Shown here piece after piece: positions 1 through 64,000 of a stretch of DNA of 64,000 bases. The translations under genes were made by a program, and so were the position numbers. The notes below the pieces were generated by a model. The model did not search any database and was not told the DNA's origin. It worked only from the letters and a program-made list of their open reading frames with translations. How positions within the stretch are numbered: the first letter of the stretch is position 1; the number at the start of each line of letters is the position of its first letter. Where the stretch lies: assembly GCA_053919585.1 (NCBI GenBank), contig CM132790.1; one strand, written 5' to 3'. This stretch comes from Euprymna scolopes (taxonomy: Eukaryota).

Positions 1-3000
1 TGCTTCTTCTAATTCAATGGAATCTGTTGGAATTGGAACAGCAATTTCTGTTTCCTCTTGCATAATTTCATGTTCTGCAGGAGAATCGATACTGACACCG
101 GAAACAGGCACACCCGTCTCCTCAGTGACTACGATGACGCGGTCTTCATCCAATGTTTCTGGAAGTTCAACTGGTATATTGTCCACTTCGTTTTTCTCAT
201 CAATCACTATTTTTTCATCAATCTCATGTTCGTCTAAAGCTATATTCTCTGTTGGAGTTATGTCTTTCGCAGCAGAAATTAGCATTTCCTCGCCCTCTGT
301 AAGAATCGGTTCGGAAACCTGAGCAAAGTCAACGTCTTCTGATTGTGTGTGTGACGCTTGCGTAATTTCGGGCAAATTTGTGTCGTCAAGTTCGACTTCA
401 AGTGGACATTCGGTAGATTTTATTTCAGAAGGTAAATCAATGTTGTCAGTATCAAGTGTGTCTAGTTGTTTCTCAATATCCTCTACTATTTCACACTGAT
501 CACCAGCATCCACTGTTTCAGTGAAACTTGGTAAGTCCTCGTGAAAGACATTATCTGGCAGGACATTACACTCAGCTTCAACATTATTTTCAGTCTCATT
601 CAAATTAAGGTCAGTCTCCTCAAGATTTCCTAACTGAGTTGTAATTTCATCTTCGCCTTCAGGATCCACCACAATCTCTTCTTCAGTCTCAACTTTAGGT
701 TCACGCTTCTTAAACAGATTTTCGAAGAAACGTTTCACCGGATTCTCTTTCTTTTCATCTGACTTTGATGTTTCTTCAGTTATTTCGATTATTTCTTCAT
801 CGTTCATAGTAATTTCAACACATTCCTCTTCAGGTTTTGTTTGATTATCAGACAATTCTTCCTTTAAAACCAATTCTTCCTCTTCTTCTTCGTCTTCGGG
901 ATCAATTTGAGTATTTTCGAAATTGTTAAGATGCTCTTTTATTTCATTCGAATCTGTTAGATTCTCTTGATTCTCCATCGGGATTATAGAAGGTATTGTG
1001 GATTCTGAAGTCTCTTCAACTTCTGATATCCCAGTTACAGTTATATCTTCTATTTCCCGTTCTACGAAAATTTCACCTTCATCAAATTTTTCCGGAAGAT
1101 GTACACCAACTTCTTCTTCTGGTAAAATATCTTCAAACTCATTTGGCAACTGAACTTCAAATTCGGTGTTTTCTTTTCCTTCTACTCTTTCTTCTGTTTC
1201 TTCTTTTTCTTCAAGTGTTTCTTTGACTTCTTCAAAATCCCTCTCCTCCGTTTTCTCTATCGGATCTCGTTTTTTAAACAGATTATCAAAGAATCGTTTA
1301 ACAGGATTTTCTTTCTTTTCTTTTGGTTTTGGAATTTCGTCAATAATTTCTAACATTTCTTCATTTTCTGTAATCGTTTCAGCTGCTTCGTCATTTGCCA
1401 TTTTATCCTCTATTAATTTTTCAGCTAAAGTCAGTTCATTTTCTTCCACTGCCAGAGTCTCTTCGGCAACACTTGGAATACTTTTAACTTTTGAATCCTC
1501 TTCTGTTGTTATTTCTAAATCATTTTCCTCACTTGCATCTGCTATATCATTTACTGTCATAATTACATCTTCTGCAATTGGTATTGGCTGTTCTGTAGAT
1601 TCGCTAATTTCTAAATCTGAATTCTGACCATTTAATTTATCTTCTAGTTCTGCTTCTTCTAATTCAATGGAATCTGTTGGAATTGGAACAGCAATTTCTG
1701 TTTCCTCTTGCATAATTTCAAGTTCTGCAGGAGAATCGATACTGACACCGGAAACAGGCACACCCGACTCCTCAGTGACTACGATGATGCGGTCTTCATC
1801 CAATGTTTCTGGAAGTTCAACTGGTATATTGTCCACTTCGTTTTTCTCATCAATCACTATTTTTTCATCAATCTCATGTTCGTCTAAAGCTATGTGCTCT
1901 GTTGGAGTTATGTCTTCCCCAGCAGAAATTAGCATTTCCTCGCCCTCTGTAAGAATCGGTTCGGAAACCTGAGCAAAGTCAACGTCTTCTGATTGTGTGT
2001 GTGACGCTTGCGTAATTTCGGGCAAATTTGTGTCGTCAAGTTCGACTTCAAGTGGACATTCGGTAGATTTTATTTCAGAAGGTAAATCAATGTTGTCAGT
2101 ATCAAGTGTGTCTAGTTGTTTCTCAATATCCTCTACTATTTCACACTGATCACCAGCATCCACTGTTTCAGTGAAACTTGGTAAGTCCTCGTGAAAGACA
2201 TTATCTGGTAGGACATTACACTCAGCTTCAACATTATTTTCAGTCTCATTCAAATTAAGGTCAGTCTCCTCAAGATTTCCTAACTGAGTTGTAATTTCAT
2301 CTTCGCCTTCAGGATCCACCACAATCTCTTCTTCAGTCTCAACTTTAGGTTCACGCTTCTTAAACAGATTTTCGAAGAAACGTTTCACCGGATTCTCTTT
2401 CTTTTCATCTGACTTTGATGTTTCTTCAGTTATTTCGATTATTTCTTCATCGTTCATAGTAATTTCAACACATTCCTCTTCAGGTTTTGTTTGATTATCA
2501 GACAATTCTTCCTTTAAAACCAATTCTTCCTCTTCTTCTTCGTCTTCGGGATCAATTTGAGTATTTTCGAAATTGTTAAGATGCTCTTTTATTTCATTCG
2601 AATCTGTTAGATTCTCTTGATTCTCCATCGGGATTATAGAAGGTATTGTGGATTCTGAAGTCTCTTCAACTTCTGATATCCCAGTTACAGTTATATCTTC
2701 TATTTCCCGTTCTACGAAAATTTCACCTTCATCAAATTTTTCCGGAAGATGTACACCAACTTCTTCTTCTGGTAAAATATCTTCAAACTCATTTGGCAAC
2801 TGAACTTCAAATTCGGTGTTTTCTTTTCCTTCTACTCTTTCTTCTGTTTCTTCTTTTTCTTCAAGTGTTTCTTTGACTTCTTCAAAATCCCTCTCCTCCG
2901 TTTTCTCTATCGGATCTCGTTTTTTAAACAGATTATCAAAGAATCGTTTAACAGGATTTTCTTTCTTTTCTTTTGGTTTTGGAATTTCGTCAATAATTTC

Positions 3001-6000
3001 TAACATTTCTTCATTTTCTGTAATCGTTTCAGCTGCTTCGTCATTTGCCATTTTATCCTCTATTAATTCTTCAGCTAAAGTCAGTTCATTTTCTTCCACT
3101 GCCAGAGTCTCTTCGGCAACACTTGGAATACTTTTAACTTTTGAATCCTCTTCTGTTGTTATTTCTAAATCATTTTCCTCACTTGCATCTGCTATATCAT
3201 TTACTGTCATAATTACATCTTCTGCAATTGGTATTGGCTGTTCTGTAGATTCGCTAATTTCTAAATCTGAATTCTGACCATTTAATTTATCTTCTAGTTC
3301 TGCTTCTTCTAATTCAATGGAATCTGTTGGAATTGGAACAGCAATTTCTGTTTCCTCTTGCATAATTTCATGTTCTTCAGGAGAATCGATACTGACACCG
3401 GAAACAGGCACACCCGACTCCTCAGTGACTACGATGACGCGGTCTTCATCCAATGTTTCTGGAAGTTCAACTGGTATATTGTCCACTTCGTTTTTCTCAT
3501 CAATCACTATTTTTTCATCAATCTCATGTTCGTCTAAAGCTATATTCTCTGTTGGAGTTATGTCTTTCGCAGCAGAAATTAGCATTTCCTCGCCCTCTGT
3601 AAGAATCGGTTCGGAAACCTGAGCAAAGTCAACGTCTTCTGATTGTGTGTGTGACGCTTGCGTAATTTCGGGCAAATTTGTGTCGTCAAGTTCGACTTCA
3701 AGTGGACATTCGGTAGATTTTATTTCAGAAGGTAAATCAATGTTGTCAGTATCAAGTGTGTCTAGTTGTTTCTCAATATCCTCTACTATTTCACACTGAT
3801 CACCAGCATCCACTGTTTCAGTGAAACTTGGTAAGTCCTCGTGAAAGACATTATCTGGCAGGACATTACACTCAGCTTCAACATTATTTTCAGTCTCATT
3901 CAAATTAAGGTCAGTCTCCTCAAGATTTCCTAACTGAGTTGTAATTTCATCTTCGCCTTCAGGATCCACCACAATCTCTTCTTCAGTCTCAACTTTAGGT
4001 TCACGCTTCTTAAACAGATTTTCGAAGAAACGTTTCACCGGATTCTCTTTCTTTTCATCTGACTTTGATGTTTCTTCAGTTATTTCGATTATTTCTTCAT
4101 CGTTCATAGTAATTTCAACACATTCCTCTTCAGGTTTTGTTTGATTATCAGACAATTCTTCCTTTAAAACCAATTCTTCCTCTTCTTCTTCGTCTTCGGG
4201 ATCAATTTGAGTATTTTCGAAATTGTTAAGATGCTCTTTTATTTCATTCGAATCTGTTAGATTCTCTTGATTCTCCATCGGGATTATAGAAGGTATTGTG
4301 GATTCTGAAGTCTCTTCAACTTCTGATATCCCAGTTACAGTTATATCTTCTATTTCCCGTTCTACGAAAATTTCACCTTCATCAAATTTTTCCGGAAGAT
4401 GTACACCAACTTCTTCTTCTGGTAAAATATCTTCAAACTCATTTGGCAACTGAACTTCAAATTCGGTGTTTTCTTTTCCTTCTACTCTTTCTTCTGTTTC
4501 TTCTTTTTCTTCAAGTGTTTCTTTGACTTCTTCAAAATCCCTCTCCTCCGTTTTCTCTATCGGATCTCGTTTTTTAAACAGATTATCAAAGAATCGTTTA
4601 ACAGGATTTTCTTTCTTTTCTTTTGGTTTTGGAATTTCGTCAATAATTTCTAACATTTCTTCATTTTCTGTAATCGTTTCAGCTGCTTCGTCATTTGCCA
4701 TTTTATCCTCTATTAATTCTTCAGCTAAAGTCAGTTCATTTTCTTCCACTGCCAGAGTCTCTTCGGCAACACTTGGAATACTTTTAATTTTTGAATCCTC
4801 TTCTGTTGTTATTTCTAAATCATTTTCCTCACTTGCATCTGCTATATCATTTACTGTCATAATTACATCTTCTGCAATTGGTATTGGCTGTTCTGTAGAT
4901 TCGCTAATTTCTAAATCTGAATTCTGACCATTTAATTTATCTTCTAGTTCTGCTTCTTCTAATTCAATGGAATCTGTTGGAATTGGAACAGCAATTTCTG
5001 TTTCCTCTTGCATAATTTCATGTTCTGCAGGAGAATCGATACTGACACCGGAAACAGGCACACCCGACTCCTCAGTGACTACGATGATGCGGTCTTCATC
5101 CAATGTTTCTGGAAGTTCAACTGGTATATTGTCCACTTCGTTTTTCTCATCAATCACTATTTTTTCATCAATCTCATGTTCGTCTAAAGCTATATTCTCT
5201 GTTGGAGTTATGTCTTCCCCAGCAGAAATTAGCATTTCCTCGCCCTCTGTAAGAATCGGTTCGGAAACCTGAGCAAAGTCAACGTCTTCTGATTGTGTGT
5301 GTGACGCTTGCGTAATTTCGGGCAAATTTGTGTCGTCAAGTTCGACTTCAAGTGGACATTCGGTAGATTTTATTTCAGAAGGTAAATCAATGTTGTCAGT
5401 ATCAAGTGTGTCTAGTTGTTTCTCAATATCCTCTACTATTTCACACTGATCACCAGCATCCACTGTTTCAGTGAAACTTGGTAAGTCCTCGTGAAAGACA
5501 TTATCTGGCAGAACATTACACTCAGCTTCAACATTATTTTCAGTCTCATTCAAATTAAGGTCAGTCTCCTCAAGATTTCCTAACTGAGTTGTAATTTCAT
5601 CTTCGCCTTCAGGATCCACCACAATCTCTTCTTCAGTCTCAACTTTAGGTTCACGCTTCTTAAACAGATTTTCGAAGAAACGTTTCACCGGATTCTCTTT
5701 CTTTTCATCTGACTTTGATGTTTCTTCAGTTATTTCGATTATTTCTTCATCGTTCATAGTAATTTCAACACATTCCTCTTCAGGTTTTGTTTGATTATCA
5801 GACAATTCTTCCTTTAAAACCAATTCTTCCTCTTCTTCTTCGTCTTCGGGATCAATTTGAGTATTTTCGAAATTGTTAAGATGCTCTTTTATTTCATTCG
5901 AATCTGTTAGATTCTCTTGATTCTCCATCGGGATTATAGAAGGTATTGTGGATTCTGAAGTCTCTTCAACTTCTGATATCCCAGTTACAGTTATATCTTC

Positions 6001-9000
6001 TATTTCCCGTTCTACGAAAATTTCACCTTCATCAAATTTTTCCGGAAGATGTACACCAACTTCTTCTTCTGGTAAAATATCTTCAAACTCATTTGGCAAC
6101 TGAACTTCAAATTCGGTGTTTTCTTTTCCTTCTACTCTTTCTTCTGTTTCTTCTTTTTCTTCAAGTGTTTCTTTGACTTCTTCAAAATCCCTCTCCTCCG
6201 TTTTCTCTATCGGATCTCGTTTTTTAAACAGATTATCAAAGAATCGTTTAACAGGATTTTCTTTCTTTTCTTTTGGTTTTGGAATTTCGTCAATAATTTC
6301 TAACATTTCTTCATTTTCTGTAATCGTTTCAGCTGCTTCGTCATTTGCCATTTTATCCTCTATTAATTCTTCAGCTAAAGTCAGTTCATTTTCTTCCACT
6401 GCCACAGTCTCTTCGGCAACACTTGGAATACTTTTAATTTTTGAATCCTCTTCTGTTGTTATTTCTAAATCATTTTCCTCACTTGCATCTGCTATATCAT
6501 TTACTGTCATAATTACATCTTCTGCAATTGGTATTGGCTGTTCTGTAGATTCGCTAATTTCTAAATCTGAATTCTGACCATTTAATTTATCTTCTAGTTC
6601 TGCTTCTTCTAATTCAATGGAATCTGTTGGAATTGGAACAGCAATTTCTGTTTCCTCTTGCATAATTTCAAGTTCTGCAGGAGAATCGATACTGACACCG
6701 GAAACAGGCACACCCGTCTCCTCAGTGACTACAATGACGCGGTCTTCATCCAATGTTTCTGGAAGTTCAACTGGTATATTGTCCACTTCGTTTTTCTCAT
6801 CAATCACTATTTTTTCATCAATCTCATGTTCGTCTAAAGCTATGTGCTCTGTTGGAGTTATGTCTTCCGCAGCAGAAATTAGCATTTCCTCGCCCTCTGT
6901 AAGAATCGGTTCGGAAACCTGAGCAAAGTCAACGTCTTCTGATTGTGTGTGTGACGCTTGCGTAATTTCGGGCAAATTTGTGTCGTCAAGTTCGACTTCA
7001 AGTGGACATTCGGTAGATTTTATTTCAGAAGGTAAATCAATGTTGTCAGTATCAAGTGTGTCTAGTTGTTTCTCAATATCCTCTACTATTTCACACTGAT
7101 CACCAGCATCCACTGTTTCAGTGAAACTTGGTAAGTCCTCGTGAAAGACATTATCTGGCAGAACATTACACTCAGCTTCAACATTATTTTCAGTCTCATT
7201 CAAATTAAGGTCAGTCTCCTCAAGATTTCCTAACTGAGTTGTAATTTCATCTTCGCCTTCAGGATCCACCACAATCTCTTCTTCAGTCTCAACTTTAGGT
7301 TCACGCTTCTTAAACAGATTTTCGAAGAAACGTTTCACCGGATTCTCTTTCTTTTCATCTGACTTTGATGTTTCTTCAGTTATTTCGATTATTTCTTCAT
7401 CGTTCATAGTAATTTCAACACATTCCTCTTCAGGTTTTGTTTGATTATCAGACAATTCTTCCTTTAAAACCAATTCTTCCTCTTCTTCTTCGTCTTCGGG
7501 ATCAATTTGAGTATTTTCGAAATTGTTAAGATGCTCTTTTATTTCATTCGAATCTGTTAGATTCTCTTGATTCTTCATCGGGATTATAGAAGGTATTGTG
7601 GATTCTGAAGTCTCTTCAACTTCTGATATCCCAGTTACAGTTATATCTTCTATTTCCCGTTCTACGAAAATTTCACCTTCATCAAATTTTTCCGGAAGAT
7701 GTACACCAACTTCTTCTTCTGGTAAAATATCTTCAAACTCATTTGGCAACTGAACTTCAAATTCGGTGTTTTCTTTTCCTTCTACTCTTTCTTCTGTTTC
7801 TTCTTTTTCTTCAAGTGTTTCTTTGACTTCTTCAAAATCCCTCTCCTCCGTTTTCTCTATCGGATCTCGTTTTTTAAACAGATTATCAAAGAATCGTTTA
7901 ACAGGATTTTCTTTCTTTTCTTTTGGTTTTGGAATTTCGTCAATAATTTCTAACATTTCTTCATTTTCTGTAATCGTTTCAGCTGCTTCGTCATTTGCCA
8001 TTTTATCCTCTATTAATTCTTCAGCTAAAGTCAGTTCATTTTCTTCCACTGCCAGAGTCTCTTCGGCAACACTTGGAATACTTTTAATTTTTGAATCCTC
8101 TTCTGTTGTTATTTCTAAATCATTTTCCTCACTTGCATCTGCTATATCATTTACTGTCATAATTACATCTTCTGCAATTGGTATTGGCTGTTCTGTAGAT
8201 TCGCTAATTTCTAAATCTGAATTCTGACCATTTAATTTATCTTCTAGTTCTGCTTCTTCTAATTCAATGGAATCTGTTGGAATTGGAACAGCAATTTCTG
8301 TTTCCTCTTGCATAATTTCAAGTTCTGCAGGAGAATCGATACTGACACCGGAAACAGGCACACCCGTCTCCTCAGTGACTACAATGACGCGGTCTTCATC
8401 CAATGTTTCTGGAAGTTCAACTGGTATATTGTCCACTTCGTTTTTCTCATCAATCACTATTTTTTCATCAATCTCATGTTCGTCTAAAGCTATGTGCTCT
8501 GTTGGAGTTATGTCTTCCGCAGCAGAAATTAGCATTTCCTCGCCCTCTGTAAGAATCGGTTCGGAAACCTGAGCAAAGTCAACGTCTTCTGATTGTGTGT
8601 GTGACGCTTGCGTAATTTCGGGCAAATTTGTGTCGTCAAGTTCGACTTCAAGTGGACATTCGGTAGATTTTATTTCAGAAGGTAAATCAATGTTGTCAGT
8701 ATCAAGTGTGTCTAGTTGTTTCTCAATATCCTCTACTATTTCACACTGATCACCAGCATCCACTGTTTCAGTGAAACTTGGTAAGTCCTCGTGAAAGACA
8801 TTATCTGGTAGGACATTACACTCAGCTTCAACATTATTTTCAGTCTCATTCAAATTAAGGTCAGTCTCCTCAAGATTTCCTAACTGAGTTGTAATTTCAT
8901 CTTCGCCTTCAAGATCCACCACAATCTCTTCTTCAGTCTCAACTTTAGGTTCACGCTTCTTAAACAGATTTTCGAAGAAACGTTTCACCGGATTCTCTTT

Positions 9001-12000
9001 CTTTTCATCTGACTTTGATGTTTCTTCAGTTATTTCGATTATTTCTTCATCGTTCATAGTAATTTCAACACATTCCTCTTCAGGTTTTGTTTGATTATCA
9101 GACAATTCTTCCTTTAAAACCAATTCTTCCTCTTCTTCTTCGTCTTCGGGATCAATTTGAGTATTTTCGAAATTGTTAAGATGCTCTTTTATTTCATTCG
9201 AATCTGTTAGATTCTCTTGATTCTCCATCGGGATTATAGAAGGTATTGTGGATTCTGAAGTCTCTTCAACTTCTGATATCCCAGTTACAGTTATATCTTC
9301 TATTTCCCGTTCTACGAAAATTTCACCTTCATCAAATTTTTCCGGAAGATGTACACCAACTTCTTCTTCTGGTAAAATATCTTCAAACTCATTTGGCAAC
9401 TGAACTTCAAATTCGGTGTTTTCTTTTCCTTCTACTCTTTCTTCTGTTTCTTCTTTTTCTTCAAGTGTTTCTTTGACTTCTTCAAAATCCCTCTCCTCCG
9501 TTTTCTCTATCGGATCTCGTTTTTTAAACAGATTATCAAAGAATCGTTTAACAGGATTTTCTTTCTTTTCTTTTGGTTTTGGAATTTCGTCAATAATTTC
9601 TAACATTTCTTCATTTTCTGTAATCGTTTCAGCTGCTTCGTCATTTGCCATTTTATCCTCTATTAATTCTTCAGCTAAAGTCAGTTCATTTTCTTCCACT
9701 GCCAGAGTCTCTTCGGCAACACTTGGAATACTTTTAATTTTTGAATCCTCTTCTGTTGTTATTTCTAAATCATTTTCCTCACTTGCATCTGCTATATCAT
9801 TTACTGTCATAATTACATCTTCTGCAATTGGTATTGGCTGTTCTGTAGATTCGCTAATTTCTAAATCTGAATTCTGACCATTTAATTTATCTTCTAGTTC
9901 TGCTTCTTCTAATTCAATGGAATTTGTTGGAATTGGAACAGCAATTTCTGTTTCCTCTTGCATAATTTCAAGTTCTGCAGGAGAATCGATACTGACACCG
10001 GAAACAGGCACACCCGTCTCCTCAGTGACTACAATGACGCGGTCTTCATCCAATGTTTCTGGAAGTTCAACTGGTATATTGTCCACTTCGTTTTTCTCAT
10101 CAATCACTATTTTTTCATCAATCTCATGTTCGTCTAAAGCTATGTGCTCTGTTGGAGTTATGTCTTCCGCAGCAGAAATTAGCATTTCCTCGCCCTCTGT
10201 AAGAATCGGTTCGGAAACCTGAGCAAAGTCAACGTCTTCTGATTGTGTGTGTGACGCTTGCGTAATTTCGGGCAAATTTGTGTCGTCAAGTTCGACTTCA
10301 AGTGGACATTCGGTAGATTTTATTTCAGAAGGTAAATCAATGTTGTCAGTATCAAGTATGTCTAGTTGTTTCTCAATATCCTCTACTATTTCACACTGAT
10401 CACCAGCATCCACTGTTTCAGTGAAACTTGGTAAGTCCTCGTGAAAGACATTATCTGGTAGGACATTACACTCAGCTTCAACATTATTTTCAGTCTCATT
10501 CAAATTAAGGTCAGTCTCCTCAAGATTTCCTAACTGAGTTGTAATTTCATCTTCGCCTTCAGGATCCACCACAATCTCTTCTTCAGTCTCAACTTTAGGT
10601 TCACGCTTCTTAAACAGATTTTCGAAGAAACGTTTCACCGGATTCTCTTTCTTTTCATCTGACTTTGATGTTTCTTCAGTTATTTCGATTATTTCTTCAT
10701 CGTTCATAGTAATTTCAACACATTCCTCTTCAGGTTTTGTTTGATTATCAGACAATTCTTCCTTTAAAACCAATTCTTCCTCTTCTTCTTCGTCTTCGGG
10801 ATCAATTTGAGTATTTTCGAAATTGTTAAGATGCTCTTTTATTTCATTCGAATCTGTTAGATTCTCTTGATTCTCCATCGGGATTATAGAAGGTATTGTG
10901 GATTCTGAAGTCTCTTCAACTTCTGATATCCCAGTTACAGTTATATCTTCTATTTCCCGTTCTACGAAAATTTCACCTTCATCAAATTTTTCCGGAAGAT
11001 GTACACCAACTTCTTCTTCTGGTAAAATATCTTCAAACTCATTTGGCAACTGAACTTCAAATTCGGTGTTTTCTTTTCCTTCTACTCTTTCTTCTGTTTC
11101 TTCTTTTTCTTCAAGTGTTTCTTTGACTTCTTCAAAATCCCTCTCCTCCGTTTTCTCTATCGGATCTCGTTTTTTAAACAGATTATCAAAGAATCGTTTA
11201 ACAGGATTTTCTTTCTTTTCTTTTGGTTTTGGAATTTCGTCAATAATTTCTAACATTTCTTCATTTTCTGTAATCGTTTCAGCTGCTTCGTCATTTGCCA
11301 TTTTATCCTCTATTAATTCTTCAGCTAAAGTCAGTTCATTTTCTTCCACTGCCAGAGTCTCTTCGGCAACACTTGGAATACTTTTAATTTTTGAATCCTC
11401 TTCTGTTGTTATTTCTAAATCATTTTCCTCACTTGCATCTGCTATATCATTTACTGTCATAATTACATCTTCTGCAATTGGTATTGGCTGTTCTGTAGAT
11501 TCGCTAATTTCTAAATCTGAATTCTGACCATTTAATTTATCTTCTAGTTCTGCTTCTTCTAATTCAATGGAATCTGTTGGAATTGAAACAGCAACTTCTG
11601 TTTCCTCTTGCATAATTTCATGTTCTGCAGGAGAATCGATACTGACACCGGAAACAGGCACACCCGACTCCTCAGTGACTACGATGACGCGGTCTTCATC
11701 CAATGTTTCTGGAAGTTCAACTGGTATATTGTCCACTTCGTTTTTCTCATCAATCACTATTTTTTCATCAATCTCATGTTCGTCTAAAGCTATATTCTCT
11801 GTTGGAGTTATGTCTTTCGCAGCAGAAATTAGCATTTCCTCGCCCTCTGTAAGAATCGGTTCGGAAACCTGAGCAAAGTCAACGTCTTCTGATTGTGTGT
11901 GTGACGCTTGCGTAATTTCGGGCAAATTTGTGTCGTCAAGTTCGACTTCAAGTGGACATTCGGTAGATTTTATTTCAGAAGGTAAATCAATGTTGTCAGT

Positions 12001-15000
12001 ATCAAGTGTGTCTAGTTGTTTCTCAATATCCTCTACTATTTCACACTGATCACCAGCATCCACTGTTTCAGTGAAACTTGGTAAGTCCTCGTGAAAGACA
12101 TTATCTGGCAGGACATTACACTCAGCTTCAACATTATTTTCAGTCTCATTCAAATTAAGGTCAGTCTCCTCAAGATTTCCTAACTGAGTTGTAATTTCAT
12201 CTTCGCCTTCAGGATCCACCACAATCTCTTCTTCAGTCTCAACTTTAGGTTCACGCTTCTTAAACAGATTTTCGAAGAAACGTTTCACCGGATTCTCTTT
12301 CTTTTCATCTGACTTTGATGTTTCTTCAGTTATTTCGATTATTTCTTCATCGTTCATAGTAATTTCAACACATTCCTCTTCAGGTTTTGTTTGATTATCA
12401 GACAATTCTTCCTTTAAAACCAATTCTTCCTCTTCTTCTTCGTCTTCGGGATCAATTTGAGTATTTTCGAAATTGTTAAGATGCTCTTTTATTTCATTCG
12501 AATCTGTTAGATTCTCTTGATTCTCCATCGGGATTATAGAAGGTATTGTGGATTCTGAAGTCTCTTCAACTTCTGATATCCCAGTTACAGTTATATCTTC
12601 TATTTCCCGTTCTACGAAAATTTCACCTTCATCAAATTTTTCCGGAAGATGTACACCAACTTCTTCTTCTGGTAAAATATCTTCAAACTCATTTGGCAAC
12701 TGAACTTCAAATTCGGTGTTTTCTTTTCCTTCTACTCTTTCTTCTGTTTCTTCTTTTTCTTCAAGTGTTTCTTTGACTTCTTCAAAATCCCTCTCCTCCG
12801 TTTTCTCTATCGGATCTCGTTTTTTAAACAGATTATCAAAGAATCGTTTAACAGGATTTTCTTTCTTTTCTTTTGGTTTTGGAATTTCGTCAATAATTTC
12901 TAACATTTCTTCATTTTCTGTAATCGTTTCAGCTGCTTCGTCATTTGCCATTTTATCCTCTATTAATTCTTCAGCTAAAGTCAGTTCATTTTCTTCCACT
13001 GCCAGAGTCTCTTCGGCAACACTTGGAATACTTTTAATTTTTGAATCCTCTTCTGTTGTTATTTCTAAATCATTTTCCTCACTTGCATCTGCTATATCAT
13101 TTACTGTCATAATTACATCTTCTGCAATTGGTATTGGCTGTTCTGTAGATTCGCTAATTTCTAAATCTGAATTCTGACCATTTAATTTATCTTCTAGTTC
13201 TGCTTCTTCTAATTCAATGGAATCTGTTGGAATTGGAACAGCAATTTCTGTTTCCTCTTGCATAATTTCATGTCCTGCAGGAGAATCGATACTGACACCG
13301 GAAACAGGCACACCCGACTCCTCAGTGACTACGATGATGCGGTCTTCATCCAATGTTTCTGGAAGTTCAACTGGTATATTGTCCACTTCGTTTTTCTCAT
13401 CAATCACTATTTTTTCATCAATCTCATGTTCGTCTAAAGCTATATTCTCTGTTGGAGTTATGTCTTCCCCAGCAGAAATTAGCATTTCCTCGCCCTCTGT
13501 AAGAATCGGTTCGGAAACCTGAGCAAAGTCAACGTCTTCTGATTGTGTGTGTGACGCTTGCGTAATTTCGGGCAAATTTGTGTCGTCAAGTTCGACTTCA
13601 AGTGGACATTCGGTAGATTTTATTTCAGAAGGTAAATCAATGTTGTCAGTATCAAGTGTGTCTAGTTGTTTCTCAATATCCTCTACTATTTCACACTGAT
13701 CACCAGCATCCACTGTTTCAGTGAAACTTGGTAAGTCCTCGTGAAAGACATTATCTGGCAGAACATTACACTCAGCTTCAACATTATTTTCAGTCTCATT
13801 CAAATTAAGGTCAGTCTCCTCAAGATTTCCTAACTGAGTTGTAATTTCATCTTCGCCTTCAGGATCCACCACAATCTTTTCTTCAGTCTCAACTTTAGGT
13901 TCACGCTTCTTAAACAGATTTTCGAAGAAACGTTTCACCGGATTCTCTTTCTTTTCATCTGACTTTGATGTTTCTTCAGTTATTTCGATTATTTCTTCAT
14001 CGTTCATAGTAATTTCAACACATTCCTCTTCAGGTTTTGTTTGATTATCAGACAATTCTTCCTTTAAAACCAATTCTTCCTCTTCTTCTTCGTCTTCGGG
14101 ATCAATTTGAGTATTTTCGAAATTGTTAAGATGCTCTTTTATTTCATTCGAATCTGTTAGATTCTCTTGATTCTCCATCGGGATTATAGAAGGTATTGTG
14201 GATTCTGAAGTCTCTTCAACTTCTGATATCCCAGTTACAGTTATATCTTCTATTTCCCGTTCTACGAAAATTTCACCTTCATCAAATTTTTCCGGAAGAT
14301 GTACACCAACTTCTTCTTCTGGTAAAATATCTTCAAACTCATTTGGCAACTGAACTTCAAATTCGGTGTTTTCTTTTCCTTCTACTCTTTCTTCTGTTTC
14401 TTCTTTTTCTTCAAGTGTTTCTTTGACTTCTTCAAAATCCCTCTCCTCCGTTTTCTCTATCGGATCTCGTTTTTTAAACAGATTATCAAAGAATCGTTTA
14501 ACAGGATTTTCTTTCTTTTCTTTTGGTTTTGGAATTTCGTCAATAATTTCTAACATTTCTTCATTTTCTGTAATCGTTTCAGCTGCTTCGTCATTTGCCA
14601 TTTTATCCTCTATTAATTCTTCAGCTAAAGTCAGTTCATTTTCTTCCACTGCCAGAGTCTCTTCGGCAACACTTGGAATACTTTTAATTTTTGAATCCTC
14701 TTCTGTTGTTATTTCTAAATCATTTTCCTCACTTGCATCTGCTATATCATTTACTGTCATAATTACATCTTCTGCAATTGGTATTGGCTGTTCTGTAGAT
14801 TCGCTAATTTCTAAATCTGAATTCTGACCATTTAATTTATCTTCTAGTTCTGCTTCTTCTAATTCAATGGAATCTGTTGGAATTGAAACAGCAACTTCTG
14901 TTTCCTCTTGCATAATTTCATGTTCTGCAGGAGAATCGATACTGACACCGGAAACAGGCACACCCGTCTCCTCAGTGACTACGATGACGCGGTCTTCATC

Positions 15001-18000
15001 CAATGTTTCTGGAAGTTCAACTGGTATATTGTCCACTTCGTTTTTCTCATCAATCACTATTTTTTTATCAATCTCATGTTCTTCTAAAGCTATGTGCTCT
15101 GTTGGAGTTATGTCTTCCGCAGCAGAAATTAGCATTTCCTCGCTCTCTGTAAGAATCGGTTCGGAAACCTGAGCAAAGTCAACGTCTTCTGATTGTGTGT
15201 GTGACGCGTGCGTAATTTCGGGCAAATTTGTGTCGTCAAGTTCGACTTCAAGTGGACATTCGGTAGATTTTATTTCAGAAGGTAAATCAATGTTGTCAGT
15301 ATCAAGTGTGTCTAGTTGTTTCTCAATATCCTCTACTATTTCACACTGATCACCAGCATCCACTGTTTCAGTGAAACTTGGTAAGTCCTCGTGAAAGACA
15401 TTATCTGGTAGGACATTACACTCAGCTTCAACATTATTTTCAGTCTCATTCAAATTAAGGTCAGTCTCCTCAAGATTTCCTAACTGAGTTGTAATTTCAT
15501 CTTCGCCTTCAGGATCCACCACAATCTCTTCTTCAGTCTCAACTTTAGGTTCACGCTTCTTAAACAGATTTTCGAAGAAACGTTTCACCGGATTCTCTTT
15601 CTTTTCATCTGACTTTGATGTTTCTTCAGTTATTTCGATTATTTCTTCATCGTTCATAGTAATTTCAACACATTCCTCTTCAGGTTTTGTTTGATTATCA
15701 GACAATTCTTCCTTTAAAACCAATTCTTCCTCTTCTTCTTCGTCTTCGGGATCAATTTGAGTATTTTCGAAATTGTTAAGATGCTCTTTTATTTCATTCG
15801 AATCTGTTAGATTCTCTTGATTCTCCATCGGGATTATAGAAGGTATTGTGGATTCTGAAGTCTCTTCAACTTCTGATATCCCAGTTACAGTTATATCTTC
15901 TATTTCCCGTTCTACGAAAATTTCACCTTCATCAAATTTTTCCGGAAGATGTACACCAACTTCTTCTTCTGGTAAAATATCTTCAAACTCATTTGGCAAC
16001 TGAACTTCAAATTCGGTGTTTTCTTTTCCTTCTACTCTTTCTTCTGTTTCTTCTTTTTCTTCAAGTGTTTCTTTGACTTCTTCAAAATCCCTCTCCTCCG
16101 TTTTCTCTATCGGATCTCGTTTTTTAAACAGATTATCAAAGAATCGTTTAACAGGATTTTCTTTCTTTTCTTTTGGTTTTGGAATTTCGTCAATAATTTC
16201 TAACATTTCTTCATTTTCTGTAATCGTTTCAGCTGCTTCGTCATTTGCCATTTTATCCTCTATTAATTCTTCAGCTAAAGTCAGTTCATTTTCTTCCACT
16301 GCCAGAGTCTCTTCGGCAACACTTGGAATACTTTTAATTTTTGAATCCTCTTCTGTTGTTATTTCTAAATCATTTTCCTCACTTGCATCTGCTATATCAT
16401 TTACTGTCATAATTACATCTTCTGCAATTGGTATTGGCTGTTCTGTAGATTCGCTAATTTCTAAATCTGAATTCTGACCATTTAATTTATCTTCTAGTTC
16501 TGCTTCTTCTAATTCAATGGAATCTGTTGGAATTGAAACAGCAACTTCTGTTTCCTCTTGCATAATTTCATGTTCTGCAGGAGAATCGATACTGACACCG
16601 GAAACAGGCACACCCGACTCCTCAGTGACTACGATGACGCGGTCTTCATCCAATGTTTCTGGAAGTTCAACTGGTATATTGTCCACTTCGTTTTTCTCAT
16701 CAATCACTATTTTTTCATCAATCTCATGTTCGTCTAAAGCTATATTCTCTGTTGGAGTTATGTCTTTCGCAGCAGAAATTAGCATTTCCTCGCCCTCTGT
16801 AAGAATCGGTTCGGAAACCTGAGCAAAGTCAACGTCTTCTGATTGTGTGTGTGACGCTTGCGTAATTTCGGGCAAATTTGTGTCGTCAAGTTCGACTTCT
16901 AGTGGACATTCGGTAGATTTTATTTCAGAAGGTAAATCAATGTTGTCAGTATCAAGTGTGTCTAGTTGTTTCTCAATATCCTCTACTATTTCACACTGAT
17001 CACCAGCATCCACTGTTTCAGTGAAACTTGGTAAGTCCTCGTGAAAGACATTATCTGGCAGGACATTACACTCAGCTTCAACATTATTTTCAGTCTCATT
17101 CAAATTAAGGTCAGTCTCCTCAAGATTTCCTAACTGAGTTGTAATTTCATCTTCGCCTTCAGGATCCACCACAATCTCTTCTTCAGTCTCAACTTTAGGT
17201 TCACGCTTCTTAAACAGATTTTCGAAGAAACGTTTCACCGGATTCTCTTTCTTTTCATCTGACTTTGATGTTTCTTCAGTTATTTCGATTATTTCTTCAT
17301 CGTTCATAGTAATTTCAACACATTCCTCTTCAGGTTTTGTTTGATTATCAGACAATTCTTCCTTTAAAACCAATTCTTCCTCTTCTTCTTCGTCTTCGGG
17401 ATTAATTTGAGTATTTTCGAAATTGTTAAGATGCTCTTTTATTTCATTCGAATCTGTTAGATTCTCTTGATTCTCCATCGGGATTATAGAAGGTATTGTG
17501 GATTCTGAAGTCTCTTCAACTTCTGATATCCCAGTTACAGTTATATCTTCTATTTCCCGTTCTACGAAAATTTCACCTTCATCAAATTTTTCCGGAAGAT
17601 GTACACCAACTTCTTCTTCTGGTAAAATATCTTCAAACTCATTTGGCAACTGAACTTCAAATTCGGTGTTTTCTTTTCCTTCTACTCTTTCTTCTGTTTC
17701 TTCTTTTTCTTCAAGTGTTTCTTTGACTTCTTCAAAATCCCTCTCCTCCGTTTTCTCTATCGGATCTCGTTTTTTAAACAGATTATCAAAGAATCGTTTA
17801 ACAGGATTTTCTTTCTTTTCTTTTGGTTTTGGAATTTCGTCAATAATTTCTAACATTTCTTCATTTTCTGTAATCGTTTCAGCTGCTTCGTCATTTGCCA
17901 TTTTATCCTCTATTAATTCTTCAGCTAAAGTCAGTTCATTTTCTTCCACTGCCAGAGTCTCTTCGGCAACACTTGGAATACTTTTAATTTTTGAATCCTC

Positions 18001-19042
18001 TTCTGTTGTTATTTCTAAATCATTTTCCTCACTTGCATCTGCTATATCATTTACTGTCATAATTACATCTTCTGCAATTGGTATTGGCTGTTCTGTAGAT
18101 TCGCTAATTTCTAAATCTGAATTCTGACCATTTAATTTATCTTCTAGTTCTGCTTCTTCTAATTCAATGGAATCTGTTGGAATTGAAACAGCAACTTCTG
18201 TTTCCTCTTGCATAATTTCATGTTCTGCAGGAGAATCGATACTGACACCGGAAACAGGCACACCCGACTCCTCAGTGACTACGATGACGCGGTCTTCATC
18301 CAATGTTTCTGGAAGTTCAACTGGTATATTGTCCACTTCGTTTTTCTCATCAATCACTATTTTTTTATCAATCTCATGTTCGTCTAAAGCTATGTGCTCT
18401 GTTGGAGTTATGTCTTCCGCAGCAGAAATTAGCATTTCCTCGCCCTCTGTAAGAATCGGTTCGGAAACCTGAGCAAAGTCAACGTCTTCTGATTGTGTGT
18501 GTGACGCTTGCGTAATTTCGGGCAAATTTGTGTCGTCAAGTTCGACTTCAAGTGGACATTCGGTAGATTTTATTTCAGAAGGTAAATCAATGTTGTCAGT
18601 ATCAAGTGTGTCTAGTTGTTTCTCAATATCCTCTACTATTTCACACTGATCACCAGCATCCACTGTTTCAGTGAAACTTGGTAAGTCCTCGTGAAAGACA
18701 TTATCTGGAAAGACATTACACTCAGCTTCAACATTATTTTCAGTCTCATTCAAATTAAGGTCAGTCTCCTCAAGATTTCCTAACTGAGTTGTAATTTCAT
18801 CTTCGCCTTCAGGATCCACCACAATCTCTTCTTCAGTCTCAACTTTAGGTTCACGCTTCTTAAACAGATTTTCGAAGAAACGTTTCACCGGATTCTCTTT
18901 CTTTTTATCTGACTTTGGTTTTTCTTCAGTTATTTCGGTTATTTCTTCATCGTTCATAGTAATTTCAACACATTCCTCTTCAGGTTTTGTTTGATTATCA
19001 GACAATTCTTCCTTTAAAACCAATTCTTCCTCTTCCTCTTCG
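1..19042 (-). repeat. Coding tandem array: 1,650-bp (550-aa) unit x about 11.5, continuing past the window start
   Basis: Units start at 1, 1651, 3301 ... 18151 and differ by only a few substitutions each, with no indels. Similarity ends at about 19042. Confidence 0.98.
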
Positions 19043-22000
19043 TATGCTGGTTTGTCTATGGAATCAATTTGAATATTTTTAATTTGCGATATTTCATCTT
19101 CACTAAGTTGTAACTTATTTACAACTTCAGATACATCTGTCTCTTTACTTTCGACCTTTGTTTTTTGTTTTTGAAACAAGTTATTGAAGAGACGACTTAC
19201 TGGGGTTTCAGTTCTCTTTTTGGCTGCAGTCTTCTCTTGAACCTCTATTATTTCTACGTTCTCCTCTTTGCGTTCTTCAACTTCATCAGCTTTATTTTTT
19301 TCTTTATTTTCGTCATTCAATTTTTGTCCGTCTTTTGTTGTTTTCTCGACGTTTTCCATTGATGTTTTCTTAAAATCCATTTCGTTGTCCGTTACTTTTT
19401 TTCCATTACGAACGTCTTGGTCGACTAGAGTACTTTTATCCTTCGCAATCATCTCTGCAGTCATGTGTGTTTCTTCTTCCGAAAATGCAGACATTTTTGC
19501 TTCCGAAGTCTGGATAGGATGTTTATCTACTGATTCTATGTCTTGTATGTTTGTATTTTCGCCGGCAATCTTGGTTTTGATCACTTCATCTGTCAGTTCA
19601 ACATCTAGTTCAATAACAGATTCAATACTCTGTTCACTCCCTTCTTCTGTTCCGTCACTATCTTCAATGTTTTTATTTATTTTATTTTTTTCCACAAACT
19701 TTTCCATTTTTGCCGGGATATTTTCGAAAGTATTGGTTTGTTCGATTAATTGCTCCTCACTAGTTATCCTCTTTCCATCACCTGAAGTAATATCTTGTGT
19801 TGGGATTATATTTTCTTTGTCAGAAATTGGCAATCCTTCAGATTCGGCAATTATCGGATCCAAAACCTGAGTTAAATTGGTGTCTTCTGATTCTTTTTGT
19901 GGCAATTGGGGAGTTTCGCCGAAAGCCGGATTCTGAATTTCGATTTCAATTTGCGTCTTATTCGTCTCGTTTTTCGTTGGTAAAATAATGTCGTCGTCGC
20001 ATTCATGTGTTTTGGTTTCAATATCTTCAATTACTTCACTTTCATCACGTACTGTTGAAACATGAACGGCAGACATATTTTCTCCTGTTTCAACATTCTT
20101 TTGAATCGGCACTTGAATTTCGTTTTCTTGAACGGGGGAAATCTTTACTTCAGTTCCGACGTTGGGCAATTGAATTTCTTTTTTTTGGTTGGCAGAAAGC
20201 TTTTCTTCAGTTTCGTCATGGGCTGCAATCGGCATTTGGATTTCGCTTTCTTGAACAGGGCACATCTTTTCTTCAATTTGGACATTGGGTTCAACCGGCA
20301 TTTTAATTTCGTTTTCTTGAATGGCAGGAAGCTTTTCTTCAGTTTCGATATTGGCTTCAATCGGTATTTTGATTTTGCTTTCTTGCCCATAACAAATCTT
20401 TTCTTCGTTGGGTTCAATCTGTAGTTGAATTTCGCTTTGTTGAACGGCAGAAATAGTTTGTTCAGTTTCGATATTGGATTCAACCGACACTGAAATTTCG
20501 TTTTCTTGAACGGCAGAAATAATTTGTCCAGTTTCGATATTGGATTCAGCTGAGTCTTGAATGTCGTTTTCTTGAACGACAGGAATCTTCTCTTCAGTTT
20601 CAATCTTTGGATCAGGTTTCTTAAGCAATTTACTGAAGAAACGACTAACTGGACTCTCCTTTTTATACCCTATTGGATTTGCTTTTTCTTCTATTACTTC
20701 TATTTTATCTTCCTTATCTTTATCATCAGGAGGCACTTCTATTTCTATTTGCTCTTCTAGCAAATTATCATTCAAACCGGTTTCATTTTCTTCTGTCACT
20801 GTGGCATTGATGTCGGCTGGAATATTTACTAAATCATTTTTAACTTCGACCAAATCTTTCGCCTGATCTTCTGAAGAAATATTATCTTCAACGTTTATAT
20901 GTTCATTATTATTTGCAGTCTCTTCTGATGATTCGCAAATATTCGTTTCAGAAGTCTGTGCAATATCAATATCTTCAAATTCTGTTGCTTCTGTTTGAGG
21001 GATCGCTTTGTCTGGGTCAACATCCGTAACACGTCCACGTTTTCTATTTCCTTCTGTTGGTTCTGAGATATTTGGCGGAGTAGGTTCTTCTTTATGTAAT
21101 GCTTTTGTCTCTACAATACACCCATCTTCATTATCTGTCAAGTCGGTCAGATTTTCAGGATTATCATTTGACTGGGCTGGTGCTTCAAGTTCCTTATTTT
21201 GATCGTCAAAAGTCTTTACTTCAATCTCGACTGGGAGTTCGCGTTTTTTAAACAATTTATCAAAGAAACGACTGACTGGACTTTCTTTCTTAGTTTCTAT
21301 TGGCTTTGGTGTTTCCTCTTTTATTTTTATCACTTCATCCCGGTCCTTGACATCTTCAATAGTTTCTTCCTTCTCGTACAGATCTTCTGGATGATTTTCG
21401 ACGGAAACTGTCTCATTTTCTTTCCTAGGCACGATTACTTCCTTTCTATGTTGTTTGTCTGAATCTTTAGAAACTTTATAATTGTCGTCAGCAACTTTTT
21501 CATCATTGCAAACGAAGACGAATGACTCATTATTTGTATTTGGATATTCTTCCGATTTCAAATCGGTTTCAGTTTGATCCTTTGTATTTTCAGTTACTGA
21601 GACTTCTATCTTTTTGCAAGTTGAATTCACATCATCGCCATCTTCATTCGTTTCATCAGGTAACGCGTCCACTGTTGTTAATTCCACCATTTGGCTTTCT
21701 TCTTTTAAATTGTCCTCACCTGACTGTGTTTTGATTTCTTCTGTGGCAGGCGAATATTTTAATGGACCAGTTGCAATATTCTTTGTCACATCTACATTTT
21801 TAGAAAATATCATTTGTAACTTCCTACGAATCTTCGAGAATTTTTTCAGTCCCGGTGTCTTATTAGCAGACACAACAGTGACATCTATGTCGTCCTGGCT
21901 TTCATTGGAAAAAGATGAAGACGGTGATTTTAAACCAGAATCATCAGAGATATTCTTTTCAGAACACATAGATTCTGATTCTTCCCCAGAGTCAAGCTTG

Positions 22001-24137
22001 AAAGGTTCGTTTCTGAACACTGAAGATCGCTGTTCGGTTAGTTCGTCTGATTCCTCATCCGTCTGATCCGTCTTGCCGATCGCTTCTAGTGATAACTCTA
22101 GGGAATCAACTTCCATGTCAGTATCTTCATTGTCACTGATTTGCTTCAAAGTGATATCGGCCATTTCCTGTTGGTCATCTGGTTCCAGATGAGATTTGTC
22201 AGGGTTTATCAAGAAGAAGGGATCCGCTTTTATCTTTTGATTTAGTTTGGTCTTTTCATTCTCGTTCGTTTCAATCTCGTCTTCTGACATTGTTTCAGCA
22301 TCATCGGTAATCGTGCGATTTAACTCTAACGAGTCCGTTTCCATGCTACTCGAATCATTTTCAGAATATTGGGATTCTTCGATCGTTTCAAGCAAAGGAA
22401 CATGGCGTTTCAAATCACTTTCTTCGTTTCGTATAAATGGTTTGACTGGTTCTGTTGGACATTCAATAGTACTTTCATTTAAAGAGTCAGTCTCCACTTT
22501 TTCCACCGGACTTTTAATATAAGGCTGTGTTTCCACATCTACAGGATTTTGAATGTAGTGTTGGGTTTTGACTTCCTCTGTCGGATTTTGAATAGAAGGT
22601 TGTGTTTCAACTTGATTTGCCAATATTTGAATGGGAGGTTGTGTTTTAGCTGTTTCTACCGGGTTTTGACTAGCAGGTTGTGTTTCGATTTCTTCTCCCT
22701 GATTTTGAACCGAAGGTTGTTCTACGCCTTCTTCTGTCGGGATTTCAACTGCTGTTTTTGTCTGAACATCATCTACCGGTATTTGACTGGAAGGTTTTAT
22801 TTCAATTTCATGAATTATAGGTTTCTCTTGCTCTGCCATTGAAGGTTTAGGACTTGTTGGTATAAGTGAATCTTCTGACTCAGGAGTTGACTTGCTCAGT
22901 TGTTCGATTGCATTTTGGGGTCTTTGTATTTTTGACGGGCTTTTTGAATCGGGTGGCAAATCTTTTTCTTCTGAGAGCTTTTCTGAGGTCACACAATCCT
23001 GAAAAAACTCTTTTATTTCGGATTCAGGAATTACATATTCTACTGACTTGCCTTCGCTTGTCAGAGAATCTCCCGTATCATTTTGGTCGCTTACCTCTCC
23101 ATCATCAGTTGAAACCGAATTTGGAGAATGTGGTATAATTTTTTTATGAATTGGTTTAAAGTCATCAATTTCTACTGGATCTGCGACCAGACGTGGAGCC
23201 AATGTTTCGAAGTCTTCTTCTTGTTGCCTCTTGTGTAAATCTTCAAGCTTCATCTTACATTCTTCAGGGAAATTCTCTAGACTTTCATGTTCGTCGGTGC
23301 TCGTGATTGTGCCAGAATTATTGTAAATGTCAGGAGATCCTTGTCTTGTGCTATCGCCTGATTCAAGTTTTGTAAACGTACTCGAGCTAATTTTAGAACA
23401 TGGTGAATTCCGTTCCGAGGAATAAATATCTAAGTTTGAAACCGGACTCGGATTCTCAGATTCTGTTCTGAGACTCGAAAGTGGCCAATCATAATAATTG
23501 TCTGCATTCATAGTTTCCGATTCGTCATCTGTGACATGTTGGCTTTCGTATTTTTCAGGCACATCAGACGATATTTGACTTGCTGGAGTCTCAGATGGCG
23601 ATTTGATTACCGATGTTGGAAAATTGTTTTGCCCTAAGATTGGTGTATTATCGTCACTTTGTGTACTTTCTGTGGAAGATAACGCATCATCATCTTTGGG
23701 ATGAAGCATCTTTGCTGCATCTTCTGTATGATTCTTGTCGCTGTCTTGGTTTTTATCACCCGTGATGATATCCATGGATGTTGATTTGTCAGGAGGTTTT
23801 TCTACTTCCGGCAAGGGATACTCTTGCGAAAACAAATTTTTTTCTCGTTCTGTAACGGAAGGTTTAGGACTTCTTGGTATGCGGGAAGCTTTCGACTCGA
23901 GATTCGACTTGCTTGGTTGTTCGGTTGCGGTTTGCGGTATTTGAGACAGATTATGAGAATCTAGCGGCAAATCTTTTGTTGCGTCTTCTTTTGGGTCATT
24001 CTTTGTTAGAGGTTTATCCGGAGCAGGTTTTTGTTTGATGGGAAGACGACTTTTAGATGATGATTCCGGACTATCGGATGAATCCGACTTTTTCCGTGAA
24101 GGGTAAACTGGACTGCCTTCAGGATCGGTCGGCGTCA
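1..24137 (-). CDS. Giant coding exon (>=24.1 kb, >=8,045 codons, 3'-partial) of an acidic, repeat-rich, probably disordered protein with periodic basic amphipathic helix motifs; orthology unknown
   Basis: The minus-strand acceptor reads tgcttttacttttttacag|TG ACG CCG ACC (CAG at 24140-24138, phase 1). The frame starts TPTDPEGSPVYPSRKKSDSS... and is the same frame at position 1 (...SIELEEA). Every segment I translated by hand was stop-free, and no terminated long minus ORF appears in the track, which fits a frame running off the edge. The repeat periods (1650, 66, 39 bp) are multiples of 3. There are no TE or microsatellite insertions. Confidence 0.92.
20050..20600 (-). repeat. Degenerate 66-bp (22-aa) coding repeat, about 8 copies, consensus ~ETEEKLPAVQENEIQMPVEPNI
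   Basis: The anchor ttcttga-like word recurs at about 20126, 20248, 20314, 20380, 20437, 20503 and 20569. The copies translate in the giant-exon frame. Confidence 0.85.
22510..22860 (-). repeat. Degenerate 39-bp (13-aa) coding repeat, about 9 copies (~ETQPSIQNPTEEV)
   Basis: ggttg recurs at about 22598, 22637, 22676 and 22715 (39-bp period), in frame with the giant exon. Confidence 0.8.
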
Positions 24138-24601
24138 CTGTAAAAAAGTAAAAGCATAGTTTTAATAAGAATTATAGCGAAACAAATTTATCATGGAAAC
24201 ACTTAATATATATTAGGCGAACCATGACCTGTTGAGTCAACATTGGTATTACATGCATTTAGTGCCTTCAATAAAATTAAATATATACGAGTAGATATGT
24301 AAGTTTATAAGAAGGCTGTAGCAATGTAGAATGCCAAGTTATTAAAATGTTCTTACGATGTTTTTTATTTTTTATTTTTTATTAAAAAAACGACGTTATT
24401 CTCGAAATATCAAAGACATTTACTATCCTGGTTATATTAAACAGTAGATCCATACTTACTATATGTGATTGATTTTGAAAAAATAAATAGATATACAAAG
24501 ATTTATAAAATCAACAAGACCTTCATTCGTTTGTCTGTTTTTGTCAATCCGTCACATCATATTATAACTCCGGTATTCTACATTGCTACAACCTACACTT
24601 G

Positions 24602-24606
<5 letters not shown>

Positions 24607-24666
<60 letters not shown>
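24607..24666. repeat. (AG)n microsatellite. Others lie at about 28930 (GT), 29985-30065 (TTC/TTA), 32850, 37132, 45150 and 60186 (TA), 45693 and 50444 (AG), 46843 (CCAA), 49820 (CA), 51490 (TTA)
   Basis: Directly visible simple repeats. Confidence 0.98.
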
Positions 24667-24669
<3 letters not shown>

Positions 24670-25297
24670 GTGAGTAAACGTGGAGTGTAGACACGTTTAC
24701 CAGAACCGAAGGTCAGCTGATCAGATTACGTATGAGTGACGTGGTCAGGTTGGCTAGATCTGGGAGATTTGATTTGGGCTTTGAAGAAGACGGACGGCTT
24801 TCCGTTGTCTCCCCCTCTTAACTGGGTAGGGGGAGGAGACGAACGCTGACGTGTGTAGAAGAAGAACCCACACAGGCCGATTTCACTTCCACCTTCTGCA
24901 GGACCTCTGGGGAAAGTGAAATAAAAACTATAAAACCATTTCATCGTCTTGGAGTGATAAATCTTCGTCAAACAGGTATCAAGTCTTCATCCAGGATGAG
25001 AAATTTCCAGATGGTCCAACATCGAAGAAGCAGAGGTAGGTTCTGAAAATACATGTCACACACACGATTCCCTTTATGATAATCAAACACACAACCATTT
25101 ATATTAGAGACAATCATACGCACACGGAATCCTTTTATGTTATACACCAAACGTAAATGGTGCCCTCAATGATAACCCTAGTGAGAACTCAGATGAAGAA
25201 CAATATATAACAAATGTTCAATTTGGTGCCGTAACTGACCAGACCACCTAGCAAGGGTGGGTTTAAAAGACGCATCACCGATGCGATAATCGAACCT

Positions 25298-27190
25298 GTG
25301 TTTAAAAAAATACAGACGTGGGCATTAAGTATGGCTGGCTATGATTGCACCATACAGTACCTGAAAGGAAAGGATAACGTCTGTGCGGATCTCTTATCCC
25401 GTGCGGTAAATGCGAGTCGGGATGAAGACGATCCACCAGTAGAGATAGATGATAGAAATTTTACGGTGGGTGCGATAAACTCGAATCGTTTTGAACCAAG
25501 AGAGTTTGCATCGCATAAGGATGACGAAGACTCACCGGTAGTAAGCGAGCGTCCTACACTATCAGGTTTGGATATGTGTAAAGAACAAGACGCCGATAGT
25601 CAGATCGTCGAATTAAAGAAACGGTTCAGGAGCGGTAAAACGTCCAAGATGGAAGAAAAAAAGTACATCATAATGGACGATATCGTATATTATTTATCGC
25701 AACCCGACGACGATTCTGTAATTAGATTATATATTCCGTTACATTTAAGGATGAAGGTATTGAATCAATACCATGATGAGAATGGTCATATGGGCGTGGA
25801 AAAAACGTTCCACTCCATTAAACAGAAGTATTTCTGGCCTGGTTTGTTCAAGAAGGTAAACGAACACATAGGGAAGTGCGTCCCATGCCAGACCAGAAAT
25901 TTGAGGAAGCAACAACCTCAAATGCAGGAGACCGACATGCTTTCTTTTCCTTTTGCTAAGATTGCATTGGATATTTCCGGACCCTATCCGAGGACTTTGT
26001 CAGGCAATCAATACATAGTCACGTTCATCGACATGTATAGTGGTTGGCCTGAGGCTTTCGCTGTGCCTAATAAAAAGGCAGAGACAGTGGTGCATCTTTT
26101 AATTGAGGAAATATTTCCCAGATTTGGTGCACCATTGCAGTTACTTACGGATAACGGACCGGAGAACGTCAATGGGATCATGAAAAGGGCATTAGAAGAG
26201 CTTAATGTTGATCACGTGACCACCTCATTTTACCACCCGCAAAGTAACGGGAAAATAAAAAGATTCCATAGGACGATGCATGATGTACTAGCAAAGAAAA
26301 TAGGGGACAATGACCGTTCGTGGGACATGTACTTGAGTCAGATGCTGGCTGCTGTAAGGTTTCATGTCAGCGAAACAACGAAGTACTCCCCCTATTACTT
26401 GCTCTATAATAGAGACGTTGTCTTGCCGTTAGACAACATACTGAGTCCGCGTAGAATTTACTACGGAGAAGAGGATCACGAGATCGCTCTGCAGGACATG
26501 CATCGGACCTTTACATTAGTCAGGAATAATGTAAAGAGAGCTAGGAAAAAAATGATAGATAGGGCCAACGAGAAAACAAAAGCAGTCGATTTTCAAGTTG
26601 GTGATTTAGTTTATTATAAAAATAATAGGAAAAAGGGAAAGCTAGACGTAAGATGGTCTCCATATTATGTAATAATAGAGAAGACGAGACCAGTCTCGTA
26701 TAGAATTAGAAGCCAACTGACGGGGGCAGTAACAAAAGTCCATGGGGAACACCTTCGGAAAGCAGAACTGGAGGAATGGGATATCCCCAACAAGCAAGAG
26801 GGCTGTAGAAAAACTACCCTGTCAGAATCGGTAGAGGATAGTAGTTCAGATCAAGAATCCTCTAGTGGGGAGGAAGAAAATTATCCCCAACAGAGCAATC
26901 GCCATCAACGAGAATCCCCAAGTCAGGAAAACAGGGTCCCGTTGATGGAACGGAAAATAATCACACGCAGCATGACGGCTGAAAGGGCTAAAGAAGTTGA
27001 TGAAATATCGAAGGAAGATATATATAACTTAGTGCCCAGGTCGTGCGGAGTTGATTATGATAGTAGGGATCAGCCAACCGTAGCTAGGGCTAGCACGGGG
27101 GTTGGGAACTCAGGTTATAATCGAACTGCGGGTCGGGAGCGCGGAACAGGATGTTTGGACTGGGTAAGAAAGTTACTCTGTCGATGTTAG
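25298..27190 (+). pseudogene. Gypsy pol fragment: end of RNase H plus integrase (H2C2 zinc finger, DDE core with E->K, C-terminal GPY/F-like region)
   Basis: Motifs: IQYLKGKDNVCADLLSR; YHDENGHMG...CVPC; ALDISGP; LLTDNG; HPQSNGKIKRFH (consensus ...ERF); RWSPYYV. Confidence 0.92.
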
Positions 27191-28959
27191 GCAAAATCCT
27201 TATCATAGGGAGTTCGGAGTTGCCACCAACATTTAGAATCCTGGCGTTCTGGTCGAAATTTTTGTACTATATCTGCCCACATTTTAAACAAGTAATTAAC
27301 ATGTTAGAGTATTTAGTTAATTAGTCATATTAATTAAAGAGCCGAGGTAGTGGAGAATATTGGACAAATCGACCACTTCGGTAAAATTGGTAAATTTGCA
27401 GCGTATATTTTGCTGTTAAGTGCGGCCGATGCACTTATACCGAAGAAGACCTTATGCTTTTCGTGTTGCTGTTTATTTTTATTTTTTTTTAAGTTAAACG
27501 AAAAAAAACAGAAAAAGGGATGAAAAAAAAAAGAAAAGAAAGGGAGGGATGTTATGTAGCGTTTGGCTAGGGCCAACCGATACATAAAGATTAAAATAAA
27601 ATCCCTTTTTAATAACTTGATAGGTGGACTTCGAATGTTGATAGTCCACTAGCATGAATTAAAGAAAAAGAATTCTCAGTGTAAATAGAAAAAGTCGGAC
27701 GATCGTAATTGTTGACAAAACGAAAAAGCAGGTTACAGGAATTCGCATATTTTGCACGGCATTCTACGGAAAAGCAATGAATGGAATTTCCTGATGACAG
27801 GTGAATTTTCGGCACGTGCAGAAGTAATCGTCCGACTTTTTAAATAAAACAAAAACGTGCTAAGGACTCACGTGGAAGCCGAGACCTAAATATTCTGTTG
27901 GTTATATGTAAATTAGCTCTAGGACACGTGACGTCAGAAAGTTGAGCTGAATGCCATATAAGGAACAGACGCGCGACAGATAACAGAGCTAGCAGAGAGA
28001 AGAGAAACAAAGGACAGAACGTTGCTGAAGACCGGATCGTTGAAACGTCATTTCCCTCCTCAGATCACTGTGAGAACACTGTTACTATCGCGGTGAACTT
28101 CAAAACCACCAAAAGAAAAAAAAGACGAACTGTTTAAATTGTAAATGTGTATAATATTGTAAAATATAATTTTATACAAAAACAAACGCAATTGTGACTT
28201 ACGTCTTTTATGCATATTGTTAAGTTACGGCTGATCGTTCTAAGTTGTCAACCGATTTGTTTTCAGGTTCAACGTTGTTATGACATTTTTGACAATTGAC
28301 GAGAGGCAAGATAAGGAAAAAGTGCCCGTCTAAGGTGAGATAACTCACTAGTCTTAACTCGTTGTCATGACAACCGCTTAGTAAACAGGTGAAACCACGG
28401 ACGATCGACGTAATTAAAACTGCTATGTGCCACGACCAGGGGGTCCTACAAACTACTACGATTCCCAACCTGGGGGCCACACCACAATACAACACACTTA
28501 CACTTCCCTTTTAAATATATAGATATTTTTATAGTAGATATATTTATCAGTAGATTATATAGCATACATTAGATTTGCAGAAACTTTATAACCATTTAAA
28601 AACATTCTTATTTACAATACTTTTACACGTTTTGTATTACTAGCAAAATATTTTGCTGCCTTAAGCCTCGACTCAATTTATATAATTCTAACATTTATAT
28701 ATGGACGTAATCGACAAAATGTCAATAAGATTATGAGACATTTTTCTGCTTATTGCATCGTATGCCTCACGCCCATATCTAATACAGACAGTGTGTAAAT
28801 AATCTAACACGTCATGAGAGTGTTAGTATTATATAAACTAACGAACATATGCTACACAGTCTCCCCAAAGAAGAAGTAATGCCTTAGAGTCCAGGTTCTC
28901 AACCGGAGGTAAATTTACCACTAGGGGGTATGTGTGTGTGTGTGTGTGTGTGTGTGAGT

Positions 28960-29232
28960 ACTAATCCTATTCGGGTTTAACCGACTTCCTCCGAAGGAGG
29001 AAGTTTCATGGGAATATGAAATTCACAAGCGATCCCCAGCCGCATGTATATCTCTGTCAGGGGAGATGACGACGTTAGGTTTTTGCAACTCTTGCGGGGA
29101 GGTGTCGACGTCCTCCTACATACAGCGCCTGGAATTCCCAAATTGGTCACCCATTTTAGTAATGACCAGGCTCAACGTTGCTTAACTTCGGTGATCTGAC
29201 GGGAGCCAGTGTGTCAACGTGATTATGCTGTA
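28960..29232 (-). mobile_element. 5S rRNA-derived SINE-like element (SINE3 type) or 5S pseudogene
   Basis: Minus strand 29232-29121 reads ...ctcccgtcagatcaccgaagttaagcaacgttgagcctggtcattactaaaatgggtgacc..., a recognisable 5S internal control region. It is followed by a non-5S body ending near (GT)n. Confidence 0.75.
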
Positions 29233-29990
29233 TAAAAAAATGATATAGTCGGCGATAAATAAATGAAGTACCTAATAATTTAAAAATAATTATTTTCATA
29301 TTGTATCATGTCTAATAAACGTACATACATACATTCATATGTCCAATATGGCGTTGACGTCGATATTGTGTTGGATATAAAACTATTTTTTTTTTTATAA
29401 AACTTAGACGATCATTTCTCTTTTGCCTTCCTGTTACCTGAAGTCTGGGTGATAAACAGCACACCCAAATCTCTAGTACTCTCCACCTTTCGATAATCTT
29501 TGCAAACGAATTTGCGTTATCGCAACAGCCGCTTGCTATTGACTTCTTGCTGGCAGCGATCATAGTTCTTCATTGGAATTTGGGTGGAAACAGGTCTTCC
29601 CAAGGTCCCATTCATCTTCGCACTTTGGAAGTCTGGTTAGTGCTTTCTCTCCTCTGTATTTCCATTTTCCTTGACATTTCATAACTATTTGTTGCGGCAT
29701 CAGTCAATGCCGAAACTACATGTTTTAGGGGGGAATGAGGGGTCGTAACTTACAATTTTGTGGTTTCAGTTTTCTGGGTTCCATGTATTTCCCTGTATTT
29801 TGGTTTACTTTAATTGTAGTTTCCACATGGTTGCTTTGCATTTGTAGCTCATTCAAAATTAAGATTAAAGCTGTTTTTAGCAATACCGTCTGCTATATAG
29901 TCTCAGTTTTCCCTTGATTTCAATTTCTCCTATCTTTGGGCTGTTCCTAGTAATTTTCTAATTATTGGTATTATATTAATTTTCTTTCTT

Positions 29991-30049
<59 letters not shown>

Positions 30050-30764
30050 CATTATTATTATTATTTTGGAGTACTTATAGTTTTCGTTGATTATAGTCGA
30101 TAGTGTTGTCTGGATTTTGAGTGCAATTAGATATTCTAGTACTCTCCGTTCCACTTCATTATTATTCTTACTTAGCATTATCACGTTACTACGAATTAAT
30201 TACTGATAACAGGCGATGGTTTTCTCCGGAATCTGAGTGACTCTAAGTCTCCTAAACATTTTATTACTTCCAGTCATGGTTTGAGTGGCTTACCTTTTTC
30301 AATTTTTCTATCCTCTCAAACCTTTCACCGATTACTATTAATTTTTTAATGGAAATCATTCCACACAAAAAAATGAAGCCACTTGATGAAAATAACTAAA
30401 AAAAAAATTACTTCAAGGTCAAGCACTAGCCAACAGTAAGTTTTAGATGGATAGGTTCCGACTCAGAAAACATAAATTCTTCTTTTACAGAAATATCGCT
30501 CATTGAATGTGAGAACTAAAGGACAAAATTAAGGAAAGCAAGAGTTAGGAGTCTGCTGAAAATATACCCTAGCTTCACTTTCTATTCTCATCATTATTAT
30601 TTCCCATTCACTAGTTCTCACACGAGTGATCGCGTACCGGCAAAAACAAAACAAACAAAAAAAAAACAGGTGTCTTTTCCTCAAGTTCAAGTGACAACAA
30701 GTATCCTTAGATTTCCAGTACTGTGTGTCATGAGTAAGTTGTTTGAATCCATATAAACTATTGA

Positions 30765-32110
30765 AGTAGTCAACCACCTCAGCAGAAATAACCTTCTTAG
30801 TGACACGCAATATGGTTTCCGTTCTAGATCTACAGCAGATGTCCTAACGGTTATATCTCATAGGATTAGCGAATCTCTCGACAAAGGGTTCCTTTCTAGG
30901 GCAATTTCTCTTGAAATATCAAAGGCCTTCGATAAGATATGGCATAAAGGCCTACTTCACAAGATTTTCAGCTACGGTATAACTAGAAATGTTTTCTCAA
31001 TCATTAAATCATTTCTCTCTGATAGGCTTATAAGAGTAGTGGTTGATGGGCAGAAATCAGAGGCCCACAGTATTAATGCTGGAGTCCCCCAGGGGTCCAT
31101 CCTGGGCCCAACTCTCTTCCTGATCTACATTAATGAACTCCCAAAACACATACTTAAATCATTCGTTGACATCTATGCTGCTGACACGACCATCTACGGC
31201 AGCACATCAAAGGCCGTAAATGACAATGTTCTTTCTGATTCTCTCTCTTCTGATCTTGAGCGCGTGGTACAGTGGAGGAAGATGTGGCTGGTTACCTTTA
31301 ATGCATCTAAGACCAAACTCCTATCTTTACATCATCAACGCTCTGATCCCCATCTGGCATCAACTGAAATGTCTAGGGGAGGCCCCATGTTTTGACAAGC
31401 TTCTGGGTTTGCCCTTTACTCCTGATCTGAAATGGAACACGTACATCAAGTCTGTTCCCAAGGTCGCTGAGAAAATGGTGGGATCCTTCTACCGCTCTAG
31501 AAGATATTTCACTAATGATGCAATTTTCTATCTATATAGCCAAGTACGTCCAAGGATGGAGTACTGCTGCCACATCTGGGCAGGAGCTGCTAAAAACAGC
31601 CTATCCTACCTTGACAGAGTACAAAATAAAATTCGGGCTTAGTGGGGAATGCCCTTTTCTCTTCCCTGCAACCTCTCTCCCACAGAAGAGACGTTGCGAG
31701 CCTATCTTTGTTTTATCGTTATTTCCATGGAAAGTGCTCGTCTGAGCTTTAATCTCTGTTCCCACCTCGCTAATCTTTCACGAAAAACACCTGTCTAGCT
31801 GAAACCACTGTCAATAATTTTTCCCACTCTTTATCTGTGCCTAAATCAAAACGTAGATTCCATGAACAAAGCTTCTTTCTTAGAAATGCACGCCTGTGGA
31901 ACTCTCTTCCGTCTGCCTGCTTCCCACCTTACTTCAACTTGTATGTCTTCAAGTCCAACATAAACAAATTCCTGATGAACCGCCCCTTAACTTTATCAAA
32001 TCTCCAATACTAACGAATAACACAACACTTGATTGATTACTGTACACACAATAACCTTTATCCCCAAGTGGCTTTTAGGCCTTGATAAGTGGTGACCTCC
32101 ATGTAAAAAA
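30765..32110 (+). mobile_element. 5'-truncated, frameshifted non-LTR retrotransposon (RT 3' half plus 3' UTR; CR1/L2/Jockey-group-like)
   Basis: Motifs QYGFRS, SKAFDKIWHKGL, AGVPQGSILGPTLFLIYIN, YAAD (degenerate YADD) and RPRMEYCCHIW. The 3' UTR ends gataagtggtgacctccatgt followed by an A-tail. Confidence 0.9.
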
Positions 32111-32619
32111 AAGAAGAAAATTCCACTCAGTAAAATTTTCAAATTCTTGAATGGATTTGGTTGAATGCTAGAGAACATAATCTTATAACTTACCGGCCAT
32201 TTTGCTTTTATGCAGTTTAGTCGATTGTAGTGGTCTTGGCAGGGATGAAGGAGTTTGTTTGTCTTTGAGACCTTTTGATTTTGCCGAAGATACGTCTTTG
32301 TTGGTATCCTTTTTATCACTGTCTAGACGTTGGCGAGCACGAATTTCCATTCTTTCAGCCGTCGCTTGAGGTATATGATCTACAATAGCATAAAAAAGAT
32401 ATCAGCTTAATCGATAGAATCTGATATTCTTCCATTTTACACGAAAACTACAGTGCTTGAAAAGTACATAATTATGCCACAAACACAGACTATTACGCAA
32501 CCTATTTCATCTTTAATGTTTGTAACAAAATGGAGAAACATAGTAATCGATGTGTACAGCTTAAATTCATAATGTGGAAATTTATATAGAAAACAATCTC
32601 TCTCTCTCTCTCTTTATAT

Positions 32620-32848
32620 ATATATAGATAGATATATAAGTGAAAGTGTCTGTCTGTCCGTCTGTGTGTCTGTTTGTGTACATTTCCCTACGCAATAACA
32701 CTGTCAATTTTTAGTCTACAGACTCGAAATTTTATATACAGTGTACTGAGATTTGGGGTCATAATAGGGGTCAAATTTTAAAAAATTGACCTTTTTTTTG
32801 CTCAGCATACACCTCCAACCACCCGGGCAACGCCGGACACCCATGCTA

Positions 32849-32905
<57 letters not shown>

Positions 32906-34280
32906 TGAACTTGTGTGTATATGTGTGTGTCTATCTGTCTGTGCGCCTGTGTACATTTCCCTACGCAATAACTTTGTCAATTTTTAGTCTACAGACTCGA
33001 AATTTGATATACAGGGTACTGAGATTTGGGAAAATCTATGTGATCGGTTTTCGGCCAGAAAGTTGGCTGTTAAGAGGTAAAAGTTTAAGGATTTGACTTT
33101 TGAAAACTCTACCAAACTCCTCCGACAATTTTGGGTCTACATACTTGAAATTTTAAATATAGGTTCCGTGGACATAGATCTAACTTAATAACTTAATTTG
33201 AGCCCAAAGCAATAAATTTTAAGGGGTCTTAATAGGGGTCAAAGTTAAAAAAATTGACCTTTTTTTTGCTCAGCATACACCTCNNNNNNNNNNNNNNNNN
33301 NNNNNNNNNNNNNNNNNNNNNNNNNNNNNNNNNNNNNNNNNNNNNNNNNNNNNNNNNNNNNNNNNNNNNNNNNNNNNNNNNNNNNNNNNNNNNNNNNNNN
33401 NNNNNNNNNNNNNNNNNNNNNNNNNNNNNNNNNNNNNNNAATAACTTTGTCAACTTTTAGTCTACAGACTCGAAATTTGATATACAGGTTAGTGATATTT
33501 GGGGAAAACTTTGTAATCAGTTTTCGCCCAGAAATTTGGTTGTTAAGGGGTCAAAGTTCAACGATTTGACCTTTGAGAATTGTACCAAACTCCTCCGACA
33601 ATTTTGGGTCTAAACACTTGAAATTTTAGATATAGGATCCTTGGACATGGATCTAACTTAATAACTGATTTGAGCCCAAAATAATAAATGTTAAGGGGTC
33701 AAAGTTAAAAAAAAATTTGACCGCTTCGGTCTCTACCAAATTACACAAACAATTTCTGGTCTAAACATTTGAAATTTTACATAAAGGTTATTCAGAGATA
33801 GGGCAAGCTATATAATCGGTTTTGGTCGAAAATTTGAGCTACCAATATATAAATGTATGTATGTATGTTTTCATGTCTGCCGAAAACTTTCGACAGAGGC
33901 GACGGATTTTACAAAATCAGTATCGTTTTGAAACATTGGCTAAAAACATTCATATCTTCACCTTCAACTGGACACTTTTCTACAGGGGGAGGGCGCTTTT
34001 TTCGCCGATATTTTTGAAAGTCATCCTCTCCTTCCGATTGTCTAGCCTAAATTAAAACCTACGTCACCTCCGGTTAGGCGTTGGTCGTAACAGCAAAGAA
34101 AATATATAAAAGTGAACGTGTGTGTGTGTGTGTGTCTGTGTACATTTCCTTACGCAAGAACTCTGTCAATTTTTAATCTACAGACTCGAAATTTGATATA
34201 CAGGGTACTGAGATTTGGGAAAATCTATGTGATCGGTTTTTGGCCAGAAATTTAGCGATTAAGGGGTCAAAGTTCAGCAA
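32620..34280 (+). mobile_element. Cluster of about 4 partial copies of a non-autonomous Helitron/Helentron (DINE-1/HINE-like) element, interrupted by a gap
   Basis: The block gtacatttccctacgcaataac...ttttagtctacagactcgaaattt recurs at about 32680, 32950, 33440 and 34140. There is a (GTCT)/(GT) microsatellite near the 5' end and a 3' hairpin ccgggcaacgccgg followed by CTAGT at about 32823-32850. Confidence 0.7.
33284..33439. other. Assembly gap (N run). Others lie at about 47297-47439, 49972-50104, 53063-53221, 53762-53914, 57052-57201 and 57905-58057
   Basis: Runs of n. Confidence 0.99.
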
Positions 34281-34282
34281 TC

Positions 34283-36855
34283 ATCCATGTAGAAGGTTCT
34301 ATTTATATCAGGAGTAAGTTTCCTTTACTATGTTGTTGATTTTTTTAATATTAAATAGGGTTGTTGATAATATACTACCCTGTGGCACACCTTCCTGTTT
34401 ATTTATATCGCTTAGAGTAGACCTTATGCGTACCTTGAAGGTTCTGTTCGTTAAAAATTTTTGAATAAATTCTGGAAGTCTACCTTTAAGTCCAAAGTCG
34501 AATAGATCTTTCATAATTCCGAATTTCCAGGTAGTATCGTAAGCTTTTTCTAGATTGAAAAAGACAGTTGTGGCGTGTTCCCCTCTTATGAAGGCTTCTC
34601 TGACATAGCATTCTAAGTTGACCAAATGGTCAAGACGTCCACGATTTTTTTGATAACTACACTGTGCATTGGTTATTAGTTTGTTTATTTCTAAATACCA
34701 AATTAGGCGATGATTTACCATTCGCTCTAATGTTTTGCACATACAACTTGTTAGTGAAATTGGTCGATAATTTCCAGGATCTGAAGAATCTTTTCCTGGT
34801 TTTGGTATTGGAATAATCGTTGTATGTTTTCAAGATTCTGGGAACTTCTTTTTTATCCAGATGTCGTAGATTTTTAGTAAAAGTTCCAATGAAGTTTTTG
34901 GAAGTATTTAAAAAAAAAAAATAGTAGACCTCATCTGGTCCTACGGCTGTGTTGTATGATTTGTCTATGGAATTTTCCAATTCTCTTATTGAAAAAGGTT
35001 TATTATATTTTTCAAAGTTTTTGGAATTGAAGTTTAGCTTGTACTCTTCAATATTTTCTTTGATAGTTTGGAATTCTTTGTTATAGTTTTTTGAAGTAGA
35101 GTTCTCTGAAAATGTTTTTGCTAATTTGTTCGCTATAGCCTTCGTTTCTGTTATTTTGGTATTTTCAGTAAAAAGATGTTTAATTGGTATCGGGTTATGT
35201 TTTCCAGAAATTTTTTAACCATTTCTCAAACTGTCTTTGGTTTAGTGGAAACATTGATCTTGCTGGCATATTCTTGCCAGCATTCTTTTTTGGCTTTCTT
35301 TATTATTCTACGTGATTTTGCTCTATGCAATTTGTATTCAATTAAGTTGCTTGTTGTTGGTTCTTTATTAAATTTTCTTAATGCTGCTTTTCGTAGATTT
35401 ATTGATTCTTTACATTCTTTGTTAAAACATGGTCTATTCTTTTTTTTTTTTCCTGAAGTAGTGTTTTTGGGAATGCACTCTTCTCCTATTAATATTAATG
35501 TTTGTGTAAATGTTTCGATTGTATCGATGTTGTTTTCTGTCAATTGTTCTGAGCAGAGATTCTTGAATTTTTCCCAGTTGGCTTTGTTAAGCTTCCATCT
35601 TGGTGGATGTTCAAATATTTTTTCATGGCTTCTGAGAATGATTGGGTACTGATCATTACCACAGGCATCATTGAATACGCTCCAAGAAAATTCCAGATAA
35701 GTGGAAGGGTCACATATAGTTAAATCAAGCGAACTAAGCGATCCATTTGTTGGATTGATGTGAGTGGCTTCTTTTTGGTTGAACAAGCATAGATTATTTT
35801 TATTTATTAGATTTTCAATTTTCTTTCCCTCTTTATCCATTTCCTTGCATCCCCATAAGGTGTTGTGACAATTTACGCCCCCCTAGGAAAATAAAGGGTT
35901 TAGGTATTTGCTCTATTAAGTTCTCCAATTCATTTTCATGTATTTGTTCATGTGGAGGTGTGCATAAAGAACAAATGCTTATCGGTTTGTGTAAATTTGT
36001 TTTTAATTCAATTTGGCTCTGGGTAATGTTATTTTTAATGAATACTGATACACCACCAGAGGCTCTAAGTCCTGTATTATGAATGTAGTTATATTGTTGA
36101 TAATGTTTTATATTCAAATTGTCCTCTTCATTAAGGAAGGTTTCTTGGAGACAAATACCCAAAGAATTCAATTTAGTTTGCAACAATAAAATTTCATTGT
36201 AATTTGCTTTCAATCCACGTAATTTTTGTGGTCTTTCTTTTGATCGACTTGTATATTTTAAAATTCATTGTTTATGCTCCCCACCCTCCTCGGAGTCCAA
36301 TATTGGGGCATGTTAAGGGGGAAATCCATTCGCCTTGTCATGCCAGGGATACATAAAACAATATACATATCTCAAATGGGAGCTATGCGCACCTATATTC
36401 CTTAGGTTACACAATCCAAGTAATTTGTAGTAACTTCCGGCACGATACAGCCATGCCATGACTTTATTCATTTGGCACATTTGACCCTAGCCACTGCCTT
36501 CTAACACATGGAAAAAAGGGGAAAATATGTACATAGTTTACGGTGGTACAGGGTAGAAATGTATTTGTTACAGTTTGGAGGAAATTGATAGAAAAGTAGA
36601 TGTGTTAGGGCTTGACGTAACTGGCCGATTGATCGGATTGGGCCCCTCCGACCGCCCGTCTAGCCTTGTACGAGACTAAAGTGAAGTATTGCAACTGATA
36701 CCTTTAATTTTCCTAGATATCACTTGCTCAGCCACCAGGTTCCTTTTCCTAGGCATTACGGGTCGCCACCCACAGCCAACAGGTGGCCCCATCCAGAGGC
36801 TTTTACTCTCTGCAGGAGGATAGTCGGTGTATTCTAATGCCCCACCGACGGGGTT
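34283..36855 (-). mobile_element. Decayed LINE (I/Nimb-like group): 5' UTR, APE endonuclease and RT N-terminal half; frameshifted and 3'-truncated
   Basis: APE motifs GICLQETFL and SSLDLTIC. RT motifs CKTLERMVNHRL, LEKAYDTTW and EGVPQGSILS. These fall in ORFs 35833-36213, 35226-35840, 34657-34980 and 34308-34742. Confidence 0.88.
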
Positions 36856-37128
36856 GGAAAGCAGGGAAGAAAAAAGAAAAGAGAGAGGAAGGGGAAGGGG
36901 GATATTGTTATTGTTTTTGTTTTTGCAGAACATAATTAAGTTTAAAAAAGAGAATAGAAAACAAAAACAGAAAGTCGATGTAGGTGCATTTCGTCTCAGG
37001 AAGTCAATAGACAGCCTGATCTGGTAGCACCAGTGGGGTTGGAGATTGCGCACACCTGCCACAAAATTTCACGCGAAGGCACATCTTCGTGGGTATCCAT
37101 AGTCTGTCGAAGGCTGAAGGAGCCTATC

Positions 37129-37195
<67 letters not shown>

Positions 37196-37200
<5 letters not shown>

Positions 37201-37363
37201 AGTTATGAAAATATACATGACAATTAAGCCACACAGAATATTCCGCGTTTCATCCTCGTGAAAATTTGTCAGGCCTATGCATAAGCCTGACGAATTCTCA
37301 CGAGGATGAAACGCGGAATAGTCGATGAAGCTTAATTGCCATATATATTTTCATAACTTACTA
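37196..37363. repeat. About 168-bp imperfect palindrome containing a hammerhead-ribozyme-like core (Penelope pLTR-like)
   Basis: Arms tagtaagttatgaaaatata...tgtcaggc and gcctgacga...tattttcataacttacta. The right arm has CTGACGA (37287-37293), a stem-loop, GAAAC (37308-37312) and GTC (37321-37323). Confidence 0.75.
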
Positions 37364-38779
37364 CCTAGTTCTACCTATGTATTGAGCACTGTTGAAGTAA
37401 ATACTGAAAATTAACGTATAAAATTGTACCTTCGTATATCAATTTATGATTAAATGAAGTATATAGTTCATGTGTAGCACGAATAAATGTTGTTTTTATT
37501 TTGGACAACGTTCGTCCTACGGCGCATAGTTTAATAAACGCACCTCGACTTTAATATGATTTGAGACACAACATGTCTTATAGTTAGATAAATTAAACCT
37601 GGGACAATTTTGATGACGTGAAATGCTTCCATGATTGCGGAATGAGGAACAAGTAGGTGATTTTATGAGATATTATAATCACTAGATGGGCAAGGAGTGC
37701 AATATAATAATATTAATGATGTAACAAAAGACCAAATAAAGAAAAACGATGTTGACAACACTGGTGGTTCGTGATTAATATGTTCATCAACAAATGTTAG
37801 ACGGACACAAACAGTTCACAAATATCGTTTCTAACAAACGCGTACGTGTGCATATGTGCGTTGTCACGAGTGAGTGATCAAGAAATAATCCACAAAACAA
37901 AATATTTTTACATACGTGCGTGGTCGCCAGTCTTTTATTTTTTGATCGTTGTATTTCCATGTGTGGGCTGTGATTGTTGATCTTCTGTTATAGCTCATGC
38001 GTGGAACACAATGTATACTTGTTGGCTTGGACAGGTTTTATTTAGAGAATAGTTGTTCATGGGAAGAGAGACCGTTCTAAATCTGATTACTTGTTAACTT
38101 GCTTTTCTAACTTAGTCTTAAGATGATCGACGCATGGGCAGAGTCTGTAGGAAATATTCATTTGAGATTCTCTATACGTTTTCAGACGTATATCGCCTCT
38201 GTTGCTTCCCGATTCCGACTACTAGAAAAATCTGTTCTCTCCCTCGAACACCTGCTGTTATCTCTATGTCATATCATTCTACACCTATATTTTTAGCGCG
38301 GTTTGTCTAGAGAGCTAAGCTTTGAACTCCCCCCTCAATCACACTAACTGAAATTGGGTCTATTTCCGTTTGCCGCTGACAGATACTATGTAACCGTTAC
38401 GAAATTCATGCTCATTAATATAATCTCTACTTACTGGCTTAGGTTACTAATATATTACTTACATGGTAATGAGCGAGAGAATATGCTATCTGCATCTCTA
38501 TTTCTATGTATATGAATAACGCACCTGTATATAAATTAAAACAAAAACTATACTTATTTGTAATAAAAATGTCTTCCTTTATTTTAAACATGCACAACAA
38601 AGATTCATTGGAAGATTTTTTCAAAGAGAAACAATCAAAATGAGGGAAACGTATAATCACTAACCCAACACACACTTTCCGTTCATTACACGAACTTTTT
38701 CACATATGAGTAACAACTGACACTAATGATTATACATAATAACCTGCTCGCATCTAGTGAATTTTTATTACTCTTTTTT

Positions 38780-39280
38780 CATTCCAAGCAATGCATATTA
38801 CCACTTAGAACGCAAGGGGCTACAATTTGGGATCGAGTTTATCAGAGAGAGATAGTTTTACATTTAAAATTCTGCAGAATAGTAAAGCTAGGAAAACAGG
38901 AAACAGGAAAGGAATTCCAAAGTCTAGCCGCCCAAAGGAAGGAATTATTGGAGTAGAAGGCTTTCGAGCATCTAGGAACTTCAAAAATCAAGAACTATGA
39001 TTTGTTACTTGTCAAGTTAGTCGGGGGTATGCACATCGAGGGGCGCAAGTGCTGTTAGTTCATCAGAGCACATTCCATTAAGGTACTTGGATCCGACATT
39101 GCAGCGATGGGACACGGCTTAGAGCTGGGCTGACAGTGCGGGACTTATTAGATATGGGGCTGTTTTTTGGCTCTAAGAGTGAGAGACTAGTGGTAGATGC
39201 ACTAACCCAAATGTCGCAACAATACTCTATACATGGGCGAATAGTGGCTTTGCAAAGATATATAATGCACTCTGATGTGA
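38780..39280 (-). mobile_element. LINE 3' fragment related to 30765-32110 and 54840-55510
   Basis: The minus strand encodes IRPCIEYCCDIW, and the 3' end is similar (ttctactccaataattccttcc...tggaattc). Confidence 0.7.
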
Positions 39281-39400
39281 GAATTACATATACAGACCCC
39301 CATGATAATCGCAAATATAGCTTGTTTTTTTAATAACAAAAGCTATTTAATAATCCATTTTAGCTTTAACATATGTAGAAAAATATATTTCAAAACTCAC

Positions 39401-39515
39401 TATTCCCTGATTTGGACTTGCTGCTCTGATCTTGAGATTTTGACGCCGATGGAGTAGCGGGCTGTGAAGCCGATCGTGTTGGCCGGTTTGATTTGCTAGA
39501 ATCGGACTCACGGGC
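39401..39515 (-). CDS. 115-nt coding exon upstream of the giant exon (ARESDSSKSNRPTRSASQPATPSASKSQDQSSKSKSGN)
   Basis: Acceptor ttttgttttatttcag| and donor |gtgagt. The exon is open, phase 0 in and phase 1 out, matching the phase-1 giant exon (junction codon A|TG). Confidence 0.8.
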
Positions 39516-39830
39516 CTGAAATAAAACAAAAGTTAAGAACCCGTTAATAATAATGAATTGTCGGAAATGTTCTCATAAGAAGTAAAGCATCCGCTAGACT
39601 TTGATTGGAAAGGAGTGGCCATAGTTATCATCTAGCAAAATGTTTAACTTTATATTGACAGAGACGGCTTGAAAGAGATATAAGGAAATGAACCACCTTA
39701 CCTCGAGATGTCTGATTAAATAGTTGTTTGCAAAATGTTCTGGCGCTAGTTTGAACGACGAGTTTTATCTAAAGGAGAAAACTAGCATTTAATACTGAAA
39801 GGTTATAATTTAGGACGTTGAAATGATTTA

Positions 39831-40095
39831 TACTGCATAATCACGTTTACACATCTGTTCTCGTCAGATCACCGAAGTTGACGTTGAGCCTGGTCAGTCC
39901 TAAAATGGTCATCCATTTTGGAATTCCAAGTGCTATATCTGCTCTTCGCTTATCTCGGCATTGTCGTCTAGCATTTCTCCTTGCCACTTAACTCAAGCAG
40001 TGTCGATTCAGGAAAGGTGTGGTTGGAGATTGCACAACCGTTGCCGCACAATTACATGTGCAGCTTCCTTACAGAGGGTATTCATTGTACAGAGG
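39831..40095 (+). mobile_element. Second 5S rRNA-derived SINE-like copy
   Basis: The head reads tactgcataatcacgtt...ctcgtcagatcaccgaagtt...gagcctggtcagt. The body ggttggagattgc is shared with the segment at about 37047. Confidence 0.7.
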
Positions 40096-40426
40096 CATCG
40101 ATGAAATGATTTCTTATATAAAAAATACCGAAATATTTTGTAATCATAGAAAAAATCTTAAACGACGTTAATTAGCTGGTTCAAATTTTCAATCAGAATT
40201 TGAACCGCACAAATGGCACAAAATAAAAAAACGAGTTCGGTTTAAATTCTCAATATCGTATGCGGTTATTACTTTAAGAACAAATAAAATTTAAAGAATA
40301 AATGTTTCATATATCTATTTATAAATATTTTGACGTAATATCCATTTGCAGTACTTAAATTAAGGACGTATCTTGACTTTCATTGTTCTTTTTATCGGCA
40401 AAAAATGATTTATTTATAGCACCATA

Positions 40427-41698
40427 CAAGGTGCGTGCAATAAGTAATGCCCCTGACCCACTTCCCATAGGAGTAGAGCAACAAAACTTGGCACAGGTAT
40501 CAGTTTTTCTCTACATAGGAACCACCTAGAGTTATGCATTTCTCCCATCGTTTGATGCAGGTCTGGAGACCGTTTTTGTAGAACACCCCAGGTTGGTCCT
40601 CCAACCACGACTTGACTTCAGAAATCAAGGCTGCATCATCTGGGAAACGCTTTCCTTTCAAAAAACAACTTCATGGCTGGAAAGAGGTGAAAGTCAGAGG
40701 GTACAAGGACAGGAGAGTAGGGAGGATGGGGAAGGATTTCATAACCACACGCCCGTGCTTCTGATCTGGCGACATGCGAGTTGTGGAACAGGGCGTTGTC
40801 CTGCAGGAGGAGGGTACCTTGCTGATCTTGCCCCGCCTCTTGATTTTGATAGCTTCCCTTGCATAATAAGCTCCAGTAATTGTGGTACCCTATGCCAGGA
40901 AATCTGTCATCACTACTCCTCCTGGTCCCAGAAGACTGTGAGCATGACCTTGCCAGCGGAGGGCTGCACCCTTGCTTTCTTTGGAGGTGGTGAGTCCAAG
41001 TGCTTCCACTGCATTGACTGGGCTTTGGTCTCTGGATCATAGTGATGGACCCAGGTTTCATCCTGTGTAATTAGTCTTTTGAAAAACTTTGACTCATCTT
41101 CTTAGCACATCTCCAAATTCATCCTCGAGCACTCGACGCGTTCTCGCTTCTGGAATGGTGTGAGCAACCTGGGAATCCATCTGGCAGACACCTTATGCAT
41201 ATGCAAATGGTCATGAATGATAGTTTCCACAGACCCTGTACTAATTTTGACATCTTGGGCTATTTGGCGAATAGTAATGCGCCGATCTTCCAAAATGGCA
41301 GCTTCAACTTGACGGACAGATTCCTCATCAATGGCAGAAGGGGGATGACCAGGTCTGGGAGCTGTTTCCACAGACTTCCGGCCATGTTTGAATTCACGAT
41401 GCCAGCGTTTTACAAGGTCATATGATGGGGCATTATAACCATAAGTTTCTTTCATTTCATCAGAGGTCTCCTGTGGTGTGCGTCCTTTCAAATACAAAAC
41501 CGGATCACTGCTCGACATTCAACAGGCTCCATTTCATACCTGACTCAGTTCAAACACCTGTAAATAGAAACCACAATTATTTCAGAGCTGTAATTTGTCA
41601 CATATCCTGTAGAGATATAAATCATTGCACATGCAAATTTTCAGCTAGATCAAACAACTGGAAGTGGGTCAGGCGCATTACTTATTGCACGCCCCTCG
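40427..41698 (-). mobile_element. Full-length inactive mariner transposon (1,272 bp) with TIRs and TA target duplication
   Basis: Ends are TA|caaggtgcgtgcaataagtaatgcccctgacccacttcc and ggaagtgggtcaggcgcattacttattgcacgcccctcg|TA. The transposase carries WIPRLL, QDETW and HPPYSPVLVPSDFHLF but is broken by stops and frameshifts. Confidence 0.95.
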
Positions 41699-42686
41699 TA
41701 TTAGCACCTTCTTTATTCCTTATTGAATGGTTATTATGTCCTCTAGACAAAACCCGTCGTTCAAACTAGCGCCTAAGTTCCCGTATTGCTACCATTCTTT
41801 CTGGTTAGGAACCTCATATTCCACTGGAACAAAAGTGTTATAAACTGTTGTAGAGTTTTAAAAAAGAATGAGGCAGAGAATTGAGCATGGCTGCTCGGGT
41901 AAAACATATCACAGCCCCCCCCCAAGAGATTCATAAACATAAAGATTTTATTATTTGTTAGGATGGTTGGGAAACCGGTTAAGACGCATACACCACATGA
42001 CATGGAAATTCAAATTTAATGAACATTAAAAATCTGTACTTATAAAAGATATGTATTTACCATCGCACTCGACCTTCTAAATCCATCAAAGTGTAAATAG
42101 TACTTGTATAGCTTAGTACCATAGATTAGTAGATAATTAATGGATCGTCACTAGCCGACATCATCTTATACCACTCGGATAAAAAATCTGTATAGTTCAG
42201 GGAAGATTACATTTTCACTGATATTTCAATTTCTTCACATTGATTGAAGACGCAAACATGGTGAACATATGACAAAATAAACACGAAGATTTTTCCCGCC
42301 AAAATAATATGAATTCATTTTTCATTTAAAATTGACTTTGTATCTAGCTTTGCCGCCGTAAGCCTGAAAGTAAACAGAGATAATATCCAGTATTATTCTC
42401 TCCTTTCTGAGCGTGATAAATGTATTGCCTATCACCTGACTGTCCATAAAGCATGTACTACGCTTCGGTCATAATCTGAATGCCTAGAATTATCGATAAT
42501 ATTTTATCACGATAAACTTCGATTTATAATGTTATATTCGATTTGGAAACAATTTATTTTAAAATGGATAGTAAAAGTCTACGTTTTTGATATTCATATT
42601 CAAATTGTGAAAACCTTTTGCACCGACATGATAGACGTAGAAGGTGATAACGAACGTAAACACGAAATCAGAAATAAATGACTTAC

Positions 42687-42807
42687 GATTCTGTCGAGAT
42701 AAGGATGTTTGCCGTCCGCTGCATTCATCGTTCCAATGTATGAAGCCCCGACGAATGGCGGCAAGCTTTGACTCCGAGATGGCTTTTTAGCTTGACATGA
42801 TTTGTTC
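42687..42807 (-). CDS. 121-nt coding exon (NKSCQAKKPSRSQSLPPFVGASYIGTMNAADGKHPYLDRI)
   Basis: Acceptor ttttctttcttttaacttaaag| and perfect donor |gtaagt. The exon is open, phase 2 in and phase 0 out, matching the next exon. Confidence 0.75.
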
Positions 42808-42967
42808 CTTTAAGTTAAAAGAAAGAAAATACGAGAATAATAATAATTAATATAAATAATAACATGCATCTATGAAAATTACACGTTATTCTTATTGCAA
42901 ATAGTAAAACATCACCTAAAGTGAGTCTACTTTTTTGTTTCCGTTTTCTGTTTAATAATGTCTTATA

Positions 42968-43005
42968 CAGGGTGGGCCAAAATAAGGGTCCTATCTTTAA
43001 ATATA

Positions 43006-43060
<55 letters not shown>

Positions 43061-43081
43061 CCCTTGTTTTGGCCCACCCTG
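42968..43081. mobile_element. Tc1/mariner-type MITE with internal (TA)n
   Basis: Ends are TA|cagggtgggccaaaataagggtc and gacccttgttttggcccaccctg|TA. Confidence 0.85.
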
Positions 43082-44012
43082 TATTTAATCGAACGCCAAT
43101 AATTTCGTAATTGAATTCATCTTATCATTTTATTCTATTTGCATACGGGTATGTATATTATTGTTGTTTTGTTGTTCAGTGCATTCATTGTAATTTTTTT
43201 CTTCTGATTTTCATGTTTTTTTTTAGCATTATTTATTCTACATTCAGTGTCGTTAAGTATATTGATGAACATTTATCTATAATTTTAGTCTAATTCGCTC
43301 TGTGCGTTTTTTTCGATCTTTTTATTTATCTTTTTTCTGTTTATATTTTATTTTTTCTATTCCTTAAATTTTATTTATCAATGTATTGTATTCTATATAC
43401 TTGTACAATATTTAATTATTCAATTCCGTGTACGATCAAATACTACGCTAAACAGCAAAATAATAATAATGTACAAGCATGCGCGTGGCTGTGCGTACGT
43501 GTGTGAATGACCTAGATAATTAACACAATTATGCCCCTTTTACCATTAAGAACGTTATCTCCCCTTAATAGTAACATTTAAACTACTAACCATCTTAACA
43601 AGATCGTAGTAAAAAAAAAAGCAAAAATAAACAAAATAAGATTAGTTATAAATACAAAGATAATCAATTTGTTTATTATACAAACATTATTAGTTACATA
43701 TGTGCATACATGCTTCAGTGGAATCTCAATTCAAAGAGACCATTTTTTTTTCAAACCAAAAAAGGAGCGACATTGAACGAGAAACATGATTACATTCGTT
43801 TTTTTTTATAAAATATATTCGGATGTGGTTTACTTTCTGAAAGAAAGTGGGATGTATACATTATGAATGCGAGCAGTGGAAGTTTGGGATAGGAAAGTAA
43901 CAGCGAGAGTATGACATTACTTCAGATCAGAGCAAAAGCTAAGGCCAATAAACAACAGCCAAGTTAAAATAATACCAATACTTCCTCGTTTCAAAAGCTC
44001 TCTCTCTCTCTC

Positions 44013-44051
<39 letters not shown>

Positions 44052-44914
44052 TCTGGATCGTACTGCAACCATCTTCCGTCAACCCCACCTCTACTCCCTT
44101 TATTCATCACACCTCCCTCCAAAAAGAAAGAATGTTATAAAAGAAATTTACGTTAAACGAGGAGAATTGTTTGAAATAGATTTTAAGTTGTGATGATTTT
44201 AAGTCGTGATGATTTAAATTTCATTTCATAAACGGTAATATTTAAACAAGGTAAATATTTAAAACAATAAAATGTTACAGGGCTTATTTATACAATGAAA
44301 GATTAGAATATTGGTTTTAGCAATGCAAAAGTTAATTTTAGGACAATAATAAGATTGAACTGTGACATCAATTAACAAACAAAGAAATGATGTATGATAT
44401 ATTCAGAAACAGACCAGAAGAGTCAGTTAGAGGGGACCCATGAATGTGTATATAGAAATATAATTTCGCGTTATAGTGTCTTCCTCTCTCTCTCTCTCCT
44501 TTCTCTCTCTCTATATACACACTCTCTTATACTCATAGTGATTATATATAGAAGTTCTCACACAACTTTGCTTCAAAATAAATCTCCCAATATTTTTTGT
44601 ACTCTCCACCGAGATGGTATTCAGCAGTTTATCACCGTGTTTAGTAAAAAACACACCAAATATACGTAATACTTTATAAATCGATGTAAATGTTGATGTC
44701 AGAAATTGTCGACGGTGGATGGTTATTGAGACTAAGTGACAGCAAGCTTGTTGTATAGTTCCCCTCTTTACAAAAGAAACTTAAACACACACACATATAA
44801 TTCTATCCACAGCCAGATAACGTCGCAGCAAACAAGGGCCATAATAGCCGACAACCGGAAGTCTAAAACTCAAATTTTGCCATCATTTTGGGCTCATCAG
44901 TTAGACACATCTGA

Positions 44915-44981
44915 ACTTGGGATTTGAAACCCGAGCCTCTTGCATGCAAAGCGAGCACTCTACCAGCTGAGTAAACACACC
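44915..44981 (-). pseudogene. tRNA-Ala(TGC)-derived pseudogene or SINE head
   Basis: The minus strand reads tactcagctggtagagtgctcgctttgcatgcaagaggctcgggtttcaaatccc, with A-box, TGC anticodon loop and B-box. The acceptor stem does not pair. Confidence 0.7.
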
Positions 44982-45148
44982 ACAAACACACAAGAGAACC
45001 TATTAACTAACACAGATCAAAATGAGGGCAACTCGAGTCTTAGCTTAGTGTGTTGGCTGTCATGGATCTTGTGAGCTGCGACATTGTCTGATTGTGGAAA
45101 TAATTATATATTCTCTCACATTCTGAAGATTCTATTACTGATTTCTCG

Positions 45149-45220
<72 letters not shown>

Positions 45221-45690
45221 GGCGAAAAAATGTCAGCCAGACTCCAACTTAAATATTCAACTCTGTTTTGGAAAATATCATGTCTAGCGTCTGTCAAATT
45301 GGTATTTAGATATTTTGCATTCGTTGTGTTGTTCTTGTATCGAGTTAATAGCGTGAGTCATTATGTTAAACCATAAATATTAAATTAGTTAAATTTGATA
45401 ATTTTTCTACAATTTGGAAAAATTGTAGATAAGACATTTTGTTCATAGAGAGACATTAGAAAAAAAAAATCTCGTGTGACTATGACGCCGCGAACGAGAA
45501 GTGAGAGGCCTGAACGGTCTGTTCCCGCCCATAGACTCTAGATAACGGACGTAACGCGTAATTGGTACCACCATTTACAAAATGTTTTCTCCGTCCATTG
45601 TAAAGAACTGATTCGTCATTTACAAAAATCAACCTAAGATTACTGGACTGTGGGAATTGTTAGAAACGTATGTCTCAAAGACAGATATAG

Positions 45691-45744
<54 letters not shown>

Positions 45745-46199
45745 CGAGAGAAAAGGGAGTTACCAGTTTCTTGGAAGCAAAACACGTAGGAATATGTTAA
45801 ATCGAGACGAACTGAGAAGATATAATTATCAATCTCTCTCTGTTTTCTCATCACACGGGTCAGTGATTTGGAGTGACGATCAAACCGAATAAATCCCAAC
45901 TGATTTGTCCTCAATAAATGAAACAACATATTTGGAGACGTGGTTTCCTCGGTCAAGAAGGATCACACAAGCACGCACACAAAGAAACCATGCAGCGACT
46001 AAAGTAGGGATACAATTTGTGGTGTTTATTCTTTTGTAATAATTACAGCAATTGATTGCTGCGTGAGTGGCACAAGGTTGAAATGAAACATATGGACAAA
46101 ATAACGGTTTGTGTTCAACAGGTCGTTTAAAATCGTATTTTAGCTTCGGCCTTAAATCACGTGAAATAGGTGGACATGTCGTAAAGCAGAAAAACTATC

Positions 46200-46420
46200 A
46201 GAAAAACATATTTTCATTTTTGTATTATTTGTGTTATTTGGTTGATCTTGAGTGTCATTTTCACAACGTTTCCGACCATCTTCAGGTGTATCTTGTCGAA
46301 CTCGGGAATCTTTCTGTCGAACTGGGAATCTGCATGGAATTTCGAACGGCATCCTTTATTTAATCCACGCGGATAGCATGCTCTCGTTCCGTCAGCCATG
46401 ACGAGATAGAAGTAATTCAT
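46200..46420 (-). mobile_element. Penelope-like terminal fragment with minimal hammerhead-like motif
   Basis: The minus strand reads cac-CTGAAGA-tggtcg-GAAA-cg-TT-gtg at about 46288-46262. Confidence 0.45.
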
Positions 46421-49400
46421 AATTGTATTTTGAGTATCGCCCGCACTGAGGATTGAATCTTCGACTTCCAGAAAGTGAAACTTACAATTGAATTTTACCA
46501 AGTACTCTATCCGTTACACCACGTTACAATTCAAATAATACAAATTATAAATCTTCATCTAAACAATTGAGAAAGATGTTTTGAATTTGTTGTATATGAT
46601 CAATGAGTTCTATTTTGTACAGATTTTCCCTTGATACTTATCCCGTGAAGTGATACCTTTATGATGAAGAAAAAGACGACGATTTAAACTCAAAATATTT
46701 AACAAGAGCAGCTTCATTCTCTTTGTCAGGAGTTGGGCTAAACGTTCATATTTGTTAGGACCTCACACTACATGCATCTCAGCTATGGTTTGTGCAGAAT
46801 GTGAACTTGAAATCTTACCTGTTCCGTTTGATTGTACCAATCAACCAACCAACCAACCAACCAACCAACCAACCAACCAACCATCTATTCGAATATGAAC
46901 TTGGGCTGACCCATTAGTCATACCGTATGATCTATTGCAGCTTGCAAACCATATCTATATCATAAAAGTAATGTTCAGAAACGCAATGCAAGTTTTAACA
47001 TTTATTGAAAACAATGTTTTCAATTACAAATCCTGTGCAACGCATTTTGCAATAGCGGCTTGTAGGAATTCACACTTTATTCGAGAAAGATGTAAATTTA
47101 AAGCGTCCGCCGTTTTTTAAGAAATATCCAAGAGCTGACAATGTGGAAGCTCTTCTCCTAAACCCTTGATTTTATTACCGAGTTACCTTTTCAGAGCATG
47201 ATGCACCAATTTCTAACTTGTCTTATTATAGCACGACATTTTCCATTTTTCATTTTTCATTTTTCTCAAATAAGAAATCATTCGTTACTCTTTCTCNNNN
47301 NNNNNNNNNNNNNNNNNNNNNNNNNNNNNNNNNNNNNNNNNNNNNNNNNNNNNNNNNNNNNNNNNNNNNNNNNNNNNNNNNNNNNNNNNNNNNNNNNNNN
47401 NNNNNNNNNNNNNNNNNNNNNNNNNNNNNNNNNNNNNNNATAATTTTGCAGGCTTAAAATTTAGCATCTCTTATTGAAATAGCCTGAAATTTTCACAAAA
47501 TGTATTTTATATTTAATATAAAAAAAATCTTTTTCAAAGAGAAGTAACTTTTCATGTTAGAACATATTTATTTGTACGCAGGCAACATCCCTTCAATGCA
47601 AAATTTGGAAAAACTTCACCGATTGGTAAACAAGAATGTTTATGCATGGGTAAAATATTCGTAGACGAAAGTTAGCATCAGAAGAGAAAATTCAGCAAAT
47701 TCGTGAGAAGATAATGAGAAGCCCCGAGTTGTCCATAATGAAAACAAGTTTCAAAACAGATTCGTCAAATGAGTGTTAATCGTACACCGAGAAAACTATT
47801 GAAAATGAAATTCCACTGTTTGTAGCTTGTTCAGACTATAAAAGAAGATGACTGCGGAAACGGCAAGAATTTGTCTTTTAATATGCCACAGAAACTTACA
47901 GAAAACAACAAATCTGTAACCTTCGATACCACATTTGATACGATCCCTCTTCCCATTAACTTTGGTGAACTCAAGCAAAGAATCACTTCCAGTAATGTTA
48001 CCGGGTATATTCTACATGTTTGTTGTATCTTTCCGATATCTTTATTGAGTGAAGGTGGTCTCCTCGCTTTTTTGGTTGCTTGGACATTTTGGTAGAAATA
48101 CCAATCGAAGATCACTTCTCAACAATCCGCTCAACAGGTGCCAGGCCATTTACATGACCCATTACTCGTCGGACTGAGGTATACCTCCTGGGCAGTACAT
48201 AGGAAATCCATCTTTCCATGTCTTGTCACCCGGCTTTCGGGTGCAGTAAGTTCATTGCTTACTACTTGAGACACCCCTATCGGGGAATGCCGACGAGGCT
48301 GTCCATGCAATTTTTTTTAGACCAGAGTCATTCTTCTTTAGAAACGCTGGCTTGACACTCCCCACCTTCTGACCTTGTGTCACGTCTTCCTGCGGTGGTA
48401 AGCAAGTAAATAACAACATGCTTGGTAAAAGTTTAACTACAGACTTTACGTGTATCGTGTTTAATGCAGTGCACATCTAATACCAATCGGAGAATAAACA
48501 TATGATCTTAAATTTCATTAAGGGTTTAAAATAATTACCTTTAAATGATGTCAAATTGTTTGAGACACCCTGTAATCTGTACTCGCGCGCACACGAACAC
48601 ACTTTGCCACAAAAGTCTAAGAAGGATTTACCCGCTTGTTAAATCCTTTCGTTTCCCATCTGGATCTTCTTTTTTTTCTGTCTGGTTTTGCTGGGACGTC
48701 TTGTTTTTCGCACTGTTTGCTGACTACAAAAAGAAAAACGACCGCTTTTAAATCATCGCATATATTTTGGTTTTATTTTATTTTCTCGAGATTAGGCATG
48801 TAATTTACACGCGCGCAAACACCCCCCCCACACACATATATATATTTAAGTAATTAAACGTTATTTATTTCGTAGGAAATCGCATATTGTTAGTTTAAGT
48901 TTAGGATATGGTTTCGGGGTCACTCCGTAAATGGTAAAGATTAAAAAAGAATAATTTTGCCCGTTACTCACCGTGTTCCCTAGAATACATATCTCATAAT
49001 TTATAATGATATGTGCATTAGTTTGGGAGTTTATTGACGCTCATCCACGACTACATCAGTTCGATTAAACTTTCCCTAAATAATGTAACTCAAAAATCGA
49101 TATAGAGCAATTATTTTCTCTACAAATTTTTTGTATGTCGCTTATTAAATTTTTGGTGGGGGGGGGAGGGAATAGGCGAACATGTTTGGAGGGAATATTT
49201 GCCGATAATATATATTCTATAATTCGTTGTAATCGGTTCATTAGTTTAGAAGTGAATCGTTCACATAGAAGTCTTTATTATATTTCTCTTAGTCTGTCTT
49301 CCTGCATGTCTGTTTGTCCGTTCAATTTTTTCTCAGAAACTACTGGTCTAATTTGGCTGAAATTATGTATGAATACAAATATTTACTTCCGGTAATGCTA

Positions 49401-49817
49401 TATGTTTGTATTAACCTTCCAATATTTTTATTGCGTGAGGGTGGATGCAGCGAACTAAGTATTATGCCATTTGTTCGATGCACAGTTAGTGACTAATAGA
49501 GATTAATTGAGATTAGTTACTAAAATAGCCCATTTACTCTGGAAGTTTTCTTGGAAACTACTGGTTCGATCTGGTTGAAATTTTGTATGGCTATTTCTTA
49601 TGATAAGGTATAATGGGCTAAGTATTATACTATCCGTTCGCTGCATAGTTAGAGATTTATATATTTATATGAATTAATAAGATTAGTATTTAATGGAAAA
49701 ATGAGCCCAGATTGAACCCTATTTAACCATCAAGTTTAGATAAAGCACTCATATTAATTCCTCTTTCACCCGTTTTTAACGGGCTAAAGAGTTTTAATAC
49801 ACACAAAGCACTAACTG

Positions 49818-49896
<79 letters not shown>

Positions 49897-50439
49897 GTTT
49901 ATTCTCTTTGATTGGAAAATATTTTAGAAAGAAAGTCATTTAAATCAAACTAAATTGACAGTAAATGCACTNNNNNNNNNNNNNNNNNNNNNNNNNNNNN
50001 NNNNNNNNNNNNNNNNNNNNNNNNNNNNNNNNNNNNNNNNNNNNNNNNNNNNNNNNNNNNNNNNNNNNNNNNNNNNNNNNNNNNNNNNNNNNNNNNNNNN
50101 NNNNCCTAACAATTTGATAAAAGCGATATCGTAAAACTTGAATTTCTTGATTAAATAATTATAAAAAAAGAAAAATATTTCCAAGAAGGGGAGGAGGAGT
50201 GTGTTGAAAACATTCTGTACTTTCACCTAACAATTTGATAAAAGCGATATCGTAAAACTTGAATTTCCTGATTAAATAATTCTAAATAAGACATGGGGAA
50301 GGGAAGTGTGTGTGATGTAACCCATAAATTGGATTACGTATTTAACTAAAAATTGAAATATTTAATTTCAGGCCAACGAGAAATGTATCGTTTTTCTTGT
50401 TATTTTGTTATATTATCACGGAGGCAAATGAACATAGTT

Positions 50440-50517
<78 letters not shown>

Positions 50518-51489
50518 CGAGAGTATAGAAAAAAAAGAGAGAGGCTAAACCTAAAAAGAGAGAGAAAAAGACAGTATGGGACAAGTAGAGGGGAGGTGAG
50601 GAACAGCTAGCGGAAAATCAGCTAGCGAGATGACCCAGTCATTTGCTCGGAAACCCATAGACCCCCTACGGGTTGCTAGGAAACGAAGAATAAAGGAAAT
50701 AAAGGGCAGAGAAATGTACTGAGAAGAAGGAGAGAGAGAGGGAGGGAGGGAGGGAGGGGGAAAGAGGAAGAAAGACCTTTTGGTACAGGGCAGTTACTGC
50801 TTGGCCGGTGCGCCAAGGCGGGCACACATGGAAAATTTTCCACCGCTTCACCCAGCAACAGATGAACGAAAATGTGGATACCCCCCTCCATATCAACAGC
50901 GAAAGGAAAAATAATGCTTGGGAGAACAAGCTGGCTTTGTCGGAATGCAGGATGTTAATTTCACGAACACAGAAGACATGATACTCCGAGAATAACCGAA
51001 ATATTGAATGGATACAATATAGGAATACCGCGTGCTATGAACTGTCGCCCGAGTCGAATAAAATGGGGGTTAAAGTTCACTTTGAAAGTTAAAAGAAAAA
51101 CAAAAGAGAAAAGAAACATAAAAACGTGAGTTACTTCTCTCTGATATATTATATTAACGAATTCAGTTTGTCTGGTCTGAAGATACATTTTTTTTTGTTT
51201 TGATATATTTCTGGTTGATGTTTTCAGATAATAGATAAAAATTCATTTGCACGCCCTTGTAATCTGTTTTTTTTTTATTTTACATAAAGATATCCCCTCC
51301 CTACCGTAGTTTAGTGTTTCATAATAAAATTTAACTTCGAAAGTTACCATTGCGCGTCGCGTTTTCCGTTATTTTCATACGCTGTTCGTTCGTCTATTGT
51401 ATATTTCCGGTTTTGAAAGAGTCTCTCCATGTTTTTATTTCCGCAAGGGGACACATGTGGTTTAATGTTTATTGTATTTCATGAATATC

Positions 51490-51548
<59 letters not shown>

Positions 51549-51589
51549 TTTTTTTTTTTTTTTATTACGAACACGAATCAAAATAATAA

Positions 51590-51768
51590 ATGTTGAGCGG
51601 TCAAAATTGGGGTCAAATTTTAAAAGAATTGACCTCTGCGGTCTCTACGAAATTAATCAGACAGATTTTGGTCTAAACATTTGAAATCTTACATAAAGTG
51701 TATTCACATGTGGGGCAAGTTATGAACAGCACATACGGTCCGAGCAAAGCCGGGCTGAACTGCTAGTA
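51590..51768 (+). mobile_element. Helitron/Helentron-like 3' fragment related to the 32.6-34.3 kb family
   Basis: It shares ggggtcaaattttaaaa.aattgacc and ggtctaaacatttgaaat with that family, and ends in a hairpin plus CTAGT. Confidence 0.6.
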
Positions 51769-54409
51769 TGTAAAAATTCTGGTTGCTAGCGGGAAGGGTG
51801 GGTCTGATTGACTAATTTAATCATGGATTTTTATATCTTTTATTTTTTTAATTTTAATTTTAAATTTTAATGCTTTTATTTTTAAGTATTTAATAGTTTG
51901 AAAATTTAAAATTTTAAATTTAATGTTCGTTTTTTTCCCGAAACTGCTTCCTCGAAACCGAAGCTAATAAAATTTATCGAAAAAGATAATAAAAAGATAA
52001 GCACATCATATTCAATCGCACATATTTCGACAAAATCCCAAGAAAACAAATGAAGCATGTATGCTCCCCCGTGAGTACACAGTGAACGAGGCATAAAAAA
52101 TGGCTAACTTCAGTATTTGCACCCGCCCCATTTCGCCCCAAAAGTCCCTAGGGGACGTCAAATCCTGGTGAAAATGAACAAACGGTGCAGTTCAGTTTTA
52201 GGCCTTAACATATGTAAATTTGAGTTCTGCACCATGCAAAAAAAAAACAAAAAAAAAAAGAAAAGAAAAAAGAAAAAGAAATAACCAAGTCCATCATTTG
52301 CCCCCTCCCCATTTAGCCCCTGAAGTCCCCAAGACCTTAACATATTTAAATTTGAGTTCAACACCATGCCAAACTACTAAATAGACATACCCAGAAAATT
52401 TTGGATAAATACGATAAAATAATCCCCAAAATGGAGTCTTTTTCATTAACCCTAAAAGAGCCCCTAGAGGCATACCTAAGTTCTCGCGAAGTAAAGACAA
52501 CAAAATTATATAGAAATCAGTTCGTTACAACTTTTCAGAAAGTTTTATAAAAATCCAAGGCATCAACTTTTTTTTAATAAGCACAAAAGCGTCAATTTTA
52601 GCCATTTTAACCCGGGGGGGGGGTGTAACCAGAGTTTTCCCGGAAAATCGGTCTGCTACTTTTTTATTCATATCATGTTTAATGTTTGTGCAAAATTTCA
52701 TAAAAATTCCAAGGCGTAGTTATTGAGAAAAGTGCGGACAGACGACCGGACGAATGGACAAGGGTGAATTTACAGGTTCACCCTCCTTTTGTCGGGGGAC
52801 CAACAAAAAATAAAATAAAAATAAAACGTAGGATATTTAAAAAATTTAATTAAAATAAAAATAAAAAAAAAACGATGAAATAACATCGAGAATTGTAAAC
52901 AACGCAGTATTCTAAGAAAAACGTGGGACCATTTCCGGGGAGCCAGATAGGATTTGAAACCGACCGTATAGATGTCTTTTCTAATCTTCTGTTAAACACA
53001 CACATATACACTCTTAGATTGATTTTTCTTTATAATCGAACACTTTGCTGGGGTTCTCTCCANNNNNNNNNNNNNNNNNNNNNNNNNNNNNNNNNNNNNN
53101 NNNNNNNNNNNNNNNNNNNNNNNNNNNNNNNNNNNNNNNNNNNNNNNNNNNNNNNNNNNNNNNNNNNNNNNNNNNNNNNNNNNNNNNNNNNNNNNNNNNN
53201 NNNNNNNNNNNNNNNNNNNNNACCCAAGCTGAAATTTATACACATGCAAATTTCTAAGTCATGCTTAATCAGGTAAACGACCGCATTAAATTAATAGATT
53301 GTCACGATCCAACGCCTACGAATTTCATTTTCAGTCATTGATTATCGGAAATTATTCTGAAGCCAAAACCGATACAAATTGATACATTGTGTTGGAAGCA
53401 TTTATGCATAAAATATTTGTATAGCGTTGTGTTACCACTTTCGTATTTTAGTTAACTTGTTAAACCTTGTCTCCAATCATACTGGGGTAGGTGATATAAA
53501 ACATAACACTCACTTCAGCTGTACATAATCTTACTTAAACATGCAACACGTGACTTGTTTTTTTTTTTTTCAATTGACGACAAACACATTGAATACGTCG
53601 ACATTGTTTTTCAACTTCATTCAAAGACAAACAACCTTTTAGACCAGTTAATGCGTAATATCTGTTCTCGCATTTGGTCCAGCCTTTTCATGTACCTCTC
53701 AAATAATGAGGTAGTTATATTTTTTAATGACCGTGATTGTCAAAAGCTAAATTGATTTTGTNNNNNNNNNNNNNNNNNNNNNNNNNNNNNNNNNNNNNNN
53801 NNNNNNNNNNNNNNNNNNNNNNNNNNNNNNNNNNNNNNNNNNNNNNNNNNNNNNNNNNNNNNNNNNNNNNNNNNNNNNNNNNNNNNNNNNNNNNNNNNNN
53901 NNNNNNNNNNNNNNTGTTTGTATGTTACTAATATGCAATCTAAAAACTAATTTACTGATTGACTTGAAATTTTGCTATAGAATTTTAATCGAATACATGC
54001 GTGTTTTTATGTATCACTTTTTAATTATAACGTTCTACAAAATTTTTATTTAAGTAAATTTTTTATTTTTATTTAAATAAAATAATAAACATTATTATTT
54101 CAGCAAGGTAATATAATGCGTAAGTCCTTGTAAGTTTTCTTGAAAAAAAAACTGTATCTAACAATTTACGGTTAAAAAAACATTCATCTTTCCTTAAAAA
54201 AAATCTCAGTTTTTGTTGAATAAAAATATTGCAAAAAAATAATAATAAAATTTAATAAACAATACAAAGTATTTCTGGAATGTTACATAAAACATTTTCT
54301 TCCATGATTCAACGAAAAATGATTTCGACCATGTTTTTTTTTGTCACGTGACATGTGACGTAAACACAAAGGAAATAGCTAAAATTTATAATTTCTCTGA
54401 AAACTATTT

Positions 54410-54830
54410 TTTTTTTACATAGGAATCACCACTTATCAAGGCACAAAAGCTACTCGAGGATAAGGACTAATGAGTGTACGATATTCAATGGGACAATATC
54501 GTACTAATCATTAGTAGTGTAAATTTGGTAAATTAGAATATTTAAGGGGACGGCGCATCAAGAACTTGTTTACATTGGACTTGAAGACGACCAAATTGTA
54601 GTTAGCTGGAAATCAGAAAAACGGTACAAAGTTCCTAAAACTTGCAGTTTTGACAAAGGAGCTTTGTTCATAGAATCTACGTTTAGGTTTAGGCACAGAT
54701 AAAGAGTGGGGGAAATTATTGACAGTAGTTTCGGCTAGATGAGTGTTTTTCGTAAAAGTTTGGCGACAGGGGAAACATAGATTGAGCTCAGACGAGCACT
54801 TGCCATGAAACTAATGATAAAGCAGAAACA
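54410..54830 (-). mobile_element. 3' end of the LINE family seen at 30765-32110
   Basis: It is the reverse complement of about 31700-32105 (ctgtgcctaaacctaaacgtagattc; gccttgataagtggtga plus A-tail). Confidence 0.85.
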
Positions 54831-54839
54831 GGCATGAAA

Positions 54840-55510
54840 GTACTTCTTTCAAACTCCCCGGCTTAACGTTCACATGAGTTGGAACAGATACATTGAAAAC
54901 ATTGCCAGGGCCGCTGCGAGGAAGGTGGTCTCTCTCTACCGTGCTAGAAAGTTACTTACGTTTGAAAGTATCCTGTACATCTACAAGGTCACCATTCGCA
55001 CATGTATGGAGTATTGTTGTCACATTTGGTGCATCTGCTACTAGTCTCTCGCTCCTGGACAGGGTTCAAAAGAGTCGCCAACCTGATAGGTCCTGAAGTG
55101 TCATCTAAGCTTCAACCACTGTCCCATCGACGAAATTTTGCATCCCTCTGCCTGTTCTACAAGTATTTTAATGGTGAATGCTCCGACGAACTACAAGCCC
55201 TTGTACACCCTTCGACGTAAATATCTCCGACAAACCCAACAAGTAGCAAAATCTCACCCCTATACAATAGAGATCTCTAGATGTTAGAAAGCCTTCTACT
55301 CTAATAGTTTTTTTCCCTAGAACTGCTATTCTTGAAACTTCTTTCCAGGTTCCTTCTTTCTCACCTGTACTGGCAGAAATTTAAATGTAATATGAACAGG
55401 CATCTTGCTGCTCAACTCCCAATATAGTATTCCTGCAACGTATGTTCCCGATAGTAGCTCCCTATATCAAAGTAATATTGTGCCTTGCTTGAGGTGAAAA
55501 TGAAATTTAA
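54840..55510 (+). mobile_element. LINE 3' fragment (related subfamily)
   Basis: It encodes LQPLSHRRNFASLCLFYKYFNGECS and MEYCCHIW-like segments, frameshifted. Confidence 0.8.
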
Positions 55511-56330
55511 AAAAAGAGAAAAGGCCCCCCCCCACTATTTTGAACTCTGTCAAGGCAGGATGAATTATTTCTAGCATGCTCATATGTGGCAACAGTACGC
55601 CATCCTTGGGCGTACCTGGCGCTTATATAGGTAGAGAATTACATCGGCATGAGATATCTACTGGTGCGGTAGAAGGATTTCACAATTTTTCCAGCGACCT
55701 TGGCAACAGATTTGATGTACGTATTCTATCGTTTTCCTAATTTTTAGATATCTTTACTAATGCACCATAGCATTGGTTTCACTTGAAAATTAATATTTCA
55801 ATTTTCAAATTTTACTACAATAACAAAGAAGAACCCAAAAAGTTTTCCCCATATTCGCATTTATTATATTTGAAAGCAATATTGTTAATAAAAAAATGTG
55901 CGAAAATAAGCATATTCATTTGAATAAAAAGACACCAGTTTGTCAAACTATTTCCCTTTTTTAAAACTTATCCGACAACATTCCTTTCTCCTTTCTTTCT
56001 GTTTTCTGAATTATCGTCGGTCTCTCACTTTGTTGGTTAATTCTTTAAAAAGTTTTATTTTCATTTTTCCATCGATTTATTATGGATCAAACATATTTTC
56101 AAGCAAAAAAAAAAAAAAAAAAAAATCAGATAAATATTTTGATTTTACATTTTCAAGTGCATGCCCACATATATGTCCATGGTAAAATTAAGCTCTCATA
56201 TTTCCTCTCAGGAAGAACGGGCAGCAGCGAACGAGCATATAATGATTTCAACAGATATACCATTATAATTTTAACTTTTGCAATAACCATCAACAAGGCT
56301 CAAGTGTAATGATTAAAGTTAAATTCTGTA

Positions 56331-56351
<21 letters not shown>

Positions 56352-56362
<11 letters not shown>

Positions 56363-56830
56363 TTTTACAAGGGTGTCACCACTTATCAAGGCCCAGAGGC
56401 CACTCGAGGATAAGGGTTAATAAGTATACATTAGTCATTGTGATTTTAGCATAGTAAACAGTGGGAATTTTGAAACTTGGATTACTTAGGGGGACGATTC
56501 AATTAGAACTTGTTCACATTGGAGTTTTTCTTTCTTTTTTTTTTCATAGGTATCAACTCATTATCAAGGCCAAGAGGCCACTCAAGGATAAGGGTTAAAG
56601 AGTGTACAGTAGAAATTGGACAATATAATAATCATTAGTAATGAAAATTTGTTAAATTTGATAACTTATATGGAACGGCTCATCAAGAACTTATTTACGT
56701 TAGACTTGAAGACAACCATATTGTAGTAAGCCGGAAAGCAGGAAAACGGAAGACAATTCCACAGGCGTGCAGTTCTAATAAAAAAGCTTTGTTCATGGAA
56801 TCTACGTTTAGGTTTAGGCACAGATAAAAA
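56352..56830 (-). mobile_element. Two tandem 3'-end fragments of the same LINE family
   Basis: Two poly-T plus (c)acttatcaaggcc...ggataaggg ends occur at about 56355 and 56535. ORF 56666-56848 reads RTARLWNCLP. Confidence 0.85.
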
Positions 56831-56886
56831 TAAAATATATATATTCAAGCTAAGAATTTATTGTTTGAAACAAGGAATATATGGAG

Positions 56887-56939
<53 letters not shown>

Positions 56940-57374
56940 CATTTCTCTTGAAGACTGGTTTCTTCTGTGGAAAGCAACCATTAAATGGATCGCCTGACGA
57001 GGACTTCTGGTTTTAACCGGCTATTTGTCCGGTTAATTGTCCAATGCCGCGNNNNNNNNNNNNNNNNNNNNNNNNNNNNNNNNNNNNNNNNNNNNNNNNN
57101 NNNNNNNNNNNNNNNNNNNNNNNNNNNNNNNNNNNNNNNNNNNNNNNNNNNNNNNNNNNNNNNNNNNNNNNNNNNNNNNNNNNNNNNNNNNNNNNNNNNN
57201 NCGATACAATTACAAATTCACTTCTAAATTCCTGATTCGGATTCTTTTAAAATTTGTTAATGTTTTATTAGAGATTTATTGCTTTTCAAGAAAAAAAAAA
57301 AACAAAACTACCGTAATGTTAATATATAATTTTGTAAGCATAAAATTACACTAAGTGGGGAAGGAATATATTAC

Positions 57375-58935
57375 ACGTCCATAGAAAACTCGTCCACGGA
57401 AAACTCGTCCATAGAAACTCGTCCACGGATGACTCGTCCTCAGAAAACTTGTCCATTTTTACTAGGTAGGAAAACTGATCCATTATTGAATAAATATCGA
57501 TTGAAAACACATTTTATGACCGTTATTGGAGGAGATATTGTTCTTTTAATAGAATACAAGCCCCCATAATATTAAAAAAATATTTTAATTGATTTTTCTA
57601 AGTGTCCGCTTTTTACCTAGCTTTTTAAGTTTTTAGTGCTTTAACTAATTTTAAAGCGTTTATTTAATTAAAAAAAAACAAGTAGTGTCGAATGTTACTT
57701 TAAAACAAAAAAATATCCGACATGAGAGTGTCACATCTTGGGAGTCACGATAATCGCATAAAAAAATAAAATCCAAGAAAATACTTATTAGGTTGGTGCA
57801 AAAATAATGTCGTTTTTTGACGTTTAACTATATATAAAAAAACAACATTATTTTTGCACCTAATAAATATGATTTTAAAAAGAGCCTTTCTCCTCCAAAA
57901 GAAANNNNNNNNNNNNNNNNNNNNNNNNNNNNNNNNNNNNNNNNNNNNNNNNNNNNNNNNNNNNNNNNNNNNNNNNNNNNNNNNNNNNNNNNNNNNNNNN
58001 NNNNNNNNNNNNNNNNNNNNNNNNNNNNNNNNNNNNNNNNNNNNNNNNNNNNNNNNNTTCTGTTGTCTATTGTAAATCATACCACATTTTGCTTTCAGCA
58101 AATCCCGTTTTCTGTCGCGTTGTAAACGGTACAAGTAATGTCTTGATAAACCTTGATTCAAAACAATGTAAAATTTAAACGATGAAGGAAGAACTCGAAA
58201 AGTAAAATGTGAAATTGATTATGTGCAAATAAACATATAGTTTGTATTCATCTTCCTTTCGAAATAACAATAAGAGAATTCAAGAACAATGAAATTGTTA
58301 AAACGTCTTATTGCAACAGAAATTTTGTTTCTGTTTGTTTATAGACGAAACAACGTTAAAATGCTCATACGTTATCAATGCTTCATTAACTACGAATTTG
58401 TTCTTTTTTCTATCATTATAATAATATAGATACGTGCACTGCTCAAAATCTACATTTTGACCCTCCCTTTACTTAAAAATTTATCAAAAATCAGGAAATT
58501 AACCAATTTTAAGGAAATTTTCAGTATTTATCAAATAATGATCATGGAATATAATGAAGGAATTTAAAAAGACGTCCACGGAAAACTCATCCATAGAAAA
58601 CTCGTCCACGGAAGATTCGTCCAAAGAAAATCCGTCCATTTAAGCTAGGTAGAAAAACTGGTCCATTATGAAGAAATAGCGATTGAAAACACATTTTATG
58701 ACCGTTATTGAAAGAGGTATTGTTTTTTAAAAGAGAATACATACCACATAATATTTTTTAAAAATATTTTTACTTGTTTACTGTTGTTTGAAAAAAATAA
58801 ATTGATTTTTCTAAGTGTTCGCTTTTTATCTAGCTGCGTAAGTTTTTAGTGATTAAACTTATGTTAAAGCGTTTATTTAGTTAAAAAATACAAGTAATGT
58901 CGAGTGTTATTTTAGAACAAAAATTTCCGACATGT
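57375..58935 (+). repeat. Two ~350-bp direct copies (57375-57725 and 58572-58935) of a repeat that begins with ~15-bp aaaactcgtcca subrepeats; probably DNA-transposon derived
   Basis: The two blocks align visibly. A further fragment lies at about 61300-61328. Confidence 0.7.
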
Positions 58936-59276
58936 TGTCGGTGTTTGGGAACACGGGGTTCAATCCCGACGGTAAAATAGCAATTTGTGTTTAATTAATA
59001 CGATGTATACAAGAAATTGCTTACGATATACAGTGTTTCGGCATAAAATAAGCACAAAACGTCACTAAACGGTGTCACCACCTTGCACTTATAGTTATTG
59101 CTAGCCTTATTTATTTATTTTAGTGTAGTTTTTGCTACTGTAATCGTATTATACTGAACTTGTGTTCATGAGAAATATAGAAACTTACTAAGTTATTCTG
59201 GCAACTATAGTTTTATTTTCAGAAACGCATTCTTATAAGTTTATGTGTGTGTGTGTGTATTTGTATGTGTGTGTAC

Positions 59277-59319
<43 letters not shown>

Positions 59320-60181
59320 ATGCGTCCTGATGTGTCGTATAGCAGAGTTAAAGCTTAAATGACCAGAATCACATACGATAAAAAAGTAGGTCACAGCTGT
59401 TTCCATTCGTACGCCGCCTACAAGTGTAAAAAGAATCACTACGTGCGCAACGAGCAGAAAAAAAGTGTGCGCTGATACAAAAACAAACTAAAAGATGTTT
59501 TGATAAATATTTATCGATAAAATGAAATAAGTCTCGGTGTAATAGGACCTCGCGGCGTAGGCGTTCCCATAAACATGTAATAACTACGAAACTTTTCCGG
59601 GAGAGAGAAGTAATGATATATTATATACCTACCCAATTAAACCAATGTCATAAGACATTTTGTAGATTTATAAAGTCGATAATCAGATTTTAATATGGTG
59701 GAAATTCAACAAATGAAACGTGTTTCTTAAAAAATGACAAGCCTGGATTTATTAATTTTTATATTTATCGTAAAGGAATATCTCATTTGTGATTCATGCA
59801 TTAGATTCCATTTATCCATGGCTGGTATAGTAAGTCACTTGCACAGATAACAAAGGTCACACCTGATGCTTCCAAATAAAGTATTTAATGATTTATTTGG
59901 GCTTAATAGTAATTTCAACTGGCCAGTTTTGCACGAATGGTAATTGAAGTATCTGTGCCAAACTTTCAACATTGTAAGGATAAGTGGAGAAATCCAGCGA
60001 AAAGAGTGGTGCGCTCCAACATATTTTGATATAGTAGTCAACAAAAAATAACTTTTGGGTTGCCATCGACTACGGTCGGTGCGTTTATGTTTCATATTTT
60101 ATTTCGTAATGATTTTCGTATATTTTGTCTCATTGCGATAATAAATTGTGACTAGAGCGAACATAACATTAGACCGGCAGG

Positions 60182-60275
<94 letters not shown>

Positions 60276-60939
60276 CTCGCTCTAGTCATAGTTTTTCCGA
60301 TGCCATTTTTACTGGTGACCTTCTTACCTGTGCTACTTTTACCTTAATTCAACCGGAAAAATGACACGGTAAAAATGGCAAAAGTGAATTTTGACAACGG
60401 AAAAGTAGGACCGTTCGAGAAGTGCTGGCTAAGCACTCATTCCTCTAGTTTAAAATAGAACTACCCCCCCCCCAAAAAAAATTAAGTAAATATTTTTAAT
60501 AGGTGGTGTTGGGGATAGGCTTTTTCTTTTTTTTTTTTTTAAATTAGCGGCTAATCATGATCAACATAAAAATAAAAATGCTTTTTGCTAGTTTGGCCGA
60601 TTCTATTAGCGAACCAGTGTGAAAAGTCTTGAGAGAGGTAGAGATAAGGAATATTAAACAATATTGCTTTCATATGAACCCTCTTCCTTTCTTTTAATCG
60701 TTTGACTATTCATCATAATTTATAACCTTAGCAAATCCATTATCATAGCTCAAACGGAAAGTCCAGACATATACAATTAATAGTAAGTCCTTTGATATGA
60801 CAGAGGCACGTCAGAAATGAATTTCTGTTTAATGCACACTTGAAATATGATACTCGACTTTTGCATTTTAAGCTTTAATTCAAACCATTATATAAATATA
60901 TATATAATATTGTTTAATTGCAAATTGTGAAAAACATTG

Positions 60940-61760
60940 TTGGGGATACACCCTTACTGCCTGGAATAATGAACTATTCCATGACGCCATTTCCATCCAT
61001 GTCATCACATCCGAGTGATGAGGACCGGTTGACAAAGTTAGTCATCAACTAGTCCAACAGTTGCGCAAAGATGTTGCTAAATTTACCCTTTTTGACCCCA
61101 AAAGTGAAAGTTTATGTACATAAGACATCCGAAAACCTCTTCGGAACGGATTGAGTGAAGCAATTTGAATTGTGGGACAAATCTATAAACAAATTCTGCC
61201 ATAAGGTAGAAGAGTCATCTACCGAGGCACAACGATTGAAGGGCAAGTTAAAGGAAATAATTCCCAACGTTTTCTCAGCGAGTTTCGGAAGGAATTTAGG
61301 AAAACTCGCCCGCGGAAAACTCGTCCATGTGTTTGTTTTCATCTTCCACATTAACCTCTTATTTTTAAAATCTACTCTTAGTAAATACTTTCAACTACCA
61401 TTATCTGTATCATATTTCATTGGATTTAGTTAGTTTTATCAAATTGAGTTCCAAACTTTCTTTTTCTGTTTCTCTACATCTGACGGAAAAGAAAGGTTAC
61501 CGATTCACGAATGATCGAGCCTAAACGAAAAAAAGTATTAACTGCTTTTACGAACTAAAAGTTTGTGATGGGGGTGTTGGAGACGCACCTCTACTGCCTG
61601 GAATAATGAACCATTCCATAGCGTCACTTCCGTCTATACCGTCACTTCCGGGTAAGGGGACCAGTTGACAAAGTCAGTCAGAGACAGACACGCGAAGAGT
61701 ATGGTCGCCATTAACTAGTCCAGCAACTGAGCGAATACATTGCTCAATTTACCTTTTTCA
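60940..61760 (+). repeat. Two diverged copies (~60940-61100 and ~61575-61760) of a short interspersed repeat
   Basis: They share tactgcctggaataatgaa...ggacc.gttgacaaagt.agtca...aactagtcca...aatttacc. Confidence 0.7.
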
Positions 61761-63494
61761 TGTATTTTCATTAATACATTTTATTTAACTGTTACTGTGT
61801 TCCCCCTCGCCAATTATTCAAATACTAACATCTCAAAAACATGAACAAACAAAAGTGATAAAAGCACATAAAATATATATTTCATAAATATTAGAACACA
61901 AGAAAAGTACCCGATTGAAAGTTAGCAGCAAACGGTGTTTGGTCAGATTCTTTACCTGATATCAAACCTTATCAGTAATACAACCCCCGGCAAGAGTTTC
62001 AGTTTCTCAAGTTTATTTATTTATTAAATTGTTAGGTGAAAGCACAGAATAATTAACAAAGACCCCCCCCTCTACATGTTAATGGTGTTTTTCTAAATAA
62101 TAATGTTATTATTTCAGCACTTTCAATAGCTTTTATTGCGTGGATTTCTACCAGTAATTTGTTTTTATTTTTATTTTTAAGCCATTATCGAGATTCAATA
62201 TTATCCTTTCGTACTGCTCATTCTTTTCTTATTCTCTCGACAATTCTAGTTTTTCGAACAGAATAAACGTTTTAAAGTCTATTGTAAAACAAACCCAACA
62301 TTCCTTCCTCATAAAAAAGTTTCATTTGATTATTTATAAATGTAAATTTGTAAATCAATTTTACCAATTTTCTGTATAATGACATATCTTTAAAAAGTAA
62401 AAATTGTTTTGGTGAAAGAAAATTAAAAGCAGTTGCTCCCAGCGATTAAATCATTGAATTAAATTTCCATTTTCAAGACTAAATAAAAAAATGAATTTAG
62501 ATAAATATGGCAGCGATAAAATTTTATTTAGACCTTTTTTCCAGATGATTATGCATAAATATTTATCTAGATATACAAAAATCTAATTCTTGGTTCATTA
62601 GTTATTCATAAAACAATATTTCTACATTACCAATTTAATTGAAATTTTCAGACAGTCTATCCTCAGAGTGGAGGAATGTTTTTATGTTGTTAAAATAAAT
62701 TGAAATTAAAAATTTAAATAAAAATATTTTTCGTAAGTCGATTCTGCGAGACTCTTCTCGGTTTTACTTCCGGTAGTTATACAATTTCAATTCATACACC
62801 ACGATTTGACGACTCTAATAAATAAGTAAAAAAAATATCCCCTATTTTTAAAATGTAAATTCATTTGTTTATCTTCCCAATTTTTTAATAAAAAAAAAAA
62901 AATTGCTCGCCAGAAGGTGCGTTTTGAGTTGAAACATAAAAGTCGAAGAACCTTAACAAAACAATCTTTGTTGTAAAAATCATTTTTTAACAAAATTGGC
63001 AGTACACGTTTTTTTTGTTTTTATAAACAGTTGTTTCTATATGAGAAAAAAATTAACTTTTTTATTATTAAAACTATAAATTGTTAAGTGAAAGTACAGT
63101 TTCTTTTCGAAGAAAATTTACATTACATATGCATTTTGGTAACGTGGTGAAATAATACCTGTTTTATTTTAATTCAGCCATTCTTACCATTTCTTTTTTT
63201 TACCGTAAATTGTTAGGTTAATTTTTTTTTCAATAAAACTTTTAACAAAATTGAAAGTACACTTTTTTTTTTTTACAGAAGTTGTTTGTATAAGAAAATA
63301 TGAATGTCTTTTCTTTATTAAAGAAATTGTTAGGTGAAATACACAAACGTTTTTACCAAGAAAACCGTTATTTTTTCAGCAATTCTTACCATTGAGAGGG
63401 GGTGGTTAGGGTTCTGTAACTATTCTGTGCTTTCAACTAACAAATTATTAAAAAACAAAAGGTAAATTTTCACATTAGCTCCACCTCCACAATT

Positions 63495-63645
63495 TTTAAC
63501 ATGGGTAGGACGAAATTCCGAAAGCCGTTCTTAACATGGGGAGAATGGTGATATTTATTCCAAAAGCCGTTTTTACATGGGGAGGTTAGGGGTGTTTATT
63601 CCGAAAGCCGTTCTTAATATGGAGAGGTTGGAGTGTTTATTCATG
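63495..63645. repeat. Degenerate ~36-41-bp minisatellite, about 4 copies
   Basis: ttaacatggg...attccgaaagccgtt recurs. Confidence 0.7.
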
Positions 63646-64000
63646 GCCGCCAGTGAATTATAGTGCATAGTACAGGTCTTTATATCTAGAAAACTACTTG
63701 CCGCTGAAATTTTAAATGAGATTTTCTTATTTAGCATAGTCGAAAACTTTGAACAGTAGTTAAAGAAAATTGTGGAGGTGGACCTAATGTAAAAAAAAAA
63801 AAAAATACCACACACAAAAAAAGATATCGTGAAATTTAAATTTAACTTTTAAAAACTATTTTAAAATAGCGCGATACCAAAAATAAAAATAGACAGAAAA
63901 ATACCCCCTCGGTTTGTACTTGCACAAAGATTTGAAAAAGTTATCAACAAAACAAATATATAACAAGTTAATGTTTTCAAAGGCAAGATAAGTTATTTTT

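What the first reader, a model, noticed from the sequence alone, without database searches (positions are those of the whole stretch)
1..24137. Hidden giant exon (>24 kb, >8,000 aa) encoding a beads-on-a-string protein: acidic disordered spacers with regularly spaced basic amphipathic helices
Seen: one frame runs from a canonical splice acceptor to the window edge, and the ORF track omits it because no stop was reached. The product is E/D/K/T/S/I/V-rich with no folded domain I can recognise. This 24 kb has no TE or microsatellite, while the neighbouring introns are saturated with them. Known: coding exons of this size are rare and occur in giant ankyrins, Futsch/MAP1, titin/sallimus-type proteins, AHNAK and mucins. 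The two upstream exons show no ZU5/UPA, Ig, spectrin or PDZ signature, so I cannot assign it to any of these. Inference: a possibly undescribed giant scaffold or spacer protein whose length is set by repeat number.
Basis: partly seen in the sequence, partly recalled or inferred. Interest (0 to 1): 0.9.

Follow-up and report, generated by a model that had tools for sequence, protein, structure and literature searches.

The report
Giant repeat exon, F-box-like gene
The 24-kb open frame is a real, transcribed and spliced coding exon of a cephalopod gene whose cuttlefish counterpart is a 1,934-residue FBXO41-like F-box (ubiquitin-ligase adaptor) protein, and it is giant here only because a 1,650-bp coding unit was very recently copied about 12-13 times.

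Summary
The minus strand is open for 8,057 codons (24171 to 1), while the other five frames carry 156-1,051 stops. An RNA contig covers 19042-24138 and then jumps at canonical splice sites, so the acceptor at 24137 is real.

Positions 1-19042 are 11.5 copies of a 1,650-bp (550-aa) unit, at least 98.9% identical and free of indels. DNA contig depth gives about 12.5 copies, so the array is neither an assembly artefact nor much longer than shown. Each unit is hyper-acidic (net charge -137), has no confident predicted fold, and carries two basic amphipathic motifs, PVKRFF(E/D)NLFKKR.

Among 1.84 billion representative proteins only two cephalopod proteins match. The complete cuttlefish transcript ends in an F-box plus a leucine-rich domain closest to mammalian FBXO41. 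One relative has the motif once and the other lacks it, so the giant size is a young, lineage-specific expansion. Differences between copies look neutral.

The F-box end of this gene lies beyond the window and was not seen. No paper found links FBXO41 to cephalopods. The same scan had already noted the array in another finding (s1-280061).

The parts
1..24137 (-). Window part of one giant coding exon (at least 8,045 codons). It runs off the window at position 1, so its 3' end was not seen.
   Evidence: Open frame with 0 stops. RNA contig X1 is continuous over 19042-24138, and the repeat part is present in RNA contigs at high depth.
24138..24139 (-). Splice acceptor AG (ttttttacag|TGACG) in front of the giant exon.
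   Evidence: RNA contig X1 leaves the genome exactly here and continues in the exon at 32195.
1..19042 (-). Coding macrosatellite: 11.54 tandem units of 1,650 bp (550 aa), with no indels and at most 18 of 1,650 differences between units. The first (5'-most) unit is the most divergent.
   Evidence: Identity at a 1,650-nt lag is 0.98-1.00. Unit matrix: 34 variable columns, 8 synonymous and 27 non-synonymous changes. DNA contig depth is 227-235 in the repeat against 18-18.6 in the unique part, about 12.5 copies. Unit-to-unit junctions appear in both DNA and RNA contigs.
19043..24137 (-). Unique 5' part of the exon (about 1,698 codons), homologous to the cuttlefish and second cephalopod proteins.
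   Evidence: phmmer E 1.3e-72 and 7.3e-49. tblastn of P0003 aa 223-1554 lies on 24105-20158.
23119..23220 (-). Conserved island 1, EEDFETLAPRLVADPVEIDDFKPIHKKIIPHSPN.
   Evidence: Nearly invariant in all three cephalopod sequences.
22975..23043 (-). Conserved island 2, VEYVIPESEIKEFFQDCVTSEKL.
   Evidence: Conserved in three species; the SEIKEFF..C(V/I)TSE core occurs a second time in both relatives.
21796..21918 (-). Conserved island 3, SSFSNESQDDIDVTVV...GLKKFSKIRRKLQMIFSKN (an acidic patch followed by a basic helix).
   Evidence: Three-species alignment.
21241..21279 (-). Diverged old copy of the basic amphipathic motif (PVSRFFDKLFKKR).
   Evidence: Motif scan.
20614..20652 (-). Diverged old copy of the motif (PVSRFFSKLLKKP).
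19165..19203 (-). Diverged old copy of the motif (PVSRLFNNLFQKQ), just upstream of the array.
703..18891 (-). Span holding 23 identical-type motif copies, PVKRFF(E/D)NLFKKR, two per unit, spaced alternately 362 and 188 aa. First copy at 18853-18891, last at 703-741.
   Evidence: The motif has the highest helical hydrophobic moment in the unit (0.82, against mean 0.26 and sd 0.14) and forms the only basic islands. AlphaFold2 places short helices on both copies.
20104..20601 (-). Older in-frame 66-nt (22-aa) tandem repeats inside the unique part.
   Evidence: TRF, period 66/132, 70-78% matches.
22584..22720 (-). Older in-frame 39-nt (13-aa) tandem repeats.
   Evidence: TRF.
32195..32380 (-). Upstream coding exon (186 nt, phase 1-1; ...HIPQATAERMEIRARQRL...KSKMA). 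This is the exon actually spliced to 24137.
   Evidence: The 119-nt loose end of RNA contig X1 maps here. tblastn of P0003 aa 146-205.
39401..39515 (-). Upstream coding exon (ARESDSSKSNRPTRSASQPATPS...). Its phase fits 32380 and, if that exon is skipped, 24137.
   Evidence: Splice sites read directly. Weak match to P0003 aa 84-113, E 0.003. No RNA evidence was obtained.
42688..42808 (-). Upstream coding exon (..NKSCQAKKPSRSQSLPPFVGASYIGTMNAADGKHPYLDRI).
   Evidence: 77% identical to P0003 aa 43-82, E 2e-17. Splice sites read. No RNA evidence was obtained.

Best explanation
The frame is most of one huge coding exon of the cephalopod orthologue of an FBXO41-like F-box gene. F-box proteins are the substrate-recognising subunits of SCF ubiquitin ligases. 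The exon encodes the long, hyper-acidic, intrinsically disordered N-terminal arm of the protein. This arm also evolves by lineage-specific tandem repeats in the relatives. In this species, a 550-aa module carrying two copies of a short basic amphipathic helix (PVKRFFxNLFKKR) was amplified to about 12-13 head-to-tail copies, most likely by unequal recombination, and has been kept uniform or is simply very young. The arm is therefore about 8,000 aa or more, against about 1,600 aa in cuttlefish.

Proposed working: the arm is a multivalent tether. About 26-28 identical basic helices would act as docking sites for a partner that binds basic amphipathic helices, such as Ca2+/calmodulin-type proteins or acidic membranes. 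The polyanionic spacers of 170-350 residues would keep the sites apart and soluble. Together they would concentrate or position the C-terminal F-box/leucine-rich module.

Shown: the open frame, transcription, the splice at 24137, the repeat anatomy and copy number, orthology to the cuttlefish gene, and the F-box/FBXO41-like tail in the cuttlefish transcript. Inferred: translation of the full length, an F-box tail in this species (it lies beyond window position 1), and what the motif binds.
For: The frame is open for 8,057 codons, with 156-1,051 stops in the other frames. A spliced RNA contig runs 19042-24138 and on to 32195, and repeat contigs are abundant in two RNA runs. The array has 11.54 units at 98.9% identity or more without indels. 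DNA depth ratio is about 12.5. Only two homologues were found in 1.84e9 representatives, both cephalopod, E 1e-72 and 7e-49. The upstream exons and three conserved islands are colinear with the cuttlefish protein. The cuttlefish transcript contig has a complete 1,934-aa ORF with a Pfam F-box (7.9e-11). The model of its tail (pTM 0.68) matches FBXO41 residues 542-873 with E 2.5e-22, TM 0.80 and 34% identity; the next families reach only E about 5e-8 and 16% identity. The unit aligns to the single motif-bearing segment of P0002 (aa 836-1063, E 2.6e-7) and to older diverged copies upstream in the same exon. The motif has the top helical hydrophobic moment and forms the only basic islands; net charge is -137 per unit. 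The unit has no confident fold (pLDDT 40.6) but helices at the motifs. FBXO41 is an SCF subunit acting through its F-box (PMC6546786, PMC8971942).
Against: The 3' end of the exon and any F-box exons of this species were not seen. The NCBI cuttlefish model (P0001) ends without the F-box, so isoforms lacking it may exist. No zinc finger like that of mammalian FBXO41 was detected in the cephalopod N-terminal part. Differences between copies look neutral: 27 of 35 non-synonymous against 80% expected, p 0.67, and 0 stops against 1.7 expected. Nothing therefore shows that the extra copies are needed. The motif has no Pfam match, its partner is a guess, and there is no protein-level evidence. RNA depth on the repeat is 30-80 times that of the unique part, against 12.5 times in DNA. 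This could mean extra transcripts that start inside the array rather than 3' bias.
Confidence: 0.6

Rival explanations
1. The array is a functionally neutral or mildly harmful young coding macrosatellite. A disordered exon tolerated a runaway expansion, and the extra copies add nothing and may vary or be lost between individuals. The gene identity is the same as in the best explanation.
For: Units are at least 98.9% identical and the ratio of synonymous to non-synonymous changes fits random change. One relative has the motif once and the other lacks it, and their proteins are about 1,900 aa. Long internal exons encoding disorder are known to gain tandem repeats often (PMC12457776).
Against: The amplified unit contains the one clearly helix-forming, motif-like element, present as older diverged copies too. 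The array is transcribed at high depth. Neutrality between such young copies cannot be told from weak constraint with only 35 changes.
Confidence: 0.25
2. The exon encodes a stand-alone giant acidic scaffold. In this species the main transcript would end after the array by a stop and polyadenylation, and would not carry an F-box module.
For: The annotated cuttlefish model P0001 ends without the F-box and the next gene model (279 aa) is separate. The repeat-to-unique RNA depth ratio exceeds the DNA ratio, which is compatible with unusual transcript ends.
Against: The cuttlefish transcript contig joins the arm to the F-box in one complete ORF. The split cuttlefish annotation looks like a gene-model error.
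Confidence: 0.1
3. The array is an assembly artefact, either inflated or collapsed, so the 24-kb frame does not exist as such in the animal.
For: Near-identical 1.65-kb repeats are hard to assemble. The raw-read runs X30-X32 give noisier ratios of 18-23.
Against: DNA contig depth of 227-235 against 18-18.6 gives about 12.5 copies, and the window shows 11.54. Units carry distinct variant patterns and not one cloned copy. X30-X32 rest on only about 8-12 unique-part reads each and are linker-bearing ligation libraries.
Confidence: 0.03
4. It is a member of a known family of acidic scaffolds with basic motifs (AKAP12/gravin, MARCKS-like, AHNAK, giant ankyrin, mucin).
For: The weak language-model neighbours are AKAP12, AHNAK, CRACD and CARMIL, with scores of 0.62 or less.
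Against: No Pfam match at E<=1. There is no WxSxK motif and only one W in 8,057 residues. S+T+P make up 19%. The only sequence homologues are the cephalopod F-box gene.
Confidence: 0.02

Closest known systems
FBXO41 (F-box only protein 41), the neuron-specific SCF ubiquitin-ligase subunit of vertebrates
   Same: The tail of the cuttlefish orthologue (F-box plus leucine-rich solenoid) matches FBXO41 residues 542-873 with Foldseek E 2.5e-22, TM 0.80 and 34% identity, far above any other F-box family. Similar proteins exist in a cnidarian. Both have a long N-terminal part in front of the F-box.
   Different: Mammalian FBXO41 is about 875 aa, with a zinc finger and a coiled coil at the N-terminus (PMC6546786). 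The cephalopod N-terminal part is acidic, disordered and unrelated by Pfam. Here it reaches 8,000 aa or more through a 12-13-fold repeat. The F-box end of the window's own gene was not seen.
Uncharacterised Acanthosepion (Sepia) pharaonis protein CAE1141063.1 / A0A812AI81 and its full transcript form (P0003)
   Same: It is the orthologue. The upstream exons are colinear (77% identity in one), three conserved islands are shared, and phmmer gives E 1.3e-72.
   Different: It has 1,598 aa (model) or 1,934 aa (transcript), no 550-aa array and no PVxRFF motif. It carries the F-box tail.
AKAP12/gravin and other acidic scaffolds with short basic membrane- or calmodulin-binding motifs
   Same: It works alike on paper: a long acidic disordered chain with repeated short basic, partly helical motifs. 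AKAP12 uses polybasic and WxSxK motifs and binds Ca2+/calmodulin (PMC7670535). It is the nearest named language-model neighbour.
   Different: There is no WxSxK and no Pfam WSK hit. The scores of 0.54-0.58 are uninformative. There is no sequence homology.
Giant single exons encoding disordered repeats (giant ankyrin-B/G exon, AHNAK, mucin central exons)
   Same: One very long coding exon encodes a mostly unfolded chain, and its length depends on internal repeats. Long exons are prone to tandem repeats (PMC7401806, PMC12457776).
   Different: The family is unrelated. The units are much longer (550 aa) and almost identical. The expansion is species- or lineage-specific. The host gene is probably an E3-ligase adaptor.

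Membership tests
Cephalopod FBXO41-like F-box gene (orthologue of P0001/P0003) | Unique reciprocal-type sequence homology and colinear exons with the cuttlefish gene | tested here: met
   There are only 2 hits in 1.84e9 representatives (E 1.3e-72, 7.3e-49). Exons at 42688-42808, 39401-39515 and 32195-32380 and the giant exon follow the order of P0003. Three conserved islands are shared.
FBXO41-like F-box proteins | F-box motif (SKP1-binding) present in the orthologue | tested here: met
   P0003 aa 1614-1651: PF12937 7.9e-11 and PF00646 1.3e-7, both above the curated cut-offs. PDB F-box hits to FBXL17, FBXL3 and FBXL2.
FBXO41-like F-box proteins | C-terminal leucine-rich solenoid like FBXO41 residues 542-873, in the orthologue | tested here: met
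   AF2 model pTM 0.68. Foldseek against Swiss-Prot: FBXO41 of mouse and human, E 2.5e-22, TM 0.80-0.81, 34% identity over 338 aa.
FBXO41-like F-box proteins | F-box and leucine-rich tail encoded by the window's own gene | not testable with these tools
   The gene runs off the window at position 1. No annotated protein or transcript of this species was found.
FBXO41 (vertebrate architecture) | N-terminal zinc finger and coiled coil (PMC6546786) | tested here: not met
   Pfam finds only the F-box in P0003 and nothing in the window exon. Coiled coil was not specifically tested.
Giant ankyrins | ANK repeats, ZU5/UPA and death domain flanking the giant exon | tested here: not met
   No Pfam hit in the exon or in the complete orthologue.
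AKAP12/gravin | WxSxK (WSK) motifs, Pfam PF03832 | tested here: not met
   No W.S.K pattern and a single W in 8,057 aa. No PF03832 hit at E<=1.
AHNAK | About 128-aa central repeats and an N-terminal PDZ | tested here: not met
   The unit is 550 aa. No Pfam hit. Atlas similarity is 0.55 or less.
Mucins | Pro/Thr/Ser-rich repeats and a signal peptide | tested here: not met
   T 7.7%, S 5.9% and P 5.7%, against E+D 30.6%. The N-terminus of the orthologue is hydrophilic, with no leader seen on reading it.
Titin/sallimus and MAP1/Futsch | Ig/Fn3 modules; MAP1 heavy- and light-chain homology | tested here: not met
   No Pfam family at E<=1 in 2,800 aa scanned. No such homologue among all representatives.

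The most novel reading that the evidence does not exclude
A cephalopod makes an F-box (SCF ubiquitin-ligase adaptor) protein of roughly 9,000-10,500 residues, which would be by far the largest F-box protein known. Its N-terminal arm is a polyanion (net charge about -2,000) studded with about 26-28 identical basic amphipathic docking helices. The arm would have been created within a very short evolutionary time by a 1.65-kb coding macrosatellite inside one exon of 26 kb or more. Its copy number would tune the reach or valency of an FBXO41-like ligase.
Probability: 0.3. Interest if true: 0.7.

Novelty: new variant of a known kind. Interest (0 to 1): 0.5.

Why it matters
If the full chain is made, this would be among the longest coding exons and the largest E3-ligase adaptor described. 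It would also be a clean natural case of a disordered protein arm growing five-fold almost at once by amplifying a module that carries a short binding motif. That makes two questions testable. Does motif valency or arm length of an F-box adaptor matter? How fast can coding macrosatellites remodel a protein? It also gives a first handle on the cephalopod relative of FBXO41, a neuronal ligase subunit whose substrates remain largely unidentified. Practically, it flags a gene that annotation pipelines have missed here or split in cuttlefish.

Tried and rejected
1. A word-index homologue search with the whole 8,045-aa product (region 1-1700) found nothing. The length filter excluded the roughly 1,900-aa relatives, which the exhaustive phmmer search then found.
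2. Searches with the cuttlefish tail, meant to find this species' own F-box end, returned only a 274-aa fragment from an unidentified run (P0004, 66% identical) and P0001 itself. P0004's contig shares no DNA with the window, so it could not be assigned to this species.
3. Genomic DNA of the two relatives' loci was not available.
4. Raw poly-A runs X21 and X22 laid no reads.
5. I first read the RNA repeat-to-unique depth ratio (30-80x) as 60-80 copies, and rejected that after DNA depth gave about 12.5.
6. I first took the run sizes as read totals to argue for extreme expression, and dropped that because the figures are contig letters.
7. FFAT, PP1 (RVxF) and WH2/thymosin readings of the motifs were considered by eye. 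They were dropped because the consensus does not fit and Pfam gives no hit.
8. Atlas neighbours (AKAP12, the glutamate-rich part of CNGB1, AHNAK, CRACD/CARMIL) scored 0.47-0.62, which is below any useful level.
9. Positive selection in the variable patch was tested. Clustering is real (16 of 34 variable columns in 16% of the unit, p 3e-5), but the non-synonymous excess is not significant.
10. The first coding exon (P0003 aa 1-42) was not found in the window.


Full report
OBSERVATION. The minus strand of 1-24171 is open for 8,057 codons without a stop. The other five frames of the same stretch carry 156-1,051 stops. From base composition alone, log10 of the chance of no stop is about -52.7 for the 1,698 unique codons and about -19.6 for one 550-codon repeat unit. 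This is coding sequence and not a chance frame. The product has 22% E and 8.5% D, is rich in I/T/V/L/K/N/S/P, and contains one W in 8,057 residues. Pfam finds no domain in 2,800 residues scanned. Within 1-24137, Tandem Repeats Finder reports only in-frame coding repeats. The flanking introns hold an (AG)30 tract, many (TA)n-type tracts, a retroviral-type integrase ORF, LINE reverse-transcriptase and endonuclease fragments and a mariner remnant.

TRANSCRIPTION AND SPLICING. Run X1 carries a 5,219-nt contig that lies on 19042-24138 and then continues for 119 nt. Those 119 nt map uniquely to 32195 onward. The genome there reads ...AAAATGGCCG|gtaagt, and at the giant exon ttttttacag|TGACG. The contig is therefore spliced cDNA, and the acceptor at 24137 is real. 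The frame runs ...KSKMA-V-TPTDPEGS across the junction. Two more upstream exons, 39401-39515 and 42688-42808, have canonical splice sites and compatible phases. They match the cuttlefish protein in the right order: 77% identity with E 2e-17, and E 0.003. I have no RNA evidence for these two. The first coding exon was not found in the window. The repeat part is present in RNA contigs of X1 and of the poly-A run X10. X10 includes a 1,680-nt contig that closes on itself across the unit-to-unit junction.

ANATOMY. Positions 1-19042 are 11.54 head-to-tail copies of a 1,650-bp (550-aa) unit. Identity at a lag of 1,650 nt is 0.98-1.00. The eleven full units have no indels and differ at no more than 18 of 1,650 positions. 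The 5'-most unit is the most divergent, and the most similar pairs are often not neighbours. Of 35 changes, 27 are non-synonymous, against 80% expected for random change (p 0.67). No change creates a stop, against 1.7 expected. The copies therefore show no measurable constraint, and the 19-kb open frame in the array is not in itself evidence of selection. Sixteen of the 34 variable columns fall within 16% of the unit (p 3e-5). This confirms the mosaic variable patch noted earlier in the scan (s1-280061).

Each unit has a net charge of -137. Its only basic islands are two copies of PVKRFF(E/D)NLFKKR, spaced alternately 362 and 188 residues. Hydrophobic residues fall at positions i, i+3, i+4, i+7 and i+8. 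The motif has the highest helical hydrophobic moment in the unit, 0.82 against a mean of 0.26 and sd of 0.14. A single-sequence AlphaFold2 model of a unit has mean pLDDT 40.6 and pTM 0.16, with short helices on both motifs. This is weak evidence, but it fits disorder with local helices. The unique part (19043-24137) carries three older, diverged motif copies. It also carries 22-aa and 13-aa in-frame repeats.

COPY NUMBER. In DNA run X25 the repeat contigs have word depth 227-235 and the unique part 18.0-18.6, a ratio of about 12.5. The array in the window is therefore about right and should end one to a few units beyond position 1. Three raw-read runs give ratios of 18-23. Each rests on only about 8-12 reads in the unique part, and the libraries carry ligation linkers, so I give them little weight. 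In RNA the ratio is 30-80. That exceeds the DNA ratio and remains unexplained. It could reflect 3' bias on a very long mRNA, or extra transcripts that start inside the array.

WHAT GENE IT IS. An exhaustive phmmer search with the first 1,200 residues of the exon, against 1.84 billion representative proteins, found only two proteins. One is an unnamed protein of the cuttlefish Acanthosepion pharaonis (P0001, E 1.3e-72). The other is a 1,936-aa single-ORF call from another assembly (P0002, E 7.3e-49). Three islands are nearly invariant among the three sequences. A cuttlefish transcript contig in the same 90% cluster as P0001 carries a complete 1,934-aa ORF, P0003. P0003 has a Pfam F-box at 1614-1651, above the curated cut-offs, followed by a leucine-rich region. 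A model of that tail (pTM 0.68) matches mouse and human FBXO41 residues 542-873 with E 2.5e-22, TM 0.80 and 34% identity. All other F-box families score E about 5e-8 or worse with about 16% identity. Cluster representatives at 30-37% identity include a cnidarian protein. FBXO41 is a neuron-specific subunit of an SCF ubiquitin ligase that assembles through its F-box. Its mammalian N-terminal part holds a zinc finger and a coiled coil (PMC6546786, PMC8971942).

The window's gene is therefore best read as the orthologue of a cephalopod FBXO41-like gene, and the giant exon as the N-terminal arm of that protein. The cuttlefish annotation appears to split this gene. P0001 lacks the F-box, and a 279-aa model follows 150 bp downstream on the same strand.

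ORIGIN OF THE ARRAY. The unit aligns to the one motif-bearing segment of P0002 (aa 836-1063, E 2.6e-7; motif ESPFSRFFNKLFSKRDPEV). It also aligns at 27-47% identity to older copies upstream in the same exon. The cuttlefish protein has no such motif. P0002 has its own unrelated 9-10-aa repeat. The arm is thus a hot spot for lineage-specific repeats, and the 12-13-fold array is a recent event in this lineage.

WHAT IS NOT SHOWN. The 3' end of the exon and the F-box exons of this species lie beyond the window. No annotated protein or transcript of this species turned up. Translation of the full chain, the tissue of expression and the partner of the motif are all unknown. The calmodulin or acidic-membrane idea rests only on the general behaviour of basic amphipathic helices and on the analogy with AKAP12-type scaffolds (PMC7670535). 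This protein is not a member of that family: it has no WxSxK motif and no Pfam hit.

VERDICT. This is a real giant exon in a gene not described in the literature: no paper links FBXO41 and cephalopods. It is not a new kind of protein family. It is a known kind of thing, a long disordered exon inflated by tandem repeats (PMC12457776), in an unusual host gene and at an unusual scale.

Noticed in passing
window 29117-29235 (-): Full-length match to 5S rRNA (Rfam RF00001, 70 bits against a gathering score of 38, model positions 1-120) inside the intron between the 32.2-kb exon and the giant exon. It could be a 5S gene copy, a pseudogene or a 5S-derived SINE.
   Followed up: no
window 25235-27187 (+): A 651-codon open frame with an integrase zinc-binding domain and an rve core (Pfam 1.4e-18, 1.2e-10). 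It is the pol end of an LTR retrotransposon, about 1.1 kb upstream of the giant exon's acceptor, in its intron and on the opposite strand.
   Followed up: partly
window 30757-31392 (+), 34311-35882 (-), 40639-41518 (-): LINE reverse-transcriptase and endonuclease fragments, and a mariner/Mos1-type transposase remnant (HTH domains), in the introns.
   Followed up: partly
window 17400-19042 compared with 19043-24137: RNA contig depth on the repeat is 30-80 times that of the unique 5' part (X1: about 7,700-9,900 against 124; X10: 584 against about 20). DNA gives about 12.5 times. The cause is unexplained: 3' bias on a very long mRNA, or additional transcripts that start inside the array.
   Followed up: partly
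window 598-868 of each 1,650-nt unit (for example about 18174-18444 in the first unit): Variable positions between units cluster here (16 of 34, p 3e-5) and occur as shared blocks among non-adjacent units. The pattern looks like a gene-conversion or unequal-exchange mosaic.
   Followed up: partly
relatives P0001/P0003 (cuttlefish) and P0002: The public cuttlefish gene model lacks the F-box tail that the transcript contig has, and a separate 279-aa model sits 150 bp downstream on the same strand, so the gene is probably split in annotation. P0002 carries its own run of about 12 copies of a 9-10-aa repeat (NEYSSEPII-type), which is absent here.
   Followed up: partly
window 33284-33439, 47297-47439, 49972-50104, 53063-53221, 53762-53914, 57052-57201, 57905-58057: Seven runs of N of 133-159 bases, all in introns or upstream sequence. 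Left as they are.
   Followed up: no
runs X30-X32 laid on 17400-23300: Many reads carry the palindromic linker AGGTTCGTCCATCGATCGATGGACGAACCT. These 'GENOMIC OTHER' libraries are therefore ligation-junction libraries, and their depth is a poor measure of copy number.
   Followed up: no

What the first reader, a model, noticed from the sequence alone, without database searches (positions are those of the whole stretch)
703..21291. A 17-aa motif KKENPVKRFF[DE]NLFKKR repeated 26 times and conserved at the protein level
Seen: each unit has copy A (703-753, KKENPVKRFFENLFKKR) and copy B (1267-1317, KKENPVKRFFDNLFKKR), alternately 188 and 362 aa apart, giving 12 A and 11 B. A and B differ at 8 synonymous codons and one E/D change, while their flanks are much more diverged. 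This indicates purifying selection and independently supports the frame. Diverged copies occur at ~19165-19220 (KRTETPVSRLFNNLFQKQK), ~20615-20665 (KKESPVSRFFSKLLKKP) and ~21241-21291 (KKESPVSRFFDKLFKKR). Hydrophobic residues at i, i+3, i+4, i+7, i+8 after a Pro cap define an amphipathic helix flanked by K/R. Known: basic-aromatic islands in acidic disordered proteins bind anionic membranes and calmodulin in MARCKS and AKAP12/AKAP5 (WSK motifs). Inference: a multivalent periodic anchor for membrane, calmodulin or cytoskeleton, acting as a molecular ruler.
Basis: partly seen in the sequence, partly recalled or inferred. Interest (0 to 1): 0.85.

Follow-up and report, generated by a model that had tools for sequence, protein, structure and literature searches.

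The report
Repeated basic helix in giant protein
A cephalopod gene has one 42,000-base coding exon for a huge, very acidic, mostly unstructured protein in which a short positively charged helix occurs 46 times and is kept almost unchanged by selection, most likely as a docking site for membranes; its strict periodicity comes only from very recent duplication.

Summary
On the minus strand the window holds 26 copies of KKENPVKRFF[DE]NLFKKR: 12 A, 11 B and 3 diverged, spaced 188 and 362 aa apart. A and B differ by 8 silent changes and one E/D change.

The frame is part of one 42,003-nt exon of about 14,000 codons (1.59 MDa, pI 4.05) with 46 copies. It is transcribed and spliced to an upstream exon ending CAAAATGGCCG.

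The 1650-bp units are 99.1-99.9% identical, so the independent evidence is about 11 diverged copies. These show strong purifying selection. Against an old diverged unit, motif dN is 0.069 and spacer dN 0.553, at dS of about 1.3-1.6. P5, F10 and K16 are invariant.

The motif is a Pro-capped basic amphipathic helix of about 10 residues. Motif copies make up 44 of the 51 lipid-binding-type segments in the protein.

There is no Pfam family (WSK, MARCKS), no homologue in 1.84 billion proteins and no other copy in the genome. The nearest sequence analogues, both weak, are the membrane-anchoring helices of myelin basic protein and Arf1.

A multivalent membrane anchor is the best reading (about 0.4). 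The "molecular ruler" is not supported, because older copies are 76-483 aa apart. The calmodulin test gave no verdict.

The exon may be a symmetric cassette in an F-box gene; this is untested.

The parts
1..24137 (-). Window part of one giant coding exon. The full exon is 42,003 nt, G000:C8:71840135-71882137, phase 1 at both ends, about 14,000 codons.
   Evidence: Open frame of 8057 codons in the window and 14,038 codons with the upstream DNA. An RNA contig of 5219 nt covers 19042-24138 and then jumps to 32195. The acceptor is ttttttacag|TG.
24138..32194 (-). Intron between the upstream exon and the giant exon. It contains an LTR-retroelement integrase fragment on the plus strand.
   Evidence: A spliced contig in run X1, the position of its loose end and the gtaag donor.
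32195..32313 (-). Upstream exon (at least 119 nt seen in RNA) ending CAAAATGGCCG. Its ATG is a possible start codon, giving M-A-V-T-P-T-D-P-E-G.
   Evidence: The 5' limit of this exon is unknown.
18853..18903 (-). Motif copy A (KKENPVKRFFENLFKKR), first of 12 in the window.
17203..17253 (-). Motif copy A
15553..15603 (-). Motif copy A
13903..13953 (-). Motif copy A
12253..12303 (-). Motif copy A
10603..10653 (-). Motif copy A
8953..9003 (-). Motif copy A
7303..7353 (-). Motif copy A
5653..5703 (-). Motif copy A
4003..4053 (-). Motif copy A
2353..2403 (-). Motif copy A
703..753 (-). Motif copy A
17767..17817 (-). Motif copy B (KKENPVKRFFDNLFKKR), first of 11 in the window.
16117..16167 (-). Motif copy B
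14467..14517 (-). Motif copy B
12817..12867 (-). Motif copy B
11167..11217 (-). Motif copy B
9517..9567 (-). Motif copy B
7867..7917 (-). Motif copy B
6217..6267 (-). Motif copy B
4567..4617 (-). Motif copy B
2917..2967 (-). Motif copy B
1267..1317 (-). Motif copy B
21241..21291 (-). Diverged copy N1, KKESPVSRFFDKLFKKR
20614..20664 (-). Diverged copy N2, KKESPVSRFFSKLLKKP
19165..19215 (-). Diverged copy N3, RTETPVSRLFNNLFQKQ. It matches the Plasmodium Arf1 N-terminal helix VSRLFNRLFQKK at 11 of 12 positions.
21772..21882 (-). A different basic-aromatic island, ...GLKKFSKIRRKLQMIFSK... (aa 764-800). It is not a copy of the motif.

Best explanation
The motif is a short linear binding module in a real, expressed, giant polyanionic and largely disordered protein. 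The exon encodes about 14,000 aa (1.59 MDa, pI 4.05).

Each copy is delimited by an Asn-Pro N-cap and by a KK(R)-[ED]-Pro stop. It can fold into an amphipathic helix of about 10 residues, P-V-K-R-F-F-x-N-L-F. One face is V6/F9/F10/L13/F14. Lys and Arg sit at the polar/non-polar boundary, and the variable residue 11 lies at the centre of the polar face (a class-A-like layout).

The most likely working is as follows. Each helix is disordered in solution and folds on, and partly inserts into, an anionic membrane surface. Each contact is weak, and the 46 copies together give avidity. The acidic spacers of about 75-480 residues stay off the membrane as charged loops.

Shown here: the copies, the frame, transcription and splicing, purifying selection on the motif, and helix and amphipathicity by computation. 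Inferred: the ligand (membrane) and the avidity mechanism.
For: - Real gene: an open frame of 14,038 codons and a spliced RNA contig joining the exon to an upstream exon.
- Selection across 11 independent copies: P5, F10 and K16 are invariant. E3, F9 and F14 are kept in 10 of 11 copies and K1, R8, L13 and K15 in 9 of 11. Up to 6 different codons are used per conserved residue.
- Core unit against an old diverged unit: each motif is 15/17 identical while spacers are 36% identical, and the motifs are the top-scoring 17-aa windows. Motif dN is 0.069 and spacer dN 0.553, at equal dS of 1.3-1.6.
- Helix: AF2 with the 11-copy alignment gives helix P20-F29 with block pLDDT 84. In the single-sequence fold of a whole unit, both motifs are predicted helices, residues 1-10 (in motif A) have the highest block confidence and motif B lies within a second raised stretch; the rest has pLDDT below 50.
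- Amphipathicity: muH is 0.68-0.82 in 9 of 11 copies, within the top 0.3-1.7% of shuffles. By a HeliQuest-type discriminant (formula recalled from memory), 44 of the 51 candidate lipid-binding segments in the protein are motif copies.
- Analogues: the two best PDB profile hits are the membrane-anchoring alpha2 helix of myelin basic protein (ENPVVHFFKNI, 2LUG, E 0.16) and the N-terminal membrane-inserting helix of Plasmodium Arf1 (VSRLFNRLFQKK, 3LRP, E 0.22). The MBP segment P82-I90 is disordered in water and helical on lipid (PMC3702573).
- An unrelated small metagenomic protein carries PIKRFFRNLFKKG directly after a transmembrane helix.
Against: - No experiment and no orthologue comparison was possible.
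- The PDB matches are not statistically significant. Any basic amphipathic helix tends to resemble such peptides.
- Net charge is only +4 to +6 per copy, and the immediate flanks and spacers are strongly acidic, which would oppose binding to anionic bilayers.
- A 10-12-residue helix is short for stable insertion.
- The conserved E3, N4, N12 and the [ED]-P-K tail are not explained by lipid binding alone and would fit recognition by a protein partner.
- Tissue and subcellular location are unknown.
Confidence: 0.4

Rival explanations
1. The motif is a docking site (SLiM/MoRF) for a folded protein partner rather than for lipid. Candidates are a cytoskeletal protein (actin or tubulin), an adaptor, or the protein's own C-terminal module. 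The giant protein would then be a multivalent scaffold.
For: Polar positions that a lipid surface would not read are conserved: E3, N4, N12 and the [ED]-P-K tail. An acidic-hydrophobic stretch (E-I-x-E-I-I-E-E) precedes nearly every copy. A helix sharply delimited by Pro at both ends is typical of MoRFs.
Against: No known motif family matches (Pfam). No partner is identified. The resemblances I recalled to WH2/thymosin, FxxLF and the AP2 beta-appendage motif are partial and were not tested.
Confidence: 0.22
2. The motif binds Ca2+/calmodulin, alone or in competition with membrane, as in MARCKS, MBP and AKAP12. This would make the protein a calmodulin sink or a Ca2+-switchable tether.
For: It is a basic amphipathic helix with bulky aromatic anchors. 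Established knowledge is that MARCKS, MBP and AKAP12/AKAP5 basic segments bind both lipid and calmodulin.
Against: The helix is only about 10-12 residues and lacks the 1-10 or 1-14 anchor spacing of classical sites. There is no IQ or other Pfam hit. The complex prediction gave no verdict and cannot be counted either way.
Confidence: 0.13
3. The basic helices are 'stickers' that bind the protein's own acidic spacers, within one molecule or between molecules. This would drive compaction, gelation or coacervation of a polyanionic matrix that may also buffer Ca2+.
For: The architecture is extreme: 31% D+E with basic charge concentrated in islands, and 14 of 39 K/R and 6 of 16 F of a unit lie in its two motifs. 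The many copies fit a sticker-and-spacer layout.
Against: Pure electrostatic stickers would not need an invariant Pro cap, an exact FF..LF register or a fixed length. The conservation pattern is that of a specific structure.
Confidence: 0.12
4. The motif is a bipartite nuclear localisation signal (KK-x12-KKR).
For: The pattern of two basic residues, a 12-residue linker and at least 3 basic residues of the next 5 is met by 6 of the 11 independent copies. I counted this from the sequences.
Against: It is not met by 5 of the 11 copies. An NLS does not explain the invariant P5/F10 and the conserved F9/L13/F14 in the linker, and 46 signals in one 1.6-MDa protein would be pointless.
Confidence: 0.05
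5. The protein is a polyprotein precursor that is cut at the dibasic sites (KK, KR, KKR) to release many copies of a small peptide such as FFENLF or ENPVKRFFENLF. This would resemble molluscan neuropeptide or antimicrobial-peptide precursors with acidic spacers.
For: The conserved peptide is flanked by KK and KKR and has an internal KR in the A and B copies. The spacers are acidic and fast-evolving.
Against: No signal peptide was found: the N-terminus read from RNA is MAVTPTDPEG, and the open frame upstream of it is also hydrophilic. The internal KR is SR, KE, KL or IR in 6 of 11 copies. Spacers of 75-480 aa and a 14,000-aa precursor are unlike any known prohormone. There is no Gly for amidation.
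Confidence: 0.03

Closest known systems
Central alpha2 membrane-anchoring helix of 18.5-kDa myelin basic protein (ENPVVHFFKNI; PDB 2LUG)
   Same: It shares E-N-P-V-x-x-F-F-x-N-[IL] with the motif. The helix starts at the same Pro. It sits in an intrinsically disordered protein, is disordered in water and forms an amphipathic helix on lipid (PMC3702573).
   Different: MBP is a small, strongly basic, vertebrate-only protein with one such segment, followed by a PxxP SH3 ligand. Here the host protein is 1.6 MDa, has pI 4.05 and carries 46 copies followed by KKR-[ED]-P-K. The match is weak (E 0.16) and there is no Pfam Myelin_MBP hit. I read this as convergence, not homology.
N-terminal amphipathic helix of Arf-family GTPases (Plasmodium Arf1 VSRLFNRLFQKK, PDB 3LRP)
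   Same: Copy N3 (VSRLFNNLFQKQ) is identical at 11 of 12 positions. The general pattern F/L-x-x-L-F-x-K-K-[ED] is shared. Established knowledge is that this Arf helix inserts into membranes.
   Different: The Arf helix is N-terminal, myristoylated and coupled to a GTPase switch. Here the helices are internal, not lipidated and have no GTPase domain. The E-value is 0.22.
MARCKS effector domain and AKAP12/AKAP5 basic (WSK) motifs
   Same: The concept is the same: basic-aromatic islands in an acidic, disordered scaffold that bind anionic membranes and calmodulin.
   Different: No Pfam WSK or MARCKS match was found at E<=10. Charge per island is much lower (+5 against about +13 for MARCKS). The segment is a defined Pro-capped helix rather than an extended one. 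The N-terminus seen in RNA is M-A, with no Gly at position 2 for myristoylation. There are 46 copies instead of 1-3.
Giant proteins encoded by giant single exons with near-identical tandem units (for example AHNAK, giant ankyrins; from my own knowledge)
   Same: A very long single exon, homogenised long tandem units, and a largely unstructured scaffold.
   Different: There is no sequence or domain relation. No ankyrin, ZU5, PDZ or other domain was found in the exon. At 42 kb and 31% acidic residues it is larger and far more acidic.

Membership tests
AKAP12 WSK motif (Pfam PF03832) | Match to the WSK profile | tested here: not met
   hmmscan of the unit, the 1756-aa N-terminal part, the 1973-aa C-terminal part and 40-261-aa motif pieces gave no WSK hit at E<=1 or E<=10.
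MARCKS family (Pfam PF02063) | Match to the MARCKS profile or effector domain | tested here: not met
   No Pfam hit.
MARCKS family (Pfam PF02063) | N-terminal Met-Gly myristoylation site | tested here: not met
   The only start seen in RNA reads M-A-V-T. The true 5' end of the mRNA is not established.
Myelin basic protein (Pfam Myelin_MBP) | Match to the family profile; a small, strongly basic protein | tested here: not met
   No Pfam hit. pI is 4.05 and mass 1.59 MDa. Only an 11-residue local resemblance exists.
Arf GTPases | Small GTPase domain after the amphipathic helix | tested here: not met
   No Arf or Ras Pfam hit anywhere in the exon.
Lipid-binding amphipathic helix (functional class, not a homologous family) | High helical hydrophobic moment with net positive charge and predicted helix | tested here: met
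   muH is 0.68-0.82 in 9 of 11 copies. The discriminant D is 1.7-2.75. AF2 predicts a helix.
Lipid-binding amphipathic helix (functional class, not a homologous family) | Helix induction and binding on lipid | not testable with these tools
   This needs CD and liposome assays.
Calmodulin-binding sites | Predicted or measured complex with Ca2+/calmodulin | tested here: inconclusive
   ESMFold2 complex of calmodulin (P0042), 4 Ca and the 44-aa motif B segment scored 0.01 against a mark of 0.34. The tool states this is no evidence either way.
Classical bipartite NLS | Two basic residues, a 10-12-residue linker, then at least 3 basic residues of 5 | tested here: inconclusive
   Met in 6 of 11 independent copies, counted. 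The conserved hydrophobic linker is not explained by an NLS.
F-box proteins (Pfam PF12937/PF00646) | An F-box domain in the same polypeptide | tested here: inconclusive
   An F-box exon (E 5.8e-9) lies 6.6 kb downstream on the same strand. Its phase is compatible and it has no ATG of its own. The splice junction could not be checked.

The most novel reading that the evidence does not exclude
The 42-kb exon is a frame-preserving (phase 1/phase 1) cassette inside the first intron of an F-box gene. Exon 1 (ATGGCCG) can join either the giant exon or the F-box exon in frame. The long isoform would then be a 1.6-MDa, lineage-restricted SCF ubiquitin-ligase subunit. Its N-terminal polyanionic arm would be pinned to membranes at 46 points by a new amphipathic-helix motif. 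That architecture has no described counterpart.
Probability: 0.25. Interest if true: 0.8.

Novelty: new variant of a known kind. Interest (0 to 1): 0.55.

Why it matters
If the reading holds, this is one of the largest single coding exons and one of the largest polypeptides described. It is built almost entirely from a fast-evolving acidic, disordered chain punctuated by one strongly conserved 17-residue module.

That makes it a clean natural example of a selected short linear motif set in near-neutral spacers. The motif evolves about 8 times more slowly than its surroundings.

It also offers a testable model for multivalent, low-affinity membrane tethering by an intrinsically disordered giant. 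A possible link to an F-box (ubiquitin ligase) module would give it a defined biochemical output.

No homologue was found in any database searched. The protein may therefore be a cephalopod-lineage innovation that standard annotation misses.

Tried and rejected
- **Plus-strand reading.** The finding's coordinates give no such peptide on the plus strand; the motif is on the minus strand.
- **Orthologue searches.**
  - The search for homologous proteins with the 8057-aa frame, region 900-1800, gave no hit.
  - phmmer of aa 12040-13239 (six motif copies) against 1.84 billion representatives returned only one 145-aa fragment. It comes from a Logan contig of the same species, 99.2-99.5% identical in DNA.
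  - A search with that fragment returned only itself.
I used old diverged paralogous units instead.
- **Other copies in the genome.** There are none. The three pattern hits outside the exon are T-rich, low-complexity matches or lie in a 42-codon ORF.
- **JGI metagenome pattern scan.** 13 hits, none an orthologue.
- **Pfam.** Nothing for the unit, the N-terminal part, the C-terminal part, the motif pieces or the upstream exon.
- **Literature.** Searches for motif strings, for 'giant exon' plus 'cephalopod' and for the run id gave nothing.
- **Giant-ankyrin or other domain-bearing upstream exons.** Open frames of 60 aa or more on the minus strand of the rest of the window look like transposon fragments or low-complexity sequence, and none was recognisable as an exon by eye; they were not scanned against Pfam.
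- **Calmodulin complex prediction.** Score 0.01, no verdict. It is not evidence for or against binding.
- **Internal duplication of the unit.** BLAST of the unit against itself finds nothing beyond the self-match.
- **Downstream F-box gene.** A regular-expression search for FBXL-type LRR exons in 160 kb downstream found nothing convincing, so the type of F-box protein is unknown.
- **Assembly-artefact reading.** Rejected. The units differ at 34 codons in a mosaic, and independent RNA contigs reproduce the unit and its junction with unique sequence.

Full report
**1. The observation**

The peptide is encoded on the minus strand. The plus-strand translation of the quoted coordinates is full of stops. 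Window 703-753(-) gives KKENPVKRFFENLFKKR and 1267-1317(-) gives KKENPVKRFFDNLFKKR.

The minus strand of window 1-24171 is one open frame of 8057 codons. A fuzzy scan of it finds exactly 26 copies:
- 12 A and 11 B copies, alternately 188 and 362 aa apart;
- three diverged copies at 21241-21291, 20614-20664 and 19165-19215.

A and B differ at 9 of 51 nt, 8 of them silent and one an E/D change. The rest of the 550-aa unit shows no internal similarity by BLAST.

**2. What the count means**

The 1650-bp units differ from each other by only 1-15 nt. So 23 of the 26 copies are very recent duplicates, or products of homogenisation, of two motifs. They carry no independent information about selection.

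The array also runs off the window. With DNA fetched from the same contig, the frame stays open for 14,038 codons and holds 46 copies. That total includes 18 near-identical units and six further diverged copies near the C-terminus:
- PNENPIKEFFTNIFIKK
- KKENPVKLFFDNLFKKR
- KKENPIKRFFNNLFKKR
- KKENPIKRFFENLFKKR
- KPGNPVKRFFDNFFKKR
- KKENPVIRFFNKLFKKP

The independent sample is thus about 11 copies.

Genome-wide, the degenerate DNA pattern for P[VI]xRFFxxLFKK hits 43 times in this exon and 3 times elsewhere. Two of those three are T-rich, low-complexity matches and one lies in a 42-codon ORF. The reversed control pattern gives 0 hits.

**3. Is it a gene?**

Yes.
- Run X1 holds a 5219-nt contig that covers window 19042-24138. 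It then continues with letters that lie at window 32195.
- The boundaries are canonical: acceptor ttttttacag|TG and donor ATGGCCG|gtaag. The exon is therefore transcribed and spliced over an 8-kb intron.
- A run on record as poly-A RNA (X10) also holds pieces of the exon. Two other poly-A runs (X21, X22) show no reads on it, which suggests tissue-restricted expression.
- The upstream exon ends CAAAATGGCCG, so the protein may start M-A-V-T-P-T-D-P-E-G. The 5' limit of that exon is not known.
- At the other end the frame meets CCAG|gtaaga 26 codons before its stop. The 757 nt after the stop are not held by the RNA runs that hold the exon.

I therefore read the exon as internal, 42,003 nt long and phase 1 at both ends.

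**4. The protein**

The exon encodes 14,001 residues, 1.59 MDa, pI 4.05, with 31% D+E and 7.6% K+R. It lies well on the disordered side of the charge-hydropathy plot.

AlphaFold2 on one unit gives a mean pLDDT of 40. The two motifs are predicted as short helices, residues 1-10 (in motif A) have the highest block confidence, and motif B lies within a second raised stretch.

Pfam finds no family in the unit, the 1756-aa N-terminal part, the 1973-aa C-terminal part or the motif pieces, even at E<=10.

No homologue was found:
- among 4431-14100-aa proteins;
- among 1.84 billion representatives of any length, apart from a 145-aa fragment from the same species;
- with that fragment as query;
- in JGI metagenomes.

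Earlier notes of this scan call the genome a cephalopod. I did not verify this.

**5. Selection**

- Across the 11 independent copies, P5, F10 and K16 are invariant. E3, F9 and F14 are kept in 10 of 11 copies and K1, R8, L13 and K15 in 9 of 11. Several codons are used for each conserved residue.
- Pairwise pS is 0.5-0.83 (saturated) and pN is 0.02-0.13.
- The C-terminal region contains old, diverged copies of the whole unit.
- In a global alignment of the core A-to-B segment with its diverged counterpart, spacers are 36% identical and each motif is 15/17 identical. The motifs are the top-scoring 17-residue windows.
- NG86 estimates give motif dN 0.069 against spacer dN 0.553, at dS 1.6 and 1.3. 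The motif is therefore about 8 times more constrained.
- Among 17 in-register young units, 34 codons vary and 29 of these change the amino acid. None of the 29 falls in a motif, against an expectation of 1.8, which is not significant.

**6. Structure of the motif**

The conserved module is somewhat larger than 17 aa. It reads [E-I-x-E-I-I-E-E]-x(3-6)-K-K-E-N-P-V-K-R-F-F-x-N-L-F-K-K-R-[ED]-P-K-[VI]-E.
- AF2 with the 11-copy alignment predicts a helix from P5 to F14, with block pLDDT 84.
- Asn-Pro at the start and K-K-R-[ED]-Pro at the end are classical helix-capping and stop features (my knowledge).
- On a wheel, V6, F9, F10, L13 and F14 fill an arc of 140 degrees. K7 and K16 flank it, and the variable residue 11 sits at the centre of the polar face.
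- The Eisenberg moment is 0.68-0.82 in 9 of 11 copies, within the top 0.3-1.7% of shuffles.
- With a HeliQuest-type discriminant (formula recalled from memory), 51 segments of the whole protein exceed the lipid-binding threshold, and 44 of them are motif copies.

**7. Comparison with known things**

A profile of the 11 copies against all PDB sequences gives three weak hits.
- Two are the myelin basic protein segment ENPVVHFFKNI (2LUG, E 0.16; 1YMM, E 0.9).
- One is the N-terminus of Plasmodium Arf1, VSRLFNRLFQKK (3LRP, E 0.22), which matches copy N3 at 11 of 12 positions.

The MBP segment P82-I90 is disordered in water. It becomes a membrane-anchoring amphipathic helix on lipid or micelles (PMC3702573). 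The Arf N-terminal helix is a textbook membrane-inserting helix (my knowledge).

An unrelated small protein in metagenomes carries PIKRFFRNLFKKG directly after a transmembrane helix.

None of this is statistically strong and none of it is homology. All of it points the same way, to a membrane-interface helix. Membership of the MARCKS, WSK, MBP or Arf families fails on every testable defining feature (see Membership tests).

**8. Mechanism and rivals**

The best-supported reading is a multivalent set of weak, lipid-induced amphipathic helices that pin a polyanionic disordered chain to an anionic membrane (0.4). The rivals are:
- a docking site for a protein partner (0.22), which better explains the conserved polar positions;
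- calmodulin binding (0.13);
- self-association of basic stickers with acidic spacers (0.12);
- a bipartite NLS (0.05);
- a dibasic-processed peptide precursor (0.03), which is contradicted by the absence of a signal peptide and by loss of the internal KR in 6 of 11 copies.

The complex prediction with calmodulin gave no verdict.

The 'molecular ruler' idea is not supported. The exact 188/362 period exists only in the 99%-identical young units. In older copies the spacing is 76-483 aa.

**9. A possible larger context (inference, untested)**

An exon lies 6.6 kb downstream on the same strand with a clear F-box (PF12937 E 5.8e-9, PF00646 E 1.8e-6).
- It begins after tttctttctttttttaacgcag|TT, which is phase 1.
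- It has no ATG of its own.
- It is in frame with the giant exon's putative donor. Because the giant exon is symmetric, it is also in frame with exon 1, which would give MAVTDDVTVDESYENALRHVFAFLD..., a typical F-box protein start.

The giant exon may therefore be a cassette within an F-box gene. The chance of phase agreement alone is one in three, and I could not lay more reads. I put this at about 0.25-0.3.

**10. Verdict**

The motif is a new sequence family of a known functional kind, carried by an undescribed, apparently lineage-restricted giant protein.

Noticed in passing
L006:5251-5429 (-) = G000:C8:71833251-71833429, 6.6 kb downstream of the giant exon: An exon with a clear F-box domain (PF12937 E 5.8e-9). 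It has a phase-1 acceptor and no ATG of its own. It is in frame both with the giant exon's putative donor and with exon 1, so the giant exon may be a symmetric cassette of an F-box gene.
   Followed up: partly
window 25235-27187 (+): A 651-codon open frame with retroviral-type integrase domains (Integrase_H2C2 E 1.4e-18, rve E 1.2e-10). It is an LTR-retroelement fragment inside the intron upstream of the giant exon. Described only.
   Followed up: no
window 34311-36264 (-) and 40639-41518 (-): Open frames that look by eye like LINE-type endonuclease/reverse transcriptase and a mariner-type transposase. Not checked against Pfam.
   Followed up: no
window 18900-19043 versus 19042-24138, run X1 and run X10: Word depth of the repeat-unit contigs is 79 times (X1) or about 11 times (X10) that of the unique N-terminal part, while the assembly has 18 units. 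Possible reasons are copy-number differences, a collapsed assembly, shorter transcripts or uneven coverage.
   Followed up: no
window 1-18903 and L004/L005: the 17 in-register 1650-bp units: The young units differ at 34 codons, of which 29 change the amino acid and only 5 are silent. The spacers therefore drift nearly neutrally or faster.
   Followed up: partly
window 21772-21882 (-); L005, aa 13517-13549 and 13700-13721 of the exon: Three other basic-aromatic islands that are not copies of the motif: GLKKFSKIRRKLQMIFSK, KSKKGLFNFVPVLKRAFGFKK and KPWYQKVKEFFSSKKSK. They are the only other strong candidate amphipathic basic segments.
   Followed up: partly
each unit, residues 314-349 (for example window about 17857-17964, minus strand): AF2 predicts a 36-residue acidic helix (AEETLAVEENELTLAEELIEDKMANDEAAETITENEE) just upstream of motif B, at pLDDT about 55. 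An E-I-x-E-I-I-E-E stretch precedes nearly every motif copy. It might pair with the basic helix.
   Followed up: no
L035, L038, L039, L044, L045 (JGI and other metagenome contigs): A small predicted membrane protein ends with a transmembrane helix directly followed by PIKRFFRNLFKKG. This is an unrelated, convergent occurrence of the same 12-mer at a membrane interface.
   Followed up: no
G000:C8:71826970-71829869 (-), L006/L007: A roughly 3-kb tandem array of a short repeat that is open in several frames (KISLTCIAI... / NMPYLYCYK...), lying in the region downstream of the F-box exon. It is probably a satellite.
   Followed up: no
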